DNA from: a virus | Taxonomy: Duplodnaviria > Caudoviricetes | DNA length: 64,000 nt | Virus record (IMG/VR): IMGVR_UViG_3300032323_001487 | Location: 1 to 64,000 of that record | Reading direction: 5' to 3' (one strand) | Shown here: positions 1-64,000 of the stretch, in pieces | How the letters are laid out: the number at the start of each line of letters is the position of its first letter | Position numbering within the stretch: the first letter of the stretch is position 1 | Made by a program: the position numbers and the translations under genes | The notes under the pieces: model-generated | What the model was told of the DNA's origin: nothing | The model's database searches: none | The model's input: only the letters and a program-made list of their open reading frames with translations

Positions 1-195
1 ATTTGTCGCTTTGGCAACAGCCATCTCAGCGGCGATGGTTCTGGTGTTAGAAACTAGGTCGTGCTGTAGGGAGCCGTTCTTCTTGCCTTCGGCATAGTTG
101 GGGCGGTCTTCGCTACCGAACTTTTCGAGCCAGAGTTCAGTCGCCATATTCGCGCATCGTCTGATTTCATCTTTTGTCATTTGAACTATAAACAT
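1..195 (-). CDS. Hypothetical phage protein, runs off the left edge of the window
   Basis: Hand translation MFIVQMTKDEIRRCANMATELWLEKFGSEDRPNY... is open to position 1; TAAGAT lies 6 nt before the ATG. Confidence 0.7.
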   Translation of the reverse strand, partial: MFIVQMTKDEIRRCANMATELWLEKFGSEDRPNYAEGKKNGSLQHDLVSNTRTIAAEMAVAKATN

Positions 196-239
196 AGAGC
201 CATCTTACAGCGTCGACGTCCCTAAGGTAAGATAGATAA

Positions 240-800
240 ATGGAAAGCAAAGCAAAAGAGCCATTCAATTTCAGGGACCACGGGTCTTTCGACGTAAGTT
301 CTATAAAAGAACTGGTGCGTAATTTCCAAGAAGAGTGGCGCGTAAACACCGAGCGCCAAGAACTGTATCAAGCACACAAAGAAACTAACTCTTACTTCTT
401 ATATAAAACAAGTTTGGAGTGGCATCCAGACCAAGATTATGTAGTTGCTCAGATAAGCAATAACTCTGAGTTGTTGGGACTGGTTGAGCCAATCGTGTCT
501 CGTTTAGAAGAATTACATAACGGCAAACGTGGACAAGTCCTGCTAATCAAGTTGCCTGCCAATAAAACTATTCCTGAGCACACCGACAAGGGTGCTTACC
601 TAAACCTTTGTAGAAGACACCACATACCAATCATTACTTCTAGGGACACAGACTTCGGGGTGGGGGACGAAGAGTTCTCTATGGCTGAGGGTGAGTGCTG
701 GGAAATAAACAACTCTCGACCGCACTATGTAAACAACTTTTCTAACGTAGACAGAGTCCATTTGCTAGTGGACATAATGCCTAACGCACACATAAAGTAG
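240..800 (+). CDS. Aspartyl/asparaginyl beta-hydroxylase-like 2OG-Fe(II) oxygenase
   Basis: IPEHTD (HxD), WEINNSRPHYVNN and DRVHLLVD match the AspH cupin pattern. Confidence 0.8.
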   Translation: MESKAKEPFNFRDHGSFDVSSIKELVRNFQEEWRVNTERQELYQAHKETNSYFLYKTSLEWHPDQDYVVAQISNNSELLGLVEPIVSRLEELHNGKRGQVLLIKLPANKTIPEHTDKGAYLNLCRRHHIPIITSRDTDFGVGDEEFSMAEGECWEINNSRPHYVNNFSNVDRVHLLVDIMPNAHIK

Positions 801-806
801 TAGCAA

Positions 807-877
807 TCCCTGATGGTGTAATGGCAGCACAGCGACCTTTGGAGTCGTTAGTCTTAGTTCGAATCTAGGTCGGGGAG
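807..877 (+). tRNA. tRNA-Gln(TTG)
   Basis: Acceptor TCCCTGA/TCGGGGA, anticodon arm GCGAC-CTTTGGA-GTCGT, T-loop TTCGAAT; no encoded CCA. Confidence 0.93.
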
Positions 878-889
878 CGAAAGGAAGAA

Positions 890-1090
890 ATGACAGAAAA
901 TAAACTAGCCATCTACAAGAGTTTTAGTTGGCACATAGTACATACCATTATCTTGACAGTGACCGCTTTTATGTTCACTGGTAGGCTAGACATTGTCGCT
1001 GGAATTGTGTCAGTCCACGTAATCTCTGAGACCGTGATTTACTATTTACACGAACGAGCGTGGCAAAGGAAAAGCCGAAAGAAGGACTAA
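890..1090 (+). CDS. Small membrane protein, DUF2061-like
   Basis: KSFSW...YYLHERAW pattern with two hydrophobic segments. Confidence 0.65.
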   Translation: MTENKLAIYKSFSWHIVHTIILTVTAFMFTGRLDIVAGIVSVHVISETVIYYLHERAWQRKSRKKD

Positions 1091-1197
1091 GAGTTGGCAA
1101 AAGTTGGCTATCCGTGTCGTAAGCATCGGATAAGGTTTAGGGGAAGTTATTGCCCTAAGTGCTACAAAGAACGCAGAGACAAGGAACGTGGTATCTA

Positions 1198-1332
1198 ATG
1201 TCAGAAGGATTCGAACGTCTAAGCCCTAGGAAAGCGTATGCCCTTCTTCGTAACATGAATGTCAGTCCGCTGAAATCGACTTGGCTCTCGGTCAGAGGAA
1301 TGAAGCAATACGTAATAAGAACAACCAAATAA
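1198..1332 (+). CDS. Small hypothetical protein (44 aa, below the ORF track cutoff)
   Basis: MSEGFERLSPRKAYALLRNM...; the ATG overlaps an upstream TAA. Confidence 0.4.
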   Translation: MSEGFERLSPRKAYALLRNMNVSPLKSTWLSVRGMKQYVIRTTK

Positions 1333-1333
1333 C

Positions 1334-1406
1334 CCTCCAGTACCCCAATGGCAGAGGGACCCGACTTAAAATCGGCTCAGTGTCAGTTCGAGTCTGACTT
1401 GGAGGA
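1334..1406 (+). tRNA. tRNA-Leu(TAA) with a short variable loop
   Basis: Acceptor CCTCCAG/TTGGAGG, anticodon loop CTTAAAA, T-arm GTCAG-TTCGAGT-CTGAC, discriminator A. Confidence 0.88.
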
Positions 1407-1436
1407 CCGATTACCTAAAGATAGAAAGGTCTAAGT

Positions 1437-2066
1437 ATGGGCAAGTATCCAGTGATAATTGATAACTTCATACCAGAAGACGAAGCGGTTAGATTTGAAA
1501 AGTTCTTATCTAGCATCGCCCAAGACTCTCCTTTTGTAGAAAACTATCGAATTGCGTTGGGCTACCCCAACTCTATCTATGCGTCTAAAGTTGGCTACTC
1601 TGAGCCTGTAATACAAGGCTACGAAAATACAGAGAACGAGCAGGTAGTAAAAGACTTAGGGGATGTGCTTTTGTCGGTAAAAGAAATGCTAGAGGCAGAT
1701 TTTCTAGAGGAAATGGGCACAGTCCAGTATTCTTACCATCAGATGCTGGAGGGCGCTAGAAATAGGTTGCACTCGGACAGCACAAAACTAGACGGCAGTC
1801 CGCTGAATGAAGACGGAACTCCCGAAGAAGTGGAGTGGTCTGCTTTACTATACCTAACTTCTTACGAAGAAGATTTTAGTGGTGGTGAAATAGAGTTTCC
1901 CAATCAGGGTCTAGTTCATAAACCAATGAAGGGCCAGTTAATGTTTTTCAAAGGAGACGTAAACTACCCTCACAAAGTTCATACTGTAACTGGGGGACTA
2001 AGAAGCGCTTTGGTCTTTTTCTTTGGACGTCGTGGTAATACGTCTGAGGCTAGGAATTTTGGCTAA
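1437..2066 (+). CDS. 2OG-Fe(II) oxygenase (prolyl-4-hydroxylase-like)
   Basis: HSD...SALLYL..DFSGGEIEF...HKV..VTGGLR motifs. Confidence 0.85.
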   Translation: MGKYPVIIDNFIPEDEAVRFEKFLSSIAQDSPFVENYRIALGYPNSIYASKVGYSEPVIQGYENTENEQVVKDLGDVLLSVKEMLEADFLEEMGTVQYSYHQMLEGARNRLHSDSTKLDGSPLNEDGTPEEVEWSALLYLTSYEEDFSGGEIEFPNQGLVHKPMKGQLMFFKGDVNYPHKVHTVTGGLRSALVFFFGRRGNTSEARNFG

Positions 2067-2077
2067 GTAATCAAATA

Positions 2078-2150
2078 CCCCGCGTAACTCAGTGGATAGA
2101 GTGAGACCCTTCTAATGTCTAAGTCGCAAGTTCGATTCTTGCCGCGGGGG
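2078..2150 (+). tRNA. tRNA-Arg(TCT)
   Basis: Acceptor CCCCGCG/CGCGGGG, D-arm ACTC/GAGT, anticodon loop CTTCTAA, T-arm GCAAG-TTCGATT-CTTGC. Confidence 0.92.
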
Positions 2151-2165
2151 CTATAGAATAAAACA

Positions 2166-3464
2166 ATGAGCAAATACATGAAGACGGAGCAGGCGGTTGT
2201 GTATCACGGCAACTGCCTAGATGAACTAAAAAACATCCCAGACAATTACGTAGATGCCATCGTCACCGACCCTCCTTACGGACTTGGCGACTCCGACCCT
2301 GCCTACATCCTTGACGCTTTGAAGATGTGGATGGATGGCGACCGCTCGCACATTCCTGCTGGTAAGGGCTTTATGGGAAAGCAGTGGGACGCTTTTGTTC
2401 CACCGCCTGCTGTCTGGGACGAGTGCTTTCGCGTTCTAAAGCCTGGTGGATACATTCTGGTTTTTGCGGGAACTAGAACCGTGGACCTTATGGGTCTTTC
2501 AGTTCGTATGGCTGGCTTTGAAATTCGTGACTCGCTAACTTGGATTTATTCACAAGGCTTCCCTAAATCGCTCGACGTCCAGAAGGCGATAGAAAAAATA
2601 GACGCGCCTGAAGCCAGCAAGTGGGAAGGTTGGGGGACTGCGCTAAAGCCAGCATCTGAGCCAATCGTTATGGCGCGAAAGCCTTTGAGTGAAAAGACCG
2701 TAGCAAAAAACGTGTTGGAGTGGGGCACTGGTGGAATCAACATTGACGGTATTCGCATCGGTGTAGCAGAAGGTGACGAGCCTGTTGCTGGACATCGCAC
2801 CGCGACATTCGGCACGCAAGAAACTCTTTCTGGTGGAGACGGCTCTGGAGATTGGGCTTGGTCAGGTAAAGGTCGCTTTCCATCAAACGTAATGTTTAGC
2901 CACGACGAAGAGTGCGTCCAAGTGGGTGTGGCACAAGACTCTTACGTAATAAATAGAACTGAAGAGTGGACTGGCTTCGGTCAGAAAGAGCGCCCAGACT
3001 ACGAAAGCGAACCGCAAACTGTCGACGTCCCTATTTATGAGTGTGTAGAAGGATGCCCCGTAAAAGAACTTGGAGACGTTAGTCGATTTTTCTATGTTGC
3101 CAAGGCAAACAAGAAAGACCGAAACGAAGGTCTAGATGGGTTTGCTGAAAAGGGGAAAGTCTTCAACGGAAAATCTGGAACGAGTGCTGGTAATGCGCCG
3201 GGTTCTGTGGAGGACAAGTTCACCACTGCTCCGCAAAAGAACTTTCACCCGACCGTGAAGCCGACGTCCCTAATGAGACAGTTAGTAAAGATGGTCGCGC
3301 CTGAAAACGCTATTGTGCTAGACCCGTTTGCTGGGTCAGGCTCTACTGGTAAGGCTTCGATTCTTGAGGGTCGCAGATTCATTGGAATTGAGATGACAGA
3401 CGAGTATCTGCCAATCATTCAAGGTAGACTCGAACACGCAATCAGAGAAAGAAAAGAAAAATGA
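2166..3464 (+). CDS. DNA amino-methyltransferase (N6-A/N4-C, beta class)
   Basis: Catalytic DPPY near the N-terminus; HPTVKP and SAM-binding LDPFAGSGST near the C-terminus. Confidence 0.92.
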   Translation: MSKYMKTEQAVVYHGNCLDELKNIPDNYVDAIVTDPPYGLGDSDPAYILDALKMWMDGDRSHIPAGKGFMGKQWDAFVPPPAVWDECFRVLKPGGYILVFAGTRTVDLMGLSVRMAGFEIRDSLTWIYSQGFPKSLDVQKAIEKIDAPEASKWEGWGTALKPASEPIVMARKPLSEKTVAKNVLEWGTGGINIDGIRIGVAEGDEPVAGHRTATFGTQETLSGGDGSGDWAWSGKGRFPSNVMFSHDEECVQVGVAQDSYVINRTEEWTGFGQKERPDYESEPQTVDVPIYECVEGCPVKELGDVSRFFYVAKANKKDRNEGLDGFAEKGKVFNGKSGTSAGNAPGSVEDKFTTAPQKNFHPTVKPTSLMRQLVKMVAPENAIVLDPFAGSGSTGKASILEGRRFIGIEMTDEYLPIIQGRLEHAIRERKEK

Positions 3465-3910
3465 TGATAGTTAGTTACTACGCTGACGACCAAAATCGGA
3501 TGCCTGCCTACGGCACTAACGAATCTGCTGGCGCTGATATCAAGGCGTCAGAAAGCGTGATGATTCGCGCAGGTGAACGTAAGTTAGTGAAGACTGGTCT
3601 GAAACTAGTTATGCCAAAAGGCGTAGTCGGACTAATTCATCCTCGCTCTGGACTGGCACTAAGGCACGGAATCACCGTGCTAAATACACCGGGAACTATT
3701 GACTCGGACTATCGCGGAGAAATTGGCGTAATTCTTTACAACTCTTCTACAGAAGATTACGTAGTTGAGCAAGGAGACCGCATCGCGCAAATCGTTTTCC
3801 AGAGATACATCAACATCCAATTCGAATACGGTGGCGTCGACATCCCTAAGGAAGACGAAACCGAACGAGGCGAAGGTGGATTTGGGTCCACAGGAGTTGG
3901 TGGAGAGTAG
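3461..3910 (+). CDS. dut: dUTPase (trimeric)
   Basis: AGADI, PRSGLA, GTIDSDYRGE, RIAQ and RGEGGFGSTG motifs. Confidence 0.97.
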   Translation: MMIVSYYADDQNRMPAYGTNESAGADIKASESVMIRAGERKLVKTGLKLVMPKGVVGLIHPRSGLALRHGITVLNTPGTIDSDYRGEIGVILYNSSTEDYVVEQGDRIAQIVFQRYINIQFEYGGVDIPKEDETERGEGGFGSTGVGGE

Positions 3911-4608
3911 TGACCGCTTTGTATTTTAGAAGCGACGTAACCGTAAAGTTGGTTCAGGCTATGGCGTCTGACGAGGCAGTAACTATGTCTGCTCGTGTGT
4001 CCACAGGTGCTACTCATACTTCCCCAGAAAAAGATGCTGGGCTAATCAATTACTTGATGCGCGACCGTCACGGTTCGCCATTCGAGCACAACGCTTTTAC
4101 GTTCTACATCGAAGCGCCTATCTTCGTGTTCCGCGAGTTTATGCGTCACAGGATTGCTTCCTATAATGAAGAGTCGGGTCGCTACAAGGAACTAGAGCCT
4201 GTGTTCTATGTTCCAGCGCCTGAACGTAAGTTGATTCAAGTTGGCAAAGTTGGTGCCTACGAATTTGTAGAAGGCAGTAACGAACAGTTTGTAGTGACTA
4301 GCGATTCTATAAAAGACTCTTGCGTATTCGCTTATGAAAAATACACGGATATGCTAAACGCTGGAGTTGCTCGAGAAGTCGCGCGAGCCGTCTTGCCAGT
4401 AAATACTTATAGCAGTATGTTTGTGACAATGAACGCACGCTCCCTGATGAACTTCTTATCCCTGAGAACCGCTAGGGAAGGCACCCAGTTTCCTTCATTT
4501 CCACAGCGGGAAATTGAGATGGTTGCCGAGAAGATGGAAGAGTTCTTCGCAGAGAAGATGCCAATAACTTATGCAACATTTAACAAGAACGGACGGGTAG
4601 CCCCATAA
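3910..4608 (+). CDS. thyX: FAD-dependent thymidylate synthase
   Basis: HGSPFEH and RHRIASYNEESGRY (RHR-x7-S-x-R signature), EVARAVLP. Confidence 0.96.
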   Translation: MTALYFRSDVTVKLVQAMASDEAVTMSARVSTGATHTSPEKDAGLINYLMRDRHGSPFEHNAFTFYIEAPIFVFREFMRHRIASYNEESGRYKELEPVFYVPAPERKLIQVGKVGAYEFVEGSNEQFVVTSDSIKDSCVFAYEKYTDMLNAGVAREVARAVLPVNTYSSMFVTMNARSLMNFLSLRTAREGTQFPSFPQREIEMVAEKMEEFFAEKMPITYATFNKNGRVAP

Positions 4609-4922
4609 TGGCAATTCCAGATATTGATTTCACTTTGGCTGACGTAGAAATTGAGGCTGTTGCTTTTGACGAGAAAGACGAAGTAATCGTCGACAAGATT
4701 GGCAAGGCTGTTCGTCAGGCTGTGAAAGCCAGAGAAGACGTACAGAACGCTTTGGCTGAGGCAATTGATAGTTCGTCGACGTTCGGGTATGAACTAGGAG
4801 TGCTAGACGAGCGACACAGAGTGCTAGAACTTATGAGACCAGCGTTGTGTGACGAAGAAAATTGTGAAAAAGAAGTTTGTAAGCAATACTTATCCGTATA
4901 CAGAAAGGTAGAAAATGGCTAA
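4608..4922 (+). CDS. Hypothetical protein
   Basis: Translationally coupled to thyX (TAATG). Confidence 0.7.
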   Translation: MAIPDIDFTLADVEIEAVAFDEKDEVIVDKIGKAVRQAVKAREDVQNALAEAIDSSSTFGYELGVLDERHRVLELMRPALCDEENCEKEVCKQYLSVYRKVENG

Positions 4923-5049
4923 AGGTAAAGGTGGAGGCGGAGCGCCTGCTAAAAAGGGTGGTAATGACGACCGCAAGAACGGCAAGGCATCCAAGAAGCG
5001 CCCAAAGATTTTCGACGCAGTTAAGCGTCGTCTGGTAACTAACAAGTAA
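4915..5049 (+). CDS. Small basic Lys/Gly-rich protein (44 aa)
   Basis: MAKGKGGGGAPAKKGGNDDRKNGKASKKRPKIFDAVKRRLVTNK with SD GAAAGG. Confidence 0.65.
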   Translation: MAKGKGGGGAPAKKGGNDDRKNGKASKKRPKIFDAVKRRLVTNK

Positions 5050-5090
5050 ATGAGCCACTCGCCTAGCCATTCAGACAAGGGAGAGAACAA

Positions 5091-5261
5091 ATGAGATTTA
5101 TCCGTTGGTGGAAAAAACTTTGGCGACCTATGACCTACGCCGAGATGACTATGAGGATTGGTACTGTAAGCCATAACCAGCAGGTCACTCAGGACGAATA
5201 CATTGGTCCAGACAGCAGCACAGAACGTTCTATTGACCGTATCAAGGAAGAGAACAAGTGA
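5091..5261 (+). CDS. Small hypothetical protein (56 aa)
   Basis: MRFIRWWKKLWRP...; SD GGGAG; stop overlaps the next GTG. Confidence 0.55.
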   Translation: MRFIRWWKKLWRPMTYAEMTMRIGTVSHNQQVTQDEYIGPDSSTERSIDRIKEENK

Positions 5262-5656
5262 GCGAGAGTCTAGAGCCACACGCTTCTGTAGAAGAACTCA
5301 AGGGAGCGGAACAGATTGGTGCCTATAGACAACAACAGCGCATTATCAAATTGCTAGAAAAGAAAGGGATGTTCGACGCTGTTGACCTGATAAAGCAGAA
5401 GCCTGTTATAGTAGACGACCCTGACCCTAACATCAAAAAGGCTACGGAACGTATGTCTTTTGACATAGATGAAGCCACCGAACTGGTCGTCAACCTATTC
5501 ATCCAAGAGGGAAAAATCCAAGAACGCGAACGTATCGCTGATTGGGTAAATGCTCATAGGACTGAAGTTGTTGAAGGTGTTTGGCGCGACCACTTCAATT
5601 CCGAGTATTTACTAAAAAATGTAATTTCTCTGCCAGCAGTAGAGAGTGAAGATTAG
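5258..5656 (+). CDS. Hypothetical protein
   Basis: Coupled ORF within the operon. Confidence 0.7.
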   Translation: MSESLEPHASVEELKGAEQIGAYRQQQRIIKLLEKKGMFDAVDLIKQKPVIVDDPDPNIKKATERMSFDIDEATELVVNLFIQEGKIQERERIADWVNAHRTEVVEGVWRDHFNSEYLLKNVISLPAVESED

Positions 5657-6096
5657 TGCGCGAAAACAAAAGAAAACTATTTCACTTAGAGATAATCGAC
5701 ACCGACGGTGACCGATTCGTGGAGTGGGAGTGGGCAGACTCTAAGGAAGAAATCTTAGACCGCGACGAAATGGGATATGAGATTGCTCGCATTGAAGTAA
5801 GAGTCGCCACTGAAGACGAGACAGACGCTTGGCTAGAAGGACACAACGAAGCGTTGATGGTCAGTATGGCTGAAGAAAGATTGGCTAATTGGAACGGTGT
5901 CGCTTACAAGGTTGAGTCATTTATGCCAATGGTTTCTAAAGAAGTATTTACCTGTGGTGTCTGTGAGAAATCTTTGGACATCGAAACTAAGGCTGCTACC
6001 CTTGGCAACTTCTATCTAAGCGTCAGAACCCCAAGGGACAACCAAGCAAACAAAACCATCCTGTGGCACGTTTGTATTGACTGCTCTATCGAATAG
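5656..6096 (+). CDS. Hypothetical protein with a possible Zn ribbon
   Basis: CGVC...CIDC; coupled start. Confidence 0.7.
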   Translation: MRENKRKLFHLEIIDTDGDRFVEWEWADSKEEILDRDEMGYEIARIEVRVATEDETDAWLEGHNEALMVSMAEERLANWNGVAYKVESFMPMVSKEVFTCGVCEKSLDIETKAATLGNFYLSVRTPRDNQANKTILWHVCIDCSIE

Positions 6097-6104
6097 GAAA
6101 ACAA

Positions 6105-6998
6105 TTGAAGATTTACATCGCTGGACCTATGACTGGCTACGACCAGTGGAACTTTCCTGCTTTCTTTAAGTTAGAAGAGTCGTTACTTAAACTTGGCTAT
6201 CGAGTAGTAAATCCAGCACACAATGACGGACCAACTTTGGAGTTAGCACTCGAGTCCGCTGGCGAACCAGAAAGACCGAACAATAGTTGGAACTGGTATA
6301 TGAAGCGCGACTTGCCATACTTACTTGAGTGTGACGCTGTGTGTGTTCTACCTAACTGGCAAAAATCAAAAGGCGCTTCTTTGGAGGTCCAAGTTGCCAA
6401 CGCGATTGGTGTTCCAGTTTATGTATTAGAAGACAACAAACTAGTTCCTCGCGTAAGAGCATTAGGCATAAGTGGGTGGGCTAGGTCTGGCAAAGATTCG
6501 GTTGCTGAATACTTGATAGAGACCCAAGGCTATGAAAAAGCGTCTTTTGCCCAAGCCATAAAAGATGCTCTAATTATTCTGAACCCTGTAATCGACGTAC
6601 ACGAAACCCGCACCGCGCTAAGTTCGTCTCTTGGGCATCTCGGTTGGGACTACCTAAAAAGCGCCAGCACTGAAATTCGACCACTGCTACAACGCTTTGG
6701 AACCGAGGTTGGCAGGGAGATGTTTGGGGACGACTTCTGGGTTGACTACGCAATAAAGCACGTTCCAGACGGTTCTAAAGTCGTTTTCTCCGACGTCCGA
6801 TACCCGAACGAGGCTGATGCCATTAGGAAACTAGGCGGTCAAATCTGGCGTGTAGAGCGGGAGGGATACGGACCAGCAAATGACCACGCCTCTGAGCACG
6901 CTTTGAACGGATATGACTTTGACCAGAGAATCTATAATGATAAAGACCTAGAAAGTCTCTGGGACAAAGTTGGAGTGCTCTGCGGTGAACTGCCCTAA
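6105..6998 (+). CDS. Fusion of a DUF4406 (deoxyribosyltransferase-like) domain and a deoxynucleoside monophosphate kinase
   Basis: N-terminal KIYIAGPMTG...NPA...CDAV..LPNWQKSKGASLE; C-terminal P-loop GWARSGKD, RPLLQRFGTEVGR, SDVRYPNE, HASE. Confidence 0.85.
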   Translation: MKIYIAGPMTGYDQWNFPAFFKLEESLLKLGYRVVNPAHNDGPTLELALESAGEPERPNNSWNWYMKRDLPYLLECDAVCVLPNWQKSKGASLEVQVANAIGVPVYVLEDNKLVPRVRALGISGWARSGKDSVAEYLIETQGYEKASFAQAIKDALIILNPVIDVHETRTALSSSLGHLGWDYLKSASTEIRPLLQRFGTEVGREMFGDDFWVDYAIKHVPDGSKVVFSDVRYPNEADAIRKLGGQIWRVEREGYGPANDHASEHALNGYDFDQRIYNDKDLESLWDKVGVLCGELP

Positions 6999-7335
6999 AA
7001 GTGTGAAAATTGGCACCCACGTCTTTGACGTAGTCGAAAGGCTCAAGGAAGAAGACGGGATGCTAAATGACTCCACTTTGGGCTACACCCTTGAAGCAAA
7101 AACTCTTATAGTAATCGACAAAGGATTGTCGGACAGTAAAAAGCGCCAAACCTTACTTCACGAAATTATGCACGCCTGTGTCTACGTATTTGATACGAGC
7201 GTAAAGCCAAAAAAGACGGACGAGTTTGATGTTTGGGAACATTATTTCATTGGGATTTGGGAAGAGCCACTACTAATGGTGATGCAGGACAACCCAAAAT
7301 TAGTTGAATTTCTTTTAGGAAAAACTCCAAAATAG
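6985..7335 (+). CDS. HExxH metallopeptidase-like protein
   Basis: TLLHEIMHA; start codon uncertain (6970 or 6985). Confidence 0.65.
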   Translation: MNCPKSVKIGTHVFDVVERLKEEDGMLNDSTLGYTLEAKTLIVIDKGLSDSKKRQTLLHEIMHACVYVFDTSVKPKKTDEFDVWEHYFIGIWEEPLLMVMQDNPKLVEFLLGKTPK

Positions 7336-7370
7336 TTTGCGATTTTGTTGACTCGTGGTAATCTATACAA

Positions 7371-7484
7371 GCAGTCAAAGGTTCCTTGGGTTATCGTAGA
7401 TTGTGTTGTTGTACATAGTTATTCATCTCCTTTCAATCAATTGAGTAACGGAAAAGCCTCCACGAAAGTGGGGGCTTTTCTTTT
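7371..7484 (+). ncRNA. Candidate small RNA with an anti-SD tract (or a minus-strand micropeptide locus)
   Basis: Extended -10 TGGTAATCT at 7356-7364, no + strand ORF, tract CATAGTTATTCATCTCCTTTC, ends in a strong terminator. Confidence 0.45.
7451..7484 (+). terminator. Intrinsic terminator
   Basis: GAAAAGCCTCCAC-GAAA-GTGGGGGCTTTTC-TTTT. Confidence 0.85.
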
Positions 7485-7516
7485 ATCAGTTTCTGGAGAT
7501 AATTTATAATAGACGT

Positions 7517-7735
7517 ATGGGTGACGCTTTCGATTCTCAAGACATCAATATGGACTTGCTAGGCAAGCGCGTGACTTTACACTCCCCTTACTTTCCATCT
7601 AGTCAGCCACGCGTTTCTGGTGAAGTGAAGTATGTGGAGCAAGCAAAAGTTCCAGTAAAGATTGTTGTTCAAGAAGACAACAACAAAATGATTATGGTGA
7701 ACGTGGCTCAGTATCGAGTGAAAGAAATCGACTAA
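7517..7735 (+). CDS. Hypothetical protein, probably leaderless
   Basis: TATAAT 6 nt upstream of the ATG. Confidence 0.65.
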   Translation: MGDAFDSQDINMDLLGKRVTLHSPYFPSSQPRVSGEVKYVEQAKVPVKIVVQEDNNKMIMVNVAQYRVKEID

Positions 7736-9030
7736 ACGATTGGTCCGCCAGCAGCCCAAGCATTGCAAGTTCTTGATGCGGCGCACTTGAAGTCCAGTGC
7801 TTCACAGAAACCTAACTCTGCTTGGTCGATAGCATCCCAAGCGTTCTTCTCGCCTGAATCGCCTTGCTGAATTCCGCTAGAAATGCAGTCAAGCATTTCT
7901 GGAGTGCGAACAAAGAACACGCAGTTCCCACAGATGCTCTTGCTTGCCTCGACTGGGGTAGTGTCCCAACGGTCAGCCTTCTCTTGCCAAAACTCTGTGT
8001 TTGGTTCGTCAGGGTTTAGTGGACCGTAGCCAACATTGTCGATAGCGTTCTGTCTGTTTTCAATGTTTAGAACGATGTCTTGAGTTGCTGGTGGACAAGA
8101 GTTGTCGTCTAAAGCAAAAACCATCGACGCCAGTAGGGGAGACATAGTAGATGCCTCTGAGTGCCTAGGGTGCATCTTAGGGAGAAGGTCGTTGTCCTGA
8201 ACATACTTAGGGTTGTTAGGTTTACCTGAGCGCACCAACTTTAGAAAAGCATTGACGCGAGCCATTGCCCAAGAGTTGCGGTTCTGGTCTGGACGGTGTG
8301 AAGTTGAAAACGCACCTGCGCCACGGCGGTAGACAGCCTTTAGTTTTGCTAGCGTGACCTTGCGACCATTCTTTGCCTTCTCGTTGTGGTCAGCAACCTT
8401 CTTCTCCAAAGACTTAGTAATGGCTGCGGTAAAAGTAACACTCTTGCCATCCGAGGCAGAGCCTTTCTTGTTCTTGTCTGAGCCTTTAATTTGGTCTTTC
8501 TTAGGGGCAGGCTTAGAGCCAGCGGTGGCAGTTACAGACGCTTCATTGTCTGGTACGCAGTTGGGAACCATTTTTCCATTCTTTTCTTTCATACCAACTT
8601 GCTTGTAGCCGTCCCAGCAGGGACCGTCGGCTGAAAACTCCATGTCCTCTGAATTAATTGCTACTGGCTTGGGCATAAGTAGGTCTTGCTTGGGTGCTGG
8701 CTTTGAGCCAATTTTCAATAAAACTCTGTGCTCTCCAGCGCTCTTTCCTTCTGGTGACTTGCTTGGGTCAACAACACCTTCTGGTAGAACTGCAAAACGA
8801 CAATAGCCATCTGGGTGGACAGCATACGCAATAACCGCGCACTCTTGGCCTCCACGATATAGAACGCAGTTGCCACACTTCACGCCCATCTCGGCGTAGG
8901 GGTTGTCTTCTGGTTCGTGATAGTCAGCCCAGATGCCTGTCTGGTCTTCATTAAACTTGCCGTACTTGTCGGCAATAGTAATTAGCGCTTCGGCTAATTC
9001 TTTTTCTTCAGGAACCAGATTGTCAGCCAT
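7732..9030 (-). CDS. Modular Cys-rich phage protein
   Basis: Two CGNC...C modules, a PCWDGYKQVGMK...VPNCVP module and a basic VYRRGAGAF...WAMARVNAFL module. Confidence 0.75.
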   Translation of the reverse strand: MADNLVPEEKELAEALITIADKYGKFNEDQTGIWADYHEPEDNPYAEMGVKCGNCVLYRGGQECAVIAYAVHPDGYCRFAVLPEGVVDPSKSPEGKSAGEHRVLLKIGSKPAPKQDLLMPKPVAINSEDMEFSADGPCWDGYKQVGMKEKNGKMVPNCVPDNEASVTATAGSKPAPKKDQIKGSDKNKKGSASDGKSVTFTAAITKSLEKKVADHNEKAKNGRKVTLAKLKAVYRRGAGAFSTSHRPDQNRNSWAMARVNAFLKLVRSGKPNNPKYVQDNDLLPKMHPRHSEASTMSPLLASMVFALDDNSCPPATQDIVLNIENRQNAIDNVGYGPLNPDEPNTEFWQEKADRWDTTPVEASKSICGNCVFFVRTPEMLDCISSGIQQGDSGEKNAWDAIDQAELGFCEALDFKCAASRTCNAWAAGGPIV

Positions 9031-9917
9031 TACTTAATTTTGCTCCAAGTTAGTGGACCAACGATTCCGTCGTCCAAGGTGATGTCAGCGTGCTTCTTCT
9101 GTAGACCGATAACGGCAACGTGAAGTGCTTGGTCGAATACGCCAGTAACCTCTAGACCAAGAGCCTTCTGAAGATACGCGACGTTTGGTCCCTTAGAACC
9201 CTTCTTGAGTTCGCCCTTTAGTGCTGGCTTAGTTGCTGGAACCGCAACTGCTGGCTTTGCTGGGGCAACAGCAACTGGTGCTGGAGTAGGGACGGGGTTA
9301 GTAGGGGCGACCTTAGCCTCAGCCTTTGCTGCTTCATACTTAGCCTGAACCTTGTTGGCAAACTCTTCGGTGTGCTCTGGCTCTTCGGTTGCTGGGGCAT
9401 CTTCTGGAGTAGCCTTTGGTGCCAACGCTAGTTCGGCTTCTTGAGCAATAAGCGCCTTGAAGAACTTGACTGCGTTTACGAAGCCCTTACCATCTGCTGA
9501 CCAACCGTGAGTCTTACCAGCCCACATCTCCCAGTGGAGGTGAACGCCAGTTGACATACCAGTGGTGCCCATAATTCCTAGGACAGTTCCAGCCTCAATC
9601 TTCTGACCTGGCTTTACCTTGATAGAGCCGTCCTTTAGGTGAGCATAAAGAGTGGTGTAGTTCTTGCCGTTAATCTTGTGAGCAAGAATTACAAAGTTAC
9701 CGAAACCTCCACCGGGTGCGGTTGACTTGGTAGCCTTCAGAACCTTACCTGCGTAAGGGGCTTCAATGTAGAACGGTCCCTTGCCAAGACCGATAATGTC
9801 AGCACCGTTGTGATGCTTCTTTTCCTTCTTGACTGGGTGGATGCGCCAGCCCATTTCGCTGGTAATCTTCCAGTCTTTGCCTAGTCTCCCATCTAGTGGG
9901 TATTGTGCCTTTGCCAT
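9030..9917 (-). CDS. Endolysin: M23 peptidase plus C-terminal peptidoglycan-binding domain
   Basis: HNGAD (HxxxD), YAHL, STGVHLHWE (HxH); LKKGSKG..V..LQ..L...DGIVGPLTW. Confidence 0.92.
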   Translation of the reverse strand: MAKAQYPLDGRLGKDWKITSEMGWRIHPVKKEKKHHNGADIIGLGKGPFYIEAPYAGKVLKATKSTAPGGGFGNFVILAHKINGKNYTTLYAHLKDGSIKVKPGQKIEAGTVLGIMGTTGMSTGVHLHWEMWAGKTHGWSADGKGFVNAVKFFKALIAQEAELALAPKATPEDAPATEEPEHTEEFANKVQAKYEAAKAEAKVAPTNPVPTPAPVAVAPAKPAVAVPATKPALKGELKKGSKGPNVAYLQKALGLEVTGVFDQALHVAVIGLQKKHADITLDDGIVGPLTWSKIK

Positions 9918-9948
9918 AATTAATCCTTAGTGTTTGTTTACTTTAAGT

Positions 9949-10161
9949 TTATGGCAGATACAATTCGCTGATTTTGGACTTTGCGTGATTACGACGACGT
10001 GTAGAAACAAAAGCACGCTGGTAGGCAATGGTCTCTTGTAGGTTGTAAGTCTTTCTTGGCCCTCTGCCGTAGTATCTCTGGGCAGAAGCATAGGCTTCTT
10101 TTCTTAGAGTTTCGGCATCTAGTTCAAAATAAAACTTTAGATAGTCGATAAATTTACGCAT
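9949..10161 (-). CDS. Hypothetical protein
   Basis: Overlapping ORF in the lysis block. Confidence 0.6.
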   Translation of the reverse strand: MRKFIDYLKFYFELDAETLRKEAYASAQRYYGRGPRKTYNLQETIAYQRAFVSTRRRNHAKSKISELYLP

Positions 10162-10435
10162 CTTTCTTTACCTTCTTTACTGGAGCCTTACGCTCTTTCT
10201 TGGTGCCGTCATAAATGAGACCGTCACCGTCGCCATCCTTTGGGGTATCCTTTTCTTCCTTTTCGTAGCGGAAGATGGGGAACGTGATAATCCAGAAACC
10301 GAGAGTAACCAGAATCATTGTTCCAATTAGTTCACGGGCTGAACCTTCTAGAAGAACCCAAGCGGTTCCAAGACCTAGCAAGGTCCACGCTTGGTCAACT
10401 ATGTCTTGTAGTTGCGCTTTGATGTAGTGCTTCAT
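10154..10435 (-). CDS. Small membrane protein, possible holin
   Basis: Two hydrophobic helices and a charged C-terminal tail, upstream of the endolysin. Confidence 0.55.
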   Translation of the reverse strand: MKHYIKAQLQDIVDQAWTLLGLGTAWVLLEGSARELIGTMILVTLGFWIITFPIFRYEKEEKDTPKDGDGDGLIYDGTKKERKAPVKKVKKDA

Positions 10436-10851
10436 TATTTTTCCTTTTTCTCGTATGCCTGACGGCGCTGTTTTAGTAGTTCAAAGTCTTTGACCTTGGT
10501 CTCTCCCATGTAGTCCCACGCATAGCCACCTGCGATAAGCGCGGTGTTGACGGACTCGCTTGAGCCATCTAGGAAGAGCCAACCCAAGATGCGACCATAC
10601 TTTTCAGAAGAGTCTGGCTTCTCGGTGCGAATCACGATGTCTGTGGCGTTCTTGATTAGTTCGCCAAGTTTCTTTTTTACTTCTAGTCCTAGGGCCTTCT
10701 CATACTTATCAGTAGTGCGAGACTCTGGAGTATCGATACCTGCTAGACGAACGCGCTGGGTGTAAGAAATGCTGAAGCCCAAGTCGATGTCAACGTCGAT
10801 GGTGTCTCCGTCCACAACTTTTAGAACTTGCTTGACTCTGTATTCATACAT
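10435..10851 (-). CDS. Thermonuclease (SNase-like)
   Basis: VVDGDTI, RVRLAGIDTPE, KYGRILG. Confidence 0.92.
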   Translation of the reverse strand: MYEYRVKQVLKVVDGDTIDVDIDLGFSISYTQRVRLAGIDTPESRTTDKYEKALGLEVKKKLGELIKNATDIVIRTEKPDSSEKYGRILGWLFLDGSSESVNTALIAGGYAWDYMGETKVKDFELLKQRRQAYEKKEK

Positions 10852-10853
10852 TT

Positions 10854-13337
10854 TTATTGCTTACCTGTTCTTCCTACTGCTGATGCGCTGGCAGTTGCTG
10901 CCATCGCTGCTTGTGCTACTTGACCAACGATGACGGCAGCAACGGTTGCTTCCTGCGCTGTCTCTCTTACTTCTGGCGAGATGTCAGCACCGACGTTAGA
11001 CAAAAGGTTTAGAACTTGAGCAACGGCAACGGCTGCTTGACCGATACCTGGTATAGAAGCGAGTGCTTCGTCAACAACGATGTCGTCTGCTTGAGCGGCA
11101 ACAAGAAGGGCTGTAAGGGCTGCTTCGTATTCTGGGCTACCTTGCTCTGCTGTTAGGAAAGTCTCGAGCGCTGCTTCTTTGATTTCTTCTGCCTGCGCTG
11201 CGGTCAAGTCAGTAGGTGTTATCTCTTCGAAGTTCACCTTGGTCAAGTCATCAAGCGGAGGAAGAACGACAATCTCTTTCTCTTCTTCAGGCTCTTCTGG
11301 CTTAGGCTCTGGTGATGCTGTTGGAGTTGGCTCTGGCTCTGGCTCCTCTGGAAGTGGAATGTTGTCTAGGGCTTCTTGAGCAGATTCGACTTCTTGCTCT
11401 GCTGTAGTAACGGCTTCGTTCATGTCATCAAGAGATGACTGCGCTGTTTCATAAGCGCTCTCTGAAATATTTTTAGCACTCTCCGCGTCAGACTGCTTAC
11501 TAGCCAAAGTTGACTGAGCAGAAACTTCTGAGTTATAGGTCGCGGTGGCTGTAGTTAAAGATGCTTGCGCTGAATCTTTAGTGGCACTGGCTGTGTTCTG
11601 TTCTGCGCTGGCTGACGCTTCTTCTTGTTGCGCTATTTCATAAGCACTCTGAGCAGCAACGACTGCTTGCTGGGAAGTGGACAACGAAGATTGAGCAGAA
11701 GTTACTTGAGACTGGGCGGTAGATACGTTCTGCTGAGCGGTCGCTAACTCACTGTTCGCTATGGTCAAGGCGGTCTGCGCCTGAGATACGGCTAAAGCAT
11801 AAGAAGCATCTGGCTCTGCTTGGGTTGTGTAAGTAAGAGTTCCAACGAGGCGCTTATATGAGCCACCACAAGGGTCTCCCCATATTGAATTGTCGGCAAC
11901 AAGGGTGATGGTGTTGGAGCCTAGATTTTGTGGAGTAGCGTTTGTCCCGCAAGTTGGGTCGTCAATAGCCTCATAGCGCAAGTTGCTTGAGGTAAAGATT
12001 CCGCCGTTAGGCGCTGTGTAAGTTGACTCTCCACCTTCATTTATGTTGACAGACATAGTTGCGGTGCTTGTTTGGACTTGGTTAGCAAACGCCCAACCTA
12101 ATTGGAGTCGAACGTTATTCATCGCTGGACCGTAGGTTCCTGCCCAGAATCCATTGTCTATTCCGTAGATTCCAATGCGGACCTTGGCAACTTCGGTAGT
12201 TGTGTTCGTGTTTCCTTGGAGGGTGACATCTTGCCAAGAGTGGACTGAGTTAGATGTGAAAGAGTTTTGGTGAAGCAAATTATTATTTGCGTCATAGAAA
12301 TAAATACGTAAGCCGTAAGTATCTGCGACTGCTCCTTGACCTATTGAGTTTTGGTCTTGATTCCAAACGCCGACGGTAAAGACGTAGTTAGCGATAATTC
12401 TTGGACTAATAAGAATGTCTTGATAAACCTCTGTTCCTACATATGAATAGTGGAGGTGTCCTGGATGAATTGCTGGCTGACCTGCTCCGTTTCCATCTCC
12501 AACCCAAGGTTGTCCTGTCATAAAGTTGTTGTCAGGAATTTGATAAGTAGTTGGCTGTATTGAATAGGTGGGCTGATTCACTAAAGCCTTTGCTTGGTTG
12601 TAAGCAGTGACGGCAGAGTTATAAAGAGCCTGAGCCTGTTGTTGGTTTGATTGCGCTGTTGATAAAGAAGACTGAGCAGATGCTAATGAAGTATTTGAGG
12701 TCGTCAAACTTGATGCGTCATTGGTGACGACACTTTGGGCATTGGTTAGGTTGGCTAAGGCGGTGGCGGTGGCGCTGGCTTTGGTCGTCAAGTTGTCGTC
12801 AGCCGTGACGAACGCCTCTAATGCTTGGTCATAGGCGTCTTGGGCTTGGTCTCTGGCTGTTTCTGCCTGCTCAACCCTGCCATCTTGTTCGCTCAGAGCA
12901 GAATTTGCCTGTTCTAAGGCTGTTTCGGCTGAATCTAAGGCTGTTTGGGCGGTTTCTAGGGCTTTCTGGGCACCAGACTGGGCAGAAATAGCCTTTTGTA
13001 GGGCTGTTTTAGCCTTGTTTAGTGTTACAGTTGCGTCAGCCACCTGTTTCTGATACTCTTCAGGTGTTGACGCCTTTATAAAGGCAGAAGGAGATACGTA
13101 TGGAAATCGTGCTGAAGATTGATTGGGGTTCATTCCTAGTAGGAGTGGGCTTTGGTTGGCTATTCCTGTTTGGTGTAGCCCTAGTGTTTGCTGCCCGTAA
13201 GGTCCTAAAAGACCGAAAGAAGTAGACTTTAGGCTCTGAGCCTGTGCTTGCTCCGCTAGCATCAGGGGGCAGGCGACTAAAAGCACCGTAGTAAATATCT
13301 GCGGTGCTTTGGTTTTTCTTCTAGAGTTTTTACTCAC
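10854..13337 (-). CDS. Large exported Ala/Gln-rich coiled-coil protein with central beta-rich (lectin-like) domains
   Basis: Signal-peptide-like N-terminus ending AQAQ, heptad Ala/Gln stretches flanking two globular segments, PE-rich linker. Confidence 0.7.
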   Translation of the reverse strand: MSKNSRRKTKAPQIFTTVLLVACPLMLAEQAQAQSLKSTSFGLLGPYGQQTLGLHQTGIANQSPLLLGMNPNQSSARFPYVSPSAFIKASTPEEYQKQVADATVTLNKAKTALQKAISAQSGAQKALETAQTALDSAETALEQANSALSEQDGRVEQAETARDQAQDAYDQALEAFVTADDNLTTKASATATALANLTNAQSVVTNDASSLTTSNTSLASAQSSLSTAQSNQQQAQALYNSAVTAYNQAKALVNQPTYSIQPTTYQIPDNNFMTGQPWVGDGNGAGQPAIHPGHLHYSYVGTEVYQDILISPRIIANYVFTVGVWNQDQNSIGQGAVADTYGLRIYFYDANNNLLHQNSFTSNSVHSWQDVTLQGNTNTTTEVAKVRIGIYGIDNGFWAGTYGPAMNNVRLQLGWAFANQVQTSTATMSVNINEGGESTYTAPNGGIFTSSNLRYEAIDDPTCGTNATPQNLGSNTITLVADNSIWGDPCGGSYKRLVGTLTYTTQAEPDASYALAVSQAQTALTIANSELATAQQNVSTAQSQVTSAQSSLSTSQQAVVAAQSAYEIAQQEEASASAEQNTASATKDSAQASLTTATATYNSEVSAQSTLASKQSDAESAKNISESAYETAQSSLDDMNEAVTTAEQEVESAQEALDNIPLPEEPEPEPTPTASPEPKPEEPEEEKEIVVLPPLDDLTKVNFEEITPTDLTAAQAEEIKEAALETFLTAEQGSPEYEAALTALLVAAQADDIVVDEALASIPGIGQAAVAVAQVLNLLSNVGADISPEVRETAQEATVAAVIVGQVAQAAMAATASASAVGRTGKQ

Positions 13338-13394
13338 GAGACTTCCTATAAGTAGGTGGAGTCTCTCCCTCTATAATTTTACCTTATTTTGAGG

Positions 13395-13631
13395 TCAACT
13401 ATCTTCTGGCGCTGGCTTCAGGTCTTCGTGCCAAACCATTGCCCTAACTGATGCCAGTAACTCGAATGAGACGCTTGTGAGGTCCTCTGTGGCTAGTAAT
13501 AAGTCTGCTTGGCGCTCTGGATGGAATGGGTCTAAGAGGCTCTGTTGGACTTCCTCAAGAACGTGAGCACATAGTTTTATCTTGCGAATGTTGTCGCTAA
13601 CTTGCTTGTCATAGTCATCTAAGAACGCCAT
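13395..13631 (-). CDS. Hypothetical protein, probably leaderless
   Basis: TATAAT 6 nt upstream of the ATG on the minus strand. Confidence 0.65.
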   Translation of the reverse strand: MAFLDDYDKQVSDNIRKIKLCAHVLEEVQQSLLDPFHPERQADLLLATEDLTSVSFELLASVRAMVWHEDLKPAPEDS

Positions 13632-13823
13632 GAATTTATTATACGGGGTGGGGTTTTGGGTGTATTTTAATGTATCACTTTTCTTTGCGACGGTGTTCTT
13701 TTGTGGGAGGAGGGGGGTTAAAAATGGTCGACGTCATTATGAAATAAAGGAAGTGTCGGGAAATGTCAGGAAATCGGGAAAAAGGATACTGATAGAAAAA
13801 GTGAAAAATAATTGATAAAAGTG

Positions 13824-13959
13824 GATAGTATCTCGGAAGGGTGAAAACTGAGATACTATCGAGAAATAGTGAAAGATAATTATTGTTTTGCGATAGTATC
13901 TACAACCTAATACAACCTAAAAACCCAATCAATCGAAGTTCTATTACGCGCATGCGCGT
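13824..13959. repeat. Repeat cluster in the divergent intergenic region
   Basis: GATAGTATCT at 13824 (+), 13851 (-) and 13892 (+); tandem TACAACCTAA x2; palindrome ACGCGCATGCGCGT. Confidence 0.7.
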
Positions 13960-14054
13960 GCGTGTATAGGTGGCAGAAAACACGGTTGAATGGATAAATA
14001 GGTTTTTTACTTGATTGGATAGTAATGGGTTGTATTTGGGTGTAGGATTTAGTT

Positions 14055-14516
14055 ATGACTAATCCATTCGAATTTTTGGACATTGACGAGAACGAAGCCA
14101 AAGAAACTCTGTCCGAAATCAATCGAGTAGGTAATCGAGATAAACGCATTTGTATCTGCGGACACTCAATCAATTACCACTCATTTATTTCGACAAGAGG
14201 ACACCACACTTGTAACGCACAGAAAAATGCTTGTAAGTGTCGAAACCCTAGACCAGTTCTAGAAACCACTAACGCACGAGTATTCAATCGAAAGACACAA
14301 GGTGCTGCTGGACTTCACGCATTGACGCAAGGAATTGCTGGTGCGATGGAAGTTGGGGCAACAATTGAGTGGCTGATTGAGATGAAGTGCGACAAGTGCG
14401 ATACCGCTGGACCAGTAGTCCCAGTTCCAGTAACACAACAAGGAGTGATTAGCAGTAGCGGTCACACTGGATTTGACAAAATGCTATGTAGAGGATGTCG
14501 CACAAATGGACAGTAA
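14055..14516 (+). CDS. Cys/His-rich, probably Zn-binding protein
   Basis: CICGH..H, C..CKC, CDKC, CRGC. Confidence 0.75.
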   Translation: MTNPFEFLDIDENEAKETLSEINRVGNRDKRICICGHSINYHSFISTRGHHTCNAQKNACKCRNPRPVLETTNARVFNRKTQGAAGLHALTQGIAGAMEVGATIEWLIEMKCDKCDTAGPVVPVPVTQQGVISSSGHTGFDKMLCRGCRTNGQ

Positions 14517-15174
14517 TGCTAAACCGCACTACAACGTAGTGATTGCTACACCTGGTAGACAGTTTCACGCTGACTATGTGATGTCGCTAATGGAAACAAC
14601 TAAGTGGCTGAATGAGAATGGGCTGACTTACACGATGCTCAATACCTATTCGTCATTCGTGCCAAGTGCCAGAGAAATGACAGCAACTGGAACCTACGTT
14701 CACAACTGGGAAACTAAAGAAGTTGGAAGTGGCAAATTCACTTACGACAAAATCTTCTGGATTGATTCAGACATCTCTTGGACCAACGAAGACTTTCGAA
14801 GAATCTACGAGAGCGAGTTAGATGTTGTTAGCGGACTCTATCAAACGGATGTCTATGGAACGGTTGCTTGTAACTATCCAGACAACGAAGGCAGACCAAC
14901 CAAAGTCAACAAAGTTGAGTTCCTATTGTTCGATGAACCTGTCGAAGTAGGTGGAGTAGGTTTCGGATTCGTCGCGATGAAGCAGGGCGTCTTCGAGAAC
15001 ATCCCAAGACCTTGGTTTGGTATCAAGAAAATCAAATGGCCTGAACACGACTTTTTGACTAATGTTGGAGAAGACTATTCGTGGTGCTACAACGCGACTG
15101 GCGCAGGATACAAAATTTGGATTGACCCATTGGTCAAAGTAAATCACCACAAGGAGACTGTCTATGTCGTTTAG
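14506..15174 (+). CDS. Glycosyltransferase (GT-A fold)
   Basis: WIDSD (DxD), GVGFGFVAMK, GEDYSWC, IWIDP...H. Confidence 0.8.
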   Translation: MDSNAKPHYNVVIATPGRQFHADYVMSLMETTKWLNENGLTYTMLNTYSSFVPSAREMTATGTYVHNWETKEVGSGKFTYDKIFWIDSDISWTNEDFRRIYESELDVVSGLYQTDVYGTVACNYPDNEGRPTKVNKVEFLLFDEPVEVGGVGFGFVAMKQGVFENIPRPWFGIKKIKWPEHDFLTNVGEDYSWCYNATGAGYKIWIDPLVKVNHHKETVYVV

Positions 15175-15463
15175 CGACAACATCAAAGTAATGACCATCA
15201 ACTACGCCAACATCAAAAACTGTGACATCTTGGCGTTCGACGAAATTCCAGAAGAGCAAACCAAAGTTCTTCGAGAACTTCCAGAGAGCGAAGAAGCGTT
15301 TCTTCAGAGATTCCAGAAGATTATCCAACTGGCGCTAATTGACCCTAAGCGTTGGAGCGAGTTCGAAGAATTATCTATGGATGATTTCTTTACGTTCTTT
15401 TGGAAATGGGTACAAGCCAGTAGTATAATAGACGACGAAGATGTAGAGCACGGAACGATTTAG
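15164..15463 (+). CDS. Hypothetical protein
   Basis: Overlapping operon ORF. Confidence 0.7.
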   Translation: MSFSDNIKVMTINYANIKNCDILAFDEIPEEQTKVLRELPESEEAFLQRFQKIIQLALIDPKRWSEFEELSMDDFFTFFWKWVQASSIIDDEDVEHGTI

Positions 15464-15696
15464 TGGCAAACATCTGCGGATGGTGTATGACTGGGTATCA
15501 CGACACGTGTAACCCAAAAATTGTTTTCTACGACAAAGTTTGGTATTGTAACTGTGTCCAATGTAAAGACAAGCAAACTGAAGGAGTGACGAATGAGGAA
15601 CCTGTTTCGCAAACTGTTCTACCCGAACCGACCGCTGACACATCAGCACGGTCCGAGGCACCTACTACTAAAAAAGTAAAAAGAAAACTGAAATGA
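15463..15696 (+). CDS. Small Cys-rich hypothetical protein
   Basis: CGWC...H..C, CNC..C; coupled start. Confidence 0.65.
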   Translation: MANICGWCMTGYHDTCNPKIVFYDKVWYCNCVQCKDKQTEGVTNEEPVSQTVLPEPTADTSARSEAPTTKKVKRKLK

Positions 15697-16319
15697 TTGA
15701 CTACACCATAAAGCAGGTGTCGTCCAAAGAATCCAACCAGATGGTCGTGGACAACCACTACCTTCATCGCAAGGCATCGAATATGTATGCCTATGGTCTG
15801 TTCGATGGCGACGAGATGATTGGCTGTGTGATTTACGGGAAACCAGCATCGCCCAGTTTGTGTGTAGGAGTTTGTGGTCCAGAGGAATCTAGCCAAGTGC
15901 TTGAACTAACCAGACTCTGGATTGCTGACAAAACTCCAAAGAACACAGAGTCATACCTGATTGGTCGTAGCCTAAGGATGTTGCCAAAAGACAGAGACAT
16001 CATCGTGTCCTATGCCGAAATCGGAGCAGGTCACGTCGGCACTGTCTACCAAGCGACCAACTGGATTTATACGGGAATGTCCGACCGACACGTTGAGTGG
16101 AGATTAGACGGAGAATCCAGCACACACTCACGCCACATCTTTGACGAGCACGGCGGAGTAAATGGAGCAAAGGCTTTCTTCGGCGACAGACTCGAAAGAC
16201 ACGAGCGCCCACGAAAGCATCGATACGTTTTCTTCAACACTTCATCGAAGCGCAGGAAACGAGAACTCTTAGACAAACTAAGATATAAAATCCAACCCTA
16301 TCCAAAGAAGGAAACCTAA
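15693..16319 (+). CDS. Mom-like GNAT-fold DNA modification protein
   Basis: HYLHR, LELTRLW, NTESYLIGRSLR, VSYA, HVGTVYQATNWIYTG, KHRY resemble the phage Mu Mom family. Confidence 0.8.
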   Translation: MIDYTIKQVSSKESNQMVVDNHYLHRKASNMYAYGLFDGDEMIGCVIYGKPASPSLCVGVCGPEESSQVLELTRLWIADKTPKNTESYLIGRSLRMLPKDRDIIVSYAEIGAGHVGTVYQATNWIYTGMSDRHVEWRLDGESSTHSRHIFDEHGGVNGAKAFFGDRLERHERPRKHRYVFFNTSSKRRKRELLDKLRYKIQPYPKKET

Positions 16320-16727
16320 ATGAAGAAATGGTTCGGAGAGTTTTTCAACAAAATCCGATTTACTAAAACCACCAAGACCGAGGCTGACACCCTGAGAGAC
16401 AACGTAAGCAGAATCGCTCGAGACAACAGAGGCAGATGGGTAATCGACGATTTGGGAAAGCCAGTCCTAAAGACTGACGACCCAGCGCGAATCGCAAAGT
16501 TCAGTAAGCGCCAAGAAGACTACTACCTAGAAGTCGCCAAGAAAGCATCTTGCTGTGGTGGTGGCGGTTCAGGTTGCCAGTGCTCCCTAAAGCCGACGGA
16601 CAACAAAAAGGTCGAAGAAGTAAAGACCGAAGCCAAGCGTCAGCAAGAAAAGTATGGAACTCAAAAGCCAGTTGCTAAGAAAAAGCCAACTGGTGGAGGC
16701 ACCAAAAAAGAACAAGCAACAGAGTAA
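16320..16727 (+). CDS. Hypothetical basic protein
   Basis: ORF followed by a terminator; contains RDNRGRW and CCGGGGSGCQC. Confidence 0.7.
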   Translation: MKKWFGEFFNKIRFTKTTKTEADTLRDNVSRIARDNRGRWVIDDLGKPVLKTDDPARIAKFSKRQEDYYLEVAKKASCCGGGGSGCQCSLKPTDNKKVEEVKTEAKRQQEKYGTQKPVAKKKPTGGGTKKEQATE

Positions 16728-16747
16728 TTTCAAAACAGTTTCAAACT

Positions 16748-16790
16748 AAGCCCCGAAAAAATCACTAACCCTGATTTTTCGGGGTTTTTT
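16748..16790 (+). terminator. Intrinsic terminator
   Basis: CCCCGAAAAAATCA...TGATTTTTCGGGG-TTTTTT. Confidence 0.8.
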
Positions 16791-17014
16791 CTGCCTTTCT
16801 AAATGAAAAAGGTAGCGTTCACCCTCACCTCATCCAAAATTTCGTCCAAATCGAAAATAAAGATTGACTTTATAGTGATAACTGTCAGGTTGTATAAACC
16901 TGCGGGATGAGACACCCTTAGGTTGCCCAAAGCAAACGAACGGGTCGGGCGGCAGTCAGTCTCTCCCCCGAACTGCCGTCCGACTCTTATGAAATAACAA
17001 GGACGTAATTCAAA

Positions 17015-17944
17015 ATGTCAGACCCTCGTGCTATAGATTCGGCAGACCCTTTCTCTACTCCCATCGCGGAGAAGCCAGACGTTCAGGTCGACACTCCAAC
17101 CAACCTCCGCCCCGACCTTTCCCAATATGGAATCGAAGAAGTAGACAAGGGCATCTGCGAAGACACGTATGAGAACCGCGCTGCCTTACGTCGAGCAAAG
17201 ATGAACTGGATTCCTGTTTACGCAGTGAACGGCGTTCCTACTGGAACCATCCAAGCCATCTCCCCCGAGATGCAAACTCAGCAAAGAATGTTGAGCCTCG
17301 ATGAGAAGGTCGCAATTCTTTCAGACCCTAAAAATAAAAACTCGGATTACTTGACGGGCTTCGACCTTCTTGCTGAATCCGAGGGCGACTTGATTGCGCC
17401 ACCTTGGGTTCTCGGCGCGACGCGCGTTTGGGCAAAACTCTATAATGAAGCGAATGGCGATTTCGAATCGCTTGGAAAAAAGGTACCCCCTTTACCATCA
17501 CGTTGTAAGGCCATCAAGGACGACGGCATCCGCTGTCAGTTATGGACTGGAGGACGTCCACAAGATGACGGCTTCTGTCGCGTTCACCTTGGCGCGTTAC
17601 GCAATAAACCGACGGACTCAGTTGAACGTGCTCGCGCACGTCTGACTCAGGTTGCCCCTGTTGCTGTAGACACCCTTGAGCAGTTGATGGAGTCAGCCGA
17701 GTCTGAGCCAGTGAAACTAAAAGCAGCCACAGAAATTTTGGACCGCGCGGGTGTCAGAGCAGGCTTTGATATAAATACTGATGTTACTCTAGACGTCAGG
17801 CCCGCTGCTTCTATAATCGCCGAACGTCTACAACGGTTAGCCCAAAACACCATTGACGCTCAGAGACGTATCGAAGAATCACAGCCACCGACCATTGAAG
17901 TAGAAGTAGAAGAAGCAGAGGTAGTTCCAGATGACGCTAAGTGA
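17015..17944 (+). CDS. Probable terminase small subunit-like protein
   Basis: RC..IKDDG.RC...FCRVH zinc finger followed by VKLKAATEILDRAG, a pattern I associate with actinophage TerS. Confidence 0.5.
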   Translation: MSDPRAIDSADPFSTPIAEKPDVQVDTPTNLRPDLSQYGIEEVDKGICEDTYENRAALRRAKMNWIPVYAVNGVPTGTIQAISPEMQTQQRMLSLDEKVAILSDPKNKNSDYLTGFDLLAESEGDLIAPPWVLGATRVWAKLYNEANGDFESLGKKVPPLPSRCKAIKDDGIRCQLWTGGRPQDDGFCRVHLGALRNKPTDSVERARARLTQVAPVAVDTLEQLMESAESEPVKLKAATEILDRAGVRAGFDINTDVTLDVRPAASIIAERLQRLAQNTIDAQRRIEESQPPTIEVEVEEAEVVPDDAK

Positions 17945-18140
17945 ACTAATTGAGTTAGCGACGGAGCACACCTTACGGCTCGCGGAAGACGTCAAACTTG
18001 CGTCGACTAGAATGGAACACGTGCGGGTCACGGCTCGCGCTAATGAAGCATCGAACTTACTCCACGCCCTAATGCACTACACACCCGACGGATTGCCAGC
18101 AAACAATGTCTCTATTTCAGAAACCGAACCCGACGAGTAA
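17931..18140 (+). CDS. Hypothetical protein
   Basis: Overlapping ORF with SD GAGG. Confidence 0.6.
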   Translation: MTLSELIELATEHTLRLAEDVKLASTRMEHVRVTARANEASNLLHALMHYTPDGLPANNVSISETEPDE

Positions 18141-18882
18141 CGTCGAGCGTTTTGTTGCACAAGCCCTAAGTTATAACGGATACACCGCGAGCGCGGGCCG
18201 TATCAATATCTTCGGCGAGCGCCTTGGTATGAACGGCTTGCCTTGGGACGGTATCTTTATTGACGTCGTGGCCCGCGAAGTCGGCGTGTCCTTACCGTCT
18301 CACATTTATCCGCCCGTCGCGCTCGCGGAATACATGGGGTCGGGACTTTTCCGTGCGAAGCCTCGACGGGGAGACATTGTGTTCTTCGCGACGTCTGAGG
18401 TGATGGACTTCGGCTCGCCTCACGTTGGTATAGTAACGGATGCCTCACGGCACGCGATAGACGGAACGTTCACGACGGTGGAGGCTATGGTCGGAAACGG
18501 CAAGCCTAAGAGTCCGCAAAATGGAGACGGAGTGTATGTTCGCGTCCGTCACCAAACGGAGGTCATCGGATATGCCCGTCCACGTTTTATTTCTTTAGCA
18601 GAACGGATGACCAAAGCGGGAGATGTTCCAACGGTTGTTCCTGCTCAGTTGCGTAACGGCTTGCGTCATAAGAACGTCGAGGTGGTTCAACTCGCGCTCG
18701 CTGGATTGTTCACGGACGTTCGCGGTTTGCCACGGGGACACTTCGATACACGGACTCGACTTGCTTACGCCAGATTCCAACGGAGCATCGGATATCCGCC
18801 TTCGCGTGCCACAGGTGAGGTTGACCTCGCATCCCTGCAACGGCTTGCCGAGATGACGGGTTTGTTCACCGCGAGCGCGTAG
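18106..18882 (+). CDS. CHAP/amidase-like cell-wall hydrolase with a peptidoglycan-binding domain
   Basis: PRRGDIVFF, HVGIV, IGYARP; C-terminal V..VQ.AL...FQRSIG. The usual PWC reads PWD, so the catalytic Cys appears absent. Confidence 0.7.
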   Translation: MSLFQKPNPTSNVERFVAQALSYNGYTASAGRINIFGERLGMNGLPWDGIFIDVVAREVGVSLPSHIYPPVALAEYMGSGLFRAKPRRGDIVFFATSEVMDFGSPHVGIVTDASRHAIDGTFTTVEAMVGNGKPKSPQNGDGVYVRVRHQTEVIGYARPRFISLAERMTKAGDVPTVVPAQLRNGLRHKNVEVVQLALAGLFTDVRGLPRGHFDTRTRLAYARFQRSIGYPPSRATGEVDLASLQRLAEMTGLFTASA

Positions 18883-19245
18883 GTAACGAAATGATAACGG
18901 CTTACGATTTAATCTTGACAAACCGGGAAAAGTCACTTTAAAATGTCTCCGACATTTTAAAGCAAATTTCGATACACTTCCCTCTACAGGCCAGTGTTTA
19001 GGCGGGGGTCGATTTTCCCCCTTTTATTTCATACGGTAAGCAACTGCGAGGCCCGCCTTCGAAAAGGGGTCCCCATTTTTCCAAGCGGCGAGCCAGGTTT
19101 CCCCCCAGGGGGAAGCCGCGTTATTTCATAACGGCAAGCCATGACGCGAAGCGGGAACGTTGACGGCGAGCGTTTACACGCGCTATGTTTATTTACACAA
19201 CGGCAAGCCAATAACGGCAAGCCGATAACGGAAAGCAGGAGACGG

Positions 19246-19473
19246 ATGGACTTTGACGCGTGGTTGAAGATGGGTTACGAGAACGGGTGGGTAGGACCCG
19301 ACGTGTGCTTTACGCACGACGGCGTGCCTATGACGGCAAGCGAAGAAGCGGAGTTCGAGACGGGTGACCCTTGCGTACACATAGTGCGCCTCTACGAGTC
19401 GACGGATGCCAAACGGAGCGTCGAGGAGAACCACTCACCGAGTGTATGGAGAGCCACCAACAAGGGGTGGTAG
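19246..19473 (+). CDS. Hypothetical protein
   Basis: SD AGGAG before MDFDAWL; C..HDG...C.H pattern. Confidence 0.7.
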   Translation: MDFDAWLKMGYENGWVGPDVCFTHDGVPMTASEEAEFETGDPCVHIVRLYESTDAKRSVEENHSPSVWRATNKGW

Positions 19474-19538
19474 TTTTTCCAAGCGGGAGTTGACGGTCGC
19501 TCGAATCACGTTTCCGGGTTTGTTTTATGATAAAACCC

Positions 19539-19751
19539 ATGAGACACATCGAGGTACATTTAGTCGAGAGTAACGACGACAGAGAGTCATTGAACAAGGC
19601 TGGCTTTGACCTGTTCGAAGTCGAGACCTGCGAGCAATGCTTTGAGGAAGTTGGCGCAGTCGAAGACGCTGAGTTCGTTTCATTTGTTGTTTGTCTAGAC
19701 GAGGAAGATGAGTGGATTGTCTGCGCTGAGTGCGCTGAACCCATCTTGTAA
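19539..19751 (+). CDS. Acidic Zn-finger-like small protein
   Basis: CEQC...CAEC; TATGAT just upstream of the ATG. Confidence 0.65.
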   Translation: MRHIEVHLVESNDDRESLNKAGFDLFEVETCEQCFEEVGAVEDAEFVSFVVCLDEEDEWIVCAECAEPIL

Positions 19752-19769
19752 AGGGGTGCCTGTTTTTCC

Positions 19770-20255
19770 GTGCGAAAACTTTCTGTCTACCAAGACGTCG
19801 AGATTGACCTCGACGCGATTCTGAAATTATCTGAAGACTCTGAGTGGTTTGATGCTCAGATTGGCGATGTTCGCGATTTCTCATTTCGCAGGCTGAAGCA
19901 GTTCCAAGAAATTATTTTTCCGCAAATTAAAAATTACGTCGAAGATTGCTCAGACGAGCCACTCGAGATGGAATCATTTACTTTGATTCGATACACAGAG
20001 GGGCAGTTCTTTATCGAGCACTCTGACGACGACATCGAGGAACTCGAGCGCAAACTCTCCATCGTTATTTATTTGAACGACGATTACGAAGGAGGGGAGA
20101 TTTACTTCAGGAAACAAAACCTGACCATCAAACCCAAAGCCAACTCTCTGGTCGCGTTTCCTTCGACTGACGAATTCGTTCACGAAGCGAAGCCAATCAC
20201 CTCTGGGACAAAATATATAATCACCAGTTTTTGGTATTCGCGCTTGGAAAACTAG
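19770..20255 (+). CDS. 2OG-Fe(II) oxygenase (prolyl-4-hydroxylase-like)
   Basis: RY..GQFF..HSD, SIVIYLNDDYEGGE, HEAKPITSGTKY. Confidence 0.88.
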   Translation: MRKLSVYQDVEIDLDAILKLSEDSEWFDAQIGDVRDFSFRRLKQFQEIIFPQIKNYVEDCSDEPLEMESFTLIRYTEGQFFIEHSDDDIEELERKLSIVIYLNDDYEGGEIYFRKQNLTIKPKANSLVAFPSTDEFVHEAKPITSGTKYIITSFWYSRLEN

Positions 20256-20317
20256 CGACCCCTTTTTCTTTGCCAACCCACTTTCAAAATGTCAGTGGCT
20301 GCTCATACACTCAGAGT

Positions 20318-20641
20318 ATGGATGAATTTACAAATTACACAGAAGACGACTGGATGAGTTGGTGGACAGAGGTTTTCTATGGCATCGAGAACGATGACAT
20401 AGTTCACATCTGCGACCCACACGAAACCAAGCAGTGCGTCGATTGCGCGAAGGTTGACAATTGCTGGAACGAGAATGGTCTCTACATTCTCTGTACAGAT
20501 TGCCTCACAGTCGAGAGCACGTTGGAGATGAACCAAGTTCTAGGAGACGAGGACAGCCCCTACGCACACCTGAGCGAAGAAGAGAAAAAAGAAAAGTTCT
20601 TGGAGATGTATCGCGAGAATCCAGATATGTTCGACTTCTAA
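20318..20641 (+). CDS. Acidic Cys-containing hypothetical protein
   Basis: CVDC...CTDC; TACACT just upstream of the ATG. Confidence 0.65.
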   Translation: MDEFTNYTEDDWMSWWTEVFYGIENDDIVHICDPHETKQCVDCAKVDNCWNENGLYILCTDCLTVESTLEMNQVLGDEDSPYAHLSEEEKKEKFLEMYRENPDMFDF

Positions 20642-20715
20642 AAGTTTTTATAAATAAACTTGACAAAAAGATTTTTATCACTCATACTGTTACCAACAAC
20701 TCTTGAAGGAGAGAA

Positions 20716-21015
20716 ATGACACCAAGGATGAAAGACATCACCATCACCACAGCCACGATTGACTTTGGCGATTGGAAACTCACTGCGACTGGTCAACTCG
20801 GAACCCACAGCGAGTGGCGCGTCGAGCAAACCACTCCAGCGATTCACTACACGAACGACTGGAAGATGCGCGATTACATTTGCGACCAACAGGAACTCGA
20901 GAAGTTCCTCTGGGAAGAAGTTCAGCGCATCAACCAAAAGTATTCAGTCTGCGTATTCGAGGAAACTATCGAGCAGGTCGAAGACGAGGACTACTTCGAG
21001 GAAGAGGACAACTAA
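20716..21015 (+). CDS. Hypothetical early protein
   Basis: Own promoter and SD GAAGGAG. Confidence 0.75.
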   Translation: MTPRMKDITITTATIDFGDWKLTATGQLGTHSEWRVEQTTPAIHYTNDWKMRDYICDQQELEKFLWEEVQRINQKYSVCVFEETIEQVEDEDYFEEEDN

Positions 21016-21167
21016 TGTCAGAGCGCAACTGTTCCATCGCGACTTGCGACAAGCACGCAGATGTCTACGCAGGTGGACCCTACTCAGGAGACTGGGCTGA
21101 CTACTACTGCCACGACCACATCCCACAAAATTTTCAAGTCTGGGATAGACTTGACAAACAGAAATAA
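21015..21167 (+). CDS. Small Cys/His hypothetical protein
   Basis: MSERNCSIATC...YYCHDH; TAATG coupling. Confidence 0.6.
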   Translation: MSERNCSIATCDKHADVYAGGPYSGDWADYYCHDHIPQNFQVWDRLDKQK

Positions 21168-21211
21168 ATCTGCTTTACTAGCAGAGTCATAAAAAACAAG
21201 AAGGAGACAAA

Positions 21212-21604
21212 ATGACAGAACGAGTAACTTGGGTGGACTACCAGTGGAAAGACGAAGCAATGTCTGGAGACAAGATGGCAATGGTGGTAATTCTCAACGA
21301 CAAAGACCTTTACGAGAAGTTGTCTACAGACGACGAGTTCGACCAGCGCGTCTGGTTTTACTTTCAAGACGAGGCAGAGTTCAAGCGTGCGTTCAATAAG
21401 GACAACGACGAACACGAGTTCTACTTGGTCGCACAGTATGACGAAGAGGACAACCCAATCTGTCCATCGTGCGATGGATTCATCCCAAGCAATGAGAACC
21501 CGGGCGCATACCCAGGGGCTATCTCGCGCAAAGACAACAGCACAGAGATTTGCTCAGCGTGTGGAACTGCTGAGGCGCTCGCGGACTTTTTTGGAAATAA
21601 ATAA
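21212..21604 (+). CDS. Hypothetical protein with a C-terminal Zn ribbon
   Basis: CPSC...GAISRKDN..EICSACG; SD AAGGAG. Confidence 0.75.
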   Translation: MTERVTWVDYQWKDEAMSGDKMAMVVILNDKDLYEKLSTDDEFDQRVWFYFQDEAEFKRAFNKDNDEHEFYLVAQYDEEDNPICPSCDGFIPSNENPGAYPGAISRKDNSTEICSACGTAEALADFFGNK

Positions 21605-21693
21605 AAAATCTTTTACGACACGCTTGACAAATAAAAATAAATCTGTTTTACTATTCAGGTAAGCAAAACCACTCGTTAGGAAGGAAAAAACAA

Positions 21694-22188
21694 ATGAGTG
21701 TAAAAAACAAAAAGGACAGCGCAGGTAAGGCGCTGTATGTGGAGTTCCGCAAGGCAGGCTACACATACCAGTTCATCCTCACCCCTGAGGCTGTCTTCAA
21801 TGGTCAGTTCTATCCTGTCCACTTTATGCGTAGAAATATGAACAGTTTCCAGTCTCGCAAGAACTGGGCTATCGATGCGACTCGTCACATCCCAAGCCCA
21901 CCTATTGACGCGTCAGGCGACTTTGCTCAGGCATCAGACGCTGAGGCAAAGCAAATGGCAGAACTCAAGTTACAGTTTGTGAAAAGCACGCTGAGCGACT
22001 TGTTCTACAAAGAGTGGAAAGTCTTCAAGAATCCAATCGCTGTCGAAGTTACTTACGAGGACCTAGACCTGATTGCTCAGAAGAAAACCCCTCAGGCGCT
22101 GATTCGTCGAATCCAGCGTTCACGAGTTGAGTTCGGTTTTGGAGAAGACCTAGTGTCTACTGCTGAGCCAACGATTCCAGTAGCGTAA
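21694..22188 (+). CDS. Hypothetical protein
   Basis: Own promoter, SD GGAAGGA; upstream of the AAA+ gene. Confidence 0.75.
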   Translation: MSVKNKKDSAGKALYVEFRKAGYTYQFILTPEAVFNGQFYPVHFMRRNMNSFQSRKNWAIDATRHIPSPPIDASGDFAQASDAEAKQMAELKLQFVKSTLSDLFYKEWKVFKNPIAVEVTYEDLDLIAQKKTPQALIRRIQRSRVEFGFGEDLVSTAEPTIPVA

Positions 22189-22213
22189 ATCTCAGATAGG
22201 AAGGAAATACAAA

Positions 22214-23212
22214 ATGACTGAGACTACTTTTATTGAGAAGGCAGAGCGCCTTCACGCAGATTTGCCAGCAGTTCTTTATGGACTTGCCGGGCAAGCGATA
22301 AACTCAGAGTTGGGAAAAACTCTCGACTCTTACTACGACGACAAAGTAGGTCGCGCTGTTATTCGCAATCGTGGATTAGTGAAAGGCAAAATCATTAGCG
22401 CAGATGCTCTTGTAGGAGAAGACTCTTACGCAAGACCTAATGGCGACAAATACTTTGCTCGCAACTGGGGTTCTAGCGCACATAAGGATGTCGAGGTTCT
22501 TCGCAAGAGTCGCGATGTCAATCAGTTCGTGTTGCTATATGGCGCACCTGGTTGTGGAAAAACCGCGCTCGCGGAAGCCGCGTTTGGTTCAGACCTTTAC
22601 ACAGTTCTAGGTTCTGGCGACACAGAAGTTTCCGACTTGGTTGGTGGCTATGTCCAGACTCCAAGTGGCTCGTTCGAGTGGGTCGATGGTCCTCTCCTTC
22701 GCGCAGCAGAAGAAGGCAAAGTTCTTCTGATTGACGAAGTGGGTCTTATCGACTCGAAGGTTCTGACTGTTGTCTATGGACTTATGGATGGTCGTCGCGA
22801 GTACACAGTTACTGCTAACCCAGAGCGCGGCACAGTCAAGGCGAAGGATGGATTCTTCGTTATCGCTGCGACTAACCCAAACGCACCGGGCGTAGTTCTC
22901 TCAGAGGCTTTGCTATCGCGATTCACTATTCAGGCAGAAATGACTACTGACTGGTCGCTCGCGAAGAAGTTGGGCGTTCCTATGCAAATGGTTACTGCGG
23001 CGCAGAACCTTGCTAAGAAGTTCACCAGCGACGAAGTTTCGTGGGTTCCTCAGATGCGCGAGTTGCTCGCGTTCCGAGACCTGTCGAAAGTATTTGGCAC
23101 CTCGTGGGCTATCGAGAATTTGATAGCCGCCTGCCCTGAGTTAGACAGACCTACTGTGGTCGATGTGCTGACTCGTGTGTATGGCGAGGAGTGCCGCGCA
23201 GCCAGAATCTAG
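22214..23212 (+). CDS. MoxR-family AAA+ ATPase (CbbQ/NirQ/CobS-like)
   Basis: Walker A GAPGCGKT, FEWVDGPL, Walker B LLIDE, ATNP, ALLSRF. Confidence 0.9.
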   Translation: MTETTFIEKAERLHADLPAVLYGLAGQAINSELGKTLDSYYDDKVGRAVIRNRGLVKGKIISADALVGEDSYARPNGDKYFARNWGSSAHKDVEVLRKSRDVNQFVLLYGAPGCGKTALAEAAFGSDLYTVLGSGDTEVSDLVGGYVQTPSGSFEWVDGPLLRAAEEGKVLLIDEVGLIDSKVLTVVYGLMDGRREYTVTANPERGTVKAKDGFFVIAATNPNAPGVVLSEALLSRFTIQAEMTTDWSLAKKLGVPMQMVTAAQNLAKKFTSDEVSWVPQMRELLAFRDLSKVFGTSWAIENLIAACPELDRPTVVDVLTRVYGEECRAARI

Positions 23213-23344
23213 GCTCCTTCCCCTAGATTCTCTAGCGAGGGGGTGGGTTGGTTCTCCCCAACTCACCCTCTCTTCAACTTGACAATCAATAAAAAATCCT
23301 TTACCATTACAGAGTAGCAATTAGATGAAAGGACACAAAGACTA

Positions 23345-25207
23345 ATGGCTCATTACTCACCTAGTATCGAAACTAGAAAATCCACTCCAACTGAGTGGCT
23401 ACGAATTGGCGCACAGATTGGTCAAATCGTAAACAACTGGTCTTACAGAGACGACCTCGTGGTCTATCTAGGAGAAGAGATGTCTGCGCCTTACGCAGCG
23501 CTCTTCAATCCTGCGAGCGCCGAGGTCGAGGTCAACGTGGTTCGAGCATTTGGCTCGTTCGCAAATCCTGCTTTGATTGGCGACCTCACCAAGCGCAAGA
23601 ATCAACTCGAGCACGCATCAGGTTGTGGCTCTGTCTATCACGAGGCTTGCCACGCGCGGTTCACTCGCTGGTCTCTCGCAGACGCTGCTCGTATTTTGAC
23701 TAAGCGCGAGCACGATGCTCTGATGCTTTTGGAAGAAGGTCGCATCGAATCTTTTGGAGTCGCCTCAATCCCGGGCAACAAAATTCTTCTTCGCTCTTCT
23801 GGTATGGAAATCGCGATTGGCGACTTCGACAAAGTTAAGGAGAACCTCACCAGCATCGATAGCGTCGTTCAGTTGTGTGGGCTAATGCTTGCTCGCGTTG
23901 ATGCTGGCGTTTTCACAGAAGAAGATGTCGAGCCTTTGGCAGAAGTTGTTGACTTAGCGATTGGCGCAGACAACGTTGCCAAGTTGCGTTCTATCTGGAT
24001 TGCGTTCCAAGCGCACGACCAGCACACCAACGCTCTACCTCTTTACGACCTTGCTCGCGAGTGGGTCAGGATTGTAGACGAGATTAAGTCAGAGAAGGGC
24101 GAAGAGCCTAGCGATGATGGTTGCTCTTACCCTGGAGCATCAGGTGAGCCGGGCGCATCAAGCGAGCCGGGCGAGCCAAGCGAATCAGGTGAGCCAAGCG
24201 AGAACCCAATTTGGAAAGCAGTCAACAAGGCTCTTGAAGATGCTATCGAAGAAATAAAAGACAACATCCAGATTGACAACCAGACTGCGATTGACAACGC
24301 AATCGAAGACGAAGAGATGCGCGAAGAAGTTCAGGCTCGCAACTCTGAGGCAGAACGTCGTCAAGAAGAGAAGAAGGTTTCTGATGAAGTCTTTGGTCGT
24401 GGCACTGGTCCTAGCGCAGACACTAAGACTCGCTCGAGACTAATCGAGAGTCGCAAGCCAACTAGTTCAGAGCGAGCCTCTGCTGTTCGCGTTGCTCGAC
24501 TACTCGACAAAGCGAAATACCGCGAGCGCGAACAAACTCGTATCAAGAGCGTAGTTCCACCGGGTCGTCTTCGCACGCGAGCAATCGTTCAGGGTCAGGC
24601 TCTCAAGTCGAAGGGTATCAACCAAGAGACAGAGGCGTGGCGTAGAACCCAGCGCAAGCACACAGAAGACCCAACTCTTCACGTGGGCGTGCTGGTAGAC
24701 ATCTCAGGCTCGATGCGTAGCGCGATGAACCCAATGGCGACAACTGCTTGGGTTCTGTCAGAGGCTGGTCGTAGGATTCAGGCTCAGACTTCGATGGTCT
24801 ACTTCGGCAATGGCGTGTTCCCGACTCTCAAGCCGGGACAGCACCTAGACGAAGTGAAGGTCTACTCGGCGACTGACAACACCGAGCGATTCGAGAAGGC
24901 GTTCAAGGCGCTGAACGGTCAGATGAATCTGACTCGCAGTTCGGGCGCTCGTCTGCTCGTGATTGTGTCTGACGGATACTACGACTACGACCAGCGCGAG
25001 GCTGCTAGCAAAGCGGTAGCGGAGTGCGAGAAGGCAGGCGTGGCAGTTATCTGGCTCACCTACGACGAAGGCTCGACGGCTAAGGCGATTCTGCGGAACA
25101 GCAAGAACGCCCGACTGATTCTCGCTCACGGCAAGACATCGGAAGAGGTCGCGCAACTAATCGGTAGCGAGTCTGCCGATGCGCTGACCAAGGTCGGTAG
25201 GAGATAA
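23345..25207 (+). CDS. VWA-domain partner protein (CobT-like) with an N-terminal HExxH
   Basis: HEACH...EEGRIE, acidic linker, MIDAS DISGS...T...SDG. Confidence 0.88.
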   Translation: MAHYSPSIETRKSTPTEWLRIGAQIGQIVNNWSYRDDLVVYLGEEMSAPYAALFNPASAEVEVNVVRAFGSFANPALIGDLTKRKNQLEHASGCGSVYHEACHARFTRWSLADAARILTKREHDALMLLEEGRIESFGVASIPGNKILLRSSGMEIAIGDFDKVKENLTSIDSVVQLCGLMLARVDAGVFTEEDVEPLAEVVDLAIGADNVAKLRSIWIAFQAHDQHTNALPLYDLAREWVRIVDEIKSEKGEEPSDDGCSYPGASGEPGASSEPGEPSESGEPSENPIWKAVNKALEDAIEEIKDNIQIDNQTAIDNAIEDEEMREEVQARNSEAERRQEEKKVSDEVFGRGTGPSADTKTRSRLIESRKPTSSERASAVRVARLLDKAKYREREQTRIKSVVPPGRLRTRAIVQGQALKSKGINQETEAWRRTQRKHTEDPTLHVGVLVDISGSMRSAMNPMATTAWVLSEAGRRIQAQTSMVYFGNGVFPTLKPGQHLDEVKVYSATDNTERFEKAFKALNGQMNLTRSSGARLLVIVSDGYYDYDQREAASKAVAECEKAGVAVIWLTYDEGSTAKAILRNSKNARLILAHGKTSEEVAQLIGSESADALTKVGRR

Positions 25208-25332
25208 CGGCTTGGGGGTAGGGATTGTGTCCCCTACCCCCGACACGCCGATACAATAAAACTTGACACGGCAAGCGATTAGCGCAATAATTAGATACAC
25301 GAGCCAACGGCTCGCCTAACGGAAGGACAAAA

Positions 25333-25758
25333 ATGGGACAGTATCACATCCTCGTAAACCTAGACAAGCGTGAGTGGGTAGACCCTCACGGCTTGGGATT
25401 GGGTGACAAGCAACACGAGCACACGGGAGCGTTCAACGGGTCGCTCTCTGACGCAATGTATCTACTCGTAATGAGTAGCCCGAGACGCGGTGGCGGAGAT
25501 TGGGCAGAGACCGAGGTCTCTGGGCGCTGGGTTGGAGATAGGGTCGTTCTGCTGGGCGACTACACAGAAGACGCAGACATTCCAAATGTCGAGAACGCCA
25601 GCAAACTTTATGTTCAGGTTCAGGAAGAGTTTTTGGACATCACGCCTCAAGTGCGAGACGCGTTCAAAATCGTATTCGAATTGGACTACGAACTCAAGGT
25701 CAGCGATTGGGACTCTGAGTATTCGTATTGGATAGTCAAGGACCCTGAGCGAGTCTAA
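25333..25758 (+). CDS. Hypothetical phage protein
   Basis: MGQYH..VNLDKRE...GRW.GDR...GDY; own promoter and SD. Confidence 0.75.
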   Translation: MGQYHILVNLDKREWVDPHGLGLGDKQHEHTGAFNGSLSDAMYLLVMSSPRRGGGDWAETEVSGRWVGDRVVLLGDYTEDADIPNVENASKLYVQVQEEFLDITPQVRDAFKIVFELDYELKVSDWDSEYSYWIVKDPERV

Positions 25759-25767
25759 AAACTAACG

Positions 25768-25804
25768 AAAGCCACGAGCCTTGAAAAGGGGTTCGTGGTT
25801 TTTT
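25768..25804 (+). terminator. Intrinsic terminator
   Basis: GCCACGAGCC...GGTTCGTGGT followed by a T-tract. Confidence 0.75.
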
Positions 25805-26009
25805 CGTATCTTGAAAAAGGGGTAGCCCTTTTTCCAAGCGAGGTTTTGACTCGCTCGCTCACTCGCTCACTCGCTGTGAAATAAAAATCTGCGTCGTGCT
25901 TCTCCTGAACGACACGCCAAAAAAAGTTCTATAAATAACTTGACTTAATGTCAGGGGTGTGTTTTACTCTATTTACATCAAAGTTCTTTGGAAGGAGAAC
26001 AAACAAAAA

Positions 26010-26417
26010 ATGGCAAATTACTACGAGACAGCAAGAAGCAACTATTTCTTCGTAAAAGATGTAGACGCTTTCAAAGCAGAACTAGATGGGTCTGGTCTTA
26101 ATGTCGAGACTCGCAACATTGGAGAACTAACTCAGGTTGGTCTATTCGCAGACGACTCTCAATCAGCGTCTTTCTTCGAGAAGTATGACCAAGAGACCTT
26201 CGAGTCAGAAGAGTTGGATTGGACAGGTATCTTCAAGCGACACCTAGTTGACAACCAAGTCGCAATCATTATGGGCGCTGGCGCTGAGAAACTTCGCTAC
26301 ATAAATGGTTGGGCTGAGGCTTACAACAACAAAGGTGAGAAGAGGGTAATTGGCTTGAGCGACATCTACAAACTAGCAGAGGAACTTGGCTCTGAAATTA
26401 CCAGAGCCGAATACTAA
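26010..26417 (+). CDS. Hypothetical early protein
   Basis: SD GGAAGGAG; MANYY...RSNYF.VKD. Confidence 0.75.
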   Translation: MANYYETARSNYFFVKDVDAFKAELDGSGLNVETRNIGELTQVGLFADDSQSASFFEKYDQETFESEELDWTGIFKRHLVDNQVAIIMGAGAEKLRYINGWAEAYNNKGEKRVIGLSDIYKLAEELGSEITRAEY

Positions 26418-26500
26418 AAAATAATTTGGGAAAGGGCTTGACAAATGTCAGCCCTGACCCTTATTATAGAAACATAAAGTTCTGGAAGGAGAACAAACAA

Positions 26501-26701
26501 ATGCCAAGATTTCGAATTGGATACAGCGAAGAGTCGTATGGCTGGTATTACTTCGACGCTGACAGCGCTGAAAAAGCACAGGAACTAATCGAGTTGGTCG
26601 AAGAGGGCGAACTTGACGCAGACGACCTACCTGCTTTCTACAAGAAAGAAAATGGTGGTCAGCACGAGTGGATTAACGACCTAGAGGAGTTGGACAACTA
26701 A
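26501..26701 (+). CDS. Small acidic hypothetical protein
   Basis: Leader nearly identical to that of the 26010 gene (GGAAGGAGAACAAACAAA). Confidence 0.7.
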   Translation: MPRFRIGYSEESYGWYYFDADSAEKAQELIELVEEGELDADDLPAFYKKENGGQHEWINDLEELDN

Positions 26702-26955
26702 TGGCTGAGTGCGCTTGCGAATACTGCGAGTCTCCAGACAAGCACAACATTTACGCTGAAGGACTCTGCCAAGAGTGCTACGAAGAGTGTCGAGAGGAAA
26801 AACAACTAATGACAGAAATCAACAAGTGCGACTTGTGCCTAGAGGTCTCAACTGAGGCTCTAGTCAAGTTCGTGAAACTAGACATCTGCGCTGAGTGCGC
26901 CGAGAAAATTGACGAACAGCACGAGCGTCGTATGCGCTATCTAGACCAACTCTAA
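26701..26955 (+). CDS. Cys-rich small protein
   Basis: Four CxxC pairs; coupled start. Confidence 0.65.
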   Translation: MAECACEYCESPDKHNIYAEGLCQECYEECREEKQLMTEINKCDLCLEVSTEALVKFVKLDICAECAEKIDEQHERRMRYLDQL

Positions 26956-26972
26956 AAAAGGAAAATAAGCAA

Positions 26973-27242
26973 ATGGAAAAAATCACAGTAAATCTAAAAA
27001 GCGAGGCGTTCGCCTCAATAGACCAACTCATTTCGACTTGGGACAACACCTTCTTGTATCGCCTAACTTGGACAGACAATGTGGCGAACACTTGGGAAGA
27101 GTATTACCCAACTTTGCCTATCGCTCTTGTTCGACTTTCGGCGCTCGCAGAGTGCGTGGATTTCCCAGACAAGTCGTTCAGGGCAGAGCCAGCGAAGTTC
27201 ATTACTTCTGCTCAGGAGTTCCTAGACGAGCAGGTGGCGTAA
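26973..27242 (+). CDS. Hypothetical protein
   Basis: SD AAGGA. Confidence 0.7.
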   Translation: MEKITVNLKSEAFASIDQLISTWDNTFLYRLTWTDNVANTWEEYYPTLPIALVRLSALAECVDFPDKSFRAEPAKFITSAQEFLDEQVA

Positions 27243-27472
27243 TGACAGTTCAAAAACTAATTGACCTGCTGAAACTCTCAGACCCAAACGAGCCAATCGT
27301 GTTTCAGTTTTTGCTACACGAACATGTAGAACTCGACTACTCAGCAGAGGAGTTTGAAGCAATCGCTGACCACCTAGAAGACAGCGACTCATTTGGCGAC
27401 GACACAGCACGAGTGCTAAAAGATTGGCTGGCTCGTGCGAACGAAGTTCTCGAAGAAGAGGGGTTGATGTAA
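27242..27472 (+). CDS. Hypothetical protein
   Basis: TAATG coupling, MTVQKLIDLL. Confidence 0.7.
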   Translation: MTVQKLIDLLKLSDPNEPIVFQFLLHEHVELDYSAEEFEAIADHLEDSDSFGDDTARVLKDWLARANEVLEEEGLM

Positions 27473-27505
27473 AATAAAAACACACAAAAGAAAGTTGAGG
27501 CTCTT

Positions 27506-27724
27506 ATGACTCAGTATCAGGTAGTCGTTCCTGTTTCGTTTCTCGTCGAAGCAAACAGCGACGCTGAGGCAAAGCGAATTGCCACAGGACTAATTCACGA
27601 ACACATTAATGGAAACAAGTTAGAGGCAGAGTTTATTGAGGAAACTTTTGGCAAGCAAGAAAAGCCAAACTTCTCTGTTCAGGACTTGGAAGCCATTGAG
27701 TGTTCCGCACTTGACAACGAATAA
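27506..27724 (+). CDS. Hypothetical protein
   Basis: SD GAGG; VEA.S..EA motif common in small phage proteins. Confidence 0.65.
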   Translation: MTQYQVVVPVSFLVEANSDAEAKRIATGLIHEHINGNKLEAEFIEETFGKQEKPNFSVQDLEAIECSALDNE

Positions 27725-27746
27725 ATAAATCATTACCATTGAGGTA

Positions 27747-28157
27747 ATGTCAAAAACAAAAAAGGACAAAATGACAACTATGACAAAAGTTCTACAAGAC
27801 TCAGCGTTCTACACGAACGAAGCAGGCACAGAGGTTGTATGGGACAACGACCCTAACAAGCGTTTCTATGTCGTGCGTGCTGGCGAAATGCGTATCCACG
27901 CAACCAAAGATGGACACACAGAGGTTATTCGCTACACAGACCAACTACGAGACTTTGGCATTACAGATGATGACGCGCTCGCGGTTTGGTCTGCTAAAGA
28001 CGAAGAAGTATTTTCTTGGGTGAACAACTCTTGGTTCGAGGTCTACGACGCAAATGACTCATACTATTTCTCAGACCCACTCCACTCTTTAGACGAGGCA
28101 GTAGAGTTCGCTCTAGCATTGTCAAAGACTTTTGGCAAAGATGGAGAGGTGGCGTAA
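27747..28157 (+). CDS. Hypothetical protein
   Basis: Own promoter; start may be 27771. Confidence 0.7.
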   Translation: MSKTKKDKMTTMTKVLQDSAFYTNEAGTEVVWDNDPNKRFYVVRAGEMRIHATKDGHTEVIRYTDQLRDFGITDDDALAVWSAKDEEVFSWVNNSWFEVYDANDSYYFSDPLHSLDEAVEFALALSKTFGKDGEVA

Positions 28158-28432
28158 TGAAAGTTCGACAAGCAGTTGGCGAGGTAATCCGTGAGGCACG
28201 CCTCGAGCGCAAGATGACTCTTCGAGACCTGTCGTCAGTTTCTAGCGTCGCCCTTGGATACCTGAGCGAACTCGAGCGTGGACAGAAAGAGGCTTCATCA
28301 GAAATCCTCGACAGCGTGGCACTCGGCTTGGGTATCTCACTTTCCGAATTAGTGGTTCAGACGGGTTATAGAATAATGTTGAACGAACCCGCCAACGAGC
28401 CTGAGAGACTCTTAGAGTTCGCACGGGTCTAA
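28157..28432 (+). CDS. XRE-family HTH regulator, ClgR-like
   Basis: TLRDLS....VALGYLSELERGQKEASSEIL closely resembles actinobacterial ClgR. Confidence 0.8.
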   Translation: MKVRQAVGEVIREARLERKMTLRDLSSVSSVALGYLSELERGQKEASSEILDSVALGLGISLSELVVQTGYRIMLNEPANEPERLLEFARV

Positions 28433-28447
28433 CTAGTTAGGAACACA

Positions 28448-28627
28448 ATGGGTGCTTTAGAGACGCTCTGGAAACTTGCTGACGATTTTGAAATCAAACC
28501 CGAACGGCTCGCCGAGAGTGCGGAACTGTCCGCTATGATTTCGAAGAACACCGCCTACGCCGAGTTATCGGCTTGGGTAAAGAAGAACCTTGGTAGTTTC
28601 AAGACCGCCAAGAAATCTTCTAAATAA
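28448..28627 (+). CDS. Hypothetical protein (59 aa, below the ORF track cutoff)
   Basis: MGALETLWKLADDF...; SD AGGA. Confidence 0.6.
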   Translation: MGALETLWKLADDFEIKPERLAESAELSAMISKNTAYAELSAWVKKNLGSFKTAKKSSK

Positions 28628-28659
28628 ACTTGACACGGCTAGGCTTATCGGCTAGCCTT

Positions 28660-28782
28660 GGAGAACAACGGGCGTAGGTTCACCCCCCTCGAACCTACGG
28701 CTCGTGCCTGATGGGTTTATTGCTTTTCCCATCACGGCTCGCCCCCTAACTGCTTCCCCCAGCGGTTAGGGGGTTTTCCTTT
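28660..28782 (+). ncRNA. Candidate three-hairpin sRNA with pyrimidine-rich loops
   Basis: Promoter TTGACA...TAGCCT, then hairpins with loops ACCCCCCTC, TTTATTGCTTTT and TTCCCCC; the last is followed by a U-tract. Confidence 0.6.
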
Positions 28783-28890
28783 GACGGCTCGCCCTTACAC
28801 GCTATGCGTGTCGCCCGTAGCGCTTGACGGATAGCCCTGAGCGTGTATAATGGTAGGACAGCCAACGGAGACGCAACGGAAGGAGTTGTA

Positions 28891-29118
28891 ATGGCAAGGA
28901 AGAAGAAGCCAGCACTCGACCAAGCGAACGAAGCACGACGCAAGGCTGAGGCGAAAGCCTTGGCAGAGATACTGCGAGAGCGAGCGAGGTCGAACGCAAG
29001 TGGCGTTCACGAGGACAAGCGAACAAAGCGTTTGCGAACTCGTGAGGCGAAGACGAGGGAAGCCCTGAGAGATTTTGACTCAGGGCTTTTTTCGTATCGA
29101 GCGAAGCGAGGGGTCTAG
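28891..29118 (+). CDS. Small highly basic protein with an internal terminator
   Basis: Promoter TTGACG-16-TATAAT, SD GGAAGGAG, 75 aa rich in Arg/Lys. Confidence 0.75.
   Translation: MARKKKPALDQANEARRKAEAKALAEILRERARSNASGVHEDKRTKRLRTREAKTREALRDFDSGLFSYRAKRGV
29060..29092 (+). terminator. Intrinsic terminator inside the 28891 ORF
   Basis: AGCCCTGAG-AGATTTTGA-CTCAGGGCT-TTTTT; the stop codon is at 29116-29118. Confidence 0.75.
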
Positions 29119-29167
29119 GTTTTCGCTTGGAAAAAGAGAGACCCCTTTACGCTCGACCGGGAAAAGA

Positions 29168-29196
29168 AAAATCCCCAACTTTCGTTGGGGACTTTC
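29168..29196 (-). terminator. Terminator for the minus-strand gene, possibly bidirectional
   Basis: TCCCCAAC-TTTC-GTTGGGGA with an A-tract on the left. Confidence 0.7.
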
Positions 29197-29211
29197 CTGA
29201 TTGGGTTTTGA

Positions 29212-29394
29212 CTACTCGACGATTGAAGTCGTGTTCAGCCAAACGCTCGCTGAACCAGAGTTGTCGTTCGAGTTGAAAGTCGAGACGAACTCAACTGCTT
29301 TGTCCCAAGCACCAACACCAAAGTTGATGTAGAACTTTGAGCCATTGTCCAACTGAACTAGGACACGAACCCCCTGCGATACTGCTTTTTCCAT
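29212..29394 (-). CDS. Hypothetical protein
   Basis: MEKAVSQG... with SD CAGGAG and a minus-strand TTGACA near 29469. Confidence 0.65.
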   Translation of the reverse strand: MEKAVSQGVRVLVQLDNGSKFYINFGVGAWDKAVEFVSTFNSNDNSGSASVWLNTTSIVE

Positions 29395-29587
29395 TTTCCA
29401 CTCCTGAGAGATAGAACCAACGCCAAACGATTGTTTGACCTTTTCAGGATAGGGTCTCATAAATCTTTTGTCAAGCGACACGCCAAAAAACTTTTTTGAA
29501 AATGTGCTTGACAAATGTCGCAGGTGTCCCCTATCCTGACAGAGTGAAGTTCGATTGGCTTCACGAAAAAAGCAAAAGGAGTTTCAA

Positions 29588-30034
29588 ATGACCAACCCAG
29601 CAAGCGAGCGACAGGTCGCATACATCAACACGCTAATCGCAGAGCGTGGCTACCCAGAGCCTATTGACCTAGCAACCTTGACATCAAGAACTGCCAGCGA
29701 ACTAATCTCGAAGTTGATGGCTATGCCAAAAATTAGTCGTGGGGCTGACAAGGCTTTGTCTCAGGGTATGTATCACCTAGCAGGCGACATCTATCGCTTG
29801 AAGGAGAGTCGCCAGACAGGTCGCCTTTACGCCACTCGCCTGACCATTGACCACAAGTTCGAGTATGCTCCGGGGATTGCCTATCGCCTAACCAGCGAAG
29901 ACAAGATGACCTTAGAGCAGGCAAAGGCTTATGGGGTCGAGACAGGGTTCTGCTGTGTCTGTGGGGCGTTCCTAACTGACGAGCGTTCTGTTCGTGATGG
30001 CATTGGCCCGGTCTGCGCCAAAAAGTATTTTTAG
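29588..30034 (+). CDS. DUF6011-like Zn-finger protein
   Basis: CCVCGAFLTDERSVRDGIGPVC; N-terminal ASERQVAYI module. Confidence 0.75.
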   Translation: MTNPASERQVAYINTLIAERGYPEPIDLATLTSRTASELISKLMAMPKISRGADKALSQGMYHLAGDIYRLKESRQTGRLYATRLTIDHKFEYAPGIAYRLTSEDKMTLEQAKAYGVETGFCCVCGAFLTDERSVRDGIGPVCAKKYF

Positions 30035-30166
30035 GCGTTATAAATCTGTTATAAAAAAGTTTATAAATGAACTTGACAAGACAGACCATAGCGACAATAC
30101 TTAGACCATAACTGAATAACAACTGAATACAAAAAACTCAATCATCAAAAATCCAAGAAGGACATA

Positions 30167-30466
30167 ATGAAAGAAATCAAGAAAGTTGAACTCGGTTTCA
30201 ACGCAGACGCACGACAGGCACTCGCAGAGTTGCTTGAAGCCAAGGCAGTTATCGCTCAGGCTACCGCCAAGAAGGAAGCCGCCCAGAAGGTTCTGTTTGA
30301 CCTAGTAGGCGACCACAACCAAGCGACCTTCGGTGGCGTTCTATCGTTCAAGATTATTGACGGCAAGAACCGCCACGCTGACCTGACAATTCTCGAAGAG
30401 AAGTATCCCGAGATTTTCGCCGAAGTAATCCGCACAACTGAATACAAGCAAATCCGAACCGCCTAA
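30167..30466 (+). CDS. Hypothetical protein
   Basis: Own promoter, SD AAGGA, followed by a terminator. Confidence 0.75.
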   Translation: MKEIKKVELGFNADARQALAELLEAKAVIAQATAKKEAAQKVLFDLVGDHNQATFGGVLSFKIIDGKNRHADLTILEEKYPEIFAEVIRTTEYKQIRTA

Positions 30467-30489
30467 TCCCCCAACGGCGTTCGGTCGGC

Positions 30490-30516
30490 AAGCCCCCAGA
30501 GCAATCTGGGGGTTTT
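30490..30516 (+). terminator. Intrinsic terminator
   Basis: AAGCCCCCAGA-GCAA-TCTGGGGGTTTT. Confidence 0.85.
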
Positions 30517-30523
30517 GTCTTTA

Positions 30524-30961
30524 ACGGCTAGCCCTTGACGGCTCGCCCTATGACCGCCAACGGATAAGACCAACGGCTAGCCCTTGACGGCTCGCCTGAT
30601 ACGGATTGACGGCTCGCCCTATGCCAACGGCTCGCCCTTGACGGACAGCACGCCAGCGGGTCGCTGACGGCTTGCCCTTGACGGCTCGCCCTTGACGGAC
30701 AGACGGACACAGACGGCTCGCCCTATGACCGCTGACGGCTTGCCCGTAGGAAGTCCAACGGCTTGCCCTAAGAGACCCTGACGGGTCGCTAACGGCTTGC
30801 CTATGACGGCTTGCCCTAAACGCCCAACGGGTGAGCGTGTAGAGCCTGACGGGTCGTGTTTTGACGGGTGGGGGAGTGGGAGTCGGGAGAGCCTGACGGA
30901 TAGGTAAAAGGGGGGTGAAGCGATTGACGGGTGGGAAGGGGGAGACGCCGGGGATTGACGG
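30524..30961 (+). repeat. Degenerate direct-repeat array, unit ACGGCTHGCCCTTG (14 bp)
   Basis: About 25 ACGG cores, all on +, most often 14 bp apart; no credible ORF. Confidence 0.85.
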
Positions 30962-31550
30962 GTGGGTAAAGGGGTAGTGGATTTTCCAGACTTGACAAAG
31001 TGGCTGAGTCATGTAGACGCACTCGAAGAAGGGACTCATGAAGGGGGTCGAAGATGGGGGACTCATGAAGGGGGGTTGGGAGTCATGGGGGCGAAGGGGA
31101 AGAAGGGGGGAAGTTCAGGGGGAAGGGGGAAGCCGGGAAAGGTTTTGGAAAAGGGGTAGGGGATTTTCCAAGCGAGTTTTTAGGTCTAAAAAACACAAGA
31201 TACAAAAAAAGTCAAGTCGTGATGAGTCGAAGTTCAGCAAGAAGCACGCAAGATGAGCAAGAAGCACCCAAGATAAGCAAGATAAGCAATAAAACAGGAG
31301 AAGTTCGAGAAAGTTGCCTCGAAAACGAGGCAGGAAAAAGGGGTATAGGTTTTTCCAAGCGATTTTCTCGACCCAAGAAGCGTCGAGTCCATCAAAAAAC
31401 ATAAGATACGAAAAAAGTCAAGTTTTATCGACTCATCAAACGCAAAAAATAACAAAGAAAACAAAGAACGAACCAAAAAACAGAGAACGAGCAAAGCGAA
31501 GGAGAAGAAGCGAAGGAGAAGTTCAGGAAGTTCAGCAAAGAAATAAAAAT
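30860..31550 (+). other. G-run tract followed by an A-rich, purine-skewed non-coding tract
   Basis: Many G3-G6 runs at 30865-31162, GGGACTCATGAAGGGG x2, and AAAAACAYAAGATACRAAAAAAGTCAAGT duplicated near 31189 and 31395. Confidence 0.7.
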
Positions 31551-31809
31551 CCCCAGGCCCTGGACCTGGAACCACCTGGGTGGTATTTCCGCGTGGAAAA
31601 CCAAAGACCCCTTTTTTTATTTTCTATCCCTGGCAGGAAACTTTCTGGGACTCAGCAAAAGAGATAGCAAATGCTAGTAGGCGAGAACTACTACAACGCA
31701 GACGCTGGTCTCTTTGCTCAGGAAGATGTGTTTGGCGAACACAATTCGTGCGAGCACGACCACACTTGCGTATGTGGAAAGGAATTAGGCTAAAAACCTA
31801 AAACCAAGG

Positions 31810-31841
31810 AACGCTCCACCAGAAATGGTGGGGCGTTTTTT
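31810..31841 (+). terminator. Intrinsic terminator
   Basis: AACGCTCCACCA-GAAA-TGGTGGGGCGTTTTTT. Confidence 0.85.
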
Positions 31842-32085
31842 GTATCTTGAATCAAATCCCGCCGTGCGCCAGAGTCAGAAAAAGGGGTAGTGGTTTTTCC
31901 GAGCGCGTCGTCATGGCTTCGCTTCGCTCGCGATTGGTTCGGCGCTCGCTGGTCTTGGGGGTGGGCTTCGCGCTCGCGGAGTTCGACAAGAAATAGGTGC
32001 GCGACACGCCAAAAATAGTTTGCGCGAAAACTTGACAAATGTCAGTGGTCAGTATCATACTTGACTTGTCTAAGAAAGGACAAAG

Positions 32086-32367
32086 ATGAAACTCGAAAGA
32101 CGAATTACTTATTTTCTAGATGGAAAGCAACTCTGGTCATACAAAGACTTAGCCAAGAAGTATGACATTAGCGACGCCGTTGTGCGCCGTTTCTTGAATC
32201 ACCCAGACGCCGTATTCACGCGACCACGCGAAGTAGCGCGAACAGCAGACCACGCGCAAGCAGTGGTTCTATTCGACGCCGATGAATTAGACGCTTGGTT
32301 CGCGCCACAAGCGCGAATTACTCGCGACCACATCGAGCGCGGTCGCGGAAGACCACGCAAGAAATAA
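32086..32367 (+). CDS. HTH DNA-binding protein with a C-terminal AT-hook
   Basis: SYKDLAKKYDISDAVVRR; GRGRPRKK. Confidence 0.7.
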   Translation: MKLERRITYFLDGKQLWSYKDLAKKYDISDAVVRRFLNHPDAVFTRPREVARTADHAQAVVLFDADELDAWFAPQARITRDHIERGRGRPRKK

Positions 32368-32447
32368 CTTGCGCGATGTCGCAGACATCTGTATAATAAA
32401 AATGTGCTGATAGCACGAAAAGACAAAAAGAAAGCAGGACATAAAAA

Positions 32448-32663
32448 ATGGCAAAGCAAGTTTATTTCGTAGTCGCAGTCGAGTTCGACGAAGACAACGA
32501 CAACAAGCCAGAGTTCTTTATTGACGAAGGTCGCGCCGATGTTGTATTCGGCGACGAGTCAGTCTGGGACACCGAAGACAGCGAGTGGCAGTCAATTAGA
32601 GACGACAACGAAAAAGTCTTCGAGCAAGCAACCAAGTTTCTCAACGAAAAGTTCGGAGCGTAA
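32448..32663 (+). CDS. Small acidic hypothetical protein
   Basis: SD AGGA; TATAAT upstream. Confidence 0.7.
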   Translation: MAKQVYFVVAVEFDEDNDNKPEFFIDEGRADVVFGDESVWDTEDSEWQSIRDDNEKVFEQATKFLNEKFGA

Positions 32664-32802
32664 TGAGCAAGCGTAAGTATCGTTTCGGCAGAGAGTTCGT
32701 TTACCGACAGAAACTTTCAGCGTTGCGGAAGTTTCCATCTAGGTTCAGCACTCAGGAAAGAATTGCTATTCTCAATGGGTATCTTATCTGGGAGCGCAAC
32801 TA

Positions 32803-33021
32803 ATGGCAGTAAAAGTTGGAGACCAATACTTTACCGAAAACCTTGCCGACCATTTTGGACACAAGGTCGAGATTGCTCAATACACCGACTTGTATTCAGG
32901 AGAAGTTAGCGACTACCGCCTTCACTGCGCCGAGCCAGATTGCGAATCGCCTGTTGGCATCGCCGTAGAAGTGGTTAGTCTTTCTGGCGAAATCGCCTAT
33001 GTAGTATCAAAGCAAATCTAA
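32803..33021 (+). CDS. Hypothetical protein
   Basis: H.GH.VEIA.Y...C...C pattern; SD GGAG. Confidence 0.65.
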   Translation: MAVKVGDQYFTENLADHFGHKVEIAQYTDLYSGEVSDYRLHCAEPDCESPVGIAVEVVSLSGEIAYVVSKQI

Positions 33022-33041
33022 GTAGAAAAGGAAAAAGCAAA

Positions 33042-33299
33042 ATGACTGAACAACAAAAAGTAGTGGGCGGAGTTCCGCAAGACCAGATGACCCCTGGGGA
33101 CATCGTGGATTACTGGGGAGCGATTGTTGGAAGTAATTCCGATGGAGACCTAATCGCTTGGCAACAAGGGTCGAACGAGTTGAACATTTTTGGTGCGGAC
33201 TACAAGAGTGGTCTTTACCGATACGAGAGCAGTGTCGAAGAAGATTTCACAGAGCGGGATTTAGATTTCGTGATGGAATACTGCGACTTTAATTTCTAA
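33042..33299 (+). CDS. Hypothetical protein
   Basis: SD AAGGA; terminator at 33313-33354. Confidence 0.7.
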   Translation: MTEQQKVVGGVPQDQMTPGDIVDYWGAIVGSNSDGDLIAWQQGSNELNIFGADYKSGLYRYESSVEEDFTERDLDFVMEYCDFNF

Positions 33300-33646
33300 A
33301 CTCAGAAGTAAAGAAGCGCGGGGCTGAGCGAAAGTTCAGTCCCGCTTTTCTTTTAACACGCAAATAATTAGATAATAAAACTCAAATCCCGATACAAAAA
33401 GTATTTTTTAGCAATTTTTATTCAAGCGCCGTGATTTTCTAGTGTTCCGCGTCATCGCAGGTGGTGCGGGGCTGCCGATTTGAAGGGGTAGTTGGTTTTC
33501 CGAGCGTCGTTGATGCCGAACTTGACTTTTTCCATCGCTTGTGGGCTAAAATAGTCGAACAACTGAATACCGATTTGGGAGAACCAAGACAAAACACGAC
33601 CAAGAAAAGATAAGAGCCGAAAGGTTCTGGAAAGGTAGGTCGCCTT

Positions 33647-34303
33647 ATGAAATGGTTGCTAGCAATAGGACTCGTCATTATCTTGACTACTACGGGAAGT
33701 TTTCCGTACGGAGAAAATGCGAGCGCAAGCGACAGGACATCAATGATTGCCGACAAGCAGGTTGTTGTTGTTGTTCCACAGCAAAAATCAAAAACACACG
33801 TTCTTGACTTTTTGAAACCAGACCCAAACAGGGAAACTGGAATTATGGAAGAAATGTTTCTAGCAGAGCAAGATAGATTACTTGCGAAAGCAGAGATAGA
33901 ACGTGAACTACAACTAAATACCGCAAAAATCCAATCAGTAGTGGGGCAACTGAAAAGCCGAGTTGGAAAGACTTGGTATGTATTTTCAGGACACACACCG
34001 CGTGGTTGGGATTGTTCGGGTCTGGTCTACTGGGCTTATGAACAATTAGGAGTGTCAGTAGAGCACTCCGCTAACAAGCAAGGTAATTCGGGAACAAAGG
34101 TGAGAACCCCGAAGATTGGCGACATAGTGGTATTCGGCTACAAAGGGTCGAAGTCTTACTACCACTCGTCTATCTACATTGGCGATGGAAAGGTTATTCA
34201 CGCGGGATTCAGAAAAGGAACTAGCACATCCATAATCGCGCTTGATGACCCTTCATTCAAAGACAGCACCATCACATTCGTTCGGCTTATTGAATCGAAC
34301 TAA
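33647..34303 (+). CDS. Secreted NlpC/P60 peptidoglycan endopeptidase
   Basis: Signal peptide; YVFSG.TP.GWDCSGLV, GDIVVF, HSSIYIGDGKVIHA. Confidence 0.9.
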   Translation: MKWLLAIGLVIILTTTGSFPYGENASASDRTSMIADKQVVVVVPQQKSKTHVLDFLKPDPNRETGIMEEMFLAEQDRLLAKAEIERELQLNTAKIQSVVGQLKSRVGKTWYVFSGHTPRGWDCSGLVYWAYEQLGVSVEHSANKQGNSGTKVRTPKIGDIVVFGYKGSKSYYHSSIYIGDGKVIHAGFRKGTSTSIIALDDPSFKDSTITFVRLIESN

Positions 34304-34430
34304 AACTAATAAGCAAGAGAGAACCCTTCGCGCTCGCGGGGGGTTTTCTTTTTTCTCAAATGGACTTGACAACGAGTGCCTATGCTATATTATTTACTTA
34401 TCACCCGAAATAAAAAAGGAGAACAGGGAG

Positions 34431-34679
34431 ATGAGCAAACTAAATTACTCGCCAAACAAAGCAGATGCCGTGCTGATTGCTAGCGCATTAGAGCACTACG
34501 CAAAGGTAGCGCGTGAGAAGAGCGCCGAGAGTTATTCAGGAGTAGACAAACTAATCTACGACTCAATGGCAATCAATGCCGAGACCATTCACGCCGAGAT
34601 TCAGAAGGAACTCGACGAGATTGAGCGTCAGGCTTACGAAGACTACAAGGCGCTAGTTGGTTCATCACCAGAAGCCTAA
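34431..34679 (+). CDS. Hypothetical protein
   Basis: Own promoter, SD and terminator (34692-34726). Confidence 0.7.
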   Translation: MSKLNYSPNKADAVLIASALEHYAKVAREKSAESYSGVDKLIYDSMAINAETIHAEIQKELDEIERQAYEDYKALVGSSPEA

Positions 34680-34823
34680 GCAATAGTCAGGAAGACCCCC
34701 GTAGAAATGCGGGGGTTTTCTTTTTTCGACACGATAAAAAAGGACTTGACTTTATGATTCAGTTTCCATAGACTTTTGTCTATCAAGTCAGAAAGACTTG
34801 TGGAAACTAACTAAGGAGCAGTT

Positions 34824-35087
34824 ATGGAAACTACCGAAATCAAACAGCGCATCATTGAGATTAGCGAACGACTAGTCGAAATAAACAGAGAGCAGTCTGC
34901 TTCTGGATTCGAACTTGCTCGCGCACAGGGCACAGATGCCGAACTAGGTATTCACATAGACCCACTCACCAAATGGGCTAGGCGTATGCGCGAACTCAAT
35001 ACCGAGTCTCAGGAACTTGTGGCAGAGCGTCGCCGACTAAGAGACATCAAGCGCGAACAGCGCGTATGCGATTGCGCGTGCCACTAA
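34824..35087 (+). CDS. Coiled-coil hypothetical protein
   Basis: SD TAAGGAG; ends in CDCACH. Confidence 0.7.
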   Translation: METTEIKQRIIEISERLVEINREQSASGFELARAQGTDAELGIHIDPLTKWARRMRELNTESQELVAERRRLRDIKREQRVCDCACH

Positions 35088-35875
35088 TGAAACTCACAAC
35101 CCCGATTGAGATTGACACCGCGCTCGCGGAACTCTACGACAAGAAGTATGAATTGAGATTGTCAGTGGAGCGTGCCGAGCAGGAAGTGCTTTTTGTCGAG
35201 AAGTATTACCCAAGCAACCAAGTTCGCAAGGAGCAAGCCGAGATTCGTGTAATCGTAGCCAAGAATAAACTTGCCGAACTGAGCACCGAGATTGCCGAAG
35301 TCGAGAAACTCTACACAGGTTGGACTCGCGCTTTTCTAGTTAGCAACGCTAATGGACACATTCACTCTTCGATGGAATGTAGCACTTGTTTCGATACCAC
35401 TCGATTCATTTGGCTACCGAACTTGTCTGGCGAAGACAGATTGAAGATTGCCGAGTTAGCAGGTGAAGGTGCTTGTACTATTTGCTACCCAGATGCGCCG
35501 AGCGAATACTTTTTGCGTAAGTGTCAGTTGGAAGACCCAAAGAAGGTTCAAGCACGCGAAGAGCGCGACGCAAAGAAGAAAGAGCGCGACGCGAAGAAGT
35601 TGCTAACTGGAATTACTAACCCAGATGGAACAGACCTAGTGATACGCGAGCGCCGATACAACAACACCATCAAGACAGAGCGCACAGCGCAGATTTGGGC
35701 AGTAGACAACCTTTACTGGATTGGTCAGTATGCCGACAAGGATTGGTTGGTTGAGCAGGTCGAAGAGCGTAAGCAGAACCACGAAATCGTCTTGGTGGCG
35801 CTCGCGCACAAGCGCGGGACATCAGTTGAAGAGCAACGCGAGTTGATTGCTAAGAAATTGAAGGCAAAGTTCTAA
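35087..35875 (+). CDS. Hypothetical phage protein with a Cys/His module
   Basis: GWTRAFLV...GHIHSSMECSTC...CTICYPDAP. Confidence 0.75.
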   Translation: MKLTTPIEIDTALAELYDKKYELRLSVERAEQEVLFVEKYYPSNQVRKEQAEIRVIVAKNKLAELSTEIAEVEKLYTGWTRAFLVSNANGHIHSSMECSTCFDTTRFIWLPNLSGEDRLKIAELAGEGACTICYPDAPSEYFLRKCQLEDPKKVQAREERDAKKKERDAKKLLTGITNPDGTDLVIRERRYNNTIKTERTAQIWAVDNLYWIGQYADKDWLVEQVEERKQNHEIVLVALAHKRGTSVEEQRELIAKKLKAKF

Positions 35876-36099
35876 AAACAACGAAAAAGTTGATGCGGGA
35901 AGCCATGTATTCGCTCGGAAAACCAAAACCCCCTTTCTACGCCAGGCCCCGCCCGACTCAGTGGCCCCGCCTCACAAAAAATGGGACTCAGGAGCCGAAG
36001 ACACGCCGACACAAATAAAAAGACAAATACTTGACAGATTGTAAATAAACCTATAATCTTGATACATAGGAAAGTTCCCTAAGGAAAAAAGGAGTTGAA

Positions 36100-36333
36100 A
36101 TGCCTGAGAACAAATCAAAGTGCTACTACTGCGATGCCGAAGACTTTAACGACAAAGAGTTGTGTGCCGATACTTACAAGGGCGAGTTAAATCACGCCGA
36201 GCAGAAGTGGTGCGAGTATTGCGAAGAGCAACCTGTCGACAATCAAGATGGAGACAACGACCACTGCGCTCAGTGCTACTACGAGTGGAAAGCCGAAGAG
36301 CGTGGTCGCAACTGGGATTACTACCACGCCTAA
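36100..36333 (+). CDS. Cys-rich small protein
   Basis: Consensus promoter, SD AAGGAG, three CxxC. Confidence 0.7.
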   Translation: MPENKSKCYYCDAEDFNDKELCADTYKGELNHAEQKWCEYCEEQPVDNQDGDNDHCAQCYYEWKAEERGRNWDYYHA

Positions 36334-36416
36334 AAAATCTTTTACGACACGCTTGACAAATGTCTAAAAGTTCATAATAATAGTTATGTAGTCAAACAAA
36401 CTACAAAGGAGAAGAA

Positions 36417-36635
36417 ATGAAGTATGTAATCCGCCGAGCAATCGCGTCAGTAGTTCTATCACCTGTGGTGGTAATCGCTTATGTAATTTTCTATGCCGTT
36501 CTAGTTGGGCTTGGCGCTCAGCCGGGAAACAATGTCGAAGGCGTTATTGCCAATGGCTGGCTTCTAGCCTTCGGAGTTGGAGTGGCTTTCACTTTCTGGA
36601 CTCAGATACAGAGACTAGTCAGTGGGGTGAAGTAA
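36417..36635 (+). CDS. Small membrane protein
   Basis: Two hydrophobic helices; SD AAGGAG. Confidence 0.7.
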   Translation: MKYVIRRAIASVVLSPVVVIAYVIFYAVLVGLGAQPGNNVEGVIANGWLLAFGVGVAFTFWTQIQRLVSGVK

Positions 36636-36738
36636 TGCGGGAGATTATTCTCGCGCTCGCGGTCTTTAACATAATCGCTGGTGCCTACCTATTCGCTTGG
36701 TCAATCAAGCAAATCAAGAAATAGGATAGAATAAAACT

Positions 36739-36993
36739 ATGACAAAGCCAATTTTTGAAATGGAATCTGACGAAGAAGTCGTTCAGTATATTACCGAATC
36801 TCAGACCGACTGGGACAATGGTCTTACCGACCTACAAAATCTCAACGAGTATCCAGACGATGAATTGCTAAACATCTATTCAGCAATGGAGTACGCGCGA
36901 GAAGCAAAACTTGGGGTTGAAATTAATGGAGATTTTGAAAAGTCAGTTCTTGGTGAAGCAAGTCGCCGACTTGGGTTTATCCCGTTTAGATAA
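36739..36993 (+). CDS. Acidic hypothetical protein
   Basis: TAGAAT 6 nt before the ATG. Confidence 0.65.
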   Translation: MTKPIFEMESDEEVVQYITESQTDWDNGLTDLQNLNEYPDDELLNIYSAMEYAREAKLGVEINGDFEKSVLGEASRRLGFIPFR

Positions 36994-37021
36994 AAACAAA
37001 AAGAAAAGGACAAAAGACAAA

Positions 37022-37240
37022 ATGAATCTTACAAAATCAGACTGGTCTGCCATTAGTGCCACGCTTTATGGCTTCGTTGGAATGTTCGCAATGCTCGCGC
37101 TGGGCAACATCATTATCGTTCTCAACACGCTCAATGTGCTTCTGTGCTTCGTGGCAATCTATATCTGTCTAGCGCTCGGCAGTATGGCAAAAGAAAAGTC
37201 GCTGGTTGAAGCCGAGTGGGAGTCAGAAGATGAAGGCTAA
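37022..37240 (+). CDS. Small membrane protein
   Basis: Two hydrophobic helices. Confidence 0.65.
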   Translation: MNLTKSDWSAISATLYGFVGMFAMLALGNIIIVLNTLNVLLCFVAIYICLALGSMAKEKSLVEAEWESEDEG

Positions 37241-37433
37241 GTGGTTCAAGTTCTGGTATAGAACTTTCAAAACTTGGAGCAACTATCACTACCGAATGTT
37301 CCACGCTTTCTCTTGGCTGTCATATAATGCTTATGATAAAGTCAAGCAAGATTTGCGGAGACACGAACGAGTTCGCGATGGGTTGCTCACAATCTTCGCG
37401 CGAAGAGTGCGGAAACTAGTCAGGAGAAGGTAA
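37230..37433 (+). CDS. Small basic hypothetical protein
   Basis: Overlapping ORF MKAKWFKFW... Confidence 0.55.
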   Translation: MKAKWFKFWYRTFKTWSNYHYRMFHAFSWLSYNAYDKVKQDLRRHERVRDGLLTIFARRVRKLVRRR

Positions 37434-37721
37434 GTTGGAAATCTTTTTTATAGTTTTGGGAGCCATAGCGCTTACGCTGGGTATTTTTGTTGTTGCCGTG
37501 GTTGCGCTTGGTCTATCAATCATTAGAAATGCGCCGAAATGGTTCGCAGAAGCAGAATATGGCGACGAAGACTAAAAATTAGGTGCCGATGGCTCCAGGG
37601 TAAAGGGGTAGGCGGTTATCCGAGCGAAATCGTCGCTTCGCGCTCGCAAAACTCGACTTGACAACACAATGGCTATTTGCTACAGTTATCAGGTAATCAA
37701 AAGACGAAAGGACAAAAACTT

Positions 37722-38690
37722 ATGACTACTCACAAACTAAAGGTCGCATATAGCCCTGACTACCTGAACTGGCAACTTGGCTCAGGCGATGGCAACCACC
37801 CTACTCAGCCGATTCGTGCGCGTATCGCGCTGGAGTGGCTAAAGGAAGACCTAGGCTCAGAAGTTGATGTTATCGACCCTGATATCAAGCGAGCAGACAG
37901 ACGCGAGTTGGAGACTATTCACCACCCCGCTTTTGTTAGTGAAGTTCTAGACCTTGGAGAGTGTGCCGATTGGACAGACTCAAGGCCACAGATGGGACAG
38001 ACTGCGCTAAAGATGTTTTCTGGAACTGCGCGACTAGTCGAGATGATTATTCGTAATCAGACAAAGATTGGCTTCAACCCACAGGGAGCAAAGCATCACG
38101 CGCAATACCGAACTTCAGAAGGTTTCTGCGTGTTCAATGACTTCGCTTGGGCTGCCAAAGCCTTCAAGCGTGCTGGACTCAAGGTTGTCTACATCGACTG
38201 GGATGTAAATGCTGGTGATGGTGTTCAGAACTTGCTTGCCGATACAGACATTCCAACCTTCAGTATTCACGGGCACGGGATTTACCCAACCCACTCAGAT
38301 ACTTGGAATGGTGACTACGAGAGCAAGAACACCACTGGAAACTACACTTGGCACAACGAAGCGAAGCACTGGTATAACTGGTGCCTAGTTCGTGGCGAAG
38401 GCGATGCTGGATTCAAGTGGGCTATCGACGAGATTGCTAAGAAGGTTGCCGAGTATAAGCCTGATGTAATCCTGCTTGCTACTGGAGCAGATGGTCACGA
38501 AGGCGAACACTGGGGACTGAAATACACCTTCGATGGTTATGCCTATGCGTCAAAGGTTGTTGCTGAACTGGCTAACAAGTATGCCGATGGTCGCGTGTTG
38601 ATTGGTGGTGCTGGTGGTTATCAGCCGTACACCCACACCCCGCGCATCTGGGCAAATGTCGTAAGAGACATCTACGAGCAAACTAACTAG
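37722..38690 (+). CDS. Histone deacetylase-family (AcuC-like) amidohydrolase
   Basis: HP..P.R, GAKHHA, GFCVFND, YIDWDV..GDGVQ, SIH, GAD.H, GGY. Confidence 0.9.
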   Translation: MTTHKLKVAYSPDYLNWQLGSGDGNHPTQPIRARIALEWLKEDLGSEVDVIDPDIKRADRRELETIHHPAFVSEVLDLGECADWTDSRPQMGQTALKMFSGTARLVEMIIRNQTKIGFNPQGAKHHAQYRTSEGFCVFNDFAWAAKAFKRAGLKVVYIDWDVNAGDGVQNLLADTDIPTFSIHGHGIYPTHSDTWNGDYESKNTTGNYTWHNEAKHWYNWCLVRGEGDAGFKWAIDEIAKKVAEYKPDVILLATGADGHEGEHWGLKYTFDGYAYASKVVAELANKYADGRVLIGGAGGYQPYTHTPRIWANVVRDIYEQTN

Positions 38691-38697
38691 GAGAAAA

Positions 38698-39030
38698 ATG
38701 ACAGACATTCAAGAGATTCGCGAACAAGGTATTGGGAGTAACTTCTCAGTGCTGAACCCCGAAGATGGATTCCGTAAGGATGACACCTTGTGGTTTGGTA
38801 ATTGTAGCGAGTGCGGTGAACGCGTAACTCAATCTCGACACTACGACTACTGGCAACACACCAAATTCTTAGAGAAGGGCTATGGCTCTAAGCAACAGTG
38901 GGAAGAGAACAGGTGGCACTCACAGGCTACTTCCACTGGCTTGGACTATTGCCCTACTGCTAAGGGAGAGCCTGATACCTGCGTAGTCTGGTACTATGAC
39001 GAAAACAATGAAAAGGTTTTTGTATCATAG
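38698..39030 (+). CDS. Hypothetical protein
   Basis: SD AGGAG; CSECG. Confidence 0.7.
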   Translation: MTDIQEIREQGIGSNFSVLNPEDGFRKDDTLWFGNCSECGERVTQSRHYDYWQHTKFLEKGYGSKQQWEENRWHSQATSTGLDYCPTAKGEPDTCVVWYYDENNEKVFVS

Positions 39031-39184
39031 AATAGAACTATGACTACAGATTTACTGCCGATTCTCATATCAGTCTTAGTGCTGATATCAGCCTGGGCAG
39101 TTTTCTTTTTCAGCACTATGTATCTAATCAAAGTCATATTCGACAAAATTGAAGAGCATAGAAATAAATCTAAGGAGCGATGAA

Positions 39185-39352
39185 ATGGGCGAATTACTTT
39201 TTGTTCTAGTTATCGGACTAGCAGTTGTTGCCTCGGTTACTTGGCTAGTCGATGGCTACAAGAAAGAACTAAGAGACCGACAAAATCAGAGAGATGTATC
39301 CCCAATGCTGGGAGTCGTCTTACCGAACAAGAAGGACAAGAAAGATGAATAG
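39185..39352 (+). CDS. Small membrane protein
   Basis: SD TAAGGAG; one transmembrane segment. Confidence 0.6.
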   Translation: MGELLFVLVIGLAVVASVTWLVDGYKKELRDRQNQRDVSPMLGVVLPNKKDKKDE

Positions 39353-39521
39353 TTGGATTGTTAGATTGAAGGATGTAGTTTGGACTGCTGTGTTTGCTGT
39401 CGCGCTCGCGGTAGTGGCTATTCTCGTAGCACTGATTGTGCCGAGTGCTATCTCGCTGGTGCTCGCGCTTGGGCTGGCCTCAGTTTCACTCGCTCTACTA
39501 TCTTGGAGAGTTGCTAGATAG
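39345..39521 (+). CDS. Small membrane protein
   Basis: Very hydrophobic 58-aa ORF, overlapping start. Confidence 0.6.
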   Translation: MNSWIVRLKDVVWTAVFAVALAVVAILVALIVPSAISLVLALGLASVSLALLSWRVAR

Positions 39522-39523
39522 TT

Positions 39524-39898
39524 ATGAGTGAGAAGAGATACAAGGTCCCGATTCCCGTAAAGCCTGAAGACCTTTATGCCGTAAGGGAGAAGGTCAAGCC
39601 TGCTGGAGCGTTCGTCGTGGGCGGGGGAGTGGTTGATGAAGTCAGACTATCTGCTGTCGTGTATCGCAATCTGGTTTCGCGCAAGTCTCTAACTATCCAC
39701 CACCTACAACGCCGATTGAATGAACTTGGTTTCACTTCTGCCTATCTAGACAAAGATGGCTGGTTCGATGAAGGAACTAGGTCAGCAATCAGGCTATTTC
39801 AAGAAGCAAATGAACTACCACCCACTGGGATGGTAGATGCCGATACTATGACCAAAATCTTTGATGGAGACCCGAACGTAGCGGTCATTTTGGACTAA
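39524..39898 (+). CDS. Peptidoglycan-binding domain protein
   Basis: LQRRLNELGF...DGWF...T.SAIRLFQ..N.L..TGMVD..T. Confidence 0.8.
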   Translation: MSEKRYKVPIPVKPEDLYAVREKVKPAGAFVVGGGVVDEVRLSAVVYRNLVSRKSLTIHHLQRRLNELGFTSAYLDKDGWFDEGTRSAIRLFQEANELPPTGMVDADTMTKIFDGDPNVAVILD

Positions 39899-40018
39899 AA
39901 ATAAAAGGGGTGCCAGATTCTCTGTGCGATGTTTCCCACTCGCGAACACCTATTGCTTTTACCCCACGACTGAGTTATCTTTATTGACAGAAAGACTTAC
40001 CAACAGAAAGAAGAAGAA

Positions 40019-40564
40019 ATGACAGAATTTCTCAAAAGAAATCAAAAATTACCACCAAACCTAGTTGAACTAGTAGCAACCATCTCAGATATGGAACTTC
40101 GCGATACCTACGTTCGTGCGCTTAGAAGCAAGGGCTGGACTCTACAAAGTATTGCCGAAGCCTGCGATGTATCCCGCGAGCGCGTTCGCCAAATCTGCGA
40201 GATGCCTGAGTCCAAGTTATTTGACTCAGTGGTAGTTCCTAGTCCGCCAGTGAAACAGGCGCGGGAGAAGGTTGTCTACGCGCAACCGACAAAGGAAACC
40301 TTAGACAGGTTGCTGGAACTAAAACCACTTGCTCAACAGGTTCGCTCTCACGCAACTCGTTATCGTGCCGAAGCAGAAGAATACACTCGCCTGCTGAACC
40401 ACGCTCATAAGGTAGAAGGAGTATCGCTATACAACCTAGCCAGACACCTAGGAGTTACCTATCCCGCTATTCGATTCCGACTGACTCGATACGGATATCT
40501 AGACGCTGGTAATGGAACTAGCAAGGTATACAACCCAATCCTTACTAAAAACCGTGCTCTCTAA
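40019..40564 (+). CDS. Double-HTH DNA-binding protein (sigma-70 region 4-like)
   Basis: GWTLQSIAEACDVSRERVRQI and SLYNLARHLGVTYPAIRFRL. Confidence 0.8.
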   Translation: MTEFLKRNQKLPPNLVELVATISDMELRDTYVRALRSKGWTLQSIAEACDVSRERVRQICEMPESKLFDSVVVPSPPVKQAREKVVYAQPTKETLDRLLELKPLAQQVRSHATRYRAEAEEYTRLLNHAHKVEGVSLYNLARHLGVTYPAIRFRLTRYGYLDAGNGTSKVYNPILTKNRAL

Positions 40565-40575
40565 ATCAGAGCAAA

Positions 40576-40613
40576 AAGAAAACCCCTAGACCAACATCTA
40601 GGGGTTTCTTTTT
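40576..40613. terminator. Bidirectional intrinsic terminator
   Basis: GAAAACCCCTAGA...TCTAGGGGTTTC with A- and T-tracts, between convergent genes. Confidence 0.85.
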
Positions 40614-40626
40614 AGTTTGCGGATAC

Positions 40627-40977
40627 TTACTTCAGAACCGAGAGCAGTTTCTCTTCCTGCTCTTTAGTCAGACCTAGAGTCTCGCCTTCGTCGTCTGCTC
40701 CACCAGTGATTACTATGTCGCCCATTATTAGGTCAGTCTTGCCGTAAGACAACTCCCAAAGGTATGTGGCAACAAAGTTGAATGGCAGACCATCGAGTTT
40801 GCCTTCTTCGTTACACCACATAGTTAGGTCATCCACTGGCTTCTCCAGTGGGACAGCCTGAATGTAGCCACCAACCGATGACTTCAGGTATTGGTATTCT
40901 GCTTTGTCAGAACCTTCTGGTATCGTCTCGATAATTATTTCGCTATTAGTTGTAATGCGGATAGCCGTCTTTGACAT
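40627..40977 (-). CDS. DUF3846-like protein
   Basis: L...VGGYIQAV...CNEEGKL.GLP.N..AT...GDIVI. Confidence 0.75.
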   Translation of the reverse strand: MSKTAIRITTNSEIIIETIPEGSDKAEYQYLKSSVGGYIQAVPLEKPVDDLTMWCNEEGKLDGLPFNFVATYLWELSYGKTDLIMGDIVITGGADDEGETLGLTKEQEEKLLSVLK

Positions 40978-41071
40978 CTTGTCTCCTTGTTCAATAAGCG
41001 ATGATGCTTATGGAATAAGTAAACCACAATCTATGGCTCTTGTCAAGCGTGTCCTATGTAATAATAGACCT

Positions 41072-42469
41072 ATGGCTAAATCTATTATGGAACAAATTGC
41101 GATGCTCCCCGATGATGAGCGAGCAGTCGTTCTTGCTGGAATGGATGCGGACACACTTATGTGGGACTGGTCAGTTTGGGGAAGACCAGAGCAACAGGCT
41201 CCACAGGGAGACTGGAACATCTGGATGTATATGGCTGGTCGTGGTGCTGGTAAGACTAGGACTGCTGCTGAGTGGGTTCGCGAAGAAGCCAAATACACCA
41301 ATACGGGTCAGAGAAGATTCGGACTCGTTGCTAGAACTGCTGCCGATGTTCGTGACGTTATCGTCGAAGGTGAGTCAGGGATTATGAATGTGTCTGCTCC
41401 AAGTGAGAAGCCTTTGTATGAACCATCTAAGCGTCGTCTTACTTGGCCTAATGGCAACACTGCCACTCTCTTCACAGCCGATGAACCAGACTCACTTCGT
41501 GGACCCCAGTTCACTCACGCTTGGGGAGATGAGATTGCGTCTTGGAGACAGACCCCAGATGGCGCTGGTATGACAGCCTTCGACAACCTTCGTGTTGGAA
41601 CTCGTCTAGGCTCACACCCAAAGATTATGATTACCACTACGCCTAAGCGAGTGCCGATTCTTTATCAGTTGCTGGCTGAGAATACCAAAGACCCTAGCCG
41701 TGTAGTTATAACTCGTGGTTCAACACTCGACAACTCAGGTAACTTGTCTAACGCATACCTTGACGCAATCACTGGAGTGTATGCGGGCACCCGTCTTGCT
41801 CAACAGGAACTCTATGGTGAGATGTTGGACAATGTTGAAGGCGCACTATGGAACGATGAGTTACTGAGTAGGTATCGCGAAAACGTAATGCCACTTAGTG
41901 CTCCACTTCGCATCATAGGTGTAGACCCTTCAGTAGCAGAGAACCCGCGAGATGAGTGTGGAATTGTTGTGTGTGCTGCCACTGCCGAGCGTGACTTGTA
42001 TAAGCGCAATGCTTGGGTGTTAGAAGACGCAACCATTCACGGCTCACCTGAAGTGTGGGCGAACAAAGTAGTTCAGATGGCACGCAAGTGGGGTTGCCCA
42101 GTCGTAGCCGAAATCAACCAAGGTGGTGCCTTAGTTCGCAATGCCATCAATGCGATTGACCCGAACATCAAGGTGCTAGAAGTTCACTCTAAATATGGCA
42201 AGGCTCTACGTGCCGAGCCAGTAGTTCTTGGATATGAGCAAGGTCGCGTTCATCACTTGGGATACCACGCAGACCTAGAGAGTCAGATGCTTGCTTGGAT
42301 TCCAGGAGAAGGCAAATCACCAGACCGTGTAGACGCGTTAGTTCACGCGCTAACAGCACTGATGATTAAGCCACCTGCTGGATTCGTTGGGGGAAAACTT
42401 ACTGCTAGGTCATTCGCATCTCGTAGAATTCCAGAAGCGAAGAGCACCTTCTTCAGACTTAGTAAGTAA
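41072..42469 (+). CDS. terL: Terminase large subunit
   Basis: Walker A AGRGAGKT, LRGPQ...WGDE, TTTP, nuclease GVDP...D.CG, SPDRVDA. Confidence 0.95.
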   Translation: MAKSIMEQIAMLPDDERAVVLAGMDADTLMWDWSVWGRPEQQAPQGDWNIWMYMAGRGAGKTRTAAEWVREEAKYTNTGQRRFGLVARTAADVRDVIVEGESGIMNVSAPSEKPLYEPSKRRLTWPNGNTATLFTADEPDSLRGPQFTHAWGDEIASWRQTPDGAGMTAFDNLRVGTRLGSHPKIMITTTPKRVPILYQLLAENTKDPSRVVITRGSTLDNSGNLSNAYLDAITGVYAGTRLAQQELYGEMLDNVEGALWNDELLSRYRENVMPLSAPLRIIGVDPSVAENPRDECGIVVCAATAERDLYKRNAWVLEDATIHGSPEVWANKVVQMARKWGCPVVAEINQGGALVRNAINAIDPNIKVLEVHSKYGKALRAEPVVLGYEQGRVHHLGYHADLESQMLAWIPGEGKSPDRVDALVHALTALMIKPPAGFVGGKLTARSFASRRIPEAKSTFFRLSK

Positions 42470-43030
42470 TTACTTACGCCAGTCCTGCGGGTCAATAGAC
42501 AGCAACCACTCGTTGAAGTGTTCGTTAGTTAGGGCTGCGCTTCCGCGATTGTCCTTCACCAACTGGATTGCTTCTTCTGCCGAGTAGCCTTCGCGAATTA
42601 GAACCAATGCGGTTACTATGCCTGAGCGGTTCAATCCTGCCTGACATCTAATTAGAACTCGCTTACCACGCTTCCAATTGGAGTGCGCTACTAGAACTAG
42701 GTCCCTTAGGTCTTCGATATCGAAGTCAGTCATATCGCCGTCATAGATGCCGAACCTAATCTCTTTCACCCACCAGTCCACAGGTTGTGCCGATGAATAC
42801 ATCGTCACCACTACGTCAAAGTCTTCAGGGCTAATGAAAGCCCCAGAGCCGAACCTTTGTGTGCGGACAGTGTCAGTTGAGTCAGTTCCACCTTGCCACA
42901 GACCTGGAGCAATCTCATCCCAGAGTCTCATAGGCATACGGTGACCCTTGTAGGTCTCGTTAGTCAATGCCGATAGGCTTGTGTTAGTTAGGTTAGTTGT
43001 CAATTCAGACTTCCTTTCGTAATTTGTCAT
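42470..43030 (-). CDS. Dual-specificity / tyrosine protein phosphatase
   Basis: VLIRCQAGLNRSG (CX5R loop). Confidence 0.9.
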   Translation of the reverse strand: MTNYERKSELTTNLTNTSLSALTNETYKGHRMPMRLWDEIAPGLWQGGTDSTDTVRTQRFGSGAFISPEDFDVVVTMYSSAQPVDWWVKEIRFGIYDGDMTDFDIEDLRDLVLVAHSNWKRGKRVLIRCQAGLNRSGIVTALVLIREGYSAEEAIQLVKDNRGSAALTNEHFNEWLLSIDPQDWRK

Positions 43031-43415
43031 AACCCAATGTTATCGAGTCATATCTCGTCTGTCAAGTCAATGCCGATACTTATTTTGACATCGGCACGTC
43101 TTATGCCGATAGCCCCTTCTTATGCCGTTGATGATTTTCAATACTTGCCCCCTAACCAATTCGCAAGCAGAGTTGATGGCTGACGCGATGACCCTGCTAT
43201 TTCATAAGCAATCAACAGCCAGTTGGAAGCCCTTGCTTCTCCCCCAAAACTTGTAGACAACCTAGGAACCAGTTATCTACTAGCAATCACATAGCAATAA
43301 GACCAGTCATCTCCTAGATTTACCCCAGAACCAGAGAACCAGAAGCCAAAAAGAAAGGTCGAGCGCGAACGACAGGTATTACTGGAAAACCATAGACCCC
43401 TTTTTATCTCCCCTG

Positions 43416-43478
43416 AGGCAGCCAGGGAGGCAGCCAGGGAGGCAGCCAGGAGGCTATTTTTAGGCTATTTTTAGGCTT
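43416..43478 (+). repeat. Short tandem repeats in a long non-coding gap
   Basis: GAGGCAGCCAGG x3 followed by AGGCTATTTTT x2. Confidence 0.75.
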
Positions 43479-43843
43479 GTTTTGGGCCTCTTCTAGACTT
43501 CTTAGGCTAGTCAAGGGCTACTTGACTTGTTTTTTGACTACTTTTATGATAGATTAGACATCTCAACAGGCCCATTCGAAGCCCAAACCAGCCAAAACCC
43601 AAAGAAATAGGCCAAAAAGGTCATTTTTGGAGTCAAAATCGGCACTCAAAACGGCATTTTGACGGCATTTTTAAGGCATTAGGAAACAATTTCGGTTTGG
43701 CTTAAACCCCACGATACCCAACTCGCACGCCAAAGCCAAAATACGATAATGTATCATTTTTCTAATCAGTCCCATTATGAAAAACGCCCCTCCCGGATTT
43801 TTAGAAAAATTCGTCCCAATACAGATGCTAAAATAGATACATT

Positions 43844-44353
43844 ATGGACCGCCAATACGCACGTGAGCAAAAACTACCTCCCGAAGAGGCAAAAACCCTT
43901 GAAGAGATGACTAAGAAGCAACGCGCAGAGCGTGCCAAGCAGTTGTTCGAGCGTGGATGGACCCTCCAAGCGATTGGGGATGCCTTCACTCCACCAATTC
44001 GACGTTCGACCATCCAGTATTGGGTCAAAAATGCGAAATCGTCGACGCCCCTATTGCCAGTGCCATCACCTTGGGGAGATTCGCCAGATTCTGAGGCTAG
44101 ACCTCGTGGTTATTTACGTAAAACCGCTATTTCGCCGGGCATCTCGCCTGAAAACCAAGAACGTCTAGCATATTTGGCTCCGCTCGCACGTTTGTATCGA
44201 AGTGGGATGTCGTCGACGTCCCTATCGGCTCAAGCAAACGAGGAATTCAACCAATTGATACAGGACCTATACAATGAGGATGTAAAGATTGCTGAAATTG
44301 CCAAAGCATCGAACGTTACGAACCGAGCGATTGCTCGCAGATTGGGAAAATAG
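43844..44353 (+). CDS. Double-HTH DNA-binding protein, paralog of the 40019 gene
   Basis: QKLP...GWTLQAIGDA, ERL..LAPLAR..R, IAEIAKASNVTNRAIARRL align with the 40019 protein. Confidence 0.75.
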   Translation: MDRQYAREQKLPPEEAKTLEEMTKKQRAERAKQLFERGWTLQAIGDAFTPPIRRSTIQYWVKNAKSSTPLLPVPSPWGDSPDSEARPRGYLRKTAISPGISPENQERLAYLAPLARLYRSGMSSTSLSAQANEEFNQLIQDLYNEDVKIAEIAKASNVTNRAIARRLGK

Positions 44354-44356
44354 CAA

Positions 44357-44719
44357 ATGAAGATAGAACACGACATATTTCCTGCCCACGCCTCGGTTGC
44401 TTCAGCCTCTTACGTCGGTGAACTCAAAGCGCATCCGCCAGTTGATGGAACTGCCTACATTCAGACGTCCAGAGTTATAGTTTTCGCGACAGAGGGCGCT
44501 CAGGTTCTGATGATTGCCCAAGACACGCCCGATGGTGCTCAGGTTGTCTTCCAAGAACGTATTGCCGAGTTTGATATCGACGACGTCCAGTATTTTGGAA
44601 CTACCGCTTCTGGCAAACGCTTTGCTTTCAAGAAAGACACGAATTGTGGTTGTGGCTCACGTCTACGCTCTTGGAATCCTTACAAAACTCTTTCATCTAT
44701 AAAGGACCCGTCTTTCTAA
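44357..44719 (+). CDS. Hypothetical protein
   Basis: CGCGSRLRSWNP; operon position before the portal gene. Confidence 0.7.
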   Translation: MKIEHDIFPAHASVASASYVGELKAHPPVDGTAYIQTSRVIVFATEGAQVLMIAQDTPDGAQVVFQERIAEFDIDDVQYFGTTASGKRFAFKKDTNCGCGSRLRSWNPYKTLSSIKDPSF

Positions 44720-45009
44720 TGCCTATTGACTTATTTACGTTTACGATTCTTGCTTTAGCGACGTTTAGAATCTCTCGCCTATTCACTACCGACGTCATTT
44801 TTGAGGGATTGCGTGAGTGGGTGTGGAAGAAGTATCCGCCAAGCACAAAACTTGGCTACCTGTTTACTTGTAACTGGTGTATGAGCATTTGGGTGGCATC
44901 ACTGCTTACTATTTGCTATACAATAATAACTACAGCAACTGTGGTCGTTGCCATACCTTTCGCATTATCCGCGGTTGCTGGCCTCATAGCCGCACGTTTA
45001 GACCACTAA
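44719..45009 (+). CDS. Membrane protein, DUF1360-like
   Basis: LATFRISRL.T.D.IF...R...LFTCNWCMSIWVA. Confidence 0.75.
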   Translation: MPIDLFTFTILALATFRISRLFTTDVIFEGLREWVWKKYPPSTKLGYLFTCNWCMSIWVASLLTICYTIITTATVVVAIPFALSAVAGLIAARLDH

Positions 45010-45037
45010 CGTTCCGTTAGACGACAGGAGACCCACG

Positions 45038-46801
45038 TTGGGCATCTTTAGGCGAGAAGACCAATCTTCTTCAAATCCGAAGCCTTCTCAAGGTATTCGC
45101 GCATCTGCCCCGAAGTCTTCGAGCGCACCTGCTTCTTCTACTCCAGTTTTTCTTCCTGCTAACGTCAACGCTGCGTCGCCTGTTGCGTATAACGCTCCAC
45201 GACCCATCACTGCTGCTGCTACTCAGGTAAAGATGGGCGACCGCGCTGAAGCGGATATGTTCAAGCAACGTCGCAACGCTGGCTCTTCTATGTGGCAGAG
45301 CGAAGCGTGGGAGTATTACGACGCAATCGGTGAAATCAAATACGCTTTCAACCTTGTTGCGTCTGTTGTTTCTCGTATTCGTCTTTATCCAGCGGTTGTC
45401 TCTGACCCTTCCGAGGCTCCTAGCCCTATTCGCAACGTCGAAGAGTATGACCAGCGTTTAGTTGCCGCAGCCGAGCGTGCGATTGCTCGTTTGGACAGCG
45501 CGTATGGCGGTCAGGCAGGTCTGCTCAAGGACGCTGCTCTAAATCTTCAGGTTACTGGCGAGTGCTATTTGACTCAGGTCCCAGAGCGCGTTGGTTCTGG
45601 ACTTCCAGAATCTTGGGACATCCGCTCGGTTGATGAAATCAATACTGACGCTAAGGGTAACTACATCATCACTCCACGTCGCGAGTTGAAGATTGGTTCT
45701 GCTACTTCGGCTAAGCCCGGAGTTATCGGTTTGCCTAAGGGCGCTTTCATTGGTCGTATTTGGCGTGCCCACCCACGTTTCTCTGAAGAGGCGGATTCGT
45801 CACTACGTGGTGTTCTAGACCTCTGCTCCGAGTTGCTACTTCTAAACCGCACCTTCCGTGCTACAGCCCGTTCACGCCTCAACGCTGGTGCTCTTTACTT
45901 GCCAGATGGTTTGTCTGTTGCTGCGACGCCTGACCCAGACTATCCGTATGATGACGCCGATGGCATCTATTCGGAACCTACTCCAGAGGAAGTAGAAGAC
46001 GAGTTTGAGGACCAACTAATCGACGCGATGACTACTCCTATCAAGGATGAGGATTCTGCGAGCGCCGTTGTTCCACTTATCATTCGCGGTCCTGCCGAAC
46101 TTGGTGACAAGATTAAGCAGTTCAAGTTTGAGCGTTCATTCGACCCTGCCCTTGCCGCGCGTTCTGACCGCGTGCTTGAGCGCATTATGCAGGGCATCGA
46201 CGTCCCTAAGGACATCGTTACTGGTTTGGCTAACGTCAAGTATTCGAACGCACTTCAAATTGACGAGTCGCTTTACAAGGCTCACATTGAGCCGATGATG
46301 CTTTTGATTGCTGACGCTCTTACCGTTGTTTACTTGCGTCCTTACCTTTTGGCTAATGGCTTCACCGAGGCAGACGTCGACCGCATTGTTGTTTGGTATG
46401 ACCCATCTCTAGTTGCTACTCGTAACGACCGCGCAGCAGATGCTGACTCTGGTTTCGAGAAGATGGCTATTTCGTTTGAGACTTGGAGACGTGCTCACGG
46501 TTTTGCCGAGGCAGAGGCTCCTAGCCCGACCGAGGTTGCTCTACGTCTGCTCGTAGAAAAGGGAATGATTACCCCAGAACTAACTGAGGCAATGCTTGGC
46601 GTTGTTGCCCCAGATGTTATGGAGAAGATTCGTGGCGCTGCTCAGGCTGCGAATCCCGCTCCGCTTCCTGAAGGTCTAGACCAGATGCTTCAGGGTGCTC
46701 CAGTAGGTGGCGAGGCTCCAGCCCCAGCACCAGAAGCGCCAGTTGAAGAGGCTCCTCCAGTATTGGCAGAGCCAACCCCGCCAACCGAGACTGAAATCTA
46801 A
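45038..46801 (+). CDS. Portal protein
   Basis: 587 aa downstream of terL; WQ.EAW.YYD.IGE, RIWRAHP, SRL.AG resemble actinophage portals. Confidence 0.8.
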   Translation: MGIFRREDQSSSNPKPSQGIRASAPKSSSAPASSTPVFLPANVNAASPVAYNAPRPITAAATQVKMGDRAEADMFKQRRNAGSSMWQSEAWEYYDAIGEIKYAFNLVASVVSRIRLYPAVVSDPSEAPSPIRNVEEYDQRLVAAAERAIARLDSAYGGQAGLLKDAALNLQVTGECYLTQVPERVGSGLPESWDIRSVDEINTDAKGNYIITPRRELKIGSATSAKPGVIGLPKGAFIGRIWRAHPRFSEEADSSLRGVLDLCSELLLLNRTFRATARSRLNAGALYLPDGLSVAATPDPDYPYDDADGIYSEPTPEEVEDEFEDQLIDAMTTPIKDEDSASAVVPLIIRGPAELGDKIKQFKFERSFDPALAARSDRVLERIMQGIDVPKDIVTGLANVKYSNALQIDESLYKAHIEPMMLLIADALTVVYLRPYLLANGFTEADVDRIVVWYDPSLVATRNDRAADADSGFEKMAISFETWRRAHGFAEAEAPSPTEVALRLLVEKGMITPELTEAMLGVVAPDVMEKIRGAAQAANPAPLPEGLDQMLQGAPVGGEAPAPAPEAPVEEAPPVLAEPTPPTETEI

Positions 46802-46809
46802 GGAAGAAA

Positions 46810-47307
46810 ATGTACAATCACTCACACGGCACCTCTGGAAAGCAGGAACTGGCAATGAAGTTGTCAGTTATTTTGGCTGACGTTGTTGCTTATCGCGCAC
46901 TGGCTCACGGATTCCATTGGAACGTCAAGGGACCAGAGTTTATTCAGTTCCACGAGTTCTTCGCGACTCTTTATGAAGACGCTGACTCGAGCATTGACCC
47001 GCTAGCGGAGAACGTCCGCAAGTTGGGCTATGACGCTCCAGTTACTCTCGAAGACTTTGTAAGCCTGTCTTGCGTTCAGGGCAGGACTTCTACTGGTAGC
47101 CCTATCGAGATGTCTACCATTCTTTACGAAGTCAACCAGCACATTCGTGGTTGCTTGGTAGACGGCTTCCGCTTGGCAGATGAGTGTGACCAGCAGGGTA
47201 TCGCTGATTTCCTAGCAGGTCGTATCGACATGCACGACAAGTGGATTTGGCAGTTGGGCACCACCGTTGGCGCAGACGCTACCACTATTCAAACTTTGAT
47301 TCAGTAG
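46810..47307 (+). CDS. dps: Dps / DNA-protection ferritin-like protein
   Basis: HWNVKGPEF.QFHEFF, D.LAE.VRKLG, DK..W ferroxidase residues. Confidence 0.9.
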   Translation: MYNHSHGTSGKQELAMKLSVILADVVAYRALAHGFHWNVKGPEFIQFHEFFATLYEDADSSIDPLAENVRKLGYDAPVTLEDFVSLSCVQGRTSTGSPIEMSTILYEVNQHIRGCLVDGFRLADECDQQGIADFLAGRIDMHDKWIWQLGTTVGADATTIQTLIQ

Positions 47308-47314
47308 GAGCATC

Positions 47315-47899
47315 ATGGAACACCAAGAGCCTAGGGAGTTCATTAACGAGATGATTGAGTCTGGTAATGAACCAGCCATTCCATCTATTTATACTGACAA
47401 GCCTACTTTCTCTATTGGTGACGAGATTCAGTCGCTAGTTGCTTCTGTCAACAGAACTATTCCTATTCGACGTCAGGTCCCTATCTACGATGCTCTAGCC
47501 GTTGCTGGACGCTCGCTGGCTAGGACCGTTAGGGAATTCACTAACCCCAGCAAGCGTGCTTTCGCTGCTCTGCGCGAGGTATCGGACTTTGTGAACACCG
47601 CTGTTAGTGGCAAACCTACTCGCATCGGCATCGAGCACTATGACTTGTTGCCTATCGGTCACCCACTCTCTACTAAAGAGGTAGAGATTTCTGCTCAGGA
47701 TAGGCGAGAGTTTGAGGCAGATTGGTTTGCTGCTGACCCTAGAATTTCTGAAGAATACAGACCTGTTGTTGCTTCGGCTTATTTATCCGCACCAGATAGC
47801 GTAGAAAGAAAATACGCATTGGCTCACTTAGAGGCTTTAGGCTATGAAGACATTCCTATGGAAGTAGTTGTGGCATTACTCGACGACAATGAAATCTAA
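47315..47899 (+). CDS. Hypothetical head-region protein
   Basis: SD AGGAG; DLLP.GHP motif also seen in the 7732-9030 protein (DLLPKMHP). Confidence 0.7.
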   Translation: MEHQEPREFINEMIESGNEPAIPSIYTDKPTFSIGDEIQSLVASVNRTIPIRRQVPIYDALAVAGRSLARTVREFTNPSKRAFAALREVSDFVNTAVSGKPTRIGIEHYDLLPIGHPLSTKEVEISAQDRREFEADWFAADPRISEEYRPVVASAYLSAPDSVERKYALAHLEALGYEDIPMEVVVALLDDNEI

Positions 47900-47902
47900 T
47901 AT

Positions 47903-50900
47903 ATGGCAACCAATCCGTACGCAGGAGAGAACTCGTTTCTTGCTCGTTCTGCAAGAGCGAAACGTCAGCGACGCGACCGCAAGGGTCGCTTTGCTTGGAT
48001 GGGTGGCGCTGCCCGCTTCTTTCTAGCGGTCGAGGGCATCGGCAAGGGTTTGTCTATCCCTAGTCGCTTTGCTGGCTACGACAAAAAATCTGACTCTTTT
48101 GATTTGGAACTTCAGGATGCTGGAGACATTGCCAAGTATGGAAAACTTGTTCGCGTGCCTGCTTCTAAAGTCGAGGGCATCAAGGCTTATATAAATCTTC
48201 CCAGCCTTGGCAAGCGAACCCCCACTAACGTTGAGAGCGACGTTCTTGTTAGCCCAGATGAAATAAAAAAGATTGATGCCCCTTCTGGTTGGAACCTTAC
48301 TAAGACCGAAAATGGCGTCGAGTTTTATGAGTCTGAAGATGGTTGGATAGCAGAAAAGTATTCGAATTTAGATGCATACAAAAAGTCTGGAAAGTCCCCC
48401 AACAAGTTCAAGGGTTCTGGAGTAAACGGCGTTCAGCAGTCTAGCCAGCCTGTTTATCACGTGTATCGCAATCCTAAAGCAGATGCTTTGATGTATGACG
48501 ATTCTGTAAGGTTCGGGGACGTTTCTGTCGCTGCCCAGACTTGGGGAGACACTCAGGCTATGGTCGAAAAGTTGGCTAGAAGAAAGTACGACTCTTTCAA
48601 GTCTAATTTGTCTTCTCTGCGTGCCTTGCCTTCGGCTTGGACTGACTATGACCCCTCTAGCCGTGGCTTGTTTAGTGACACTAAGTGGACGCTTTACAAG
48701 TATGAGTCTGGTAAGACCCCAACCCCCGCAAGAATTATGAAGATGTCTTCAATTCAGCGTAATAATTTATATAAGAAACTTAGCGAAAACCTTCGCAATC
48801 CTGAAGCGACCGCTAATTGGTATAAAGATGACCGAACCCTGAGAACCTCTTTCCAAGTTCGTCAGATGCCTGCGAATAGCGCAGATGCTAGGACGGCTCT
48901 AAATAAGGCTCGCGTTGACGGCAAGAAAATACAGACTTTTGATGGCACCAGTAAGTTGGACCCGAAGGAAGACGTTCTAGAACTTAGTTACTACAAGACA
49001 GATGGCAGTGAACCGATTGCTTACTTCCAAGACTGGGAAGATTTAGAGGATTGGATTGAGGAAGAACGCTTTTCCGCTAAGGAAAAACTTAAAAAAGAGC
49101 GCGAAGCCGCTAAAAATTTAGAGCCTATGGCTCGAAGGGCTGTGGAACTCCCTGATAGAAGCGATAGCGACATAATTCAGGACTTGGAGCCTGTTTCTAC
49201 GCCTGCTATCTCTAAATCTTCCTTCTTCAAGACTGAAAATTCAGACTTTGAGGGTGTTGCTAGTGAAAAAGCAAGCAGTCCTCGCTCTAGTAAATACATC
49301 GATGGTCCAGATGTTGTAAACGAGATAATGAATGAGGCTGCCAAGGTTGCTTTTGAGCAGGGCAGGTTCCCGATTCCTAGAAAAGGAGGTCTCTCCACCT
49401 CCGCAGACGGCAAGTTTTTGGCTCCCGACGTCAAGATTGCGCTACAACGCCAATACAAGCGTGTTTTTGACTCTTTGAAGGAGTCAAATCCAGACTTTAT
49501 GGCGAACTATGACACTTTTGATAAGTTTTGGGCTGATGTAGATAAAAATAGCGTGAGCACTTCTACTCCTTTTGGTGATGGACCAGAAAGTGAGTTCCGT
49601 CAGACTGTAAATAAGGCATACGCTAAAGAAATACTTGGGCTAGATGAAGACGGATTCATTGAAGTTTATCGAAACTCGATTCGTGGTGGTAGTAGAGAAG
49701 GTCAGTCTGAAGTAGACGCGGCCGCAGGATACTCGTCGCTCGACAAAAATATGGCTTGGGACTATCAAAGCCAAGCCACTGGAGATGGACCGTTCTCTGG
49801 ACGATACTCAATCAAGGTAAAGCCTGAAGAGTATGGCGGAATGATTGGTCATAGCGGTGGTTTGGATGAATTTGGTGTAGTTCTGGGTAAGAACGTGACC
49901 AGCATTGATGGGCGTATAGAAAAGCACGGCAAATTAGAGACTTTACCGATTTTAGATGGTGTGACTTTCGGTGCTAGAGGCACTGGCGGTGGACCATACA
50001 GATTTTTCAATGAAGGTTTTAGGTTTATCAAGCCAGCGGGCGAGTTTGATTACACAAATTTTGATGACCTAATTGCTCGCGCTGGTGGGAAAGACAAAGT
50101 TAGAGCCAAGATTTCTGAATTCTGGCCTAATACCACTTTCGACAGAGTAGAAAAAGATTCTTTTGGTTTGAATGGCAGTTCTTTTGAGAAATACATAACA
50201 AAACTTCCTAATGGCAAGGCTATTTTCAATCCAGCGTCCCTGACTTTGACCGAGTCTGGTTTCGGCGCTGAAGGTATTGACCAGAAGGGTGACCGAATTG
50301 ACAATCTTCTAAAGGGAGCATTGGCTTTCCAAGAACTAACTGGTCAAAAAATTATTGAGTGGCGTCGCGGTGGAAATCCAATTACCGATAAGAAGGCTTC
50401 TACAGCCCCAGAGACGACTGCAACCACCGAGAGGGCAGGAATTAGAGACCTATCTGGTTTCAAGCCCACAGGAGGTCCTCTAGGGTCTAATGAAGGTGGC
50501 ACCTACGAAGATGCTAACGGCAACAAAATTTATGTCAAGAAGCCTAGAACAAAACTCCACGGAGAGAATGAAGTCCTCGCTTCGATGCTCTACGAACGTC
50601 TAGGTGTCAACACAGCGAAAATTCGTTTTGGACGTTTAAAAGATGGCACTGAAGTAACTTACTCAGACTGGATTGACTCTAAGAAAGATTTGCGACAAAG
50701 GCTGAGCGACCCAGAGTATGTCCAGAAGATTCAAGAAGGTTTCGGTGTAGATGCTTGGCTTGCCAACTGGGACGTCGCTGGTGGCGCGTTAGACAACATC
50801 GTCACTGACAATAACGGTGACCCTGTTCGCGTTGACCCAGGTGGTGCTCTTTGGTTCCGCGCTCGCGGTGAAGCGAAGGGTGATGCTTTCGGCGAAAAGG

Positions 50901-53900
50901 TTGGAGAACTAGACACTCTTACTGACGGAAGCAATCCTCAGTCGAAGTTAGTTTTTGGAAGTATGACTAACGACGAGAAGCGCGACGCTGTCTCGGACCT
51001 TATAAATATTTCTCCTGACGAAATCGAAATGTTAGTAAATCAAAACATTTCTGACCGTGGCGTTGCTCAGAAAATGTCAGAGACTCTTATTGCTAGAAGA
51101 AAAAACGCTTTAGACAGATTCGGGTTGTCTGACGCAGTTCCTTTTGATTTTTCTAGACAGGCACCGTTATTTGGTCCAAGAAGGGAGCCTAGACATCGCA
51201 AGCGTAGAATCAGCGGATACAAATACTTAGTTGACCGTCGTGGCGTTCACTACCCAAGCAAGCCTCTAAGCGTCCAAGACTACTCTGACCTTAGGGCAGG
51301 TAGAGCAATGCCTAAGCACCTGCCTTTTGCTTTTGCTCCTACTAAGAATGGAAACGTTCACTACTTAGATAGCAACGGCAAACTCCACTGGGGTCAGTAT
51401 GGCGCTGCTGGTGCTTTGCTACGTCGCAAGAATCCAGAAGGCGACTACGAGTATCTGATGATTCAGAGAGGTAGAACTTCGACTGGACCCGGCAGGTGGT
51501 CATCGCCCGGTGGGGCACACGACAGTTTTGAAGATTCTCAGAACCCAGAGATTACTGCTAAGCGAGAGTTGCTAGAAGAACTGGGACTAGACCTCGAAGA
51601 CAGAATTCCTTCTTTCGTTCTAAGAAAAGAAGATGCTCCAGACTGGGCTTACAACATGATTGTTTATGACGTTGAGTTTGGAGAGTTTGACAAAATTGCG
51701 TTGGAGCGCGACAAAAAAGGCAAATTAATTGGAGATGCCATCGACGCTACTTGGCTAGACATTGATGAAATTAGATACATGAAAGACCGTCGACTACTGC
51801 ACGACGGCTTCTCTTCTGAATTGATAGAGCAAATTAACGAAGACAACGTCGGAGAAGGCACGATTGAGTTAATTTCTCCTACTCGTTATGCAAGAAGTAG
51901 AGTTCCTCAGGATTTGGGCGTTGAGTTAGTTCCAGCAACTATGGACAACAACCGAGTGAAGGCACCTTCTAAGCCTTTTACTGGCTCTGTAGAGCGTGAA
52001 CTAGATGGACTAACTAAGCAGGAAGCCATCGAAAAACTTAGAGGTATGGAAATATCTTTTATTGACTTCGAGACCAACGGCATCGACGAATTCGATGGTG
52101 ATTTGAATGGAAACAGGCCAGTTCAGGTAGGTATAGTAAAAGTCAAGGACGGCAAAGTCATAGACAGACTAAACGTTTATATGAACCCCGGTGCTCCGCT
52201 TGGCGAGTGGTCAAGCAAGAACCTGAAGAGAGACATAATGGTCCCTGACGGTAGCAGAATTCCTACTTTAGTTACTGACGATTGGCTAAAGCAACAGATT
52301 AGTCAAAATGATGCTCTAAAGCAGATAACTGATTTTATGGGCGAGAACCCTATCGTTGGTGGTCAAAACGTCTTGTTTGACTTAGAGATTCTTGACCGAA
52401 TGGCTGGTAACGCTGGCTCGGACTACAAGGTCTCTGGGACTGTCGACTCTATGACTTTGGCTGAATATTTATTGCCTAGATACGACTCGACTAAGGGAGT
52501 GGACGGACCTAAAAAGAAGAACGCTGACGGCACTTTTACTCCAAGTTATAGTTTGGGCACAATCACTCAGTTCCTAGGATTTGAGCCAACTAAGTGGCAC
52601 AGTGCGGACGGCGACGCCGAGGACTCGGCTTCTATGCTTTCTAAGATGCTCGAGCGAGCCGAGAACGATGATTCGATTGGCAATGATGCTTTCAACTCGG
52701 ATTTGAATACAGAACGTTATCGCGATGGACTAGAGAAATATAAAGCCGCCACTGACCCTGCTAGCCCTGCTACTAACAAGCAGGTCGAAGGTCTAGAAAA
52801 GATTTTGACTAAGTACCCAACCACCCCCGAAAAAGCCGATGCGCTCAGGGCGGATGTAGCACGCTCCACTAGAGGTGGCGCTACTGAACTTATGAATGAG
52901 TACGTAGAGGCTGAAGAAGCAAAGATAAGGCGCTACGATAGCGACCCAGAACTGGCTCAGATTAAGAGTGAACTGGCTGGCTTGGCTGGAGGGTTGCCTA
53001 CTGACCTTGAGGACAGTTCGAACCCATATCTGTCAGAGCCAAGGACAGACTTGGGTCCTAAAGTCTTTCCCCACCTAACAACAGAGGCGGAGAGACCGCA
53101 ACTAATTCAAGCAACACCTAGGTGGCAAGAACTTAATAAAAAAATTACTGCTGCTGGCGCTGTAGTTGGCAAAAAGGTTAGGGATGCTGTAACTGCCGAG
53201 CACAAAGCAAACTACGGAACTGACCCCTACCAACAACTTGAAGCGTTAAATAAAAAAGTTTTAGATTCTCAAGATTTTTATAGAAAAAAACTAAAGGATT
53301 CTAAATCAATCTTCAATAAATTCCGCCGCGATTGGCTGTCCAGAAACGAGGTTGCCACTAAGGCAGCAGCCGTTAAACTGCTCGAAGCCATTAATAGAAA
53401 CGAGACTCCGTCCTCTACAAATGACCTAGGAAGAGTAAGTTCACTTTATGACGAACTACTAAATATTAAAGTTAGTTCTGCTAATGACCAAGAAGCATTA
53501 GCCAAATTTTTTGAAGTTCTTGTTCAGAGCAAAGTCTCTGATGAACAAATATTCTTTTCATTGAGGGAATTAGCCCGAAAGGGAGACATCAGACCCGGTA
53601 CCCCAAGCCACAACGATTGGGTCGCTCTTTCGGATGTCTCTAGGGCCGAAGCAAGACTCGCTGAGGCGCAGGATAAACAGTCCGAGTTGGCGCTTAGAGT
53701 TGCAACCTTGCAGACTATAGAGTCTAGAAGAGTTTTGAAGGCTCTAGGGGTCGAGTTTAATCACGGTGTTCAGATAGAGTCCGAGTTTGTGGGAAGCGGG
53801 GAGATGCGTATTAATCACAATGTCTCTGCTAACAGGTGGGAAGGCGTTTTCATGCCAACAGCGCCAGACAGAGAAGCCAGACTGCTTAGAAACTACGGTT

Positions 53901-54679
53901 CTCAACTTTTAGAAGAGAAGACGGTCAGAGAAGGATTAAATTTCGGAACAGATTCTTTCCCTAAATCTTTTATTTCTTTGGTTAATAAGAGAATCACTAA
54001 AAATGGAAACAAACTTAAGTTGGGTGTGACCGCAAGAGGCTCGACTACCGTTGTTAGGAATGACGGTTCCACTGGCGGCCAACGCTCTTCAAATCCGTCT
54101 TTGCAGGAAATAAGTTCTGACTCAATTGTTTCAATGTCACTAAGTCCATCCCCCGAAGGCTTACCTGGGTCAAAAGACCTTGGCACAACTGCCGTGCACG
54201 AACTCACTCACTTGGTAGCAGAGACTATGAAAATGTCATCTTTCTTGGAATGGGCAAAAGTAAGCGAGTTAGGATTGGAAAAAACAAAGCCAGACGGCTC
54301 TCCAGATGTCTCACTTATTAGGACAGACGCGGTTAACAAGACAGAGGATGGCTCTGCCATCCCAGCCTCGCTACTAGACAGAGCAAAAATTTATGCACTA
54401 GAAGCGGGCATACCGCTCAGTACAATTTTGAGATACGCTGGAAAGTTCAATTCCGACTCCACTGGCAATAGATATGGGGTCGGTCCCAACAGCAATGGAG
54501 AACTTTTGTCGACAGTTTTAGAGAGTCTATTAGGTGGCACCCCTGCGAACTTAGTCAGGGACTATCATAGAAATGCATTTGAAAGAGACTCCGCATCTCC
54601 AGTAGTAGATGCTTCTCTAATGGACTGGGGGCTAGGCTCTCTACTAGTGTTAGATGAATACGCTAAGAGACAACTTTAA
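47903..54679 (+). CDS. Giant polyvalent protein: PI3/4-kinase- or HipA-like domain, Nudix, DEDDh exonuclease, HExxH
   Basis: GSNEGG..Y..YVKK/DAWLANWD/VDPGG (about 50.4-51.1 kb); PGG...AKRELLEELG (about 51.5 kb); DFETNG/GQNV.FD/HSADGD (52.0-52.7 kb); HELTH (about 54.2 kb). Confidence 0.85.
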   Translation: MATNPYAGENSFLARSARAKRQRRDRKGRFAWMGGAARFFLAVEGIGKGLSIPSRFAGYDKKSDSFDLELQDAGDIAKYGKLVRVPASKVEGIKAYINLPSLGKRTPTNVESDVLVSPDEIKKIDAPSGWNLTKTENGVEFYESEDGWIAEKYSNLDAYKKSGKSPNKFKGSGVNGVQQSSQPVYHVYRNPKADALMYDDSVRFGDVSVAAQTWGDTQAMVEKLARRKYDSFKSNLSSLRALPSAWTDYDPSSRGLFSDTKWTLYKYESGKTPTPARIMKMSSIQRNNLYKKLSENLRNPEATANWYKDDRTLRTSFQVRQMPANSADARTALNKARVDGKKIQTFDGTSKLDPKEDVLELSYYKTDGSEPIAYFQDWEDLEDWIEEERFSAKEKLKKEREAAKNLEPMARRAVELPDRSDSDIIQDLEPVSTPAISKSSFFKTENSDFEGVASEKASSPRSSKYIDGPDVVNEIMNEAAKVAFEQGRFPIPRKGGLSTSADGKFLAPDVKIALQRQYKRVFDSLKESNPDFMANYDTFDKFWADVDKNSVSTSTPFGDGPESEFRQTVNKAYAKEILGLDEDGFIEVYRNSIRGGSREGQSEVDAAAGYSSLDKNMAWDYQSQATGDGPFSGRYSIKVKPEEYGGMIGHSGGLDEFGVVLGKNVTSIDGRIEKHGKLETLPILDGVTFGARGTGGGPYRFFNEGFRFIKPAGEFDYTNFDDLIARAGGKDKVRAKISEFWPNTTFDRVEKDSFGLNGSSFEKYITKLPNGKAIFNPASLTLTESGFGAEGIDQKGDRIDNLLKGALAFQELTGQKIIEWRRGGNPITDKKASTAPETTATTERAGIRDLSGFKPTGGPLGSNEGGTYEDANGNKIYVKKPRTKLHGENEVLASMLYERLGVNTAKIRFGRLKDGTEVTYSDWIDSKKDLRQRLSDPEYVQKIQEGFGVDAWLANWDVAGGALDNIVTDNNGDPVRVDPGGALWFRARGEAKGDAFGEKVGELDTLTDGSNPQSKLVFGSMTNDEKRDAVSDLINISPDEIEMLVNQNISDRGVAQKMSETLIARRKNALDRFGLSDAVPFDFSRQAPLFGPRREPRHRKRRISGYKYLVDRRGVHYPSKPLSVQDYSDLRAGRAMPKHLPFAFAPTKNGNVHYLDSNGKLHWGQYGAAGALLRRKNPEGDYEYLMIQRGRTSTGPGRWSSPGGAHDSFEDSQNPEITAKRELLEELGLDLEDRIPSFVLRKEDAPDWAYNMIVYDVEFGEFDKIALERDKKGKLIGDAIDATWLDIDEIRYMKDRRLLHDGFSSELIEQINEDNVGEGTIELISPTRYARSRVPQDLGVELVPATMDNNRVKAPSKPFTGSVERELDGLTKQEAIEKLRGMEISFIDFETNGIDEFDGDLNGNRPVQVGIVKVKDGKVIDRLNVYMNPGAPLGEWSSKNLKRDIMVPDGSRIPTLVTDDWLKQQISQNDALKQITDFMGENPIVGGQNVLFDLEILDRMAGNAGSDYKVSGTVDSMTLAEYLLPRYDSTKGVDGPKKKNADGTFTPSYSLGTITQFLGFEPTKWHSADGDAEDSASMLSKMLERAENDDSIGNDAFNSDLNTERYRDGLEKYKAATDPASPATNKQVEGLEKILTKYPTTPEKADALRADVARSTRGGATELMNEYVEAEEAKIRRYDSDPELAQIKSELAGLAGGLPTDLEDSSNPYLSEPRTDLGPKVFPHLTTEAERPQLIQATPRWQELNKKITAAGAVVGKKVRDAVTAEHKANYGTDPYQQLEALNKKVLDSQDFYRKKLKDSKSIFNKFRRDWLSRNEVATKAAAVKLLEAINRNETPSSTNDLGRVSSLYDELLNIKVSSANDQEALAKFFEVLVQSKVSDEQIFFSLRELARKGDIRPGTPSHNDWVALSDVSRAEARLAEAQDKQSELALRVATLQTIESRRVLKALGVEFNHGVQIESEFVGSGEMRINHNVSANRWEGVFMPTAPDREARLLRNYGSQLLEEKTVREGLNFGTDSFPKSFISLVNKRITKNGNKLKLGVTARGSTTVVRNDGSTGGQRSSNPSLQEISSDSIVSMSLSPSPEGLPGSKDLGTTAVHELTHLVAETMKMSSFLEWAKVSELGLEKTKPDGSPDVSLIRTDAVNKTEDGSAIPASLLDRAKIYALEAGIPLSTILRYAGKFNSDSTGNRYGVGPNSNGELLSTVLESLLGGTPANLVRDYHRNAFERDSASPVVDASLMDWGLGSLLVLDEYAKRQL

Positions 54680-54687
54680 GGAAAACA

Positions 54688-55026
54688 ATGGATAGCATCG
54701 CTTATTACGACATCACCTTGAAAGATGGTAGTCAACTCTACTGGACTAAATCATTTGGGCTAAATATTTTTGTCAACTACTTTGAAAATAAGGAGTTAGA
54801 TGAGACTAGCGATGCTTTTCAGTTATCAGTTGATTTTGAGTTATTTATGACTTCTGGCGGGGACTCTTTTTCATTCAAGTATCTTGACGCTGATATCAAG
54901 AAAGATATAAAAGACCCAGTGGCAGTAAAACTAGCAATCCTCAAGTTATACCCAGAGGCAGTGTTCTCTAGCACAGCGCCTAACACAGACAGTTACACTA
55001 AAAGAGCAAAAAACGTAGTCAACTAA
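54688..55026 (+). CDS. Hypothetical protein
   Basis: SD AAGGA; AT-rich ORF directly after the giant gene. Confidence 0.7.
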   Translation: MDSIAYYDITLKDGSQLYWTKSFGLNIFVNYFENKELDETSDAFQLSVDFELFMTSGGDSFSFKYLDADIKKDIKDPVAVKLAILKLYPEAVFSSTAPNTDSYTKRAKNVVN

Positions 55027-55118
55027 AGGCGAGCAGTCAATAGCAATACAATAAAGTTGCTATACTGTTTTTTATACAGATTGACGCTGACTGTAGTCGT
55101 TTTAGGAGAAATTTTCAT

Positions 55119-58100
55119 ATGACTGACGCTTTCGGGCTGTCCCACCCTGACGACTCGCCAATTGTCGCAGCAAGCAATGCTTACTCTGGTAAGAACTCGG
55201 CAGCAGCGAGACGTCTTCGCGTAAAACTTCAGCGCCGTGACCGCTATGGGCGCTGGGTCGAGATGGGTGGCGTACTCAGTTTCAAGGTGCGCGTCAATGG
55301 GGAAGTTCAGACCAAGATTGGTCGAGCAGTTGGTGGCTCCGAGCGTGACGGATACATTCGCGTTGTAATTCCAGAGGGCCAAGGCATTAGACCTGGCACT
55401 TATCACATCTCTGAAAAGGTATCCCGCACTGCTAAGGCGATGCTTGGCGAAGACTACCTAGAGGAAAAGGGCGTCAGAGTTGACTCTAACGGAAACAGTA
55501 TTGGCGAAGTACTGGACCGTGATATTGAAGATGTTAAGGACCTGTTTAGGGAAGATACTTCAGACCTAGACCGCGCCATGCTCGACGGTGTTCTAAGCGA
55601 TGACGAAAAGTCTGCCCTAGAGAAGTCACGACAGGCTTCCCCCACCCACAAGTCTTACAACGTTGTAGATGAGTCTGGTAAGCGCGTCGACGAGGATGAG
55701 GTCGGTGGATTGGACTTCACTGACATCGCAGACTCTAGGAACTGGCGTCTACGTAAGAACAGGGACGGCTCAATCAAGTCTGGTAAGTATCTGTCTCCAG
55801 ACAAGAAACTAAGAGCAGAAATCTACCAAACCGAGTCTGGCAAGACTTACATGAAGGTCTCTTACCCTACTGACAAGAACCTAATTGAGAACGAAGAGGT
55901 TGGCGCTCTTACTGAGGACGACCTACTTGGCGACTCGCGCAACCTAAGCACTGGCTACGGACGTGCGCTAGACAGCGTTGACAAGACCGTGAAGGGCGCT
56001 AAGGCGGTTCTACCTGCCCCAGATAAAGAAGAGCAGAAGAAGATTGACGCAGAGCGCAAGGCTATGGAGGACTTGGTAAAGGCTTCGCCAGTGCGCGAGT
56101 CTTACGCTATGCCAGAACTTTACATGGCTGAAGCAACTGACGACGAACTCTTTGCTCGCCTAAAGTCCTTGGAAGAACGAGACACCAACAATGACTCGCT
56201 ATTTCTTAAGGATGGAGAAATCCGCAACCTTCGGGCTGAACGCGAAAGCGTAATTATTGACGACATTCGTCGTGAACTAAAGTCCCGTGGTTTGGCTATC
56301 CCTAAGTCGGTAAAGCCTGCTAAGCGTCCACTAAAGAAGCCAGCAAAGCCTTCGGAGCAACCAGACAACTGGCTAAGCGCACCTAGCCTTCGCGTTGGAG
56401 ACCAGATTGTTGATGCTGACGGCAAGCGCAAGAAAATTGCTTCTATCACCCCTGAGCCAGACGGCACCCGCGCACTAATCAAGTTCGCTGATGGTAGCGA
56501 AAGAATGTACGAGGGTGAAGAACTTGTACAGATTGCTGGCAAGAACGTAATCAAGGAAGACGTTCCAGTAGAGCCAGTCGCCCCTAAGTTCCCTGACGCT
56601 AACCGCTCTAACGTCTACGACAACGCTGCCAAGGCTCTTGGCATTACGCCAGAGGAACTCAAGGCTGACAGAAGAATCTTTGATGCCGTAGAGCACACTT
56701 CTGACCTTATCGACAAGCGCGAAGCCGATGCTTTAGACGATTTTATGGGCGAGGACGGAACCACCAGACTTTACAGTTCCCTAACCGACGCTATTGCTAA
56801 GCACTACGCACTAACTAAAAACGGCGAACTTTATCAGCCAGAGCCTTTGGGCAGAGATAACAAGGATTTGCTGGAAAAGGCTCGCGCTGGCGGGGCAACC
56901 ATCAACCCGCTGAGCCGACGCAACAGGCTTCAAGGCTGGGCCGTTGCCGTTAGGGGCAACAACGACGAGATTATTGACACAGTGGCGCTCGAGGACGGCA
57001 TCGGCGACCTACTTATGAACGACTATGTCAATAGAAACATTGACAAGTTTGGTGGCAACAAGTATCTTGGTCTTTGGCACGATAAAAAGAGCCACGAATT
57101 GGTATATGACGTCAGCGAAGTTTTCAAGGAAGACAATGTTGAGGAAGCAACCAAGGCTGGAAAAGATAGAAACCAAAAGGCCATCTTCAACCTAAAAACT
57201 TGGGATGAGATTGAAACAGGAGGAACTGGAGACAATGGAAGAGCAAGAAAAGAGCGTGAATCAGCGCGTCTGGGCGGAGATAAGTCCAGAGGAGTGGAAG
57301 AACCTGAGCCAGAGAGAGCAGATTCTGCGCCTGAAGAGCGCACGCCTGTCAGTGATTCAGGAGTCGACGCAGCAAGAGCCGAAGACGAAGAAGGACTAAG
57401 AGAACATCTTCGCGAACTTCCTTCGTTTCTTCGAGACAACCTATTAGAACTTCTACCTACTGGCATTTATGAGTCAGATAAGAAATCTATTGCGGAGAAC
57501 ATTGACAGGCTAGAGAACTCCCTTGATAAGGGCAGTTCTGCGATTACTCAGGCTTTGAAGGCGCTAAGCCGTTCTTTGGCTAAAGCAGAGAAAAAGCAAG
57601 ACGAAAAAGACGCCGACAACCGAGAGGTCGCTGACCTACTCGATGAAACCATTATGCAAGTATCTCTTGCACACAACTTTGCTAAGTCAATTACCGTAGC
57701 ACCTTCAGCACCGGGTCAGCCAGAAGGCAAACTAACTCAGCCTGGTAGCGCAAGTAGCAGAAGAATTAGCCCATCTAGCGACGGTAGTGAATTTGCACCA
57801 ACTCCTAGGATGGCTAGGGATTCTGGCGGAGGCACTGAAGACCCGATTTCTGATTTGTCAGACATCGTTGACGACACTGACCCAGAAATTGTTCGCCAAC
57901 TTAGAGCAATGGATTTGGCTGTTGACTACGACAGTCTTAGTGATTCTCAAAAAAATACTTACAACAACCTAAAGACTTTCCAAGAGAACGCGGTCAGGGC
58001 TTTGACTATCGCCGCTGTCTCAGACAATATGGAAAAGTACAAGCGCCAGCGCACGATTGCCCTGAGTGTCACTAGAGCATATAACGGATTTATTACTGCC

Positions 58101-61100
58101 ATTAACACTGGCAACCCGAGGGAAGATTACATTTCTACTGGTTCTATGGAGAACAGAACCAGAAACCTGACTTTCATCGAAGACTCTATAACCACTAAAA
58201 CTGGCAGAGACACTAGAACCAAAATCATTGACAAAGCAAAAGCAATTTTTGTTGCTCGTGATGGCTCGGTCTATGAACTTAGCATGGACAGATACAACTC
58301 GGACATTGAGGCAAGAAAACTTGACGCTAGTGGAAATTATGTAAGGCTCCCTAGCGGTACGGAGCGAGCAGCAACCTTGAATCATCTTGGTGGTGGCGAC
58401 GACGGTTTCCACACCGAGAGCGAGGCATATTTAGACCCGTATAGCCCTAATTCAGACAAAATTAGACCAGTTTCTCCCGGAATGATTAGAACAGAGGACT
58501 CTCTTCAATCTAGCGGATTGGCTGGAGCGCTCTATGCTTTCCTAGGATACGTACACAACCAAAATGGTCGTGGATTTATGCACAGTGCTTACTTGCTAAG
58601 AATGGGAAACTTAGCAAGCAAACTTGTAAATAAAAATCTTAAATATCACCACCCTGCCCAAAAAGAAAAAGCCCTTACAGTAATCAATCCAAATTCGGAC
58701 ATTATTCAGTCAATGAGTGACGCTGGCTGGTTTGACCGCAGTTACAGGGCTTTTACCACTTTGACTTATTACCCTAGTGACCACAGTTCGCTAGATATTC
58801 CTGGAAAGATGACGTTCCAAAACTTCCTAAAGCCCTTGGACGGCAGTCTCGCTGGTGGAGACAACATCGGTCCGCTTTGGAATATGGATAAATCTATCCA
58901 CGAACTTGCCGACGAACTCGGTGTCGCTGCTATGGAATTACCTGACGTGGCTAACTACTTTAAAGATTATCTTGATGGTGGCAAAAAAGACTGGGAACTA
59001 ATAAACATCCAAGGCACGCTTCTTGATACCGCTTTCTTGGGCGGAGCAACAAAGGAAGATGCTCTTTCTAAGTTGCGTAATCTAAAGAAAGCAGTAGATG
59101 TTATTAGCGCTGACGTCTCTCTTGGTTCTAGCATTAGAAGAATTTCTGGAGGATTGTCCGAATCTCTAGACGACCTAATTCCCGCTATCGATGCTAGAAG
59201 TTTTGATGACAGCACTAGGGTAGAGCGCCCTAAGGACATGGACTTTAATGCTTTCAGCAAGGTCAACTCTGACCCTTACACGGCTAAGAATGGCTATGAG
59301 CCGTTTAGAACCGACTTTATTATGCCAGAGGGTGTTCCCCCTATTGATTCTTCTGATTCATATATGCCAAAGAGAGTGTATCCAGCAGAGTGGATAAACT
59401 CAGACACCCCTGCTCCTAGTTCATGGAGCGACGAGGGCGGAACTCTAGAACTACAGACAGAAGAGCGACTGGTGGATGCTCTAAGACAGAGCATTAGAAA
59501 CAAGTCTGACCTAGCAGTTATGTCGTTCGATGGTGTAGACCGAAACATACAAGCACGCTCTATTTATGACGCCATTAGACGTAAGAGCCTAGACCACAAT
59601 ATGATTCTCGCCAAACTTTACGACGAGGTTTTGGGTGGAGACGAAAACCAAAGAAGACTAGAAGAGTTTAGAAGAACTGCCCCTTCTATTAAGAGCGAGG
59701 CTGCCGAACTAATCGAGTCCGTGGGAATCGTGATTCCGCCAGCAGACTTTGAATTTGGCGGTATGTACGACGAGGATGCTCACAGACTTTCCGCTGGCTC
59801 TGCAATCTTTGACGATGAAGTTACTGGAGAGGGTTTTGGTCTCCAACTAAGCAAACTTTCCGAAAACGAGAACCTACAAACACCTAGTTACATGTCCTTG
59901 GACCGCAACCCATACGTTAGCGTAGATGAAGCGGACGACTGGTCCCGCTTAGGAACGAGTGACAATCCTAGGATTATTGCTAGAAACTTCTCTCGCTCTG
60001 GACTGTCTCAGGGGCTTGTTAGTGCTGTAAAGAGAAACAGTAGTTATGTGAACCTACAGTTTGCTAATGGCACCGAGAGAAGTATCTCAATTCTTGCAAT
60101 TAGAGATGCGCTTCAGCACCAAGGTGTAGACACTAACGCGCTTCTAAAGTCCGCTGGGGCGAAGAGGGTCCGCGAGTACATCAGGTCTCTCAACGTGGCA
60201 GATAACGGCGAAAGAGTAACTAATACTTTCCAGGTCGGAGCAAATCCCGGCTTCTTGAGAACCAACACTTACGCTAACCCAGAGACTGAATCTAACGGTA
60301 GAGCGACTGTAATTATTGATGACCCTAATGGCACTTCTTTTGATTCTTTGGGTTCTGGCTCTAAGGTTATCGGTCTCACTCGTTTAGACACTACAACCGA
60401 CCCGTTGCGACCTTACGCTGTAGTTTGGTTTGGCAAAAAAGATGCTGTCGCATTGAGCAGATTCAACGTTGAGGACCACGAAAGTAAAGTTGTAGAGCGC
60501 TATGAGACAAGAGCAGAGGCAGACGCCGTGCTTGGCGATTTGGCTAGAGACGACATGTTCTTTGTCGACCAGATTATGCCTGGCTCGGGAGCCTTACCTC
60601 CACTAAAAATTACAAAGCAAATTCCTTCTACTTTGCCTATGGTAGAAAGACGGCTAGGTTCCAAGACAACTAGTTACCAAATTGGAATTATTGACCCTAA
60701 GGTTGTCCACTTTTCTGACAACAGAGGGGTGCTCGGGGAAGGTGGCAAGGACGACCTGTTCCGCGATGACAATGGCAACATACTTGCAACCGTAACTGCT
60801 AGCGAAGACGGACAGTTCCAAGCCAAAGTAGACTCGCTCACCGAAACTTTCACTAACAGAGACATGGCTTTGTGGTGGGCTGGCGACGAGTTGGCAAGAA
60901 AATTAGAAGCAAATGTAAACTTTTTTGATAACAGTCGGGTTCCTGCGGAACGACCTAAAAACTTTTTGTCTGGCTACGAAGAGTCAGAGACTCTAACGAC
61001 TGACCTGACTCTTTCTACTTATGGAGTTCTTTCCTACAACGAAGGCGCTATATTAAGAAAGATTAAGGTTACTGGTCAGCGGGCTAGGGCATCTGCCTAC

Positions 61101-64000
61101 AGAAGGGCCGCGCCTGATTACAAACTTGTGTCTATTAGCGTTACTGACCCAAACAACGAGGCTGTTAACAAGTTTGACTTACAAATTAATAGAACTGGCA
61201 GAAGCGAATGGTACTTAACTGCTAGTGGCGGTGAGATAGCACCTGGCGAGCCTAAGCGTGTCTATAAAATCTTTAGTACGCCTGAAGTAGCACTAGAAGA
61301 GGCAAGAAAACTTTCCAAGGACCGCCTAGGAAAGGATATGATTCCTGACTTTAGCGATATTGGCTACAAGTCTTCGCCGAGCACTAGAACAATAGACGAC
61401 ATACTCGCACACTCTTCTACTGTTATTGACTCTACTGGCGCAACGGAAGTTTCTGCGCTTGGTGGAGTAAACGGCGCTAAAAAAGTTAAACTTTCAGATG
61501 GAAGAATATTTAAGCGCAAGGGTGGAGGCATTACCTCTGGTCCTGACGCTACTAGAGAAGCAGAGAACAAGAGACGAGTAGATGCCGAAGTATTTGCTCA
61601 CGCTGTTTATAACTTTGCTGGAATCCAAGCAACTAACGCACAAAAGGGCAAAAACGGCTCAGAGTCTGTGATTATGGACCCTTGGGTGAATTCCGACAGT
61701 CGTAGAAATTGGATGCAGACCACCGAGCGTTCTGGGTCTGGCACCCAAATTGGTGAAGACGTTCAGCGCGGTTTTGTGATTGATGCTTTATTTGACAACC
61801 GCGATATTGCCACTAACTCTGGCAACATTATTGTCGGAACCGACGGTAGAGCATACCGTTGCGACATGGGTGGCGCTGGTCTGTTCAAGGCTGGTGGAGA
61901 CCGTGCAGTTCGAGCAACTACCTTCCAGCCTGATAGAGGCGAATCTTCTGTAGATTATTTTATGGGCAACTATATGGACTGGAGAAGTTCTACTATCTAC
62001 AAAGGTCTGAGCGAAGAAAAGCGCAAGCAATTCGCTATTGACCACTTGGTCCCTCTTACTGACGAGGCGCTAGACAAACTTGGTGTTCTTATCGAAAACG
62101 AAGAAGACAGGAAGAAAACTCTTGACATTCTAAAGGCTCGCAGAGACGGTATTCTCCGCAAGTTGGGAATTGACATCGAGGAAGAGCGCAGAAAGCGTGC
62201 TGGTTCTTCTGCCGCTGAGCCTGAGCCTGAGTCTGAAGATGTTGTAGAAGTTCCAGACACTTCAGAAGAAACCATCGATGAGCCAATATTGTTGGAAGAA
62301 CCCGTACCTTCTGGTCCTAAGAGGGTAAAGATGTCTGACCGTCTGCCTTTGAAGAGAACTCCTGATGGCGTTTATTACCCAGAACGTCACTCAGACCTGT
62401 TCCCTTACACTCAGAAGATAAGAAACGGCGAGATTGTTCCTGAAGAACTTCCTTTCGCTTTCAAGCAACCTATACCTGTTATAGACGCTGGTGGATTCTA
62501 TATGAGTACCCCACCAAGTTACGTTGACGCTAACGGAATCTACAGGACTTCTGCTTTCGGAACTTTCAATACTTTTATTAGAAGAAAGAACGCTGACGGA
62601 AGTTACTCAATTCTTGGATTTGGTAGAGGCATAGGCGACAGAGAAGTTCTCGGTGGATTGATTGAAGATAGAGGTGCTTACAGCCACGACGCTGACGCTG
62701 AACACCTACGTCAAGTTTTGGATTCTAAAACTCACGGACTTGAGAGCAAAACTCCTGTAACGCACGAAGTCGAGTTGGCTCCTGGCTACAAGTCACGAGT
62801 TTCTATCTACGACTTGTCAGAAGATGAGGCTAGAGACTTGAACTTAGCCAATGAACGACTCCTTTCTGACGACGATGGTGGAAAATACAGAAACAGGGAG
62901 TGGATGAGTCAGAGCGATTTCCTAGACCGAATCTCTGACCCTGAGTGGTCCGCTAACCCTGACAACCTTCAAGGACTTAGAGCCATCTTCTCTCTTCCTA
63001 CGGGACCAACTCCTATATCAAAGCCTCTAGGCGTGCCTCGTTCTGACGATGAAGACATCGAAGTTGGAACTATTGAGTGGTCTAGAACCTCCGAGGTGCT
63101 AGGCAAGTCTTATACGGTTTCTAAACTGACCAACGGAACTTACTCGATTAATGATTCGTCTGGTAAGACAATTGCTGAAGTAAGACCTGCTAAGGGGCTT
63201 TACAAGTTTGAAGCGTATATTCTTCCAAACAACATCGGCACTCCAGGCAACCCTGGAGCAAGACTCGCTTTCTTTGACAATGACAGGCAAGCCACCGCTT
63301 GGGCTGGAGACTTAGCCACAGAAATCATCGGCGGAGACAAAAACCTATTCAACGAATTGGGTGTTGGCGAAGTTGACTTAGGTCCTATTAGCCCAGTGGT
63401 CCACAAGGGCGGACACCTAGACAAGGCAACCGAAGACCAAATCGCTACGCTAACTAGATTGGTCAACACTAAAGAAATGGTCGGTGCTACTCGCGCCCAG
63501 TACAGAGAGCACCTAAGAAAGCCAAACCTTGTAAAGGGTGAGGTTGGTTCTTTGATTAGGCAACTATCTAGAACTCCAGACCGTAGCGATGATGTTACTG
63601 CTTCGGAGCGAGATGGCGAATCAGTAACTCCTAGCAAGCCAACCGATGGTGGCATCGTTCCGCCTAAGGGTCCTTCGGGCGACGAAGATATGACCACTAG
63701 TCCTTTCATTAGAAAGAAGGCTTCCGAACTCGCACCTGGTGACAAGATTGTCAATGCTAAGGGTGAATACATCGGCAAGGTAGCAATTACCTACGTCGAC
63801 AAGGAAAACGGCAAAGTCACCGTCGCGATGATTGATAAGACTGGTGCTTCTGTAAACCTAGAAGAAGCCCTAATGGACGACTCTTACCTAGTCGACCCTA
63901 GAGTTCCAGCCGCTGTTGCCGTGCCTGAAGGTAAGGACAAGGAAGAGGGCGCTGGAGGCGCTGGTGGCGGAGACACCACCGCTCTACCTGGCGGACTAAG
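55119..64000 (+). CDS. Second giant polyvalent protein (>2960 aa, runs off the right edge): GNAT-like, kinase-like and degenerate Nudix modules
   Basis: SD AGGAG then ATG at 55119 (MTDAFGLSHPDD...). The same frame reads as protein wherever I spot-translated it (58.5, 61.8, 62.5 and 64.0 kb), and the ORF track reports no stop in this frame. Confidence 0.88.
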   Translation, partial: MTDAFGLSHPDDSPIVAASNAYSGKNSAAARRLRVKLQRRDRYGRWVEMGGVLSFKVRVNGEVQTKIGRAVGGSERDGYIRVVIPEGQGIRPGTYHISEKVSRTAKAMLGEDYLEEKGVRVDSNGNSIGEVLDRDIEDVKDLFREDTSDLDRAMLDGVLSDDEKSALEKSRQASPTHKSYNVVDESGKRVDEDEVGGLDFTDIADSRNWRLRKNRDGSIKSGKYLSPDKKLRAEIYQTESGKTYMKVSYPTDKNLIENEEVGALTEDDLLGDSRNLSTGYGRALDSVDKTVKGAKAVLPAPDKEEQKKIDAERKAMEDLVKASPVRESYAMPELYMAEATDDELFARLKSLEERDTNNDSLFLKDGEIRNLRAERESVIIDDIRRELKSRGLAIPKSVKPAKRPLKKPAKPSEQPDNWLSAPSLRVGDQIVDADGKRKKIASITPEPDGTRALIKFADGSERMYEGEELVQIAGKNVIKEDVPVEPVAPKFPDANRSNVYDNAAKALGITPEELKADRRIFDAVEHTSDLIDKREADALDDFMGEDGTTRLYSSLTDAIAKHYALTKNGELYQPEPLGRDNKDLLEKARAGGATINPLSRRNRLQGWAVAVRGNNDEIIDTVALEDGIGDLLMNDYVNRNIDKFGGNKYLGLWHDKKSHELVYDVSEVFKEDNVEEATKAGKDRNQKAIFNLKTWDEIETGGTGDNGRARKERESARLGGDKSRGVEEPEPERADSAPEERTPVSDSGVDAARAEDEEGLREHLRELPSFLRDNLLELLPTGIYESDKKSIAENIDRLENSLDKGSSAITQALKALSRSLAKAEKKQDEKDADNREVADLLDETIMQVSLAHNFAKSITVAPSAPGQPEGKLTQPGSASSRRISPSSDGSEFAPTPRMARDSGGGTEDPISDLSDIVDDTDPEIVRQLRAMDLAVDYDSLSDSQKNTYNNLKTFQENAVRALTIAAVSDNMEKYKRQRTIALSVTRAYNGFITAINTGNPREDYISTGSMENRTRNLTFIEDSITTKTGRDTRTKIIDKAKAIFVARDGSVYELSMDRYNSDIEARKLDASGNYVRLPSGTERAATLNHLGGGDDGFHTESEAYLDPYSPNSDKIRPVSPGMIRTEDSLQSSGLAGALYAFLGYVHNQNGRGFMHSAYLLRMGNLASKLVNKNLKYHHPAQKEKALTVINPNSDIIQSMSDAGWFDRSYRAFTTLTYYPSDHSSLDIPGKMTFQNFLKPLDGSLAGGDNIGPLWNMDKSIHELADELGVAAMELPDVANYFKDYLDGGKKDWELINIQGTLLDTAFLGGATKEDALSKLRNLKKAVDVISADVSLGSSIRRISGGLSESLDDLIPAIDARSFDDSTRVERPKDMDFNAFSKVNSDPYTAKNGYEPFRTDFIMPEGVPPIDSSDSYMPKRVYPAEWINSDTPAPSSWSDEGGTLELQTEERLVDALRQSIRNKSDLAVMSFDGVDRNIQARSIYDAIRRKSLDHNMILAKLYDEVLGGDENQRRLEEFRRTAPSIKSEAAELIESVGIVIPPADFEFGGMYDEDAHRLSAGSAIFDDEVTGEGFGLQLSKLSENENLQTPSYMSLDRNPYVSVDEADDWSRLGTSDNPRIIARNFSRSGLSQGLVSAVKRNSSYVNLQFANGTERSISILAIRDALQHQGVDTNALLKSAGAKRVREYIRSLNVADNGERVTNTFQVGANPGFLRTNTYANPETESNGRATVIIDDPNGTSFDSLGSGSKVIGLTRLDTTTDPLRPYAVVWFGKKDAVALSRFNVEDHESKVVERYETRAEADAVLGDLARDDMFFVDQIMPGSGALPPLKITKQIPSTLPMVERRLGSKTTSYQIGIIDPKVVHFSDNRGVLGEGGKDDLFRDDNGNILATVTASEDGQFQAKVDSLTETFTNRDMALWWAGDELARKLEANVNFFDNSRVPAERPKNFLSGYEESETLTTDLTLSTYGVLSYNEGAILRKIKVTGQRARASAYRRAAPDYKLVSISVTDPNNEAVNKFDLQINRTGRSEWYLTASGGEIAPGEPKRVYKIFSTPEVALEEARKLSKDRLGKDMIPDFSDIGYKSSPSTRTIDDILAHSSTVIDSTGATEVSALGGVNGAKKVKLSDGRIFKRKGGGITSGPDATREAENKRRVDAEVFAHAVYNFAGIQATNAQKGKNGSESVIMDPWVNSDSRRNWMQTTERSGSGTQIGEDVQRGFVIDALFDNRDIATNSGNIIVGTDGRAYRCDMGGAGLFKAGGDRAVRATTFQPDRGESSVDYFMGNYMDWRSSTIYKGLSEEKRKQFAIDHLVPLTDEALDKLGVLIENEEDRKKTLDILKARRDGILRKLGIDIEEERRKRAGSSAAEPEPESEDVVEVPDTSEETIDEPILLEEPVPSGPKRVKMSDRLPLKRTPDGVYYPERHSDLFPYTQKIRNGEIVPEELPFAFKQPIPVIDAGGFYMSTPPSYVDANGIYRTSAFGTFNTFIRRKNADGSYSILGFGRGIGDREVLGGLIEDRGAYSHDADAEHLRQVLDSKTHGLESKTPVTHEVELAPGYKSRVSIYDLSEDEARDLNLANERLLSDDDGGKYRNREWMSQSDFLDRISDPEWSANPDNLQGLRAIFSLPTGPTPISKPLGVPRSDDEDIEVGTIEWSRTSEVLGKSYTVSKLTNGTYSINDSSGKTIAEVRPAKGLYKFEAYILPNNIGTPGNPGARLAFFDNDRQATAWAGDLATEIIGGDKNLFNELGVGEVDLGPISPVVHKGGHLDKATEDQIATLTRLVNTKEMVGATRAQYREHLRKPNLVKGEVGSLIRQLSRTPDRSDDVTASERDGESVTPSKPTDGGIVPPKGPSGDEDMTTSPFIRKKASELAPGDKIVNAKGEYIGKVAITYVDKENGKVTVAMIDKTGASVNLEEALMDDSYLVDPRVPAAVAVPEGKDKEEGAGGAGGGDTTALPGGL

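Follow-up and report, generated by a model that had tools for sequence, protein, structure and literature searches.

Why does a phage write the same 11 letters again and again into its early genes, and what reads them? The question is raised by a window of 64,000 nucleotides (positions 1 to 64,000 of IMG/VR virus record IMGVR_UViG_3300032323_001487) from a contig that is a DSL-LC01-like freshwater actinophage; megablast with 12 kb of it returned no close named phage. In the early half of this large actinobacterial phage the word CGCGCTCGCGG occurs 13 times exactly, nine times on the plus strand and four on the minus. An earlier note, made from the letters alone, had listed these copies, called the word palindromic and proposed that it binds a dimeric protein, such as a parS/matS-like organiser, or acts as an intragenic roadblock.

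A recurrent, asymmetric 11-mer

Each position and strand given by the earlier note for the 13 copies proved correct, and so did its expectation of far fewer than one: the mean in 100 dinucleotide shuffles was 0.02, with a maximum of one per shuffle. Outside the window, the 77,230-base contig holds no further exact copy. The codon-preserving control that the note had suggested was applied by shuffling synonymous codons inside the 91 called ORFs 500 times; the totals averaged 2.23 copies (maximum 4), two of which are the fixed, unshuffled copies outside ORFs, so that the in-ORF comparison is 11 observed against 0.23 expected. Chance and codon usage are ruled out, since the enrichment persists under both kinds of shuffle, and membership of a longer repeat is ruled out by the unrelated flanks of the copies. 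A separate repeat, GGCGAGCCGT, has 10 copies, all on the minus strand at 25.3-30.7 kb, and the independence of the two that had been claimed holds by position. Taken with the conservation described below, these comparisons make the 11-mer an almost certain recognition site, selected for at the level of the DNA.

Its arms, CGCG/CGCG, form a dyad, but the word is not the true palindrome it was taken for: the central CT (CT/AG) is invariant in 13 of the 14 occurrences of CGCGNNCGCG, making the word asymmetric, and the 3' G lacks a fixed partner, position -1 being C in four copies, T in six and A in three. The C at -1 reported for the copies at 22564, 35119 and 50858 is present, and 18185 shares it. 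One-mismatch variants number only four, that reported at 21574 (GGCGCTCGCGG) being joined by three more, at 18693, 32338 and 56883. The core GCGCTCGC has 25 occurrences, all but one within 18-51 kb, against three in 102 kb of the motif-less relative G002; besides the exact copies, the weaker ones form a graded set of 12.

Conservation of the sites in related phages

Conservation at synonymous sites, which had been named as a check, was found in relatives. All 13 sites are kept in G001, whose aligned DNA is 92% identical (background 0.64, P 0.003), and all four alignable sites in G004, which is 77% identical (background 0.136, P 3e-4); L434 keeps six of six and L435 five of five. Aligned with G001, each of the 13 window sites is unchanged over its full 11 positions, and positions -2, -1, +1 and +2 vary; as read from this alignment, the footprint is exactly 11 bp. 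The closest relative without the motif uses other synonymous codons for the same residues, and sites within genes arise where residues conserved in the family are written with synonymous codons or exchanged conservatively. Between G409 and G408, two further motif-bearing genomes, five of 12 aligned sites are kept as scored by script (six by eye; background 0.30, P 0.27); that so few are common to both implies a high turnover of sites between them.

Most of the 13 window copies (10-11) are internal to ORFs and, as previously remarked, they stand in different frames, reading xALAx five times, RARG once, TASA twice and RER two or three times. Three lie in a CHAP/PG-binding lysin-like gene (18106-18882): an antisense copy at 18185..18195 (minus strand; T-A-S-A), kept in G001; a sense copy at 18318..18328 (plus; V-A-L-A-E), at whose equivalent codon position the distant relative G410 also has the motif; and one at 18869..18879 (minus) in the final codons, with the -35 of a consensus promoter at 18915 following 36 nt further on. 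The copy at 22564..22574 (plus) directly follows the Walker A motif of an AAA_5 ATPase gene (K-T-A-L-A-E), where relatives have K-T-A-L-V-E in different codons, and that at 24520..24530 (minus) belongs to a VWA-domain gene (K-Y-R-E-R), where most relatives write RER with CGT codons. At 27974..27984 (plus), in gene 27747-28157 and 183 nt upstream of a ClgR-like gene, the motif is kept in G001 though both immediate flanks have changed.

A non-coding array at 31900..31990 (plus) combines an exact copy (31969-31979) with degenerate ones (GGCGCTCGCTG at 31941); the exact copy lies 53 nt upstream of the -35 at 32032, and the counterpart of the array in G004 has two exact copies 38 nt apart. The copy at 34329..34339 (plus) caps the hairpin of an intrinsic terminator, ends 27 nt short of the -35 at 34366, and is kept in G001, G004, L434 and L435; the G002 terminator there has a GAAA tip. 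That at 35119..35129 (plus), 53 nt into gene 35066-35875 (D-T-A-L-A-E), is kept in G004, and G002 encodes the same residues as GCC CTA GCG. The copy at 36652..36662 (plus), 17 nt past the stop of ORF 36417-36635, is kept in G001, L434 and L435, and that at 39401..39411 (plus), in the small hydrophobic ORF 39294-39521 (V-A-L-A-V), is not kept in G004 or G003. At 40174..40184 (minus) the motif encodes part of a sigma-region-4-like helix (S-R-E-R-V) in the 181-aa two-HTH gene 40019-40564 upstream of terL; around it 27 nt are free of synonymous change between the window and G004/G003, where the protein is 57-58% identical. The outlying copy, at 50858..50868 (plus), is in a gene for 2258 aa (F-R-A-R-G).

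Orientation, promoters and hairpins

Sense-strand copies make up 7/7 in G408, 13/13 in G409 and 9/13 in the window; in G001 they are 8/14, by a crude local-ORF rule. Many intergenic copies come directly past terminators, or 8-9 or ~60 nt before a -35-like GAAGTTG, and several have a terminator on one side and the following promoter on the other; one copy in the G411 type adjoins a consensus promoter, and three window copies are 27-53 nt before the -35 of strong promoters. The copies of G408 and G409 are largely in promoters or short intergenic spaces, unlike those of the window. Intergenic copies occupy repeat-rich mosaic spacers in a hyperplastic region of small ORFs. Helical phasing was not found between neighbouring copies (spacing 25-70 bp).

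Such a strand bias might mean that the signal acts on the transcribed or the non-template strand, for instance as a short hairpin, as an ops-like element for pausing or antitermination, or as the target of an RNA-binding or RNA-cutting protein. All 20 copies in G408 and G409 together are sense, the exposed non-template stretch of a transcription bubble is ~11 nt, which would match the length of the motif, and some intergenic copies sit at hairpin tips: the window copy at 34329, in a strong terminator hairpin (z -5.5) whose loop had already been pointed out, the G410 copy at 12471, on a CCCCGCG/CGCGGGG stem, and the first copy of G004. We nevertheless consider a strand signal unlikely. Four of the 13 window copies are antisense; the 34329 hairpin is the sole significant local fold, the other 12 folding no better than shuffles at z < -2.5, and flanks within genes do not lengthen the stem; consistent compensatory pairing was not found in partial copies; an Rfam scan, CRISPR-DR included, gave no family at gathering score; and several copies lie between terminator and promoter, where transcription should be lowest.

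Distribution among phage lineages and host genomes

In four further lineages of the family the 11-mer is clustered and co-oriented with genes, as it also is in one other type of phage; 33 other relatives lack it; motif-bearing lineages are only ~70% identical in portal protein, while closer kin lack the motif. G001, complete at 132.6 kb, has 14 copies, 13 of them within 32 kb (corrected P 4e-7), and G409 has 13 in 10 kb. The sites are confined to about a quarter of the genome, and a ClgR-like XRE/HTH_3 regulator gene (28157..28432, plus strand, in the window) marks the cluster edge in every family genome that has both. A substitute private motif, sought in motif-less kin, was not found, the top words being other intergenic repeats.

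The cluster is consistently upstream of the terS-like, terL and portal genes and in the same orientation, a position in which a Chi-like or other polar signal for a host DNA-end-processing enzyme would halt the degradation of phage DNA ends. Like Chi, the word is exact, asymmetric and orientation-dependent and occurs in coding sequence in any frame; it was made by synonymous changes at pre-existing near-sites, and it arose at different positions of one gene in two lineages, over TASA residues at three places in the lysin-like gene of the window and G410. Chi accumulates in phages without recombination functions of their own, and the patchy recurrence of an identical word over lineages fits a host-imposed signal. 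Against this, orientations are mixed in the left part of the window, and the 11-mer is longer than known Chi sites, E. coli Chi being GCTGGTGG and those of other bacteria 5-8 nt. By definition, moreover, a Chi site is abundant and skewed in the chromosome of its host, a pattern seen in none of the actinobacterial genomes sampled: among 702 (401 Microbacteriaceae and 301 at class level) the 11-mer was not enriched, and none combined a density near that of the phage with a low count of the control. Small genomes (<=1.7 Mb) have 0 to ~50 copies, and large ones 1-3 times the reversed-word control. A Chi-like role seems quite improbable.

Candidate readers

Phyletic profiling revealed no G001 gene that every motif-bearing genome has and every motif-less one lacks. 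ParB- and MatP-like families were absent from PHROGs and Pfam scans of the window and the first 35 kb of the complete relative (109-132 kb of G001 left out), and searches of PHROGs, Pfam and NCBIfam yielded no immunity-repressor family; the annotated parts show no sign of a temperate lifestyle. The 181-aa two-HTH protein had no PDB sequence match to the gp71-type stoperator repressor at E up to 1, nor a sequence match to any solved repressor. An 87-aa protein, B (34824-35087), is confined to motif-bearing contigs (6/6 loci) and is absent from G408 and G409. The ClgR-like protein is a weak candidate: it and the two-HTH protein are both present in motif-less G002 and G439, and neither this distribution nor the operator spacing fits it as the reader.

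An enzyme rather than a regulator might recognize the word, placing localized single-strand nicks, as in phages T5, tf and phiKMV, or a motif-specific modification. Exactness is enzyme-like, phage tf has about a dozen nick sites per genome on both strands, a number similar to that found here, and the phage carries an N6/N4 methyltransferase, a Mom-like protein, 2OG oxygenases and a nuclease. G408, however, bears the motif without the methyltransferase and the Mom-like gene, and we regard this reading as very unlikely.

Gene shuffling and CRISPR mimicry as unlikely readings

If the copies were short cassettes, for recombination or as linkers, by which early genes are shuffled, comparable to the PeSL cassettes of T4-type phages, this would account for intergenic copies in mosaic, repeat-rich spacers and for the ends of a block rearrangement between the window and G004, which fall 10-30 nt from the copies at 34329, 35119 and 36652 (the G004 gene order is also found in a contig of public run X9). 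Copies made by point changes in conserved genes stay unexplained, however, and the ends of window/G001 HSPs do not generally match copy positions; such cassettes are highly improbable.

That the word mimics a type I-E CRISPR stem-loop and decoys Cas proteins, whether as RNA or as DNA, is scarcely credible: its letters are exactly those of the upper stem plus loop in the common repeat GTGTTCCCCGCGCTCGCGGGGATGAACCG, in the same sense, but it comprises only this core, 11 of ~29 nt, with variable flanks that are not repeat-like, no arrays, no CRISPR-DR match in Rfam and no spacers against the family. The match is seen in arrays in L175 and L127 and in at least 122 metagenome stretches, and a K. 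setae repeat listed in Table 1 of PMC4762764 contains a stem-loop with the 11-mer; among 1639 spacers (from arrays among the matches listed and three viral-contig arrays) none has a match to the phage family longer than 19 exact or 24 inexact nt.

A proposed set of dispersed operators and roadblocks

The reading we tentatively prefer, from sequence evidence, is that the copies are dispersed, stoperator-like operator or roadblock sites for a putative sequence-specific DNA-binding protein. One such protein, encoded by phage or host, would read all the sites, which are spread over the early and middle genes that immediately precede the packaging genes; bound beside promoters or terminators it would act at operators, and bound within genes it would block RNA polymerase, with a presumed effect on transcription, in the manner of cluster A mycobacteriophage stoperators. 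The intragenic roadblock of the earlier note comes close to this. Of its binding-site proposal the selected recognition site stands, and the dimeric, parS/matS-like reader is not supported, given an asymmetric word with a CT centre, the lack of a ParB or MatP family in the scans and a sense-strand bias that also speaks against a symmetric dimer. Counting against the preferred reading are the failure to find a reader, the high turnover between G409 and G408, the lack of helical phasing, and the invariance of the 11-mer, since most transcription-factor sites are less sharp.

It is possible, if doubtful, that a family of large, probably lytic freshwater actinophages labels its early block with one invariant, oriented 11-mer read by a non-conserved factor, most simply a host protein. 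Lineages would gain and lose the label as a set, and conserved coding sequence would be rewritten to carry it. If true, the phages would have a so far undescribed system, stoperator-like or Chi-like, that depends on a host factor. Exact words dispersed in this way are seldom met in phage genomes and can be traced easily, and each one that is understood (stoperators, Chi, uptake sequences, nick sites) has revealed a dedicated machine. A word kept at synonymous sites, patchy and untracked by phage genes points to a new reader, which would sit in abundant uncultured freshwater Actinobacteria or their phages; the 11-bp word is a defined bait for finding it and, were the reader a host protein, could mark the host assignment of these metagenomic phages.

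Comparison with known operators

The ClgR operator of Actinobacteria is the imperfect palindrome CGC-N5-GCG (PMC3613350). The phage motif shares the half-sites CGC and GCG, and a ClgR-like gene adjoins its cluster; its spacer, however, is an invariant 4 nt (CGC-N4-GCG), and in the N5 register the second half is CGG.

Another likeness is to the stoperators of cluster A mycobacteriophages (L5 gp71, TipsytheTRex repressor). Actinophage L5 has over 20 transcription-oriented copies of an asymmetric 13-mer bound by a monomeric repressor (PMC9283540). The gp71-type protein is about 183 aa with an N-terminal HTH and a stoperator domain. Both systems belong to actinobacteriophages, and they appear to share a short asymmetric word in many near-identical copies, dispersal over tens of kb, a bias to the direction of transcription (only partial in the window and G001), and placement at promoters and between or within genes (PMC9283540). 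They differ in that the present word is an 11-bp, GC-rich quasi-dyad in 13-14 copies over ~1/4 of the genome, compared with 13 bp and >20 copies throughout in cluster A, and in that no gp71-like repressor was found in the phage. Most window copies are intra-ORF, not in promoters or short intergenic spaces as stoperators are; this siting and the four antisense copies are unlike L5 and weigh against stoperators. Here, unlike stoperators, motif-less lineages stand between those that share the identical word.

A repeated GC-rich 11-mer in and between genes

A pattern search of the window found 13 exact matches to CGCGCTCGCGG, nine on the plus strand (18318, 22564, 27974, 31969, 34329, 35119, 36652, 39401 and 50858) and four on the minus (18185, 18869, 24520 and 40174), each exactly where the earlier note had placed it. 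The one-mismatch copy reported at 21574 is also present, as one of only four (18693, 21574, 32338 and 56883). The word is the commonest of all 11-mers in the 77,230-base contig, whose remaining 13 kb hold no copy; reversed, as a control word, it occurs once in the contig, and 100 dinucleotide-preserving shuffles of the window gave a mean of 0.02 copies of the 11-mer and never more than one. The base preceding the word is C in four copies, T in six and A in three, and a longer repeat as its source is ruled out, because the sequences flanking the 13 copies are unrelated. The word had been called a palindrome: its arms, CGCG..CGCG, do form a dyad, but palindromic it is not, the centre being CT/AG in 13 of the 14 occurrences of CGCGNNCGCG in the contig. 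Of the 25 occurrences of the 8-mer core, GCGCTCGC, in the contig, 24 lie between 18,187 and 50,859; the core occurs three times in the 102 kb of the relative G002 and never in the compared contig G005.

The copies fall in different reading frames, as had been noted, the in-gene ones writing xALAx (five), RARG (one), TASA (two) and RER (two or three). The codon-preserving shuffle suggested as a check was run by shuffling synonymous codons 500 times within each of 91 greedily called ORFs. The shuffled contig carried 2.23 copies on average and four at most, figures that include two copies outside ORFs and never shuffled; within ORFs, therefore, 11 copies are observed where 0.23 are expected. One such ORF, 31790-32038 on the minus strand, is probably spurious, so that the copy there is better read as intergenic.

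The phage and its gene layout

PHROGs, Pfam and NCBIfam scans, together with tblastn using the portal protein, place the contig (CheckV completeness 58%) among large actinophages. Among named phages its closest relative is DSL-LC01, an Actinomycetia phage assembled from a metagenome (portal 72% identical), and next come the Microbacterium phages Pumpernickel and Cece; G001, a complete relative of 132,624 bases, is 92% identical across 71 kb of aligned DNA. The stretch is found in public freshwater and lake metagenomes of 14 studies, one of them possibly the source sample.

From the left, the window opens with genes for nucleotide metabolism and DNA modification (1-17 kb). A lysin-like gene and an AAA_5/VWA pair come next, then a ClgR-like regulator and numerous small ORFs, followed by a two-HTH protein of 181 aa, terL, the portal and giant ORFs; G001 also has a module for replication with Prim-Pol/D5, two WhiB genes and a class Ib RNR. 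The three giant ORFs after the portal encode 2258, 4479 and 1776 aa: the first (47903-54679) has NUDIX and RNase T-like domains, and the second (55119 to the window's end and on to 68558 of the contig) and third (69555-74885 of the contig) have no Pfam match at E 0.01. The predicted modification genes (2166-3464, 14473-15174, 15693-16319, 1437-2066 and 19770-20255) comprise an N6/N4 DNA methyltransferase, a glycosyltransferase-like ORF, a Mom-like protein and several 2OG-Fe(II) oxygenases, whose occurrence together suggests that the phage DNA may be modified; the compared contig G408 lacks the methyltransferase and the Mom-like gene. In G004, another relative, and in a lake contig of the public metagenome run X9, the block 36100-36642 stands ahead of 35086-35835, unlike the order in window 34820-36642; ORF 34824-35087 lies ahead of the two-HTH gene in G004 and in a further contig, G003.

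Distribution and clustering in relatives

Exact copies number 14 in G001, five in G004, one in G003 and none in G002 or G005; DSL-LC01 has none, with seven one-mismatch copies against ten for the control word. A viral collection was scanned twice for paired copies, with spacings of 1-31 or 40-65 nt, and gave 89 and 71 stretches. Most of these belonged to contigs of high GC, and through those of low GC five more contigs were reached: G408 (136 kb; seven copies, all plus, spanning 10.7 kb), G409 (79 kb; 13 copies on one strand, spanning 9.9 kb), G410 (43 kb; seven plus and two minus copies), G412 (40 kb; four plus copies spanning 1 kb) and G411 (30 kb; three copies spanning 0.3 kb). The control word is absent from each of the five. 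The portals of four are 67-71% identical to that of the window; G411 has no related portal. We surveyed 33 of the 34 largest (contigs of 24-131 kb) among 80 loci drawn from roughly 600 family contigs, and because 30 of these lack the word, the other three having one copy each, its occurrence in the family is patchy: at least four family lineages have it, as does one further type of phage, and closer kin of the window lack it.

Wherever a family genome offers enough sequence, the cluster is found upstream of the two-HTH, terL and portal genes, and in G408 and G409 it falls entirely between the ClgR-like and two-HTH genes. Bonferroni-corrected P values for clustering are 4e-7 for G001, 2e-7 for G408 and 1e-11 for G409.

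Conservation of sites

All 13 window sites are intact in G001, where full conservation over 18-51 kb is seen in only 64% of aligned 11-mers (P 0.003); column by column, the 11 motif positions are kept at 13 of 13 sites, and positions -2, -1, +1 and +2 at 11-12 each. Two more contigs of about 95% identity, possibly not independent of G001, keep 6/6 and 5/5 covered sites. G004 (portal 84% identical, DNA 77% where alignable) has six sites in range and keeps all four that can be aligned, against a background of 13.6% (P 3e-4), along with several partial copies; of the other two, 39401 is written in other codons and 36652 is not alignable. Around site 40174, the window and G004 or G003 are free of synonymous differences over 27 nt, the proteins being 57-58% identical; G002 has the same SRER there, written with CGT codons. 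G002 is the nearest relative without the motif (portal 81% identical), and 5/5 alignable sites in it carry other codons or residues. Across the family, in-gene sites fall on conserved residues (KYRER, S/T-RER-V, KTAL-V/A-E, G/A-LAE) and arise through codon choice or conservative replacement. At the codon corresponding to window 18318, G410 too carries the word, in a gene whose protein is only 35% identical, and the gene carries an antisense TASA copy too, at another place.

Between G409 and G408, which are 85% identical, a script found 5 of 12 aligned sites kept (background 0.30, P 0.27) and inspection by eye found six, one site being divided by a gap in the alignment; in G408, three of the sites found only in G409 fall short of the word by one or two changes. 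This apparent turnover speaks against a uniformly strict constraint on the word. Within one genome block, it is the presence and density of the word that selection acts on, more than fixed positions.

Orientation, host genomes and candidate readers

By a crude local-ORF rule, sense and antisense copies stand at 9:4 in the window, 7:0 in G408, 13:0 in G409 and 7:2 in G410, where at least one call is uncertain. Local RNA folds are significant only at 34329 (z -5.5), the other 12 copies ranging from z +1.0 to -2.4. That the word is read as a signal from the transcribed or the non-template strand, for which ops/RfaH served as comparator, seems unlikely.

A Chi-like signal, judged beside known Chi lengths, we rate a little lower again. 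Presence in the host chromosome had been proposed as a check, for which we sampled 702 actinobacterial genomes and found no enrichment in them. None of the 401 Microbacteriaceae and 301 class-level genomes, the latter including eight flagged unpublished on which the pooled negative partly depends, combines a phage-like density of the word with a low control; counts track genome size, typically at 1-3 times the reversed control, and small genomes (1.7 Mb or less) have 0 to about 50 copies. The best genome matches (49%) of a histone-deacetylase-like gene are a Rhodoluna MAG and an uncultured Micrococcales MAG, and the word is absent from both.

A tblastn search with every G001 ORF against nine relatives found no reader gene present in all motif-bearing and no motif-less genomes; RNR, NrdI, dUTPase, DUF2061 and DUF6065 are the genes that G001 has in common with G408 alone. 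All-against-all clustering gave just two small families confined to motif-bearing genomes, neither universal. One, protein B (34824-35087; 87 aa, helical, with a C-terminal CDCxCH), adjoins a copy in the window and G410, lies about 310 nt from one in G004, and is absent from G408 and G409. The HTH_3 (XRE) protein at 28157-28432 (+) has ClgR as its top NCBIfam match (NF041677, E 2e-21, below the equivalog cut-off) and two ClgR structures as its best PDB sequence matches. Homologues occur in G408, G409, G410, G002 and G439, those of the motif-less G002 and G439 having nearly the same recognition helix; and the operator given for ClgR in PMC3613350 is CGC-N5-GCG, whereas the phage word is CGC-N4-GCG. 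This regulator might reprogram host Clp or repair genes. The 181-aa protein at 40019-40564 (+), directly upstream of terL, carries a pair of HTH motifs resembling sigma region 4 and has no relative by sequence in the PDB; it is conserved across the family, motif-less genomes included, and might be either a small terminase subunit or a late regulator. That the word marks a nick site, comparable to the nicks of T5, tf and phiKMV, or a site of modification we hold improbable.

Promoters, terminators and other repeats

Most copies in G408 and G409 are intergenic, among other short repeats, and stand either 1-40 nt past the T-run of a terminator or ahead of a -35-like GAAGTTG, by 8-9 or about 60 nt. 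In the window, copies 18869, 31969 and 34329 precede the -35 of strong consensus promoters by 36, 53 and 27 nt; 34329 forms the tip of a terminator hairpin, and the G002 terminator there has a GAAA tip. Window 31900-31990 holds one exact copy and degenerate ones where G004 has two exact copies. Among copies of the G411 type, one stands directly against a TTGACA-N17-TATA promoter, and another two lie on either side of a GCGCGAATTCCYAAA repeat array some 2 kb upstream of terS. Recombination cassettes of the PeSL kind, as an account of the word, have still less to recommend them.

The G411 region at 27.4-28.1 kb (7400-8100 of the fetched locus L190), 0.7 kb of non-coding DNA in which five or six GCGCGAATTCCYAAA repeats accompany AT-rich sequence, resembles an origin or packaging site. 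GGCGAGCCGT, with ten occurrences at 25307-30713 of the window, all minus, six within 30538-30713 and partly arranged as 14- and 23-nt tandem units, is probably the second motif of the earlier note, which had held the 11-mer to be independent of it; the two do not overlap. Other genomes have abundant intergenic words of their own: TGCGTGGAAAA in G002 (14 copies), GTGTATTTATTTTTTCT-like in G410 (about 23) and TGTATTCGTTTTTTC-like in G439 (about 40). These, and CGCTTGGAAAA with eight copies in the window, look like lineage-specific promoter or regulator boxes after terminators.

CRISPR repeats

A common type I-E CRISPR repeat has the 11-mer as its upper stem and loop, in matching orientation; the word occurs in the arrays of viral contigs L175 and L127, in such repeats in at least 122 metagenome stretches and, according to Table 1 of PMC4762764, in the K. 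setae repeat. That CRISPR table and unrelated primers were all that a literature search for the word returned, and a phrase search on over-represented motifs in phage genomes gave nothing relevant. Mimicry of CRISPR is nonetheless the least credible reading, and very improbable: flanks of the phage copies are not CRISPR-repeat-like, Rfam gave no CRISPR-DR match, and 1639 spacers (from arrays among the metagenome matches listed and three viral-contig arrays) had no phage-family match beyond short chance ones, which were exact over at most 19 nt or ran to 24 nt with two mismatches.

A possible stoperator-like reading

Taken together, the patterns require recognition of an exact, oriented 11-mer at the DNA level or coupled to transcription. 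By analogy we tentatively favour, as possible though short of probable, a stoperator-like operator or roadblock site for a putative protein; the earlier note had proposed a site for a dimeric one. A share of the probability goes to none of the readings named here. The C1 operators of P1 are a further comparator. Membership of the cluster A mycobacteriophage stoperator family itself is rejected: the majority of the window's copies fall within ORFs, the word is restricted to one region, and PHROGs, Pfam and NCBIfam scans found no gp71-like repressor. That operator/stoperator set is nevertheless the closest understood system: in the account of PMC9283540, it comprises over 20 copies of an asymmetric 13-mer that point along the direction of transcription, and at these a monomeric two-domain repressor binds and blocks both initiation and elongation.

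Follow-up and report, generated by a model that had tools for sequence, protein, structure and literature searches.

The 64,000-nt window analysed here, the first part of a 77,230-bp record, comes from an uncultured freshwater actinobacterial phage and carries a genuine, strongly conserved 25-bp two-part motif, AAAGGGGT-N6-TTTTCCRAGCG, in about 18 copies among small accessory genes. Scanning the window with up to three mismatches allowed returns 17 matches where 0.01 are expected, a number reached in 0/100 shuffles, and together with one copy carrying four mismatches these make up the 18 sites, every one of them within 17.47–43.40 kb. The full record adds no further strict match and holds 14 matches at two mismatches or fewer, compared with 0 for a control pattern. 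Information content is limited to motif positions 1–8 and 15–25, with no sequence conservation in the 40 nt preceding or the 70 nt following the sites, and the two conserved arms, GGGT (inside AAAGGGGT) and TTTTCC with a lineage-specific 3′ extension, have their centres about 11 bp apart. The motif lacks dyad symmetry, and its spacer is fixed at 6 nt in length and variable in sequence, as originally described. Fifteen of the 16 copies in the initial annotation match the consensus in position and strand with zero to three mismatches; the sixteenth, at 43379, is kept in three relatives but has four mismatches, which cluster in its final five bases and thus in the 3′ arm. The range of 19.0–43.4 kb given there started too late, as two intragenic copies to its left had been overlooked.

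We name each site F (plus strand) or R (minus strand) after its left coordinate and refer to the genome holding the 18 window sites as G000, to its relatives as G001–G011 and to terminase loci by L-numbers. The two overlooked copies are R17469 (17469–17493, one mismatch), inside a 309-aa gene (17015–17944), and F18333 (18333–18357, three mismatches), inside a CHAP/PG-binding lysin gene (18106–18882). The former is identical in G001, and its core recurs with unchanged place and strand in the G008 and G009 orthologues of the 309-aa gene; in these two genomes the lysin orthologues likewise have core matches at a similar offset. F19063 (19063–19087, no mismatch) is intergenic, 3′ of a hairpin and T-run, and is 25/25 identical in G001 with flanks diverged on both sides, and the gene upstream of F19461 (19461–19485, one mismatch) has its stop codon in the spacer of that site. 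F19750 (19750–19774, one mismatch) and R20241 (20241–20265, no mismatch) mark the left and right edges of a 2OG-Fe(II) oxygenase gene, whose stop codon falls in the R20241 spacer; identity to G001 climbs at R20241 from about 72% to about 100%. F25816 (25816–25840, no mismatch), 12 nt past a terminator and some 95 nt before the next −35 box, has an orthologous counterpart in each of G003, G008 and G009, and a 312-bp minus-strand gene cassette begins 13 nt beyond R29124 (29124–29148, no mismatch).

At the end of an iteron array lies F30968 (30968–30992, three mismatches), in which a TTGACA box takes the place of the 3′ end. It is followed in a non-coding hub by two copies without mismatch, F31150 (31150–31174) and F31337 (31337–31361), the latter 25/25 identical in G001 between diverged flanks, and then by R31590 (31590–31614, one mismatch). 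F31881 (31881–31905, no mismatch) is separated by about 45 nt from the preceding terminator and by 127 nt from the TTGACA-18-CATACT promoter that follows; F33482 (33482–33506, one mismatch), which has an orthologous site in G003, lies 15 nt before a TTGACT box upstream of an NlpC/P60 gene; R35912 (35912–35936, one mismatch) lies 37 nt past a 269-aa gene, with a TTGACA-17-TATAAT promoter following about 93 nt after the site; and F37602 (37602–37626, one mismatch), with orthologous sites in G003, G004 and G005, lies 31 nt before a TTGACA box upstream of a deacetylase-like gene. The rightmost sites are F39904 (39904–39928, three mismatches), 91 nt upstream of a gene for a two-HTH protein (40019–40564), and R43379 (43379–43403), in the 814-nt divergent spacer between a phosphatase gene on the minus strand and gene 43844 on the plus strand.

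The majority of sites lie between transcription units, separate from TTGACA/TATAAT promoters and hairpin terminators, both of which occur as elements of their own, in agreement with the original description. Only once doubtful ORFs have been curated by hand do 16 of the 18 sites fall at gene boundaries as claimed; raw greedy ORF calls leave just 10/18 site centres outside ORFs (P = 0.03). A strong sigma-A-like promoter is found within 150 nt downstream of 35% of 40 forward and 39% of 33 reverse sites, compared with 15% of 9,779 random positions, so that promoter proximity is independent of site orientation. Orientation relative to transcription is mixed across the relatives, and the initial proposal of convergent blocks, in which every run of forward sites is closed by exactly one reverse site, is therefore neither significant nor conserved: it reaches P ≈ 0.05 on the first 16-site list, the absence of adjacent reverse sites among all 18 has P = 0.09, and G003 (with RR and RRR runs) and G008 (5 forward to 11 reverse) depart from it. 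The palindromes reported at 29109–29148 and 31578–31614 proved imperfect, with ungapped self-complementarity at 14/40 and 12/37 positions, and the forward halves that overlap there, with spacers of 5 and 4 nt, do not qualify as genuine copies of the motif.

Comparison with related phages reveals selection on the arms and a free spacer. Across the 18 orthologous site pairs of G000 and G001, the arms differ at 5/342 positions and the spacer at 11/108 (Fisher P = 1.4 × 10⁻⁴), and the ungapped flanks differ by about 26%. The core GGGT-N6/7-TTTTCC(A/G)nG is kept in one subclade of freshwater actinophages of about 130 kb, always in a 20–26-kb accessory-gene island upstream of the terminase: all 17 strict matches of G001 fall within 50.7–72.5 kb of 132.6 kb, all 14 sites of G003 within 53.9–76.0 kb of 102 kb, and those of G008 and G009 at 68–86 and 71–90 kb of genomes of about 135 kb. 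A scan of the genome and its relatives hence shows the motif to be conserved in related phages and, in the complete ones, confined to the island rather than genome-wide. Among 80 terminase loci (1.12 Mb), 54 core matches stand against 9 control matches, all 54 in L017–L054 and none in L055–L097; G010 has two core matches and G011 none. Arm sequences vary in concert by lineage. Sister lineages carry different repeated regulatory motifs in the same island.

We infer that the motif copies are orientation-independent sites for a putative sequence-specific DNA-binding protein, most likely phage-encoded, a reading to which we give about an even chance and which retains the core of the initial proposal of a phage protein-binding system, most of whose sub-options fared less well. 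It is favoured because selection acts on two arms set a helical turn apart around a spacer that is free to vary, because the motif is restricted to one clade and placed mostly between genes, and because it shows no RNA structure and fits neither a sigma-type promoter nor a terminator. Against it, strict scanning finds a strong promoter within 150 nt at only about one third of sites, and two sites (R17469 and F18333) are intragenic. Since the arm centres are about 11 bp apart, one protein or two linked domains could contact two consecutive major grooves from the same side of the helix, leaving the spacer unread. Typically following the end of the previous unit and 0–130 nt before the next sigma-A-type promoter, the sites would work in either orientation, and their location between independently transcribed units suggests that the bound protein may co-ordinately modulate or insulate the accessory units by shut-off, activation or blocking of read-through, without itself directing initiation. 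The motif is thus most likely a docking site for a putative regulatory protein and not a promoter, terminator or recombination switch.

Such an arrangement has partial counterparts in known systems. The stoperators of cluster A mycobacteriophages are 13-bp, undivided sites of the L5 gp71 repressor, spread genome-wide and uniformly oriented with transcription. Like these stoperators, which number some 20–30, the present sites are short, asymmetric repeats of an actinobacteriophage, mainly placed in narrow intergenic gaps and expected to be bound by a single phage protein; unlike them, they are 25 bp long, bipartite, of mixed orientation and confined to one 26-kb island, with no repressor or integrase module found. 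Stoperator-like silencing as initially suggested therefore lacks both of its defining features, uniform orientation and genome-wide spread. The marbox of MarA, SoxS and Rob, an asymmetric site of about 20 bp bound by a monomer with two HTH motifs, likewise presents two parts to adjacent major grooves, functions in either orientation and precedes sigma-70-type promoters by varying distances, and the candidate binder described below is also a two-HTH monomer; its HTH domains, however, are joined by a long flexible linker instead of the rigid helix of MarA-type proteins, the present motif is also unrelated to the marbox in sequence, and the search for an AraC-family domain found none. The conserved inverted repeats of Streptomyces phage phiC31, 17-bp palindromes bound by the phiC31 repressor, similarly place many operator copies near early-region promoters and terminators of an actinophage, but the present motif is without their dyad symmetry. 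The promoter-early stem-loop (PeSL) cassettes of T4-type phages combine a promoter with a hairpin. Both PeSLs and lambdoid boundary sequences resemble our sites as short repeats that edge small accessory genes in a hyperplastic region, with some mosaic junctions on the repeats; in contrast to PeSLs, the motif is neither promoter nor hairpin, and junctions are not significantly enriched at it.

Those junctions raise the alternative that the motif serves mainly in recombination or as a boundary, with short homologies or the sites of an unrecognised recombinase driving cassette exchange, gain and loss. The oxygenase cassette (F19750–R20241) is 68–75% identical to G001, rising to 99–100% just right of R20241, with the switch inside the 3′ arm of that site; the cassette next to R29124 is present in G000 and not in G001; the F31337–R31590 interior is replaced in G001 and G002, homology returning 8 nt before R31590; about 7 of the 18 sites lose homology on one flank within some 13 nt of the motif; and the G003 NlpC/P60 gene is likewise bracketed by convergent sites. 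Strong G000/G001 breakpoints within 15 nt of the motif nevertheless number 2/14 against a null of 0.5–0.64 (P = 0.09–0.12), and most large replacements, including those at 26.5, 27.3 and 32.0–32.8 kb, lie away from sites. The individual cases of homology-driven exchange are hence suggestive, with an enrichment that is not significant. The site-specific shuffling initially envisaged fits poorly with the absence of a tyrosine integrase from the four relatives searched (control positive), with a small serine recombinase that lies far from the island and whose locus, judged from antisense ORF hits, also occurs in the motif-free G010 and G011, and with a lack of inverted HSPs, other than the motif itself, between G000 and G001, G002 or L018. 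Strong purifying selection on 19 bases around a free spacer is also unexpected for mere homology patches, and we regard a primary role in recombination as unlikely. Under the protein-binding reading, the recurrence of one short sequence at unit boundaries could occasionally create a junction for cassette replacement as a by-product.

We consider it quite unlikely that the motif is a promoter or core element for an unrecognised phage RNA polymerase, sigma-like factor or sigma appropriator. In G000, 12/18 sites are oriented along gene direction, orthologous sites at the deacetylase (HDAC), NlpC/P60 and phosphatase genes keep facing the gene in G000, G003, G004 and G005, and some G003 opposite-strand sites lie before opposite-strand ORFs, a hint of a directional, promoter-like role; moreover, a phage-specific promoter occurs in 20 copies in the same island of the relative DSL-LC01, and the two-HTH paralogues have sigma region-4-like helices, with sigma factors as the top, if weak, Foldseek matches (E 0.7–3, probability 0.05–0.14). 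Set against this, forward and reverse sites relative to gene direction number 5 to 11 in G008 and 9 to 8 in G009, four to five site pairs in these genomes face each other about 27 nt apart, and R20241 and R35912 face the 3′ ends of plus-strand genes. The distance to the start codon varies with no downstream conservation at a set distance, the 6-nt gap is a poor fit to the −35/−10 spacing of sigma-70-family promoters, and the genes are already preceded by near-consensus sigma-A promoters. Transcription starts of a phage sigma factor had been named at the outset as a case against protein binding, and no such factor was found: Sigma70 region 2 is absent from the four relatives searched (control positive), and the giant virion proteins show Nudix and exonuclease domains only. 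A T7-type polymerase gave no match, though its control was likewise silent, so that this result weighs little.

Binding of a host protein, with a conserved actinobacterial factor recruited or titrated and lineage variants following different hosts, appears similarly improbable. It would accommodate both the constancy of the GGGT-N6-TTTTCC core over four lineage variants with differing flanks and the failure to find clade-specific phage proteins with a clear DNA-binding domain. However, the exact type-A pattern yields 15 single, scattered matches, at chance level, in 596 Gb of genomes from 185,579 species, each represented once, none of them in a record titled as an actinobacterium, and by this search the motif does not belong to a host regulon; sister clades of phages, whose hosts are presumably related, also lack it entirely.

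It is very unlikely that the sites are relics or recognition ends of a selfish element, TIR-like and fixed between genes, with a paired-like two-HTH recogniser as in IS630/Tc1 transposases. Convergent pairs do enclose a single gene (the oxygenase), a gene block or about 27 bp only, the last forming MITE-like units of about 70 bp with similar interiors in G008 and G009, and the candidate protein combines two HTH domains with a weak HTH_23 match; yet the proteins scanned contain no transposase domain, DDE or other, inspection reveals no consistent target-site duplication, G000 sites are mostly solitary, similarity ends at 25 bp, and the G008 and G009 pairs occupy the same orthologous positions despite about 70–80% identity and are therefore old and fixed. 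A role for the element at the RNA level, in transcript processing, stability or translation, is extremely unlikely: several of the sites touch a stop codon or a 5′ leader and the 5′ arm reads by eye as Shine-Dalgarno-like, but forward and reverse sites alike are found in runs of co-directional genes, the distance to a start codon is not fixed, no conserved pairing partner exists in G000–G005 (a downstream inverted arm accompanies 0/14 G000 sites and is seen only in G008, 8/14, and G009, 8/16), the majority are flanked by a terminator on one side and the next promoter on the other, and an Rfam search gave no relevant family. Nothing favours the staged ejection signals once suggested, the sites being mid-genome in complete relatives.

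If the sites are indeed bound by a phage protein, a weak and rather doubtful candidate is the 169-aa two-HTH protein encoded at the island edge (43844–44353, plus strand). Its AlphaFold2 model consists of two four-helix HTH domains joined by a disordered linker, flexible and basic, of about 38 residues. The recognition-helix residues read RSTxQYW at every L017–L054 locus with a regex-found protein and, outside these, only at L070, all other L055–L097 loci having K/R-A/S/F-W; these clade-specific residues represent one phylogenetic split and are hence confounded with ancestry. The paralogue at 40019 has identical recognition helices in the motif-free G011, proteins exclusive to motif-bearing genomes include none with a recognisable DNA-binding domain, and the protein at 43844–44353 could equally be a small terminase subunit.

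The 25-bp two-arm motif (core GGGT-N6/7-TTTTCC(A/G)nG) is a real, clade-wide and strongly selected cis element, most likely a putative orientation-independent protein-binding site at the unit boundaries of the accessory island. Scanning the window with the full consensus and up to three mismatches returned 17 matches against 0.01 expected, with none of 100 shuffles coming near that number. These include 15 of the 16 sites of the initial annotation, each at the same coordinate and on the same strand. The sixteenth, R43379 (copies are denoted by strand and start coordinate), carries four mismatches, all within its last five bases, and exceeds the cut-off, yet it scores well against the weight matrix and is present in the relatives G001 and G002 and at terminase locus L018. 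Two further copies, R17469 (one mismatch) and F18333 (three mismatches), each within a gene, had been overlooked. The 77,230-bp record contains no extra strict match, and two more lone matches to a far looser core pattern, at 57.2 and 71.3 kb, are taken as chance. Alignment of the 18 asymmetric copies places information at positions 1–8 and 15–25 only; the six spacer positions carry none, and none was detected in the 40 nt upstream or 70 nt downstream of the motif.

The record (G000) is a partial genome (58% by CheckV) of an uncultured phage whose large terminase has 448 relatives in IMG/VR. The lineage is widespread in metagenomes and has no cultured member. The closest named record is Actinomycetia phage DSL-LC01 (77% identity), and phages of Microbacterium and Gordonia come next; most genes in the nearest record are annotated as hypothetical proteins, and a near-identity search of the phage collection gave no match. 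The motif is kept in the complete 132.6-kb relative G001, which is collinear and ~90% identical and holds 17 strict matches, all within 50.7–72.5 kb, and in more distant relatives it changes in concert, lineage by lineage: AAAGGGT-N6-TTTTCCACGCA in G003 (14 sites, all within 53.9–76.0 kb of 102 kb), AAGGGT-N6-TTTTCCATGY in G004 and G005, and GGGT-N6/7-TTTTTCCATGC in the complete genomes G008 (68–86 kb) and G009 (71–90 kb). Rather than being genome-wide, the sites fall within ~20% of the length of complete genomes. The 'direct terminal repeats' of the records classed as complete (G001, G008, G009 and G010) span just 103–119 bp; instead of being true terminal repeats, they could have arisen as assembly overlaps from genomes that are circular or permuted.

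Across 80 terminase loci the core yields 54 matches versus 9 for the reversed control. It is seen only in L017–L054 (terminase identity roughly at least 82%), with zero in L055–L097, and the sister genomes G010 (complete) and G011 (90% complete) contain two and none, respectively. Orthologous G000/G001 sites show differences at 5 of 342 arm positions, compared with 11 of 108 in the spacer (P = 1.4e-4), and their flanks often diverge right up to the motif edge. The arms are therefore under direct selection, and the spacer matters by its length, not by its sequence.

The motif-bearing island consists mostly of small genes lying between the lysin and the terminase/portal genes. After curation, which discarded ORFs antisense to conserved genes or located in the repeat-filled 30.5–32.0 kb, 16 of the 18 copies fall between genes or on stop codons, in agreement with the proposed location at gene boundaries; by raw ORF calls the count is 10 of 18. 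The usual order is a unit end, often with a terminator, then the motif and, 0–130 nt further on, a sigma-A promoter, itself preceded by a GACACGCC box, followed by the gene. F25816 and F31881 follow this arrangement, and R35912 and R20241 occupy the same place as forward sites but are flipped. Over five genomes, 35% of forward and 39% of reverse sites are followed within 150 nt by a strong promoter, compared with 15% of random positions. The motif is separate from both kinds of transcription signal, as initially described: the island abounds in near-consensus TTGACA/TATAAT promoters and in hairpin terminators, and both are distinct from the motif. A same-strand terminator is found within 80 nt upstream of 3 of 14 G000 sites and of zero to four sites per genome in the other records, so that the terminator–motif link is enriched, not general.

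The window holds several other repeats. Promoter cassettes at 25910–25960, 29474–29520, 31990–32060 and 35995–36058 have in common that TTGACAAATGTC, in which the -35 box forms one half of a dyad, is preceded at ~20 nt by a GACACGCC(A)n box. A second repeat, TTTTTTYGTATCTTG, follows terminators at 25786–25815, 31836–31849, 31188–31217 and 31394–31423, and its reverse complement lies within a 30-nt repeat located after F31150 and F31337. Between 30.97 and 31.91 kb, five sites are crowded in a noncoding hub beside an array of ~20 copies of a 14-nt, GACGGCTYGCCCTT-like iteron (30520–30960, noncoding), which is followed up to ~31.55 kb by G-run-rich and purine-rich repeats; the iteron stretch and the repeats after it could be an origin or control hub. 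Four copies of the iteron-related word AACGGCAAGCC occur at 19129–19235.

A putative protein-binding site remains the best reading of the motif, as the initial annotation had it, but the accompanying notion of convergent blocks, in which each run of forward sites is closed by one reverse site, holds up poorly. On the original list the rule reaches P ~0.05, the absence of two adjacent reverse sites among all 18 gives P = 0.09, and the pattern does not recur in relatives. Orientation relative to genes is mixed (forward:reverse 12:6 in G000, 8:6 in G003, 5:11 in G008 and 9:8 in G009), and both G008 and G009 contain four or five facing pairs of sites ~27 nt apart. The two places where a forward and a reverse copy had been described as forming palindromes do show the overlap, with imperfect symmetry.

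The rival that fares best would make the motif mainly a recombination or cassette-junction element, which we consider unlikely. Three local cases stand out: the oxygenase cassette F19750–R20241 is ~70–75% identical to G001, with ~100% identity beyond R20241; a 312-bp gene cassette, 13 nt from R29124, is exclusive to G000; and the interior of the stretch between F31337 and R31590 has been replaced. Against this, a formal test places only 2 of 14 strong breakpoints within 15 nt of a motif (P = 0.09–0.12). We treat use of the motif as a junction as a by-product. The minus-strand gene at 29161–29474, which has its own promoter and terminator and is missing in the ~90% identical G001, looks like a moron-like insertion.

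Another of the original options, site-specific recombination that shuffles the cassettes, is not supported. Sites of this kind come with a cognate recombinase and a dyad centered on the crossover core, and the DNA between them is inverted or excised; the motif has no internal dyad, which argues against hix/gix-, shufflon sfx- and lox/dif-like inversion; close relatives show no inverted segments, and a search for a tyrosine integrase or recombinase found none. A serine recombinase of small size, with a Resolvase domain (E = 5e-35; 12565–13005, minus strand, in L098 of G001; also in G008 and G009), is encoded away from the island, at a locus also kept in the motif-free G010 and G011. In G001 this recombinase, possibly an invertase for host-range genes, adjoins a minus-strand gene block that varies between relatives.

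Comparison with known systems yields partial likenesses. Like the stoperators of cluster A mycobacteriophages, the motif is a short asymmetric site present in many copies in intergenic spaces; however, stoperators belong to temperate phages, whose immunity repressor binds them, and they are uniformly oriented relative to transcription and spread genome-wide, which disfavors the stoperator-like silencing initially considered for a motif of mixed orientation, restricted to a fifth of the genome of a phage without a tyrosine integrase. PeSL cassettes combine an early promoter and a stem-loop and bound exchanged ORFs, whereas the 25-bp motif contains neither promoter nor stem-loop and lacks significant junction enrichment. 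The marbox is bound by a two-HTH monomer of the AraC/XylS family, while the candidate two-HTH protein here has no AraC domain. The motif has something in common with stoperators, with marboxes and with phage boundary sequences, each in a different respect, and shares the defining features of none. A limited search of the literature on actinophage intergenic repeats surfaced nothing relevant among the papers listed, and we do not assert that the motif is unpublished; in the DSL-LC01 article (PMC10611076), the words 'promoter' and 'repeat' occur zero times.

Promoters of single-subunit, T7-like RNA polymerases are contiguous conserved stretches of ~20 bp, co-oriented with genes in phages that encode the polymerase; the mixed orientation and split conservation of the motif argue against this class. 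A PF00940 search for such a polymerase gave no match, with the control silent too, and the giant virion proteins showed Nudix and exonuclease domains only. Sigma-70-family promoters consist of two elements ~16–19 bp apart, directed at the downstream gene, unlike arms with a fixed 6-nt gap, nothing conserved downstream and mixed orientation, including convergent pairs and sites aimed into gene 3' ends; moreover, Sigma70_r2 is missing in all four relatives searched (control positive), which speaks against a phage sigma factor. Intrinsic terminators are G+C-rich hairpins followed by a T-run on the transcribed strand, whereas spacer/arm pairing is absent in most copies and separate hairpin terminators lie nearby; a common RNA hairpin or structure is likewise ruled out. 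A ParB-parS-like centromere would have clustered sites and an encoded ParB-family protein, but all five records searched lack a ParB_N match (control positive). Nor, at the level tested, is the element a host regulon motif, since 596 Gb hold 15 scattered single matches.

In search of a binder of the putative protein-binding site, we found no DNA-binding domain among proteins confined to motif-bearing genomes; of those shared by G001, G003, G008 and G009 and lacking in G010 and G011, most are acidic or are enzymes. A 269-aa protein (35066–35875) occurs in 14 of 20 loci of the motif-bearing clade versus 0 of 28 others and has no PDB sequence match (best E = 0.08). Its confident AF2 model (pLDDT 87.7), which places a four-cysteine domain after an antiparallel coiled-coil hairpin, has no Foldseek match at E ≤ 0.001, a wider structure search returned generic coiled-coil rows alone (residues 12–86), and an Atlas search returned unnamed viral clusters; the predicted architecture recalls DksA/Gre-type RNA-polymerase secondary-channel factors without a significant fold match. 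A 159-aa and a 141-aa protein likewise lack PDB sequence matches.

Two paralogues, 31% identical and each with one N-terminal and one C-terminal HTH, flank the large terminase gene (40019–40564 and 43844–44353), and either could be the small terminase subunit. The model of the 43844–44353 protein comprises two four-helix domains joined by a disordered proline-/arginine-rich linker, an arrangement that, in a monomer, would be well matched to a site that is asymmetric and in two parts. Helix 1 of this protein reads RSTxQYW in every L017–L054 locus where a regular expression found it; outside that range the reading recurs in L070 alone, other L055–L097 loci having K/R-A/S/F-W at that position. 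In the L038/L040/L041/L044 subgroup, helix 2 reads TFRAM and the stretches covered at these loci hold no site. The correlation is weak because it reflects a single phylogenetic split. The helices of the 40019–40564 paralogue are unchanged in motif-free G011. We regard the 43844–44353 protein as a doubtful candidate for the motif binder. Foldseek gave nothing for it at E ≤ 0.001, PHROGs weak 'HTH DNA binding' rows alone, and each of the 55 homologues detected is either unnamed or labelled 'hypothetical'.

Taken further, motif and two-HTH protein might form an undescribed phage 'boundary element' system, a proposal that strikes us as very doubtful. The monomer, whose two linked HTH domains would be a paired-like DNA-binding module of transposase origin that lacks a catalytic domain, would bind all unit boundaries of the island, insulate or coordinately switch the moron-like units, and also set the junctions for cassette swaps between phages. 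Under strong selection and present at nearly every island unit boundary, the motif offers a direct handle on the control and exchange of accessory genes, and a 25-bp oligonucleotide suffices to pull down or test its binder. Should the candidate bind, its family, with 55 homologues detected, would gain a function and actinobacteria an orthogonal operator/regulator pair; should it not, the motif would simply join the many repeated regulatory motifs that large phages commonly carry.

In sister lineages, the same island contains repeated control elements of other kinds. A TTCTAAAG-N4-TATAAT promoter, its leader conserved, occurs 20 times in DSL-LC01 (L097, 9.0–28.4 kb of the locus), and G010 has a 13-copy TTAGG...CCTAA palindrome beside promoters (41.8–52.7 kb) and a 12-mer repeat (20–28.5 kb), both of which differ from the 25-bp motif and are not the same element. 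The island itself encodes, among others, a 2OG-Fe(II) oxygenase, an HTH_3 protein, NlpC/P60, and a MoxR-type AAA_5 ATPase with a VWA protein (22214–25207). A histone-deacetylase-family protein (37677–38690; 18 of 20 motif-bearing versus 2 of 28 other loci) and a dual-specificity phosphatase (42470–43030, minus strand; 18 of 20 versus 7 of 28) are largely confined to the motif-bearing clade. Elsewhere in the window, genes for a Mom-family protein (15693–16319, E = 5e-46) and an N6/N4 DNA methylase (2166–3464) predict that the phage probably modifies its own DNA, and three tRNA genes (Gln-TTG, Leu-TAA and Arg-TCT) lie at 807–2151.

Follow-up and report, generated by a model that had tools for sequence, protein, structure and literature searches.

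Does a small basic phage gene make messages that end before its stop codon, and if it does, is the gene built to do so? The question is posed by a plus-strand ORF at positions 28891-29118 of a 64,000-nucleotide stretch of phage DNA (the window), the first 64 kb of a 77,230-base IMG/VR virus record with a completeness rating of 58%. To our knowledge, nature offers very few genes whose messages lack a stop, namely, arfA and brfA, and these two revealed how cells gauge their capacity for rescue. The open-access literature searched contained no description of a phage gene expressed in this way. An earlier note on the window, made from its letters alone, had seen ArfA/BrfA-like logic in this gene and had proposed that it encodes a ribosome-rescue factor.

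Anatomy of the gene and its surroundings

The gene has a sigma-70-type promoter of its own, TTGACG-16-TATAAT, at positions 28824-28851 of the plus strand, with 11 of 12 positions matching the consensus. This is the best of five promoter-like sites in 27000-31000; shuffled sequences gave a mean of 2.2, so the count alone is not significant. Its -35 hexamer is one copy of a repeated TTGACGG motif. A strong Shine-Dalgarno sequence, AAGGAG (28880-28885, plus strand), lies 5 nt upstream of the ATG at 28891, and the ORF runs from there for 75 codons, encoding a small basic protein, to a TAG at 29116-29118. Dedicated promoter, ribosome site, and basic ORF were as the earlier note had described them, apart from a start codon that it had placed one base away, at 28892. 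The ORF can also be read in a 91-aa form from a GTG start; that codon lies upstream of the -10 box, so the promoter at 28824-28851 cannot serve it.

Within the ORF, on the coding strand, a GC-rich hairpin with a T tract ends before the in-frame stop codon. The hairpin (29060-29088, plus strand) has a perfect stem of 10 bp, or 17 bp counting G-U pairs, with the 5′ arm at 29060-29069 (codons 57 to 60), a 9-nt loop at 29070-29078, and the 3′ arm at 29079-29088 (codons 63 to 66). The T6 tract occupies 29087-29092 (plus strand), which would place the 3′ end of the transcript at about 29092-29096, and 23 nt separate the end of the tract from the TAG. The claim that a hairpin and T tract precede the TAG therefore held, with corrected dimensions (9 bp and about 24 nt had been given). 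The 40-nt stretch of the hairpin folded at -17.9 kcal/mol (z -4.69), a stability that no sequence among 200 shuffles equaled. Because the standard terminator scan allows only loops of 3 to 8 nt, this hairpin was missed by it; a 9-nt loop also exceeds those of textbook terminators, which counts against an efficient terminator. A second hairpin, found by the fold scan at 29097-29156 (plus strand), contains the TAG and lacks a T tract.

In a survey of the whole window, ten strong terminators elsewhere had the stop codon 43 to 66 nt before the end of the T tract, and the ORF at 28891-29118 was the sole credible one with its stop 3′ of the T tract. The other such case, at 7345-7509, is a doubtful 54-aa ORF with a TTG start and no ribosome site. 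A strong terminator lies at 7453-7478, 118 nt past the stop of a 121-aa ORF, with TTGACT just after that stop; the segment 7345-7480 could be an extended 3′ UTR, or it could be a unit for a small RNA.

Some other readings of the hairpin and the unit were discarded. A role for the hairpin on the minus strand was rejected because that strand has no T tract. A -1 slip on TTTT (29073-29076) into the TGA at 29076-29078 was set aside because a canonical slippery heptamer is lacking, the site falls in the hairpin loop, and a homologous locus, L030, has TTTC there. The 235-nt unit was not taken for a noncoding RNA, since its protein is conserved across 50 clusters.

The terminator-before-stop arrangement of this small basic gene is real. 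The same gene, encoding a protein 100% identical to that of the window, is present in a 132,624-base contig (L002), and the DNA of hairpin and tail in L002 and in another contig, L018, is identical to that of the window. Runs with DNA of the gene's stretch came from freshwater or lake metagenomes of 14 studies, and no RNA run was among them. Positions 29056-29127 were free of substitutions and indels in contigs of three runs from three studies (X17, X13, and X7), the count being three because the contigs of a fourth run (X20) stop short of the hairpin. The reading frame is kept in all 14 members of the 90% protein cluster (70 contigs, from NCBI, JGI, ENA, and Logan). One extra T in the TTTT at 29073-29076 would have put the TGA at 29076-29078 in frame and closed the protein with ...ALRDF, close to where family members usually end; a homopolymer or assembly error hiding the stop was weighed. 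Identical sequence in independent assemblies, with one frame throughout the cluster, L002, and L018, argues against that error. The gene might instead be a decaying pseudogene, and three relatives (P0011, L042, and L045) do lack a near-invariant histidine of the family, but promoter, Shine-Dalgarno sequence, ATG, and core are all intact and conserved. Error or decay has been largely refuted and is scarcely credible.

Upstream of the gene, four hairpins lie at 28630-28780, between a 59-aa ORF and the gene's promoter; each is followed by a copy of an ACGGCT motif, and one of them (28742-28773, followed by TTTTCC) is a good terminator. Dense repeats of the TGACGG or ACGGCTCGCCC type, all on the plus strand, fill 30520-30960 and also occur at 28504-28838. 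The 11-mer ACGGCWCGCCC (with at most one mismatch) was counted 18 times against 1.08 expected, and none of 100 shuffles reached 18. The array holds 12 copies of it in 30524-30816 and 17 copies of TGACGG in 30536-30956; judged by its sequence, it looks like a set of iterons or binding sites for an origin, a centromere, or a regulator. A long minus-strand ORF at 30548-31066 is probably an artefact of the repeats. Over the whole window, TGACGG occurs 40 times on the plus strand and 6 times on the minus strand, a bias that comes only partly from the array. In the window (28781-28838), in L030 (2860-2925), in L042, and in L045, the 150 nt upstream of the gene contain three copies of TGACGG, the last of which, in the window, forms the -35 hexamer of the promoter; more distant relatives showed no TGACGG link to the small gene. 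Since these four loci are syntenic, shared ancestry and a functional tie of TGACGG are indistinguishable.

Downstream, the minus strand carries a convergent 100-aa ORF (29212-29514) without a family match, and the terminator survey placed the terminator of that gene at 29168-29195 (hairpin 29158-29199, minus strand). ORF and terminator are absent from L002 and L018: in a comparison of window positions 29162-29520 with L002 (3262-3330) and L018 (1442-1510), homology breaks near 29161 and resumes before the promoter of a DUF6011 gene. By this comparison, 29162-29520 appears as a small gene cassette inserted or deleted between close relatives. The DUF6011 gene (29555-30034) has its own promoter-like site at 29508-29537; its 159-aa product matches PHROG 636 (E 2.7e-30) and bears the DUF6011 domain (E 5.6e-13) at the C terminus. 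Two giant ORFs are found at 47903-54679 (2,258 aa) and 55119-63998 (more than 2,960 aa, open at the window end). A scan of the whole window detected only three tRNAs and no tmRNA, and Rfam had no match in 28000-30000 at E ≤ 1.

The protein family and the place where its members stop

The window protein belongs to a family of small basic phage proteins, typically 50 to 65 aa in length. When 1.84 billion representative sequences were searched with an HMM built from six sequences, 50 matched at E ≤ 1e-3, of which 9 reached E ≤ 1e-10; the 50 matches are 41 to 108 aa long, except for four long, weak, repetitive ones. Family members share an N.ARR.AE helix, an RSNA.G.H loop, a K/R-rich second helix with R.RTR, and the end ALR[DE][FW]. 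All of these motifs are present in the window protein, which is 35 to 70% identical to 33 members. AlphaFold2 run with 34 sequences predicted two helices, at residues 8-33 and 43-64 (pLDDT 75, pTM 0.32), and the conserved core comprises codons 1 to 63 (28891-29079, plus strand), with relatives ending at residue 63/64. The near-invariant histidine (the column of H40) is preceded by V, T, A, S, or E, and by K in 1 of 34 sequences. It is replaced by Gln in L042 and L045 and by Val in P0011, so the residue is not essential in that branch.

Searches beyond the family yielded little. Pfam, PHROGs, and NCBIfam held no credible family for the protein or its relatives; at E ≤ 1, the only Pfam match of the window protein was SPT2 (E 0.44), not ArfA (PF03889), and none of 10 relatives matched ArfA. 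DUF7230, an Atlas lead with a score of 0.90, received no support from the Pfam scans. A 34-sequence family profile compared with all PDB chains at E ≤ 10 produced one chance match, a Cas12a protein, and Foldseek of the AlphaFold2 model against PDB at E ≤ 10 produced 0 matches, a result of little weight given a weak model (pTM 0.32). No match to cultured phages was obtained by blastn of 27500-30500 or tblastn of the protein, and a scan of bacterial genomes for the family found no relative. One family member, P0074, weakly matches (E 7e-3) a hypothetical protein of a Microbacterium phage. A search for longer, fused forms found none, which is weak evidence.

These results divide the earlier view of the protein. 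Its author saw no similarity to ArfA or BrfA, and the Pfam, PDB-chain, and fold searches agree. The proposed phage ribosome-rescue factor, on the other hand, gained no profile, PDB-chain, or fold match, and there is no KH dipeptide in its 75 residues. Our guess is that the protein is an early nucleic-acid-binding protein and not a ribosome-rescue factor, based on its charge, its small size, an early-type promoter, and an XRE-type regulator as neighbor. The regulator adjoins the gene at 28157-28432 (HTH_3 at E 1e-9).

Relatives of the window protein end where its core ends. In an alignment of 34 members, 32 had no tail past the column of window residue 63/64, the exceptions being the window protein and P0011. 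Likewise, the profile end was the protein end in 9 of the 11 best HMM matches, with the window's own cluster and P0011 as the exceptions. Among the 25 non-window 3′ regions for which DNA was examined, every one had a stop at the family's usual end, and 4 had a terminator hairpin over the last codons. In distant relatives the next gene follows the stop directly (a TAATG or TAAATG overlap) or after a short spacer, and none of their 3′ regions has a terminator.

In L030, in L032, and in the pair L042/L045, the gene is preceded by a promoter of its own, and a hairpin that encloses the stop covers the same terminal codons. Homology of the L030 and L032 promoters to that of the window was judged by eye from the alignment. 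The L030 protein is 63% identical and ends ALRDFDS; its hairpin, homologous to that of the window, consists of AAGCCCTAAGAG, the loop atttcga, and CTCTTAGGGTTT, followed by TTTC (-16.7 kcal/mol, z -5.63). The L030 TAG lies in the 3′ arm, where it pairs with the Leu-59 codon CTA of the 5′ arm. L042/L045 have a 14-bp hairpin with TAA at the top, followed by TTTTCTTTTT; the folds of L042 and L045 gave -28.6 and -27.5 kcal/mol (z -5.6 and -5.3). The hairpin of L032 is weaker (8 bp, -13.5 kcal/mol, z -1.72); its TGA sits where the stem meets the T tract. Hairpins over the same codons in three related lineages indicate a positionally conserved terminator.

The earlier note had asked whether homologs keep a hairpin upstream of the stop, and had counted in-frame stops within or before the hairpin against its own reading. 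Homologs do keep the hairpin, but the stop is inside it: TAG in L030, TGA in L032, and TAA in L042/L045. The terminator-before-stop layout is not conserved among homologs, being absent from all 25 non-window relatives with DNA, and the stop is lacking only in the window cluster and, by protein sequence, in P0011. Because homologs stop within or before the hairpin, the non-stop state is best read as a derived stop loss and not as the design of the family.

A comparison of the window with L030 suggests how the stop was lost. The two are identical in 74% of columns through promoter, 5′ UTR, ORF, and hairpin. In the 3′ arm, L030 has GAC TCT TAG GGT and the window has GAC TCA GGG CTT, so that the lost-stop site, TCT TAG in L030, corresponds to window codons 64 and 65, TCA GGG (29080-29085, plus strand). 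The 3′ arm of the window is 2 nt shorter (TCTTAGGG became TCAGGG), and the Leu-59 codon of the 5′ arm, CTA in L030, is CTG in the window, a synonymous and compensating difference. Together, the shorter arm and the synonymous change opposite it give a perfect stem without a stop. The stop-bearing state was taken as ancestral because every outgroup stops at the same place; the direction given to the 2-nt change rests on parsimony.

P0011 is a singleton from one 1,722-base contig, 53% identical and with a core of the L042 type. Its tail, SGCVFSY.A.RG, known from protein sequence only, is identical to the window tail at 8 of 12 positions and has one extra codon. Such a tail could have arisen by recombination or by a second stop loss, or either the tail or its DNA could be under constraint. 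The likeness makes a purely neutral, untranslated tail hard to uphold, which counts against the stop-loss reading.

Selection on the gene and the fate of its messages

Variation within the window lineage was examined in the 90% protein cluster, whose 14 members have 9 distinct sequences from the ATG. The core varies at 5 of 63 codons (R3K, D10N, Q11P, A12V, and V39A). Codons 64 to 69, which cover the 3′ arm and the T tract, are invariant, while 3 of the 6 codons from 70 to 75 vary (R70P, G74S, and V75G/D/R), with four states at residue 75. This last segment and the TAG (29098-29118, plus strand) lie past the terminator and are in free drift; the TAG is replaced in 3 of 14 members, whose proteins extend to 98, 98, and 102 aa. 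Tail and core differ in variability with a Fisher p of 0.018, or 0.004 with the lost TAG counted, both rough values, given the relatedness of the cluster members and the short contigs behind some of them. The core DNA of the window, L002, L018, and the run contigs shows 3 synonymous and 2 conservative changes. Stops upstream of the T tract occurred in no variant (0 of 14, in 70 contigs). Purifying selection seems to act on the core in the lineage without the stop; a conserved core means that the protein is still made by some route, which counts against the non-stop reading. Taken together, these sequences show core and terminator conserved, with tail and stop adrift.

Anatomy, hairpin homology, stop loss, and tail drift have been observed or computed. 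The explanation that we favor, and regard as fairly probable, is a derived stop loss inside the conserved embedded terminator of a monocistronic phage gene, whose terminated messages are non-stop. With no in-frame stop before the predicted 3′ end, a non-stop mRNA is a fair prediction, and the messages of the window gene probably end without a stop. The sub-clade has an intrinsic terminator packed into the last codons, usually with the stop within the hairpin; in the window lineage a shortened 3′ arm and CTG at Leu-59 left the stem perfect and the stop gone, the frame continuing for 12 codons to a chance TAG. We infer from the sequence that the hairpin terminates the 235-nt monocistronic unit efficiently, at about 29092-29096, that most messages are non-stop, and what becomes of the product. 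Ribosomes at the 3′ end would need host rescue, either by tmRNA tagging and proteolysis or by a release pathway. The product would end near ...DFDSGLF, a few residues beyond the family's normal end, and would be either tagged and degraded or released untagged via a back-up pathway. Protein output would be lowered and would depend on host rescue capacity. Messages that read through would yield the 75-aa form, with a 12-codon tail presumed to have no function of its own. The gene is likely too short for the first ribosome to catch the polymerase before the terminator, and the same shortness may let the embedded terminators of relatives work.

If the hairpin is leaky or melted by a following ribosome, most messages would instead reach the TAG and give a 75-aa product with a harmless 12-residue tail, an outcome that we consider possible though doubtful. 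Intragenic terminators can be suppressed by translation under tight coupling, according to PMC5021804. Two more hairpins lie downstream (29097-29156 and 29158-29199), the frame is open in all variants, P0011 differs by a one-codon insertion, and a conserved core implies protein production. Yet a TAG lost in 3 of 14 members, with proteins of 98 to 102 aa, is not a maintained stop, whereas the hairpin arm and T tract are invariant. Embedded terminators kept in three related lineages argue for function despite translation, the first ribosome on so short a gene is unlikely to reach the polymerase, and the second hairpin has no T tract.

A derived stop loss leaves room for a selected switch, as the earlier note had it: an ArfA/BrfA-like phage ribosome-rescue or ribosome-binding factor that would accumulate only with trans-translation saturated. 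PMC6881298 and PMC8012679 describe a brfA-type anatomy, in which a gene of about 72 codons has a rho-independent terminator ahead of its stop, and this anatomy is shared by the window gene. Its protein is small and basic, its core is still conserved, a widespread lake phage (14 studies) is fixed for the stop-less allele, no stop having been regained in any of 14 members, and a second lineage without the stop may exist in P0011. That rescue factors can be phage-borne follows from a published pelagiphage gene in which Pfam recognizes an ArfA domain (PMC12753301). We nevertheless find the switch decidedly unlikely. There is no match to Pfam ArfA, to any family, or to any PDB chain or fold, and no KH. 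The rest of the family has normal stops, often with translational coupling to the downstream gene, so non-stop expression is not a family property, and the closest relatives retain a stop within the same hairpin. Persistence of the stop-less allele may also be a mutational trap rather than the outcome of selection, as there are few sites for regain: a single change can restore a stop inside the terminated message at two codons only, TCA and TCG, of which the first costs a stem pair and the second sits at the transcript edge. The ArfA/BrfA-like logic of the earlier note survives in its structural half, an embedded terminator present in three related lineages, and is unsupported in its functional half.

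If the derived stop loss is right, the phage may simply bear it, with the aid of a strong promoter and ribosome site, or may make use of it. That the loss was adaptive strikes us as unlikely; a cosmopolitan freshwater phage would then have made an early, strongly promoted gene into an obligate non-stop message, its protein accumulating only with host trans-translation saturated or disabled, or the abundant non-stop message would itself drain tmRNA-SmpB. The adaptive case would be stronger if P0011 were a second, independent stop-less lineage.

Comparison with known systems

The nearest comparison lies within the family. The terminators of L030, L032, and L042/L045 belong to the same gene, at the same hairpin position, and with their own upstream promoters, as in the window. 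They differ in that a stop would remain in their terminated messages, a few nucleotides short of the 3′ end, and none in those of the window lineage. This comparative series points to a route of origin, in which the stop in a terminator stem is lost and the hairpin is retained by a compensating change. Window and L030 form a natural allele pair for the cost or benefit of a stop-less terminator.

Beyond the family, brfA (yqkK) of Bacillus subtilis has 71 sense codons with a rho-independent terminator within the coding region; reporters and smpB mutants established that its message is non-stop and its product tmRNA-tagged and degraded (PMC6881298). The window gene is like it in having 75 codons and a terminator that ends 23 nt upstream of the TAG. 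The two proteins share no sequence or structural likeness, and the arrangement is experimental in brfA and predicted from sequence here. In addition, the window arrangement is a lineage-specific stop loss in a phage-borne gene.

arfA of E. coli and other proteobacteria has 72 codons and a stem-loop in the ORF, where premature termination or RNase III cleavage leaves a non-stop mRNA, and its C-terminal residues beyond the stem-loop are dispensable; the KH motif of ArfA and BrfA contacts the mRNA entry channel (PMC8012679, which cites PDB entries 5MDW, 5MGP, and 6SZS for the two factors). ArfA and BrfA rise in level upon failure of trans-translation, and their release of non-stop ribosomes depends on RF2 (or on RF1/RF2). 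The window protein is also small and basic, with a stem-loop in its ORF. It differs in lacking a PF03889 match at E ≤ 1 and in lacking KH, and its 10-bp stem (17 with G-U pairs) resembles a terminator and not an RNase III site. Among phage genes, gp30 of pelagiphage HTVC027P is annotated with an ArfA domain and matches Pfam ArfA (PMC12753301). It too is a small phage-borne gene tied in print to ribosome rescue, but its Pfam ArfA match is lacking in the window protein.

We would class the window gene as a new case of the terminator-before-stop layout, carried by a phage, unrelated to the ArfA and BrfA families, and arising by loss of a stop inside a conserved terminator. If the layout is only tolerated, it provides a base rate and a warning against reading each terminator before a stop as regulation. 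If the stop loss should prove adaptive, this would be the first viral use of ArfA/BrfA-type gating, reached via a two-step change in a terminator stem.
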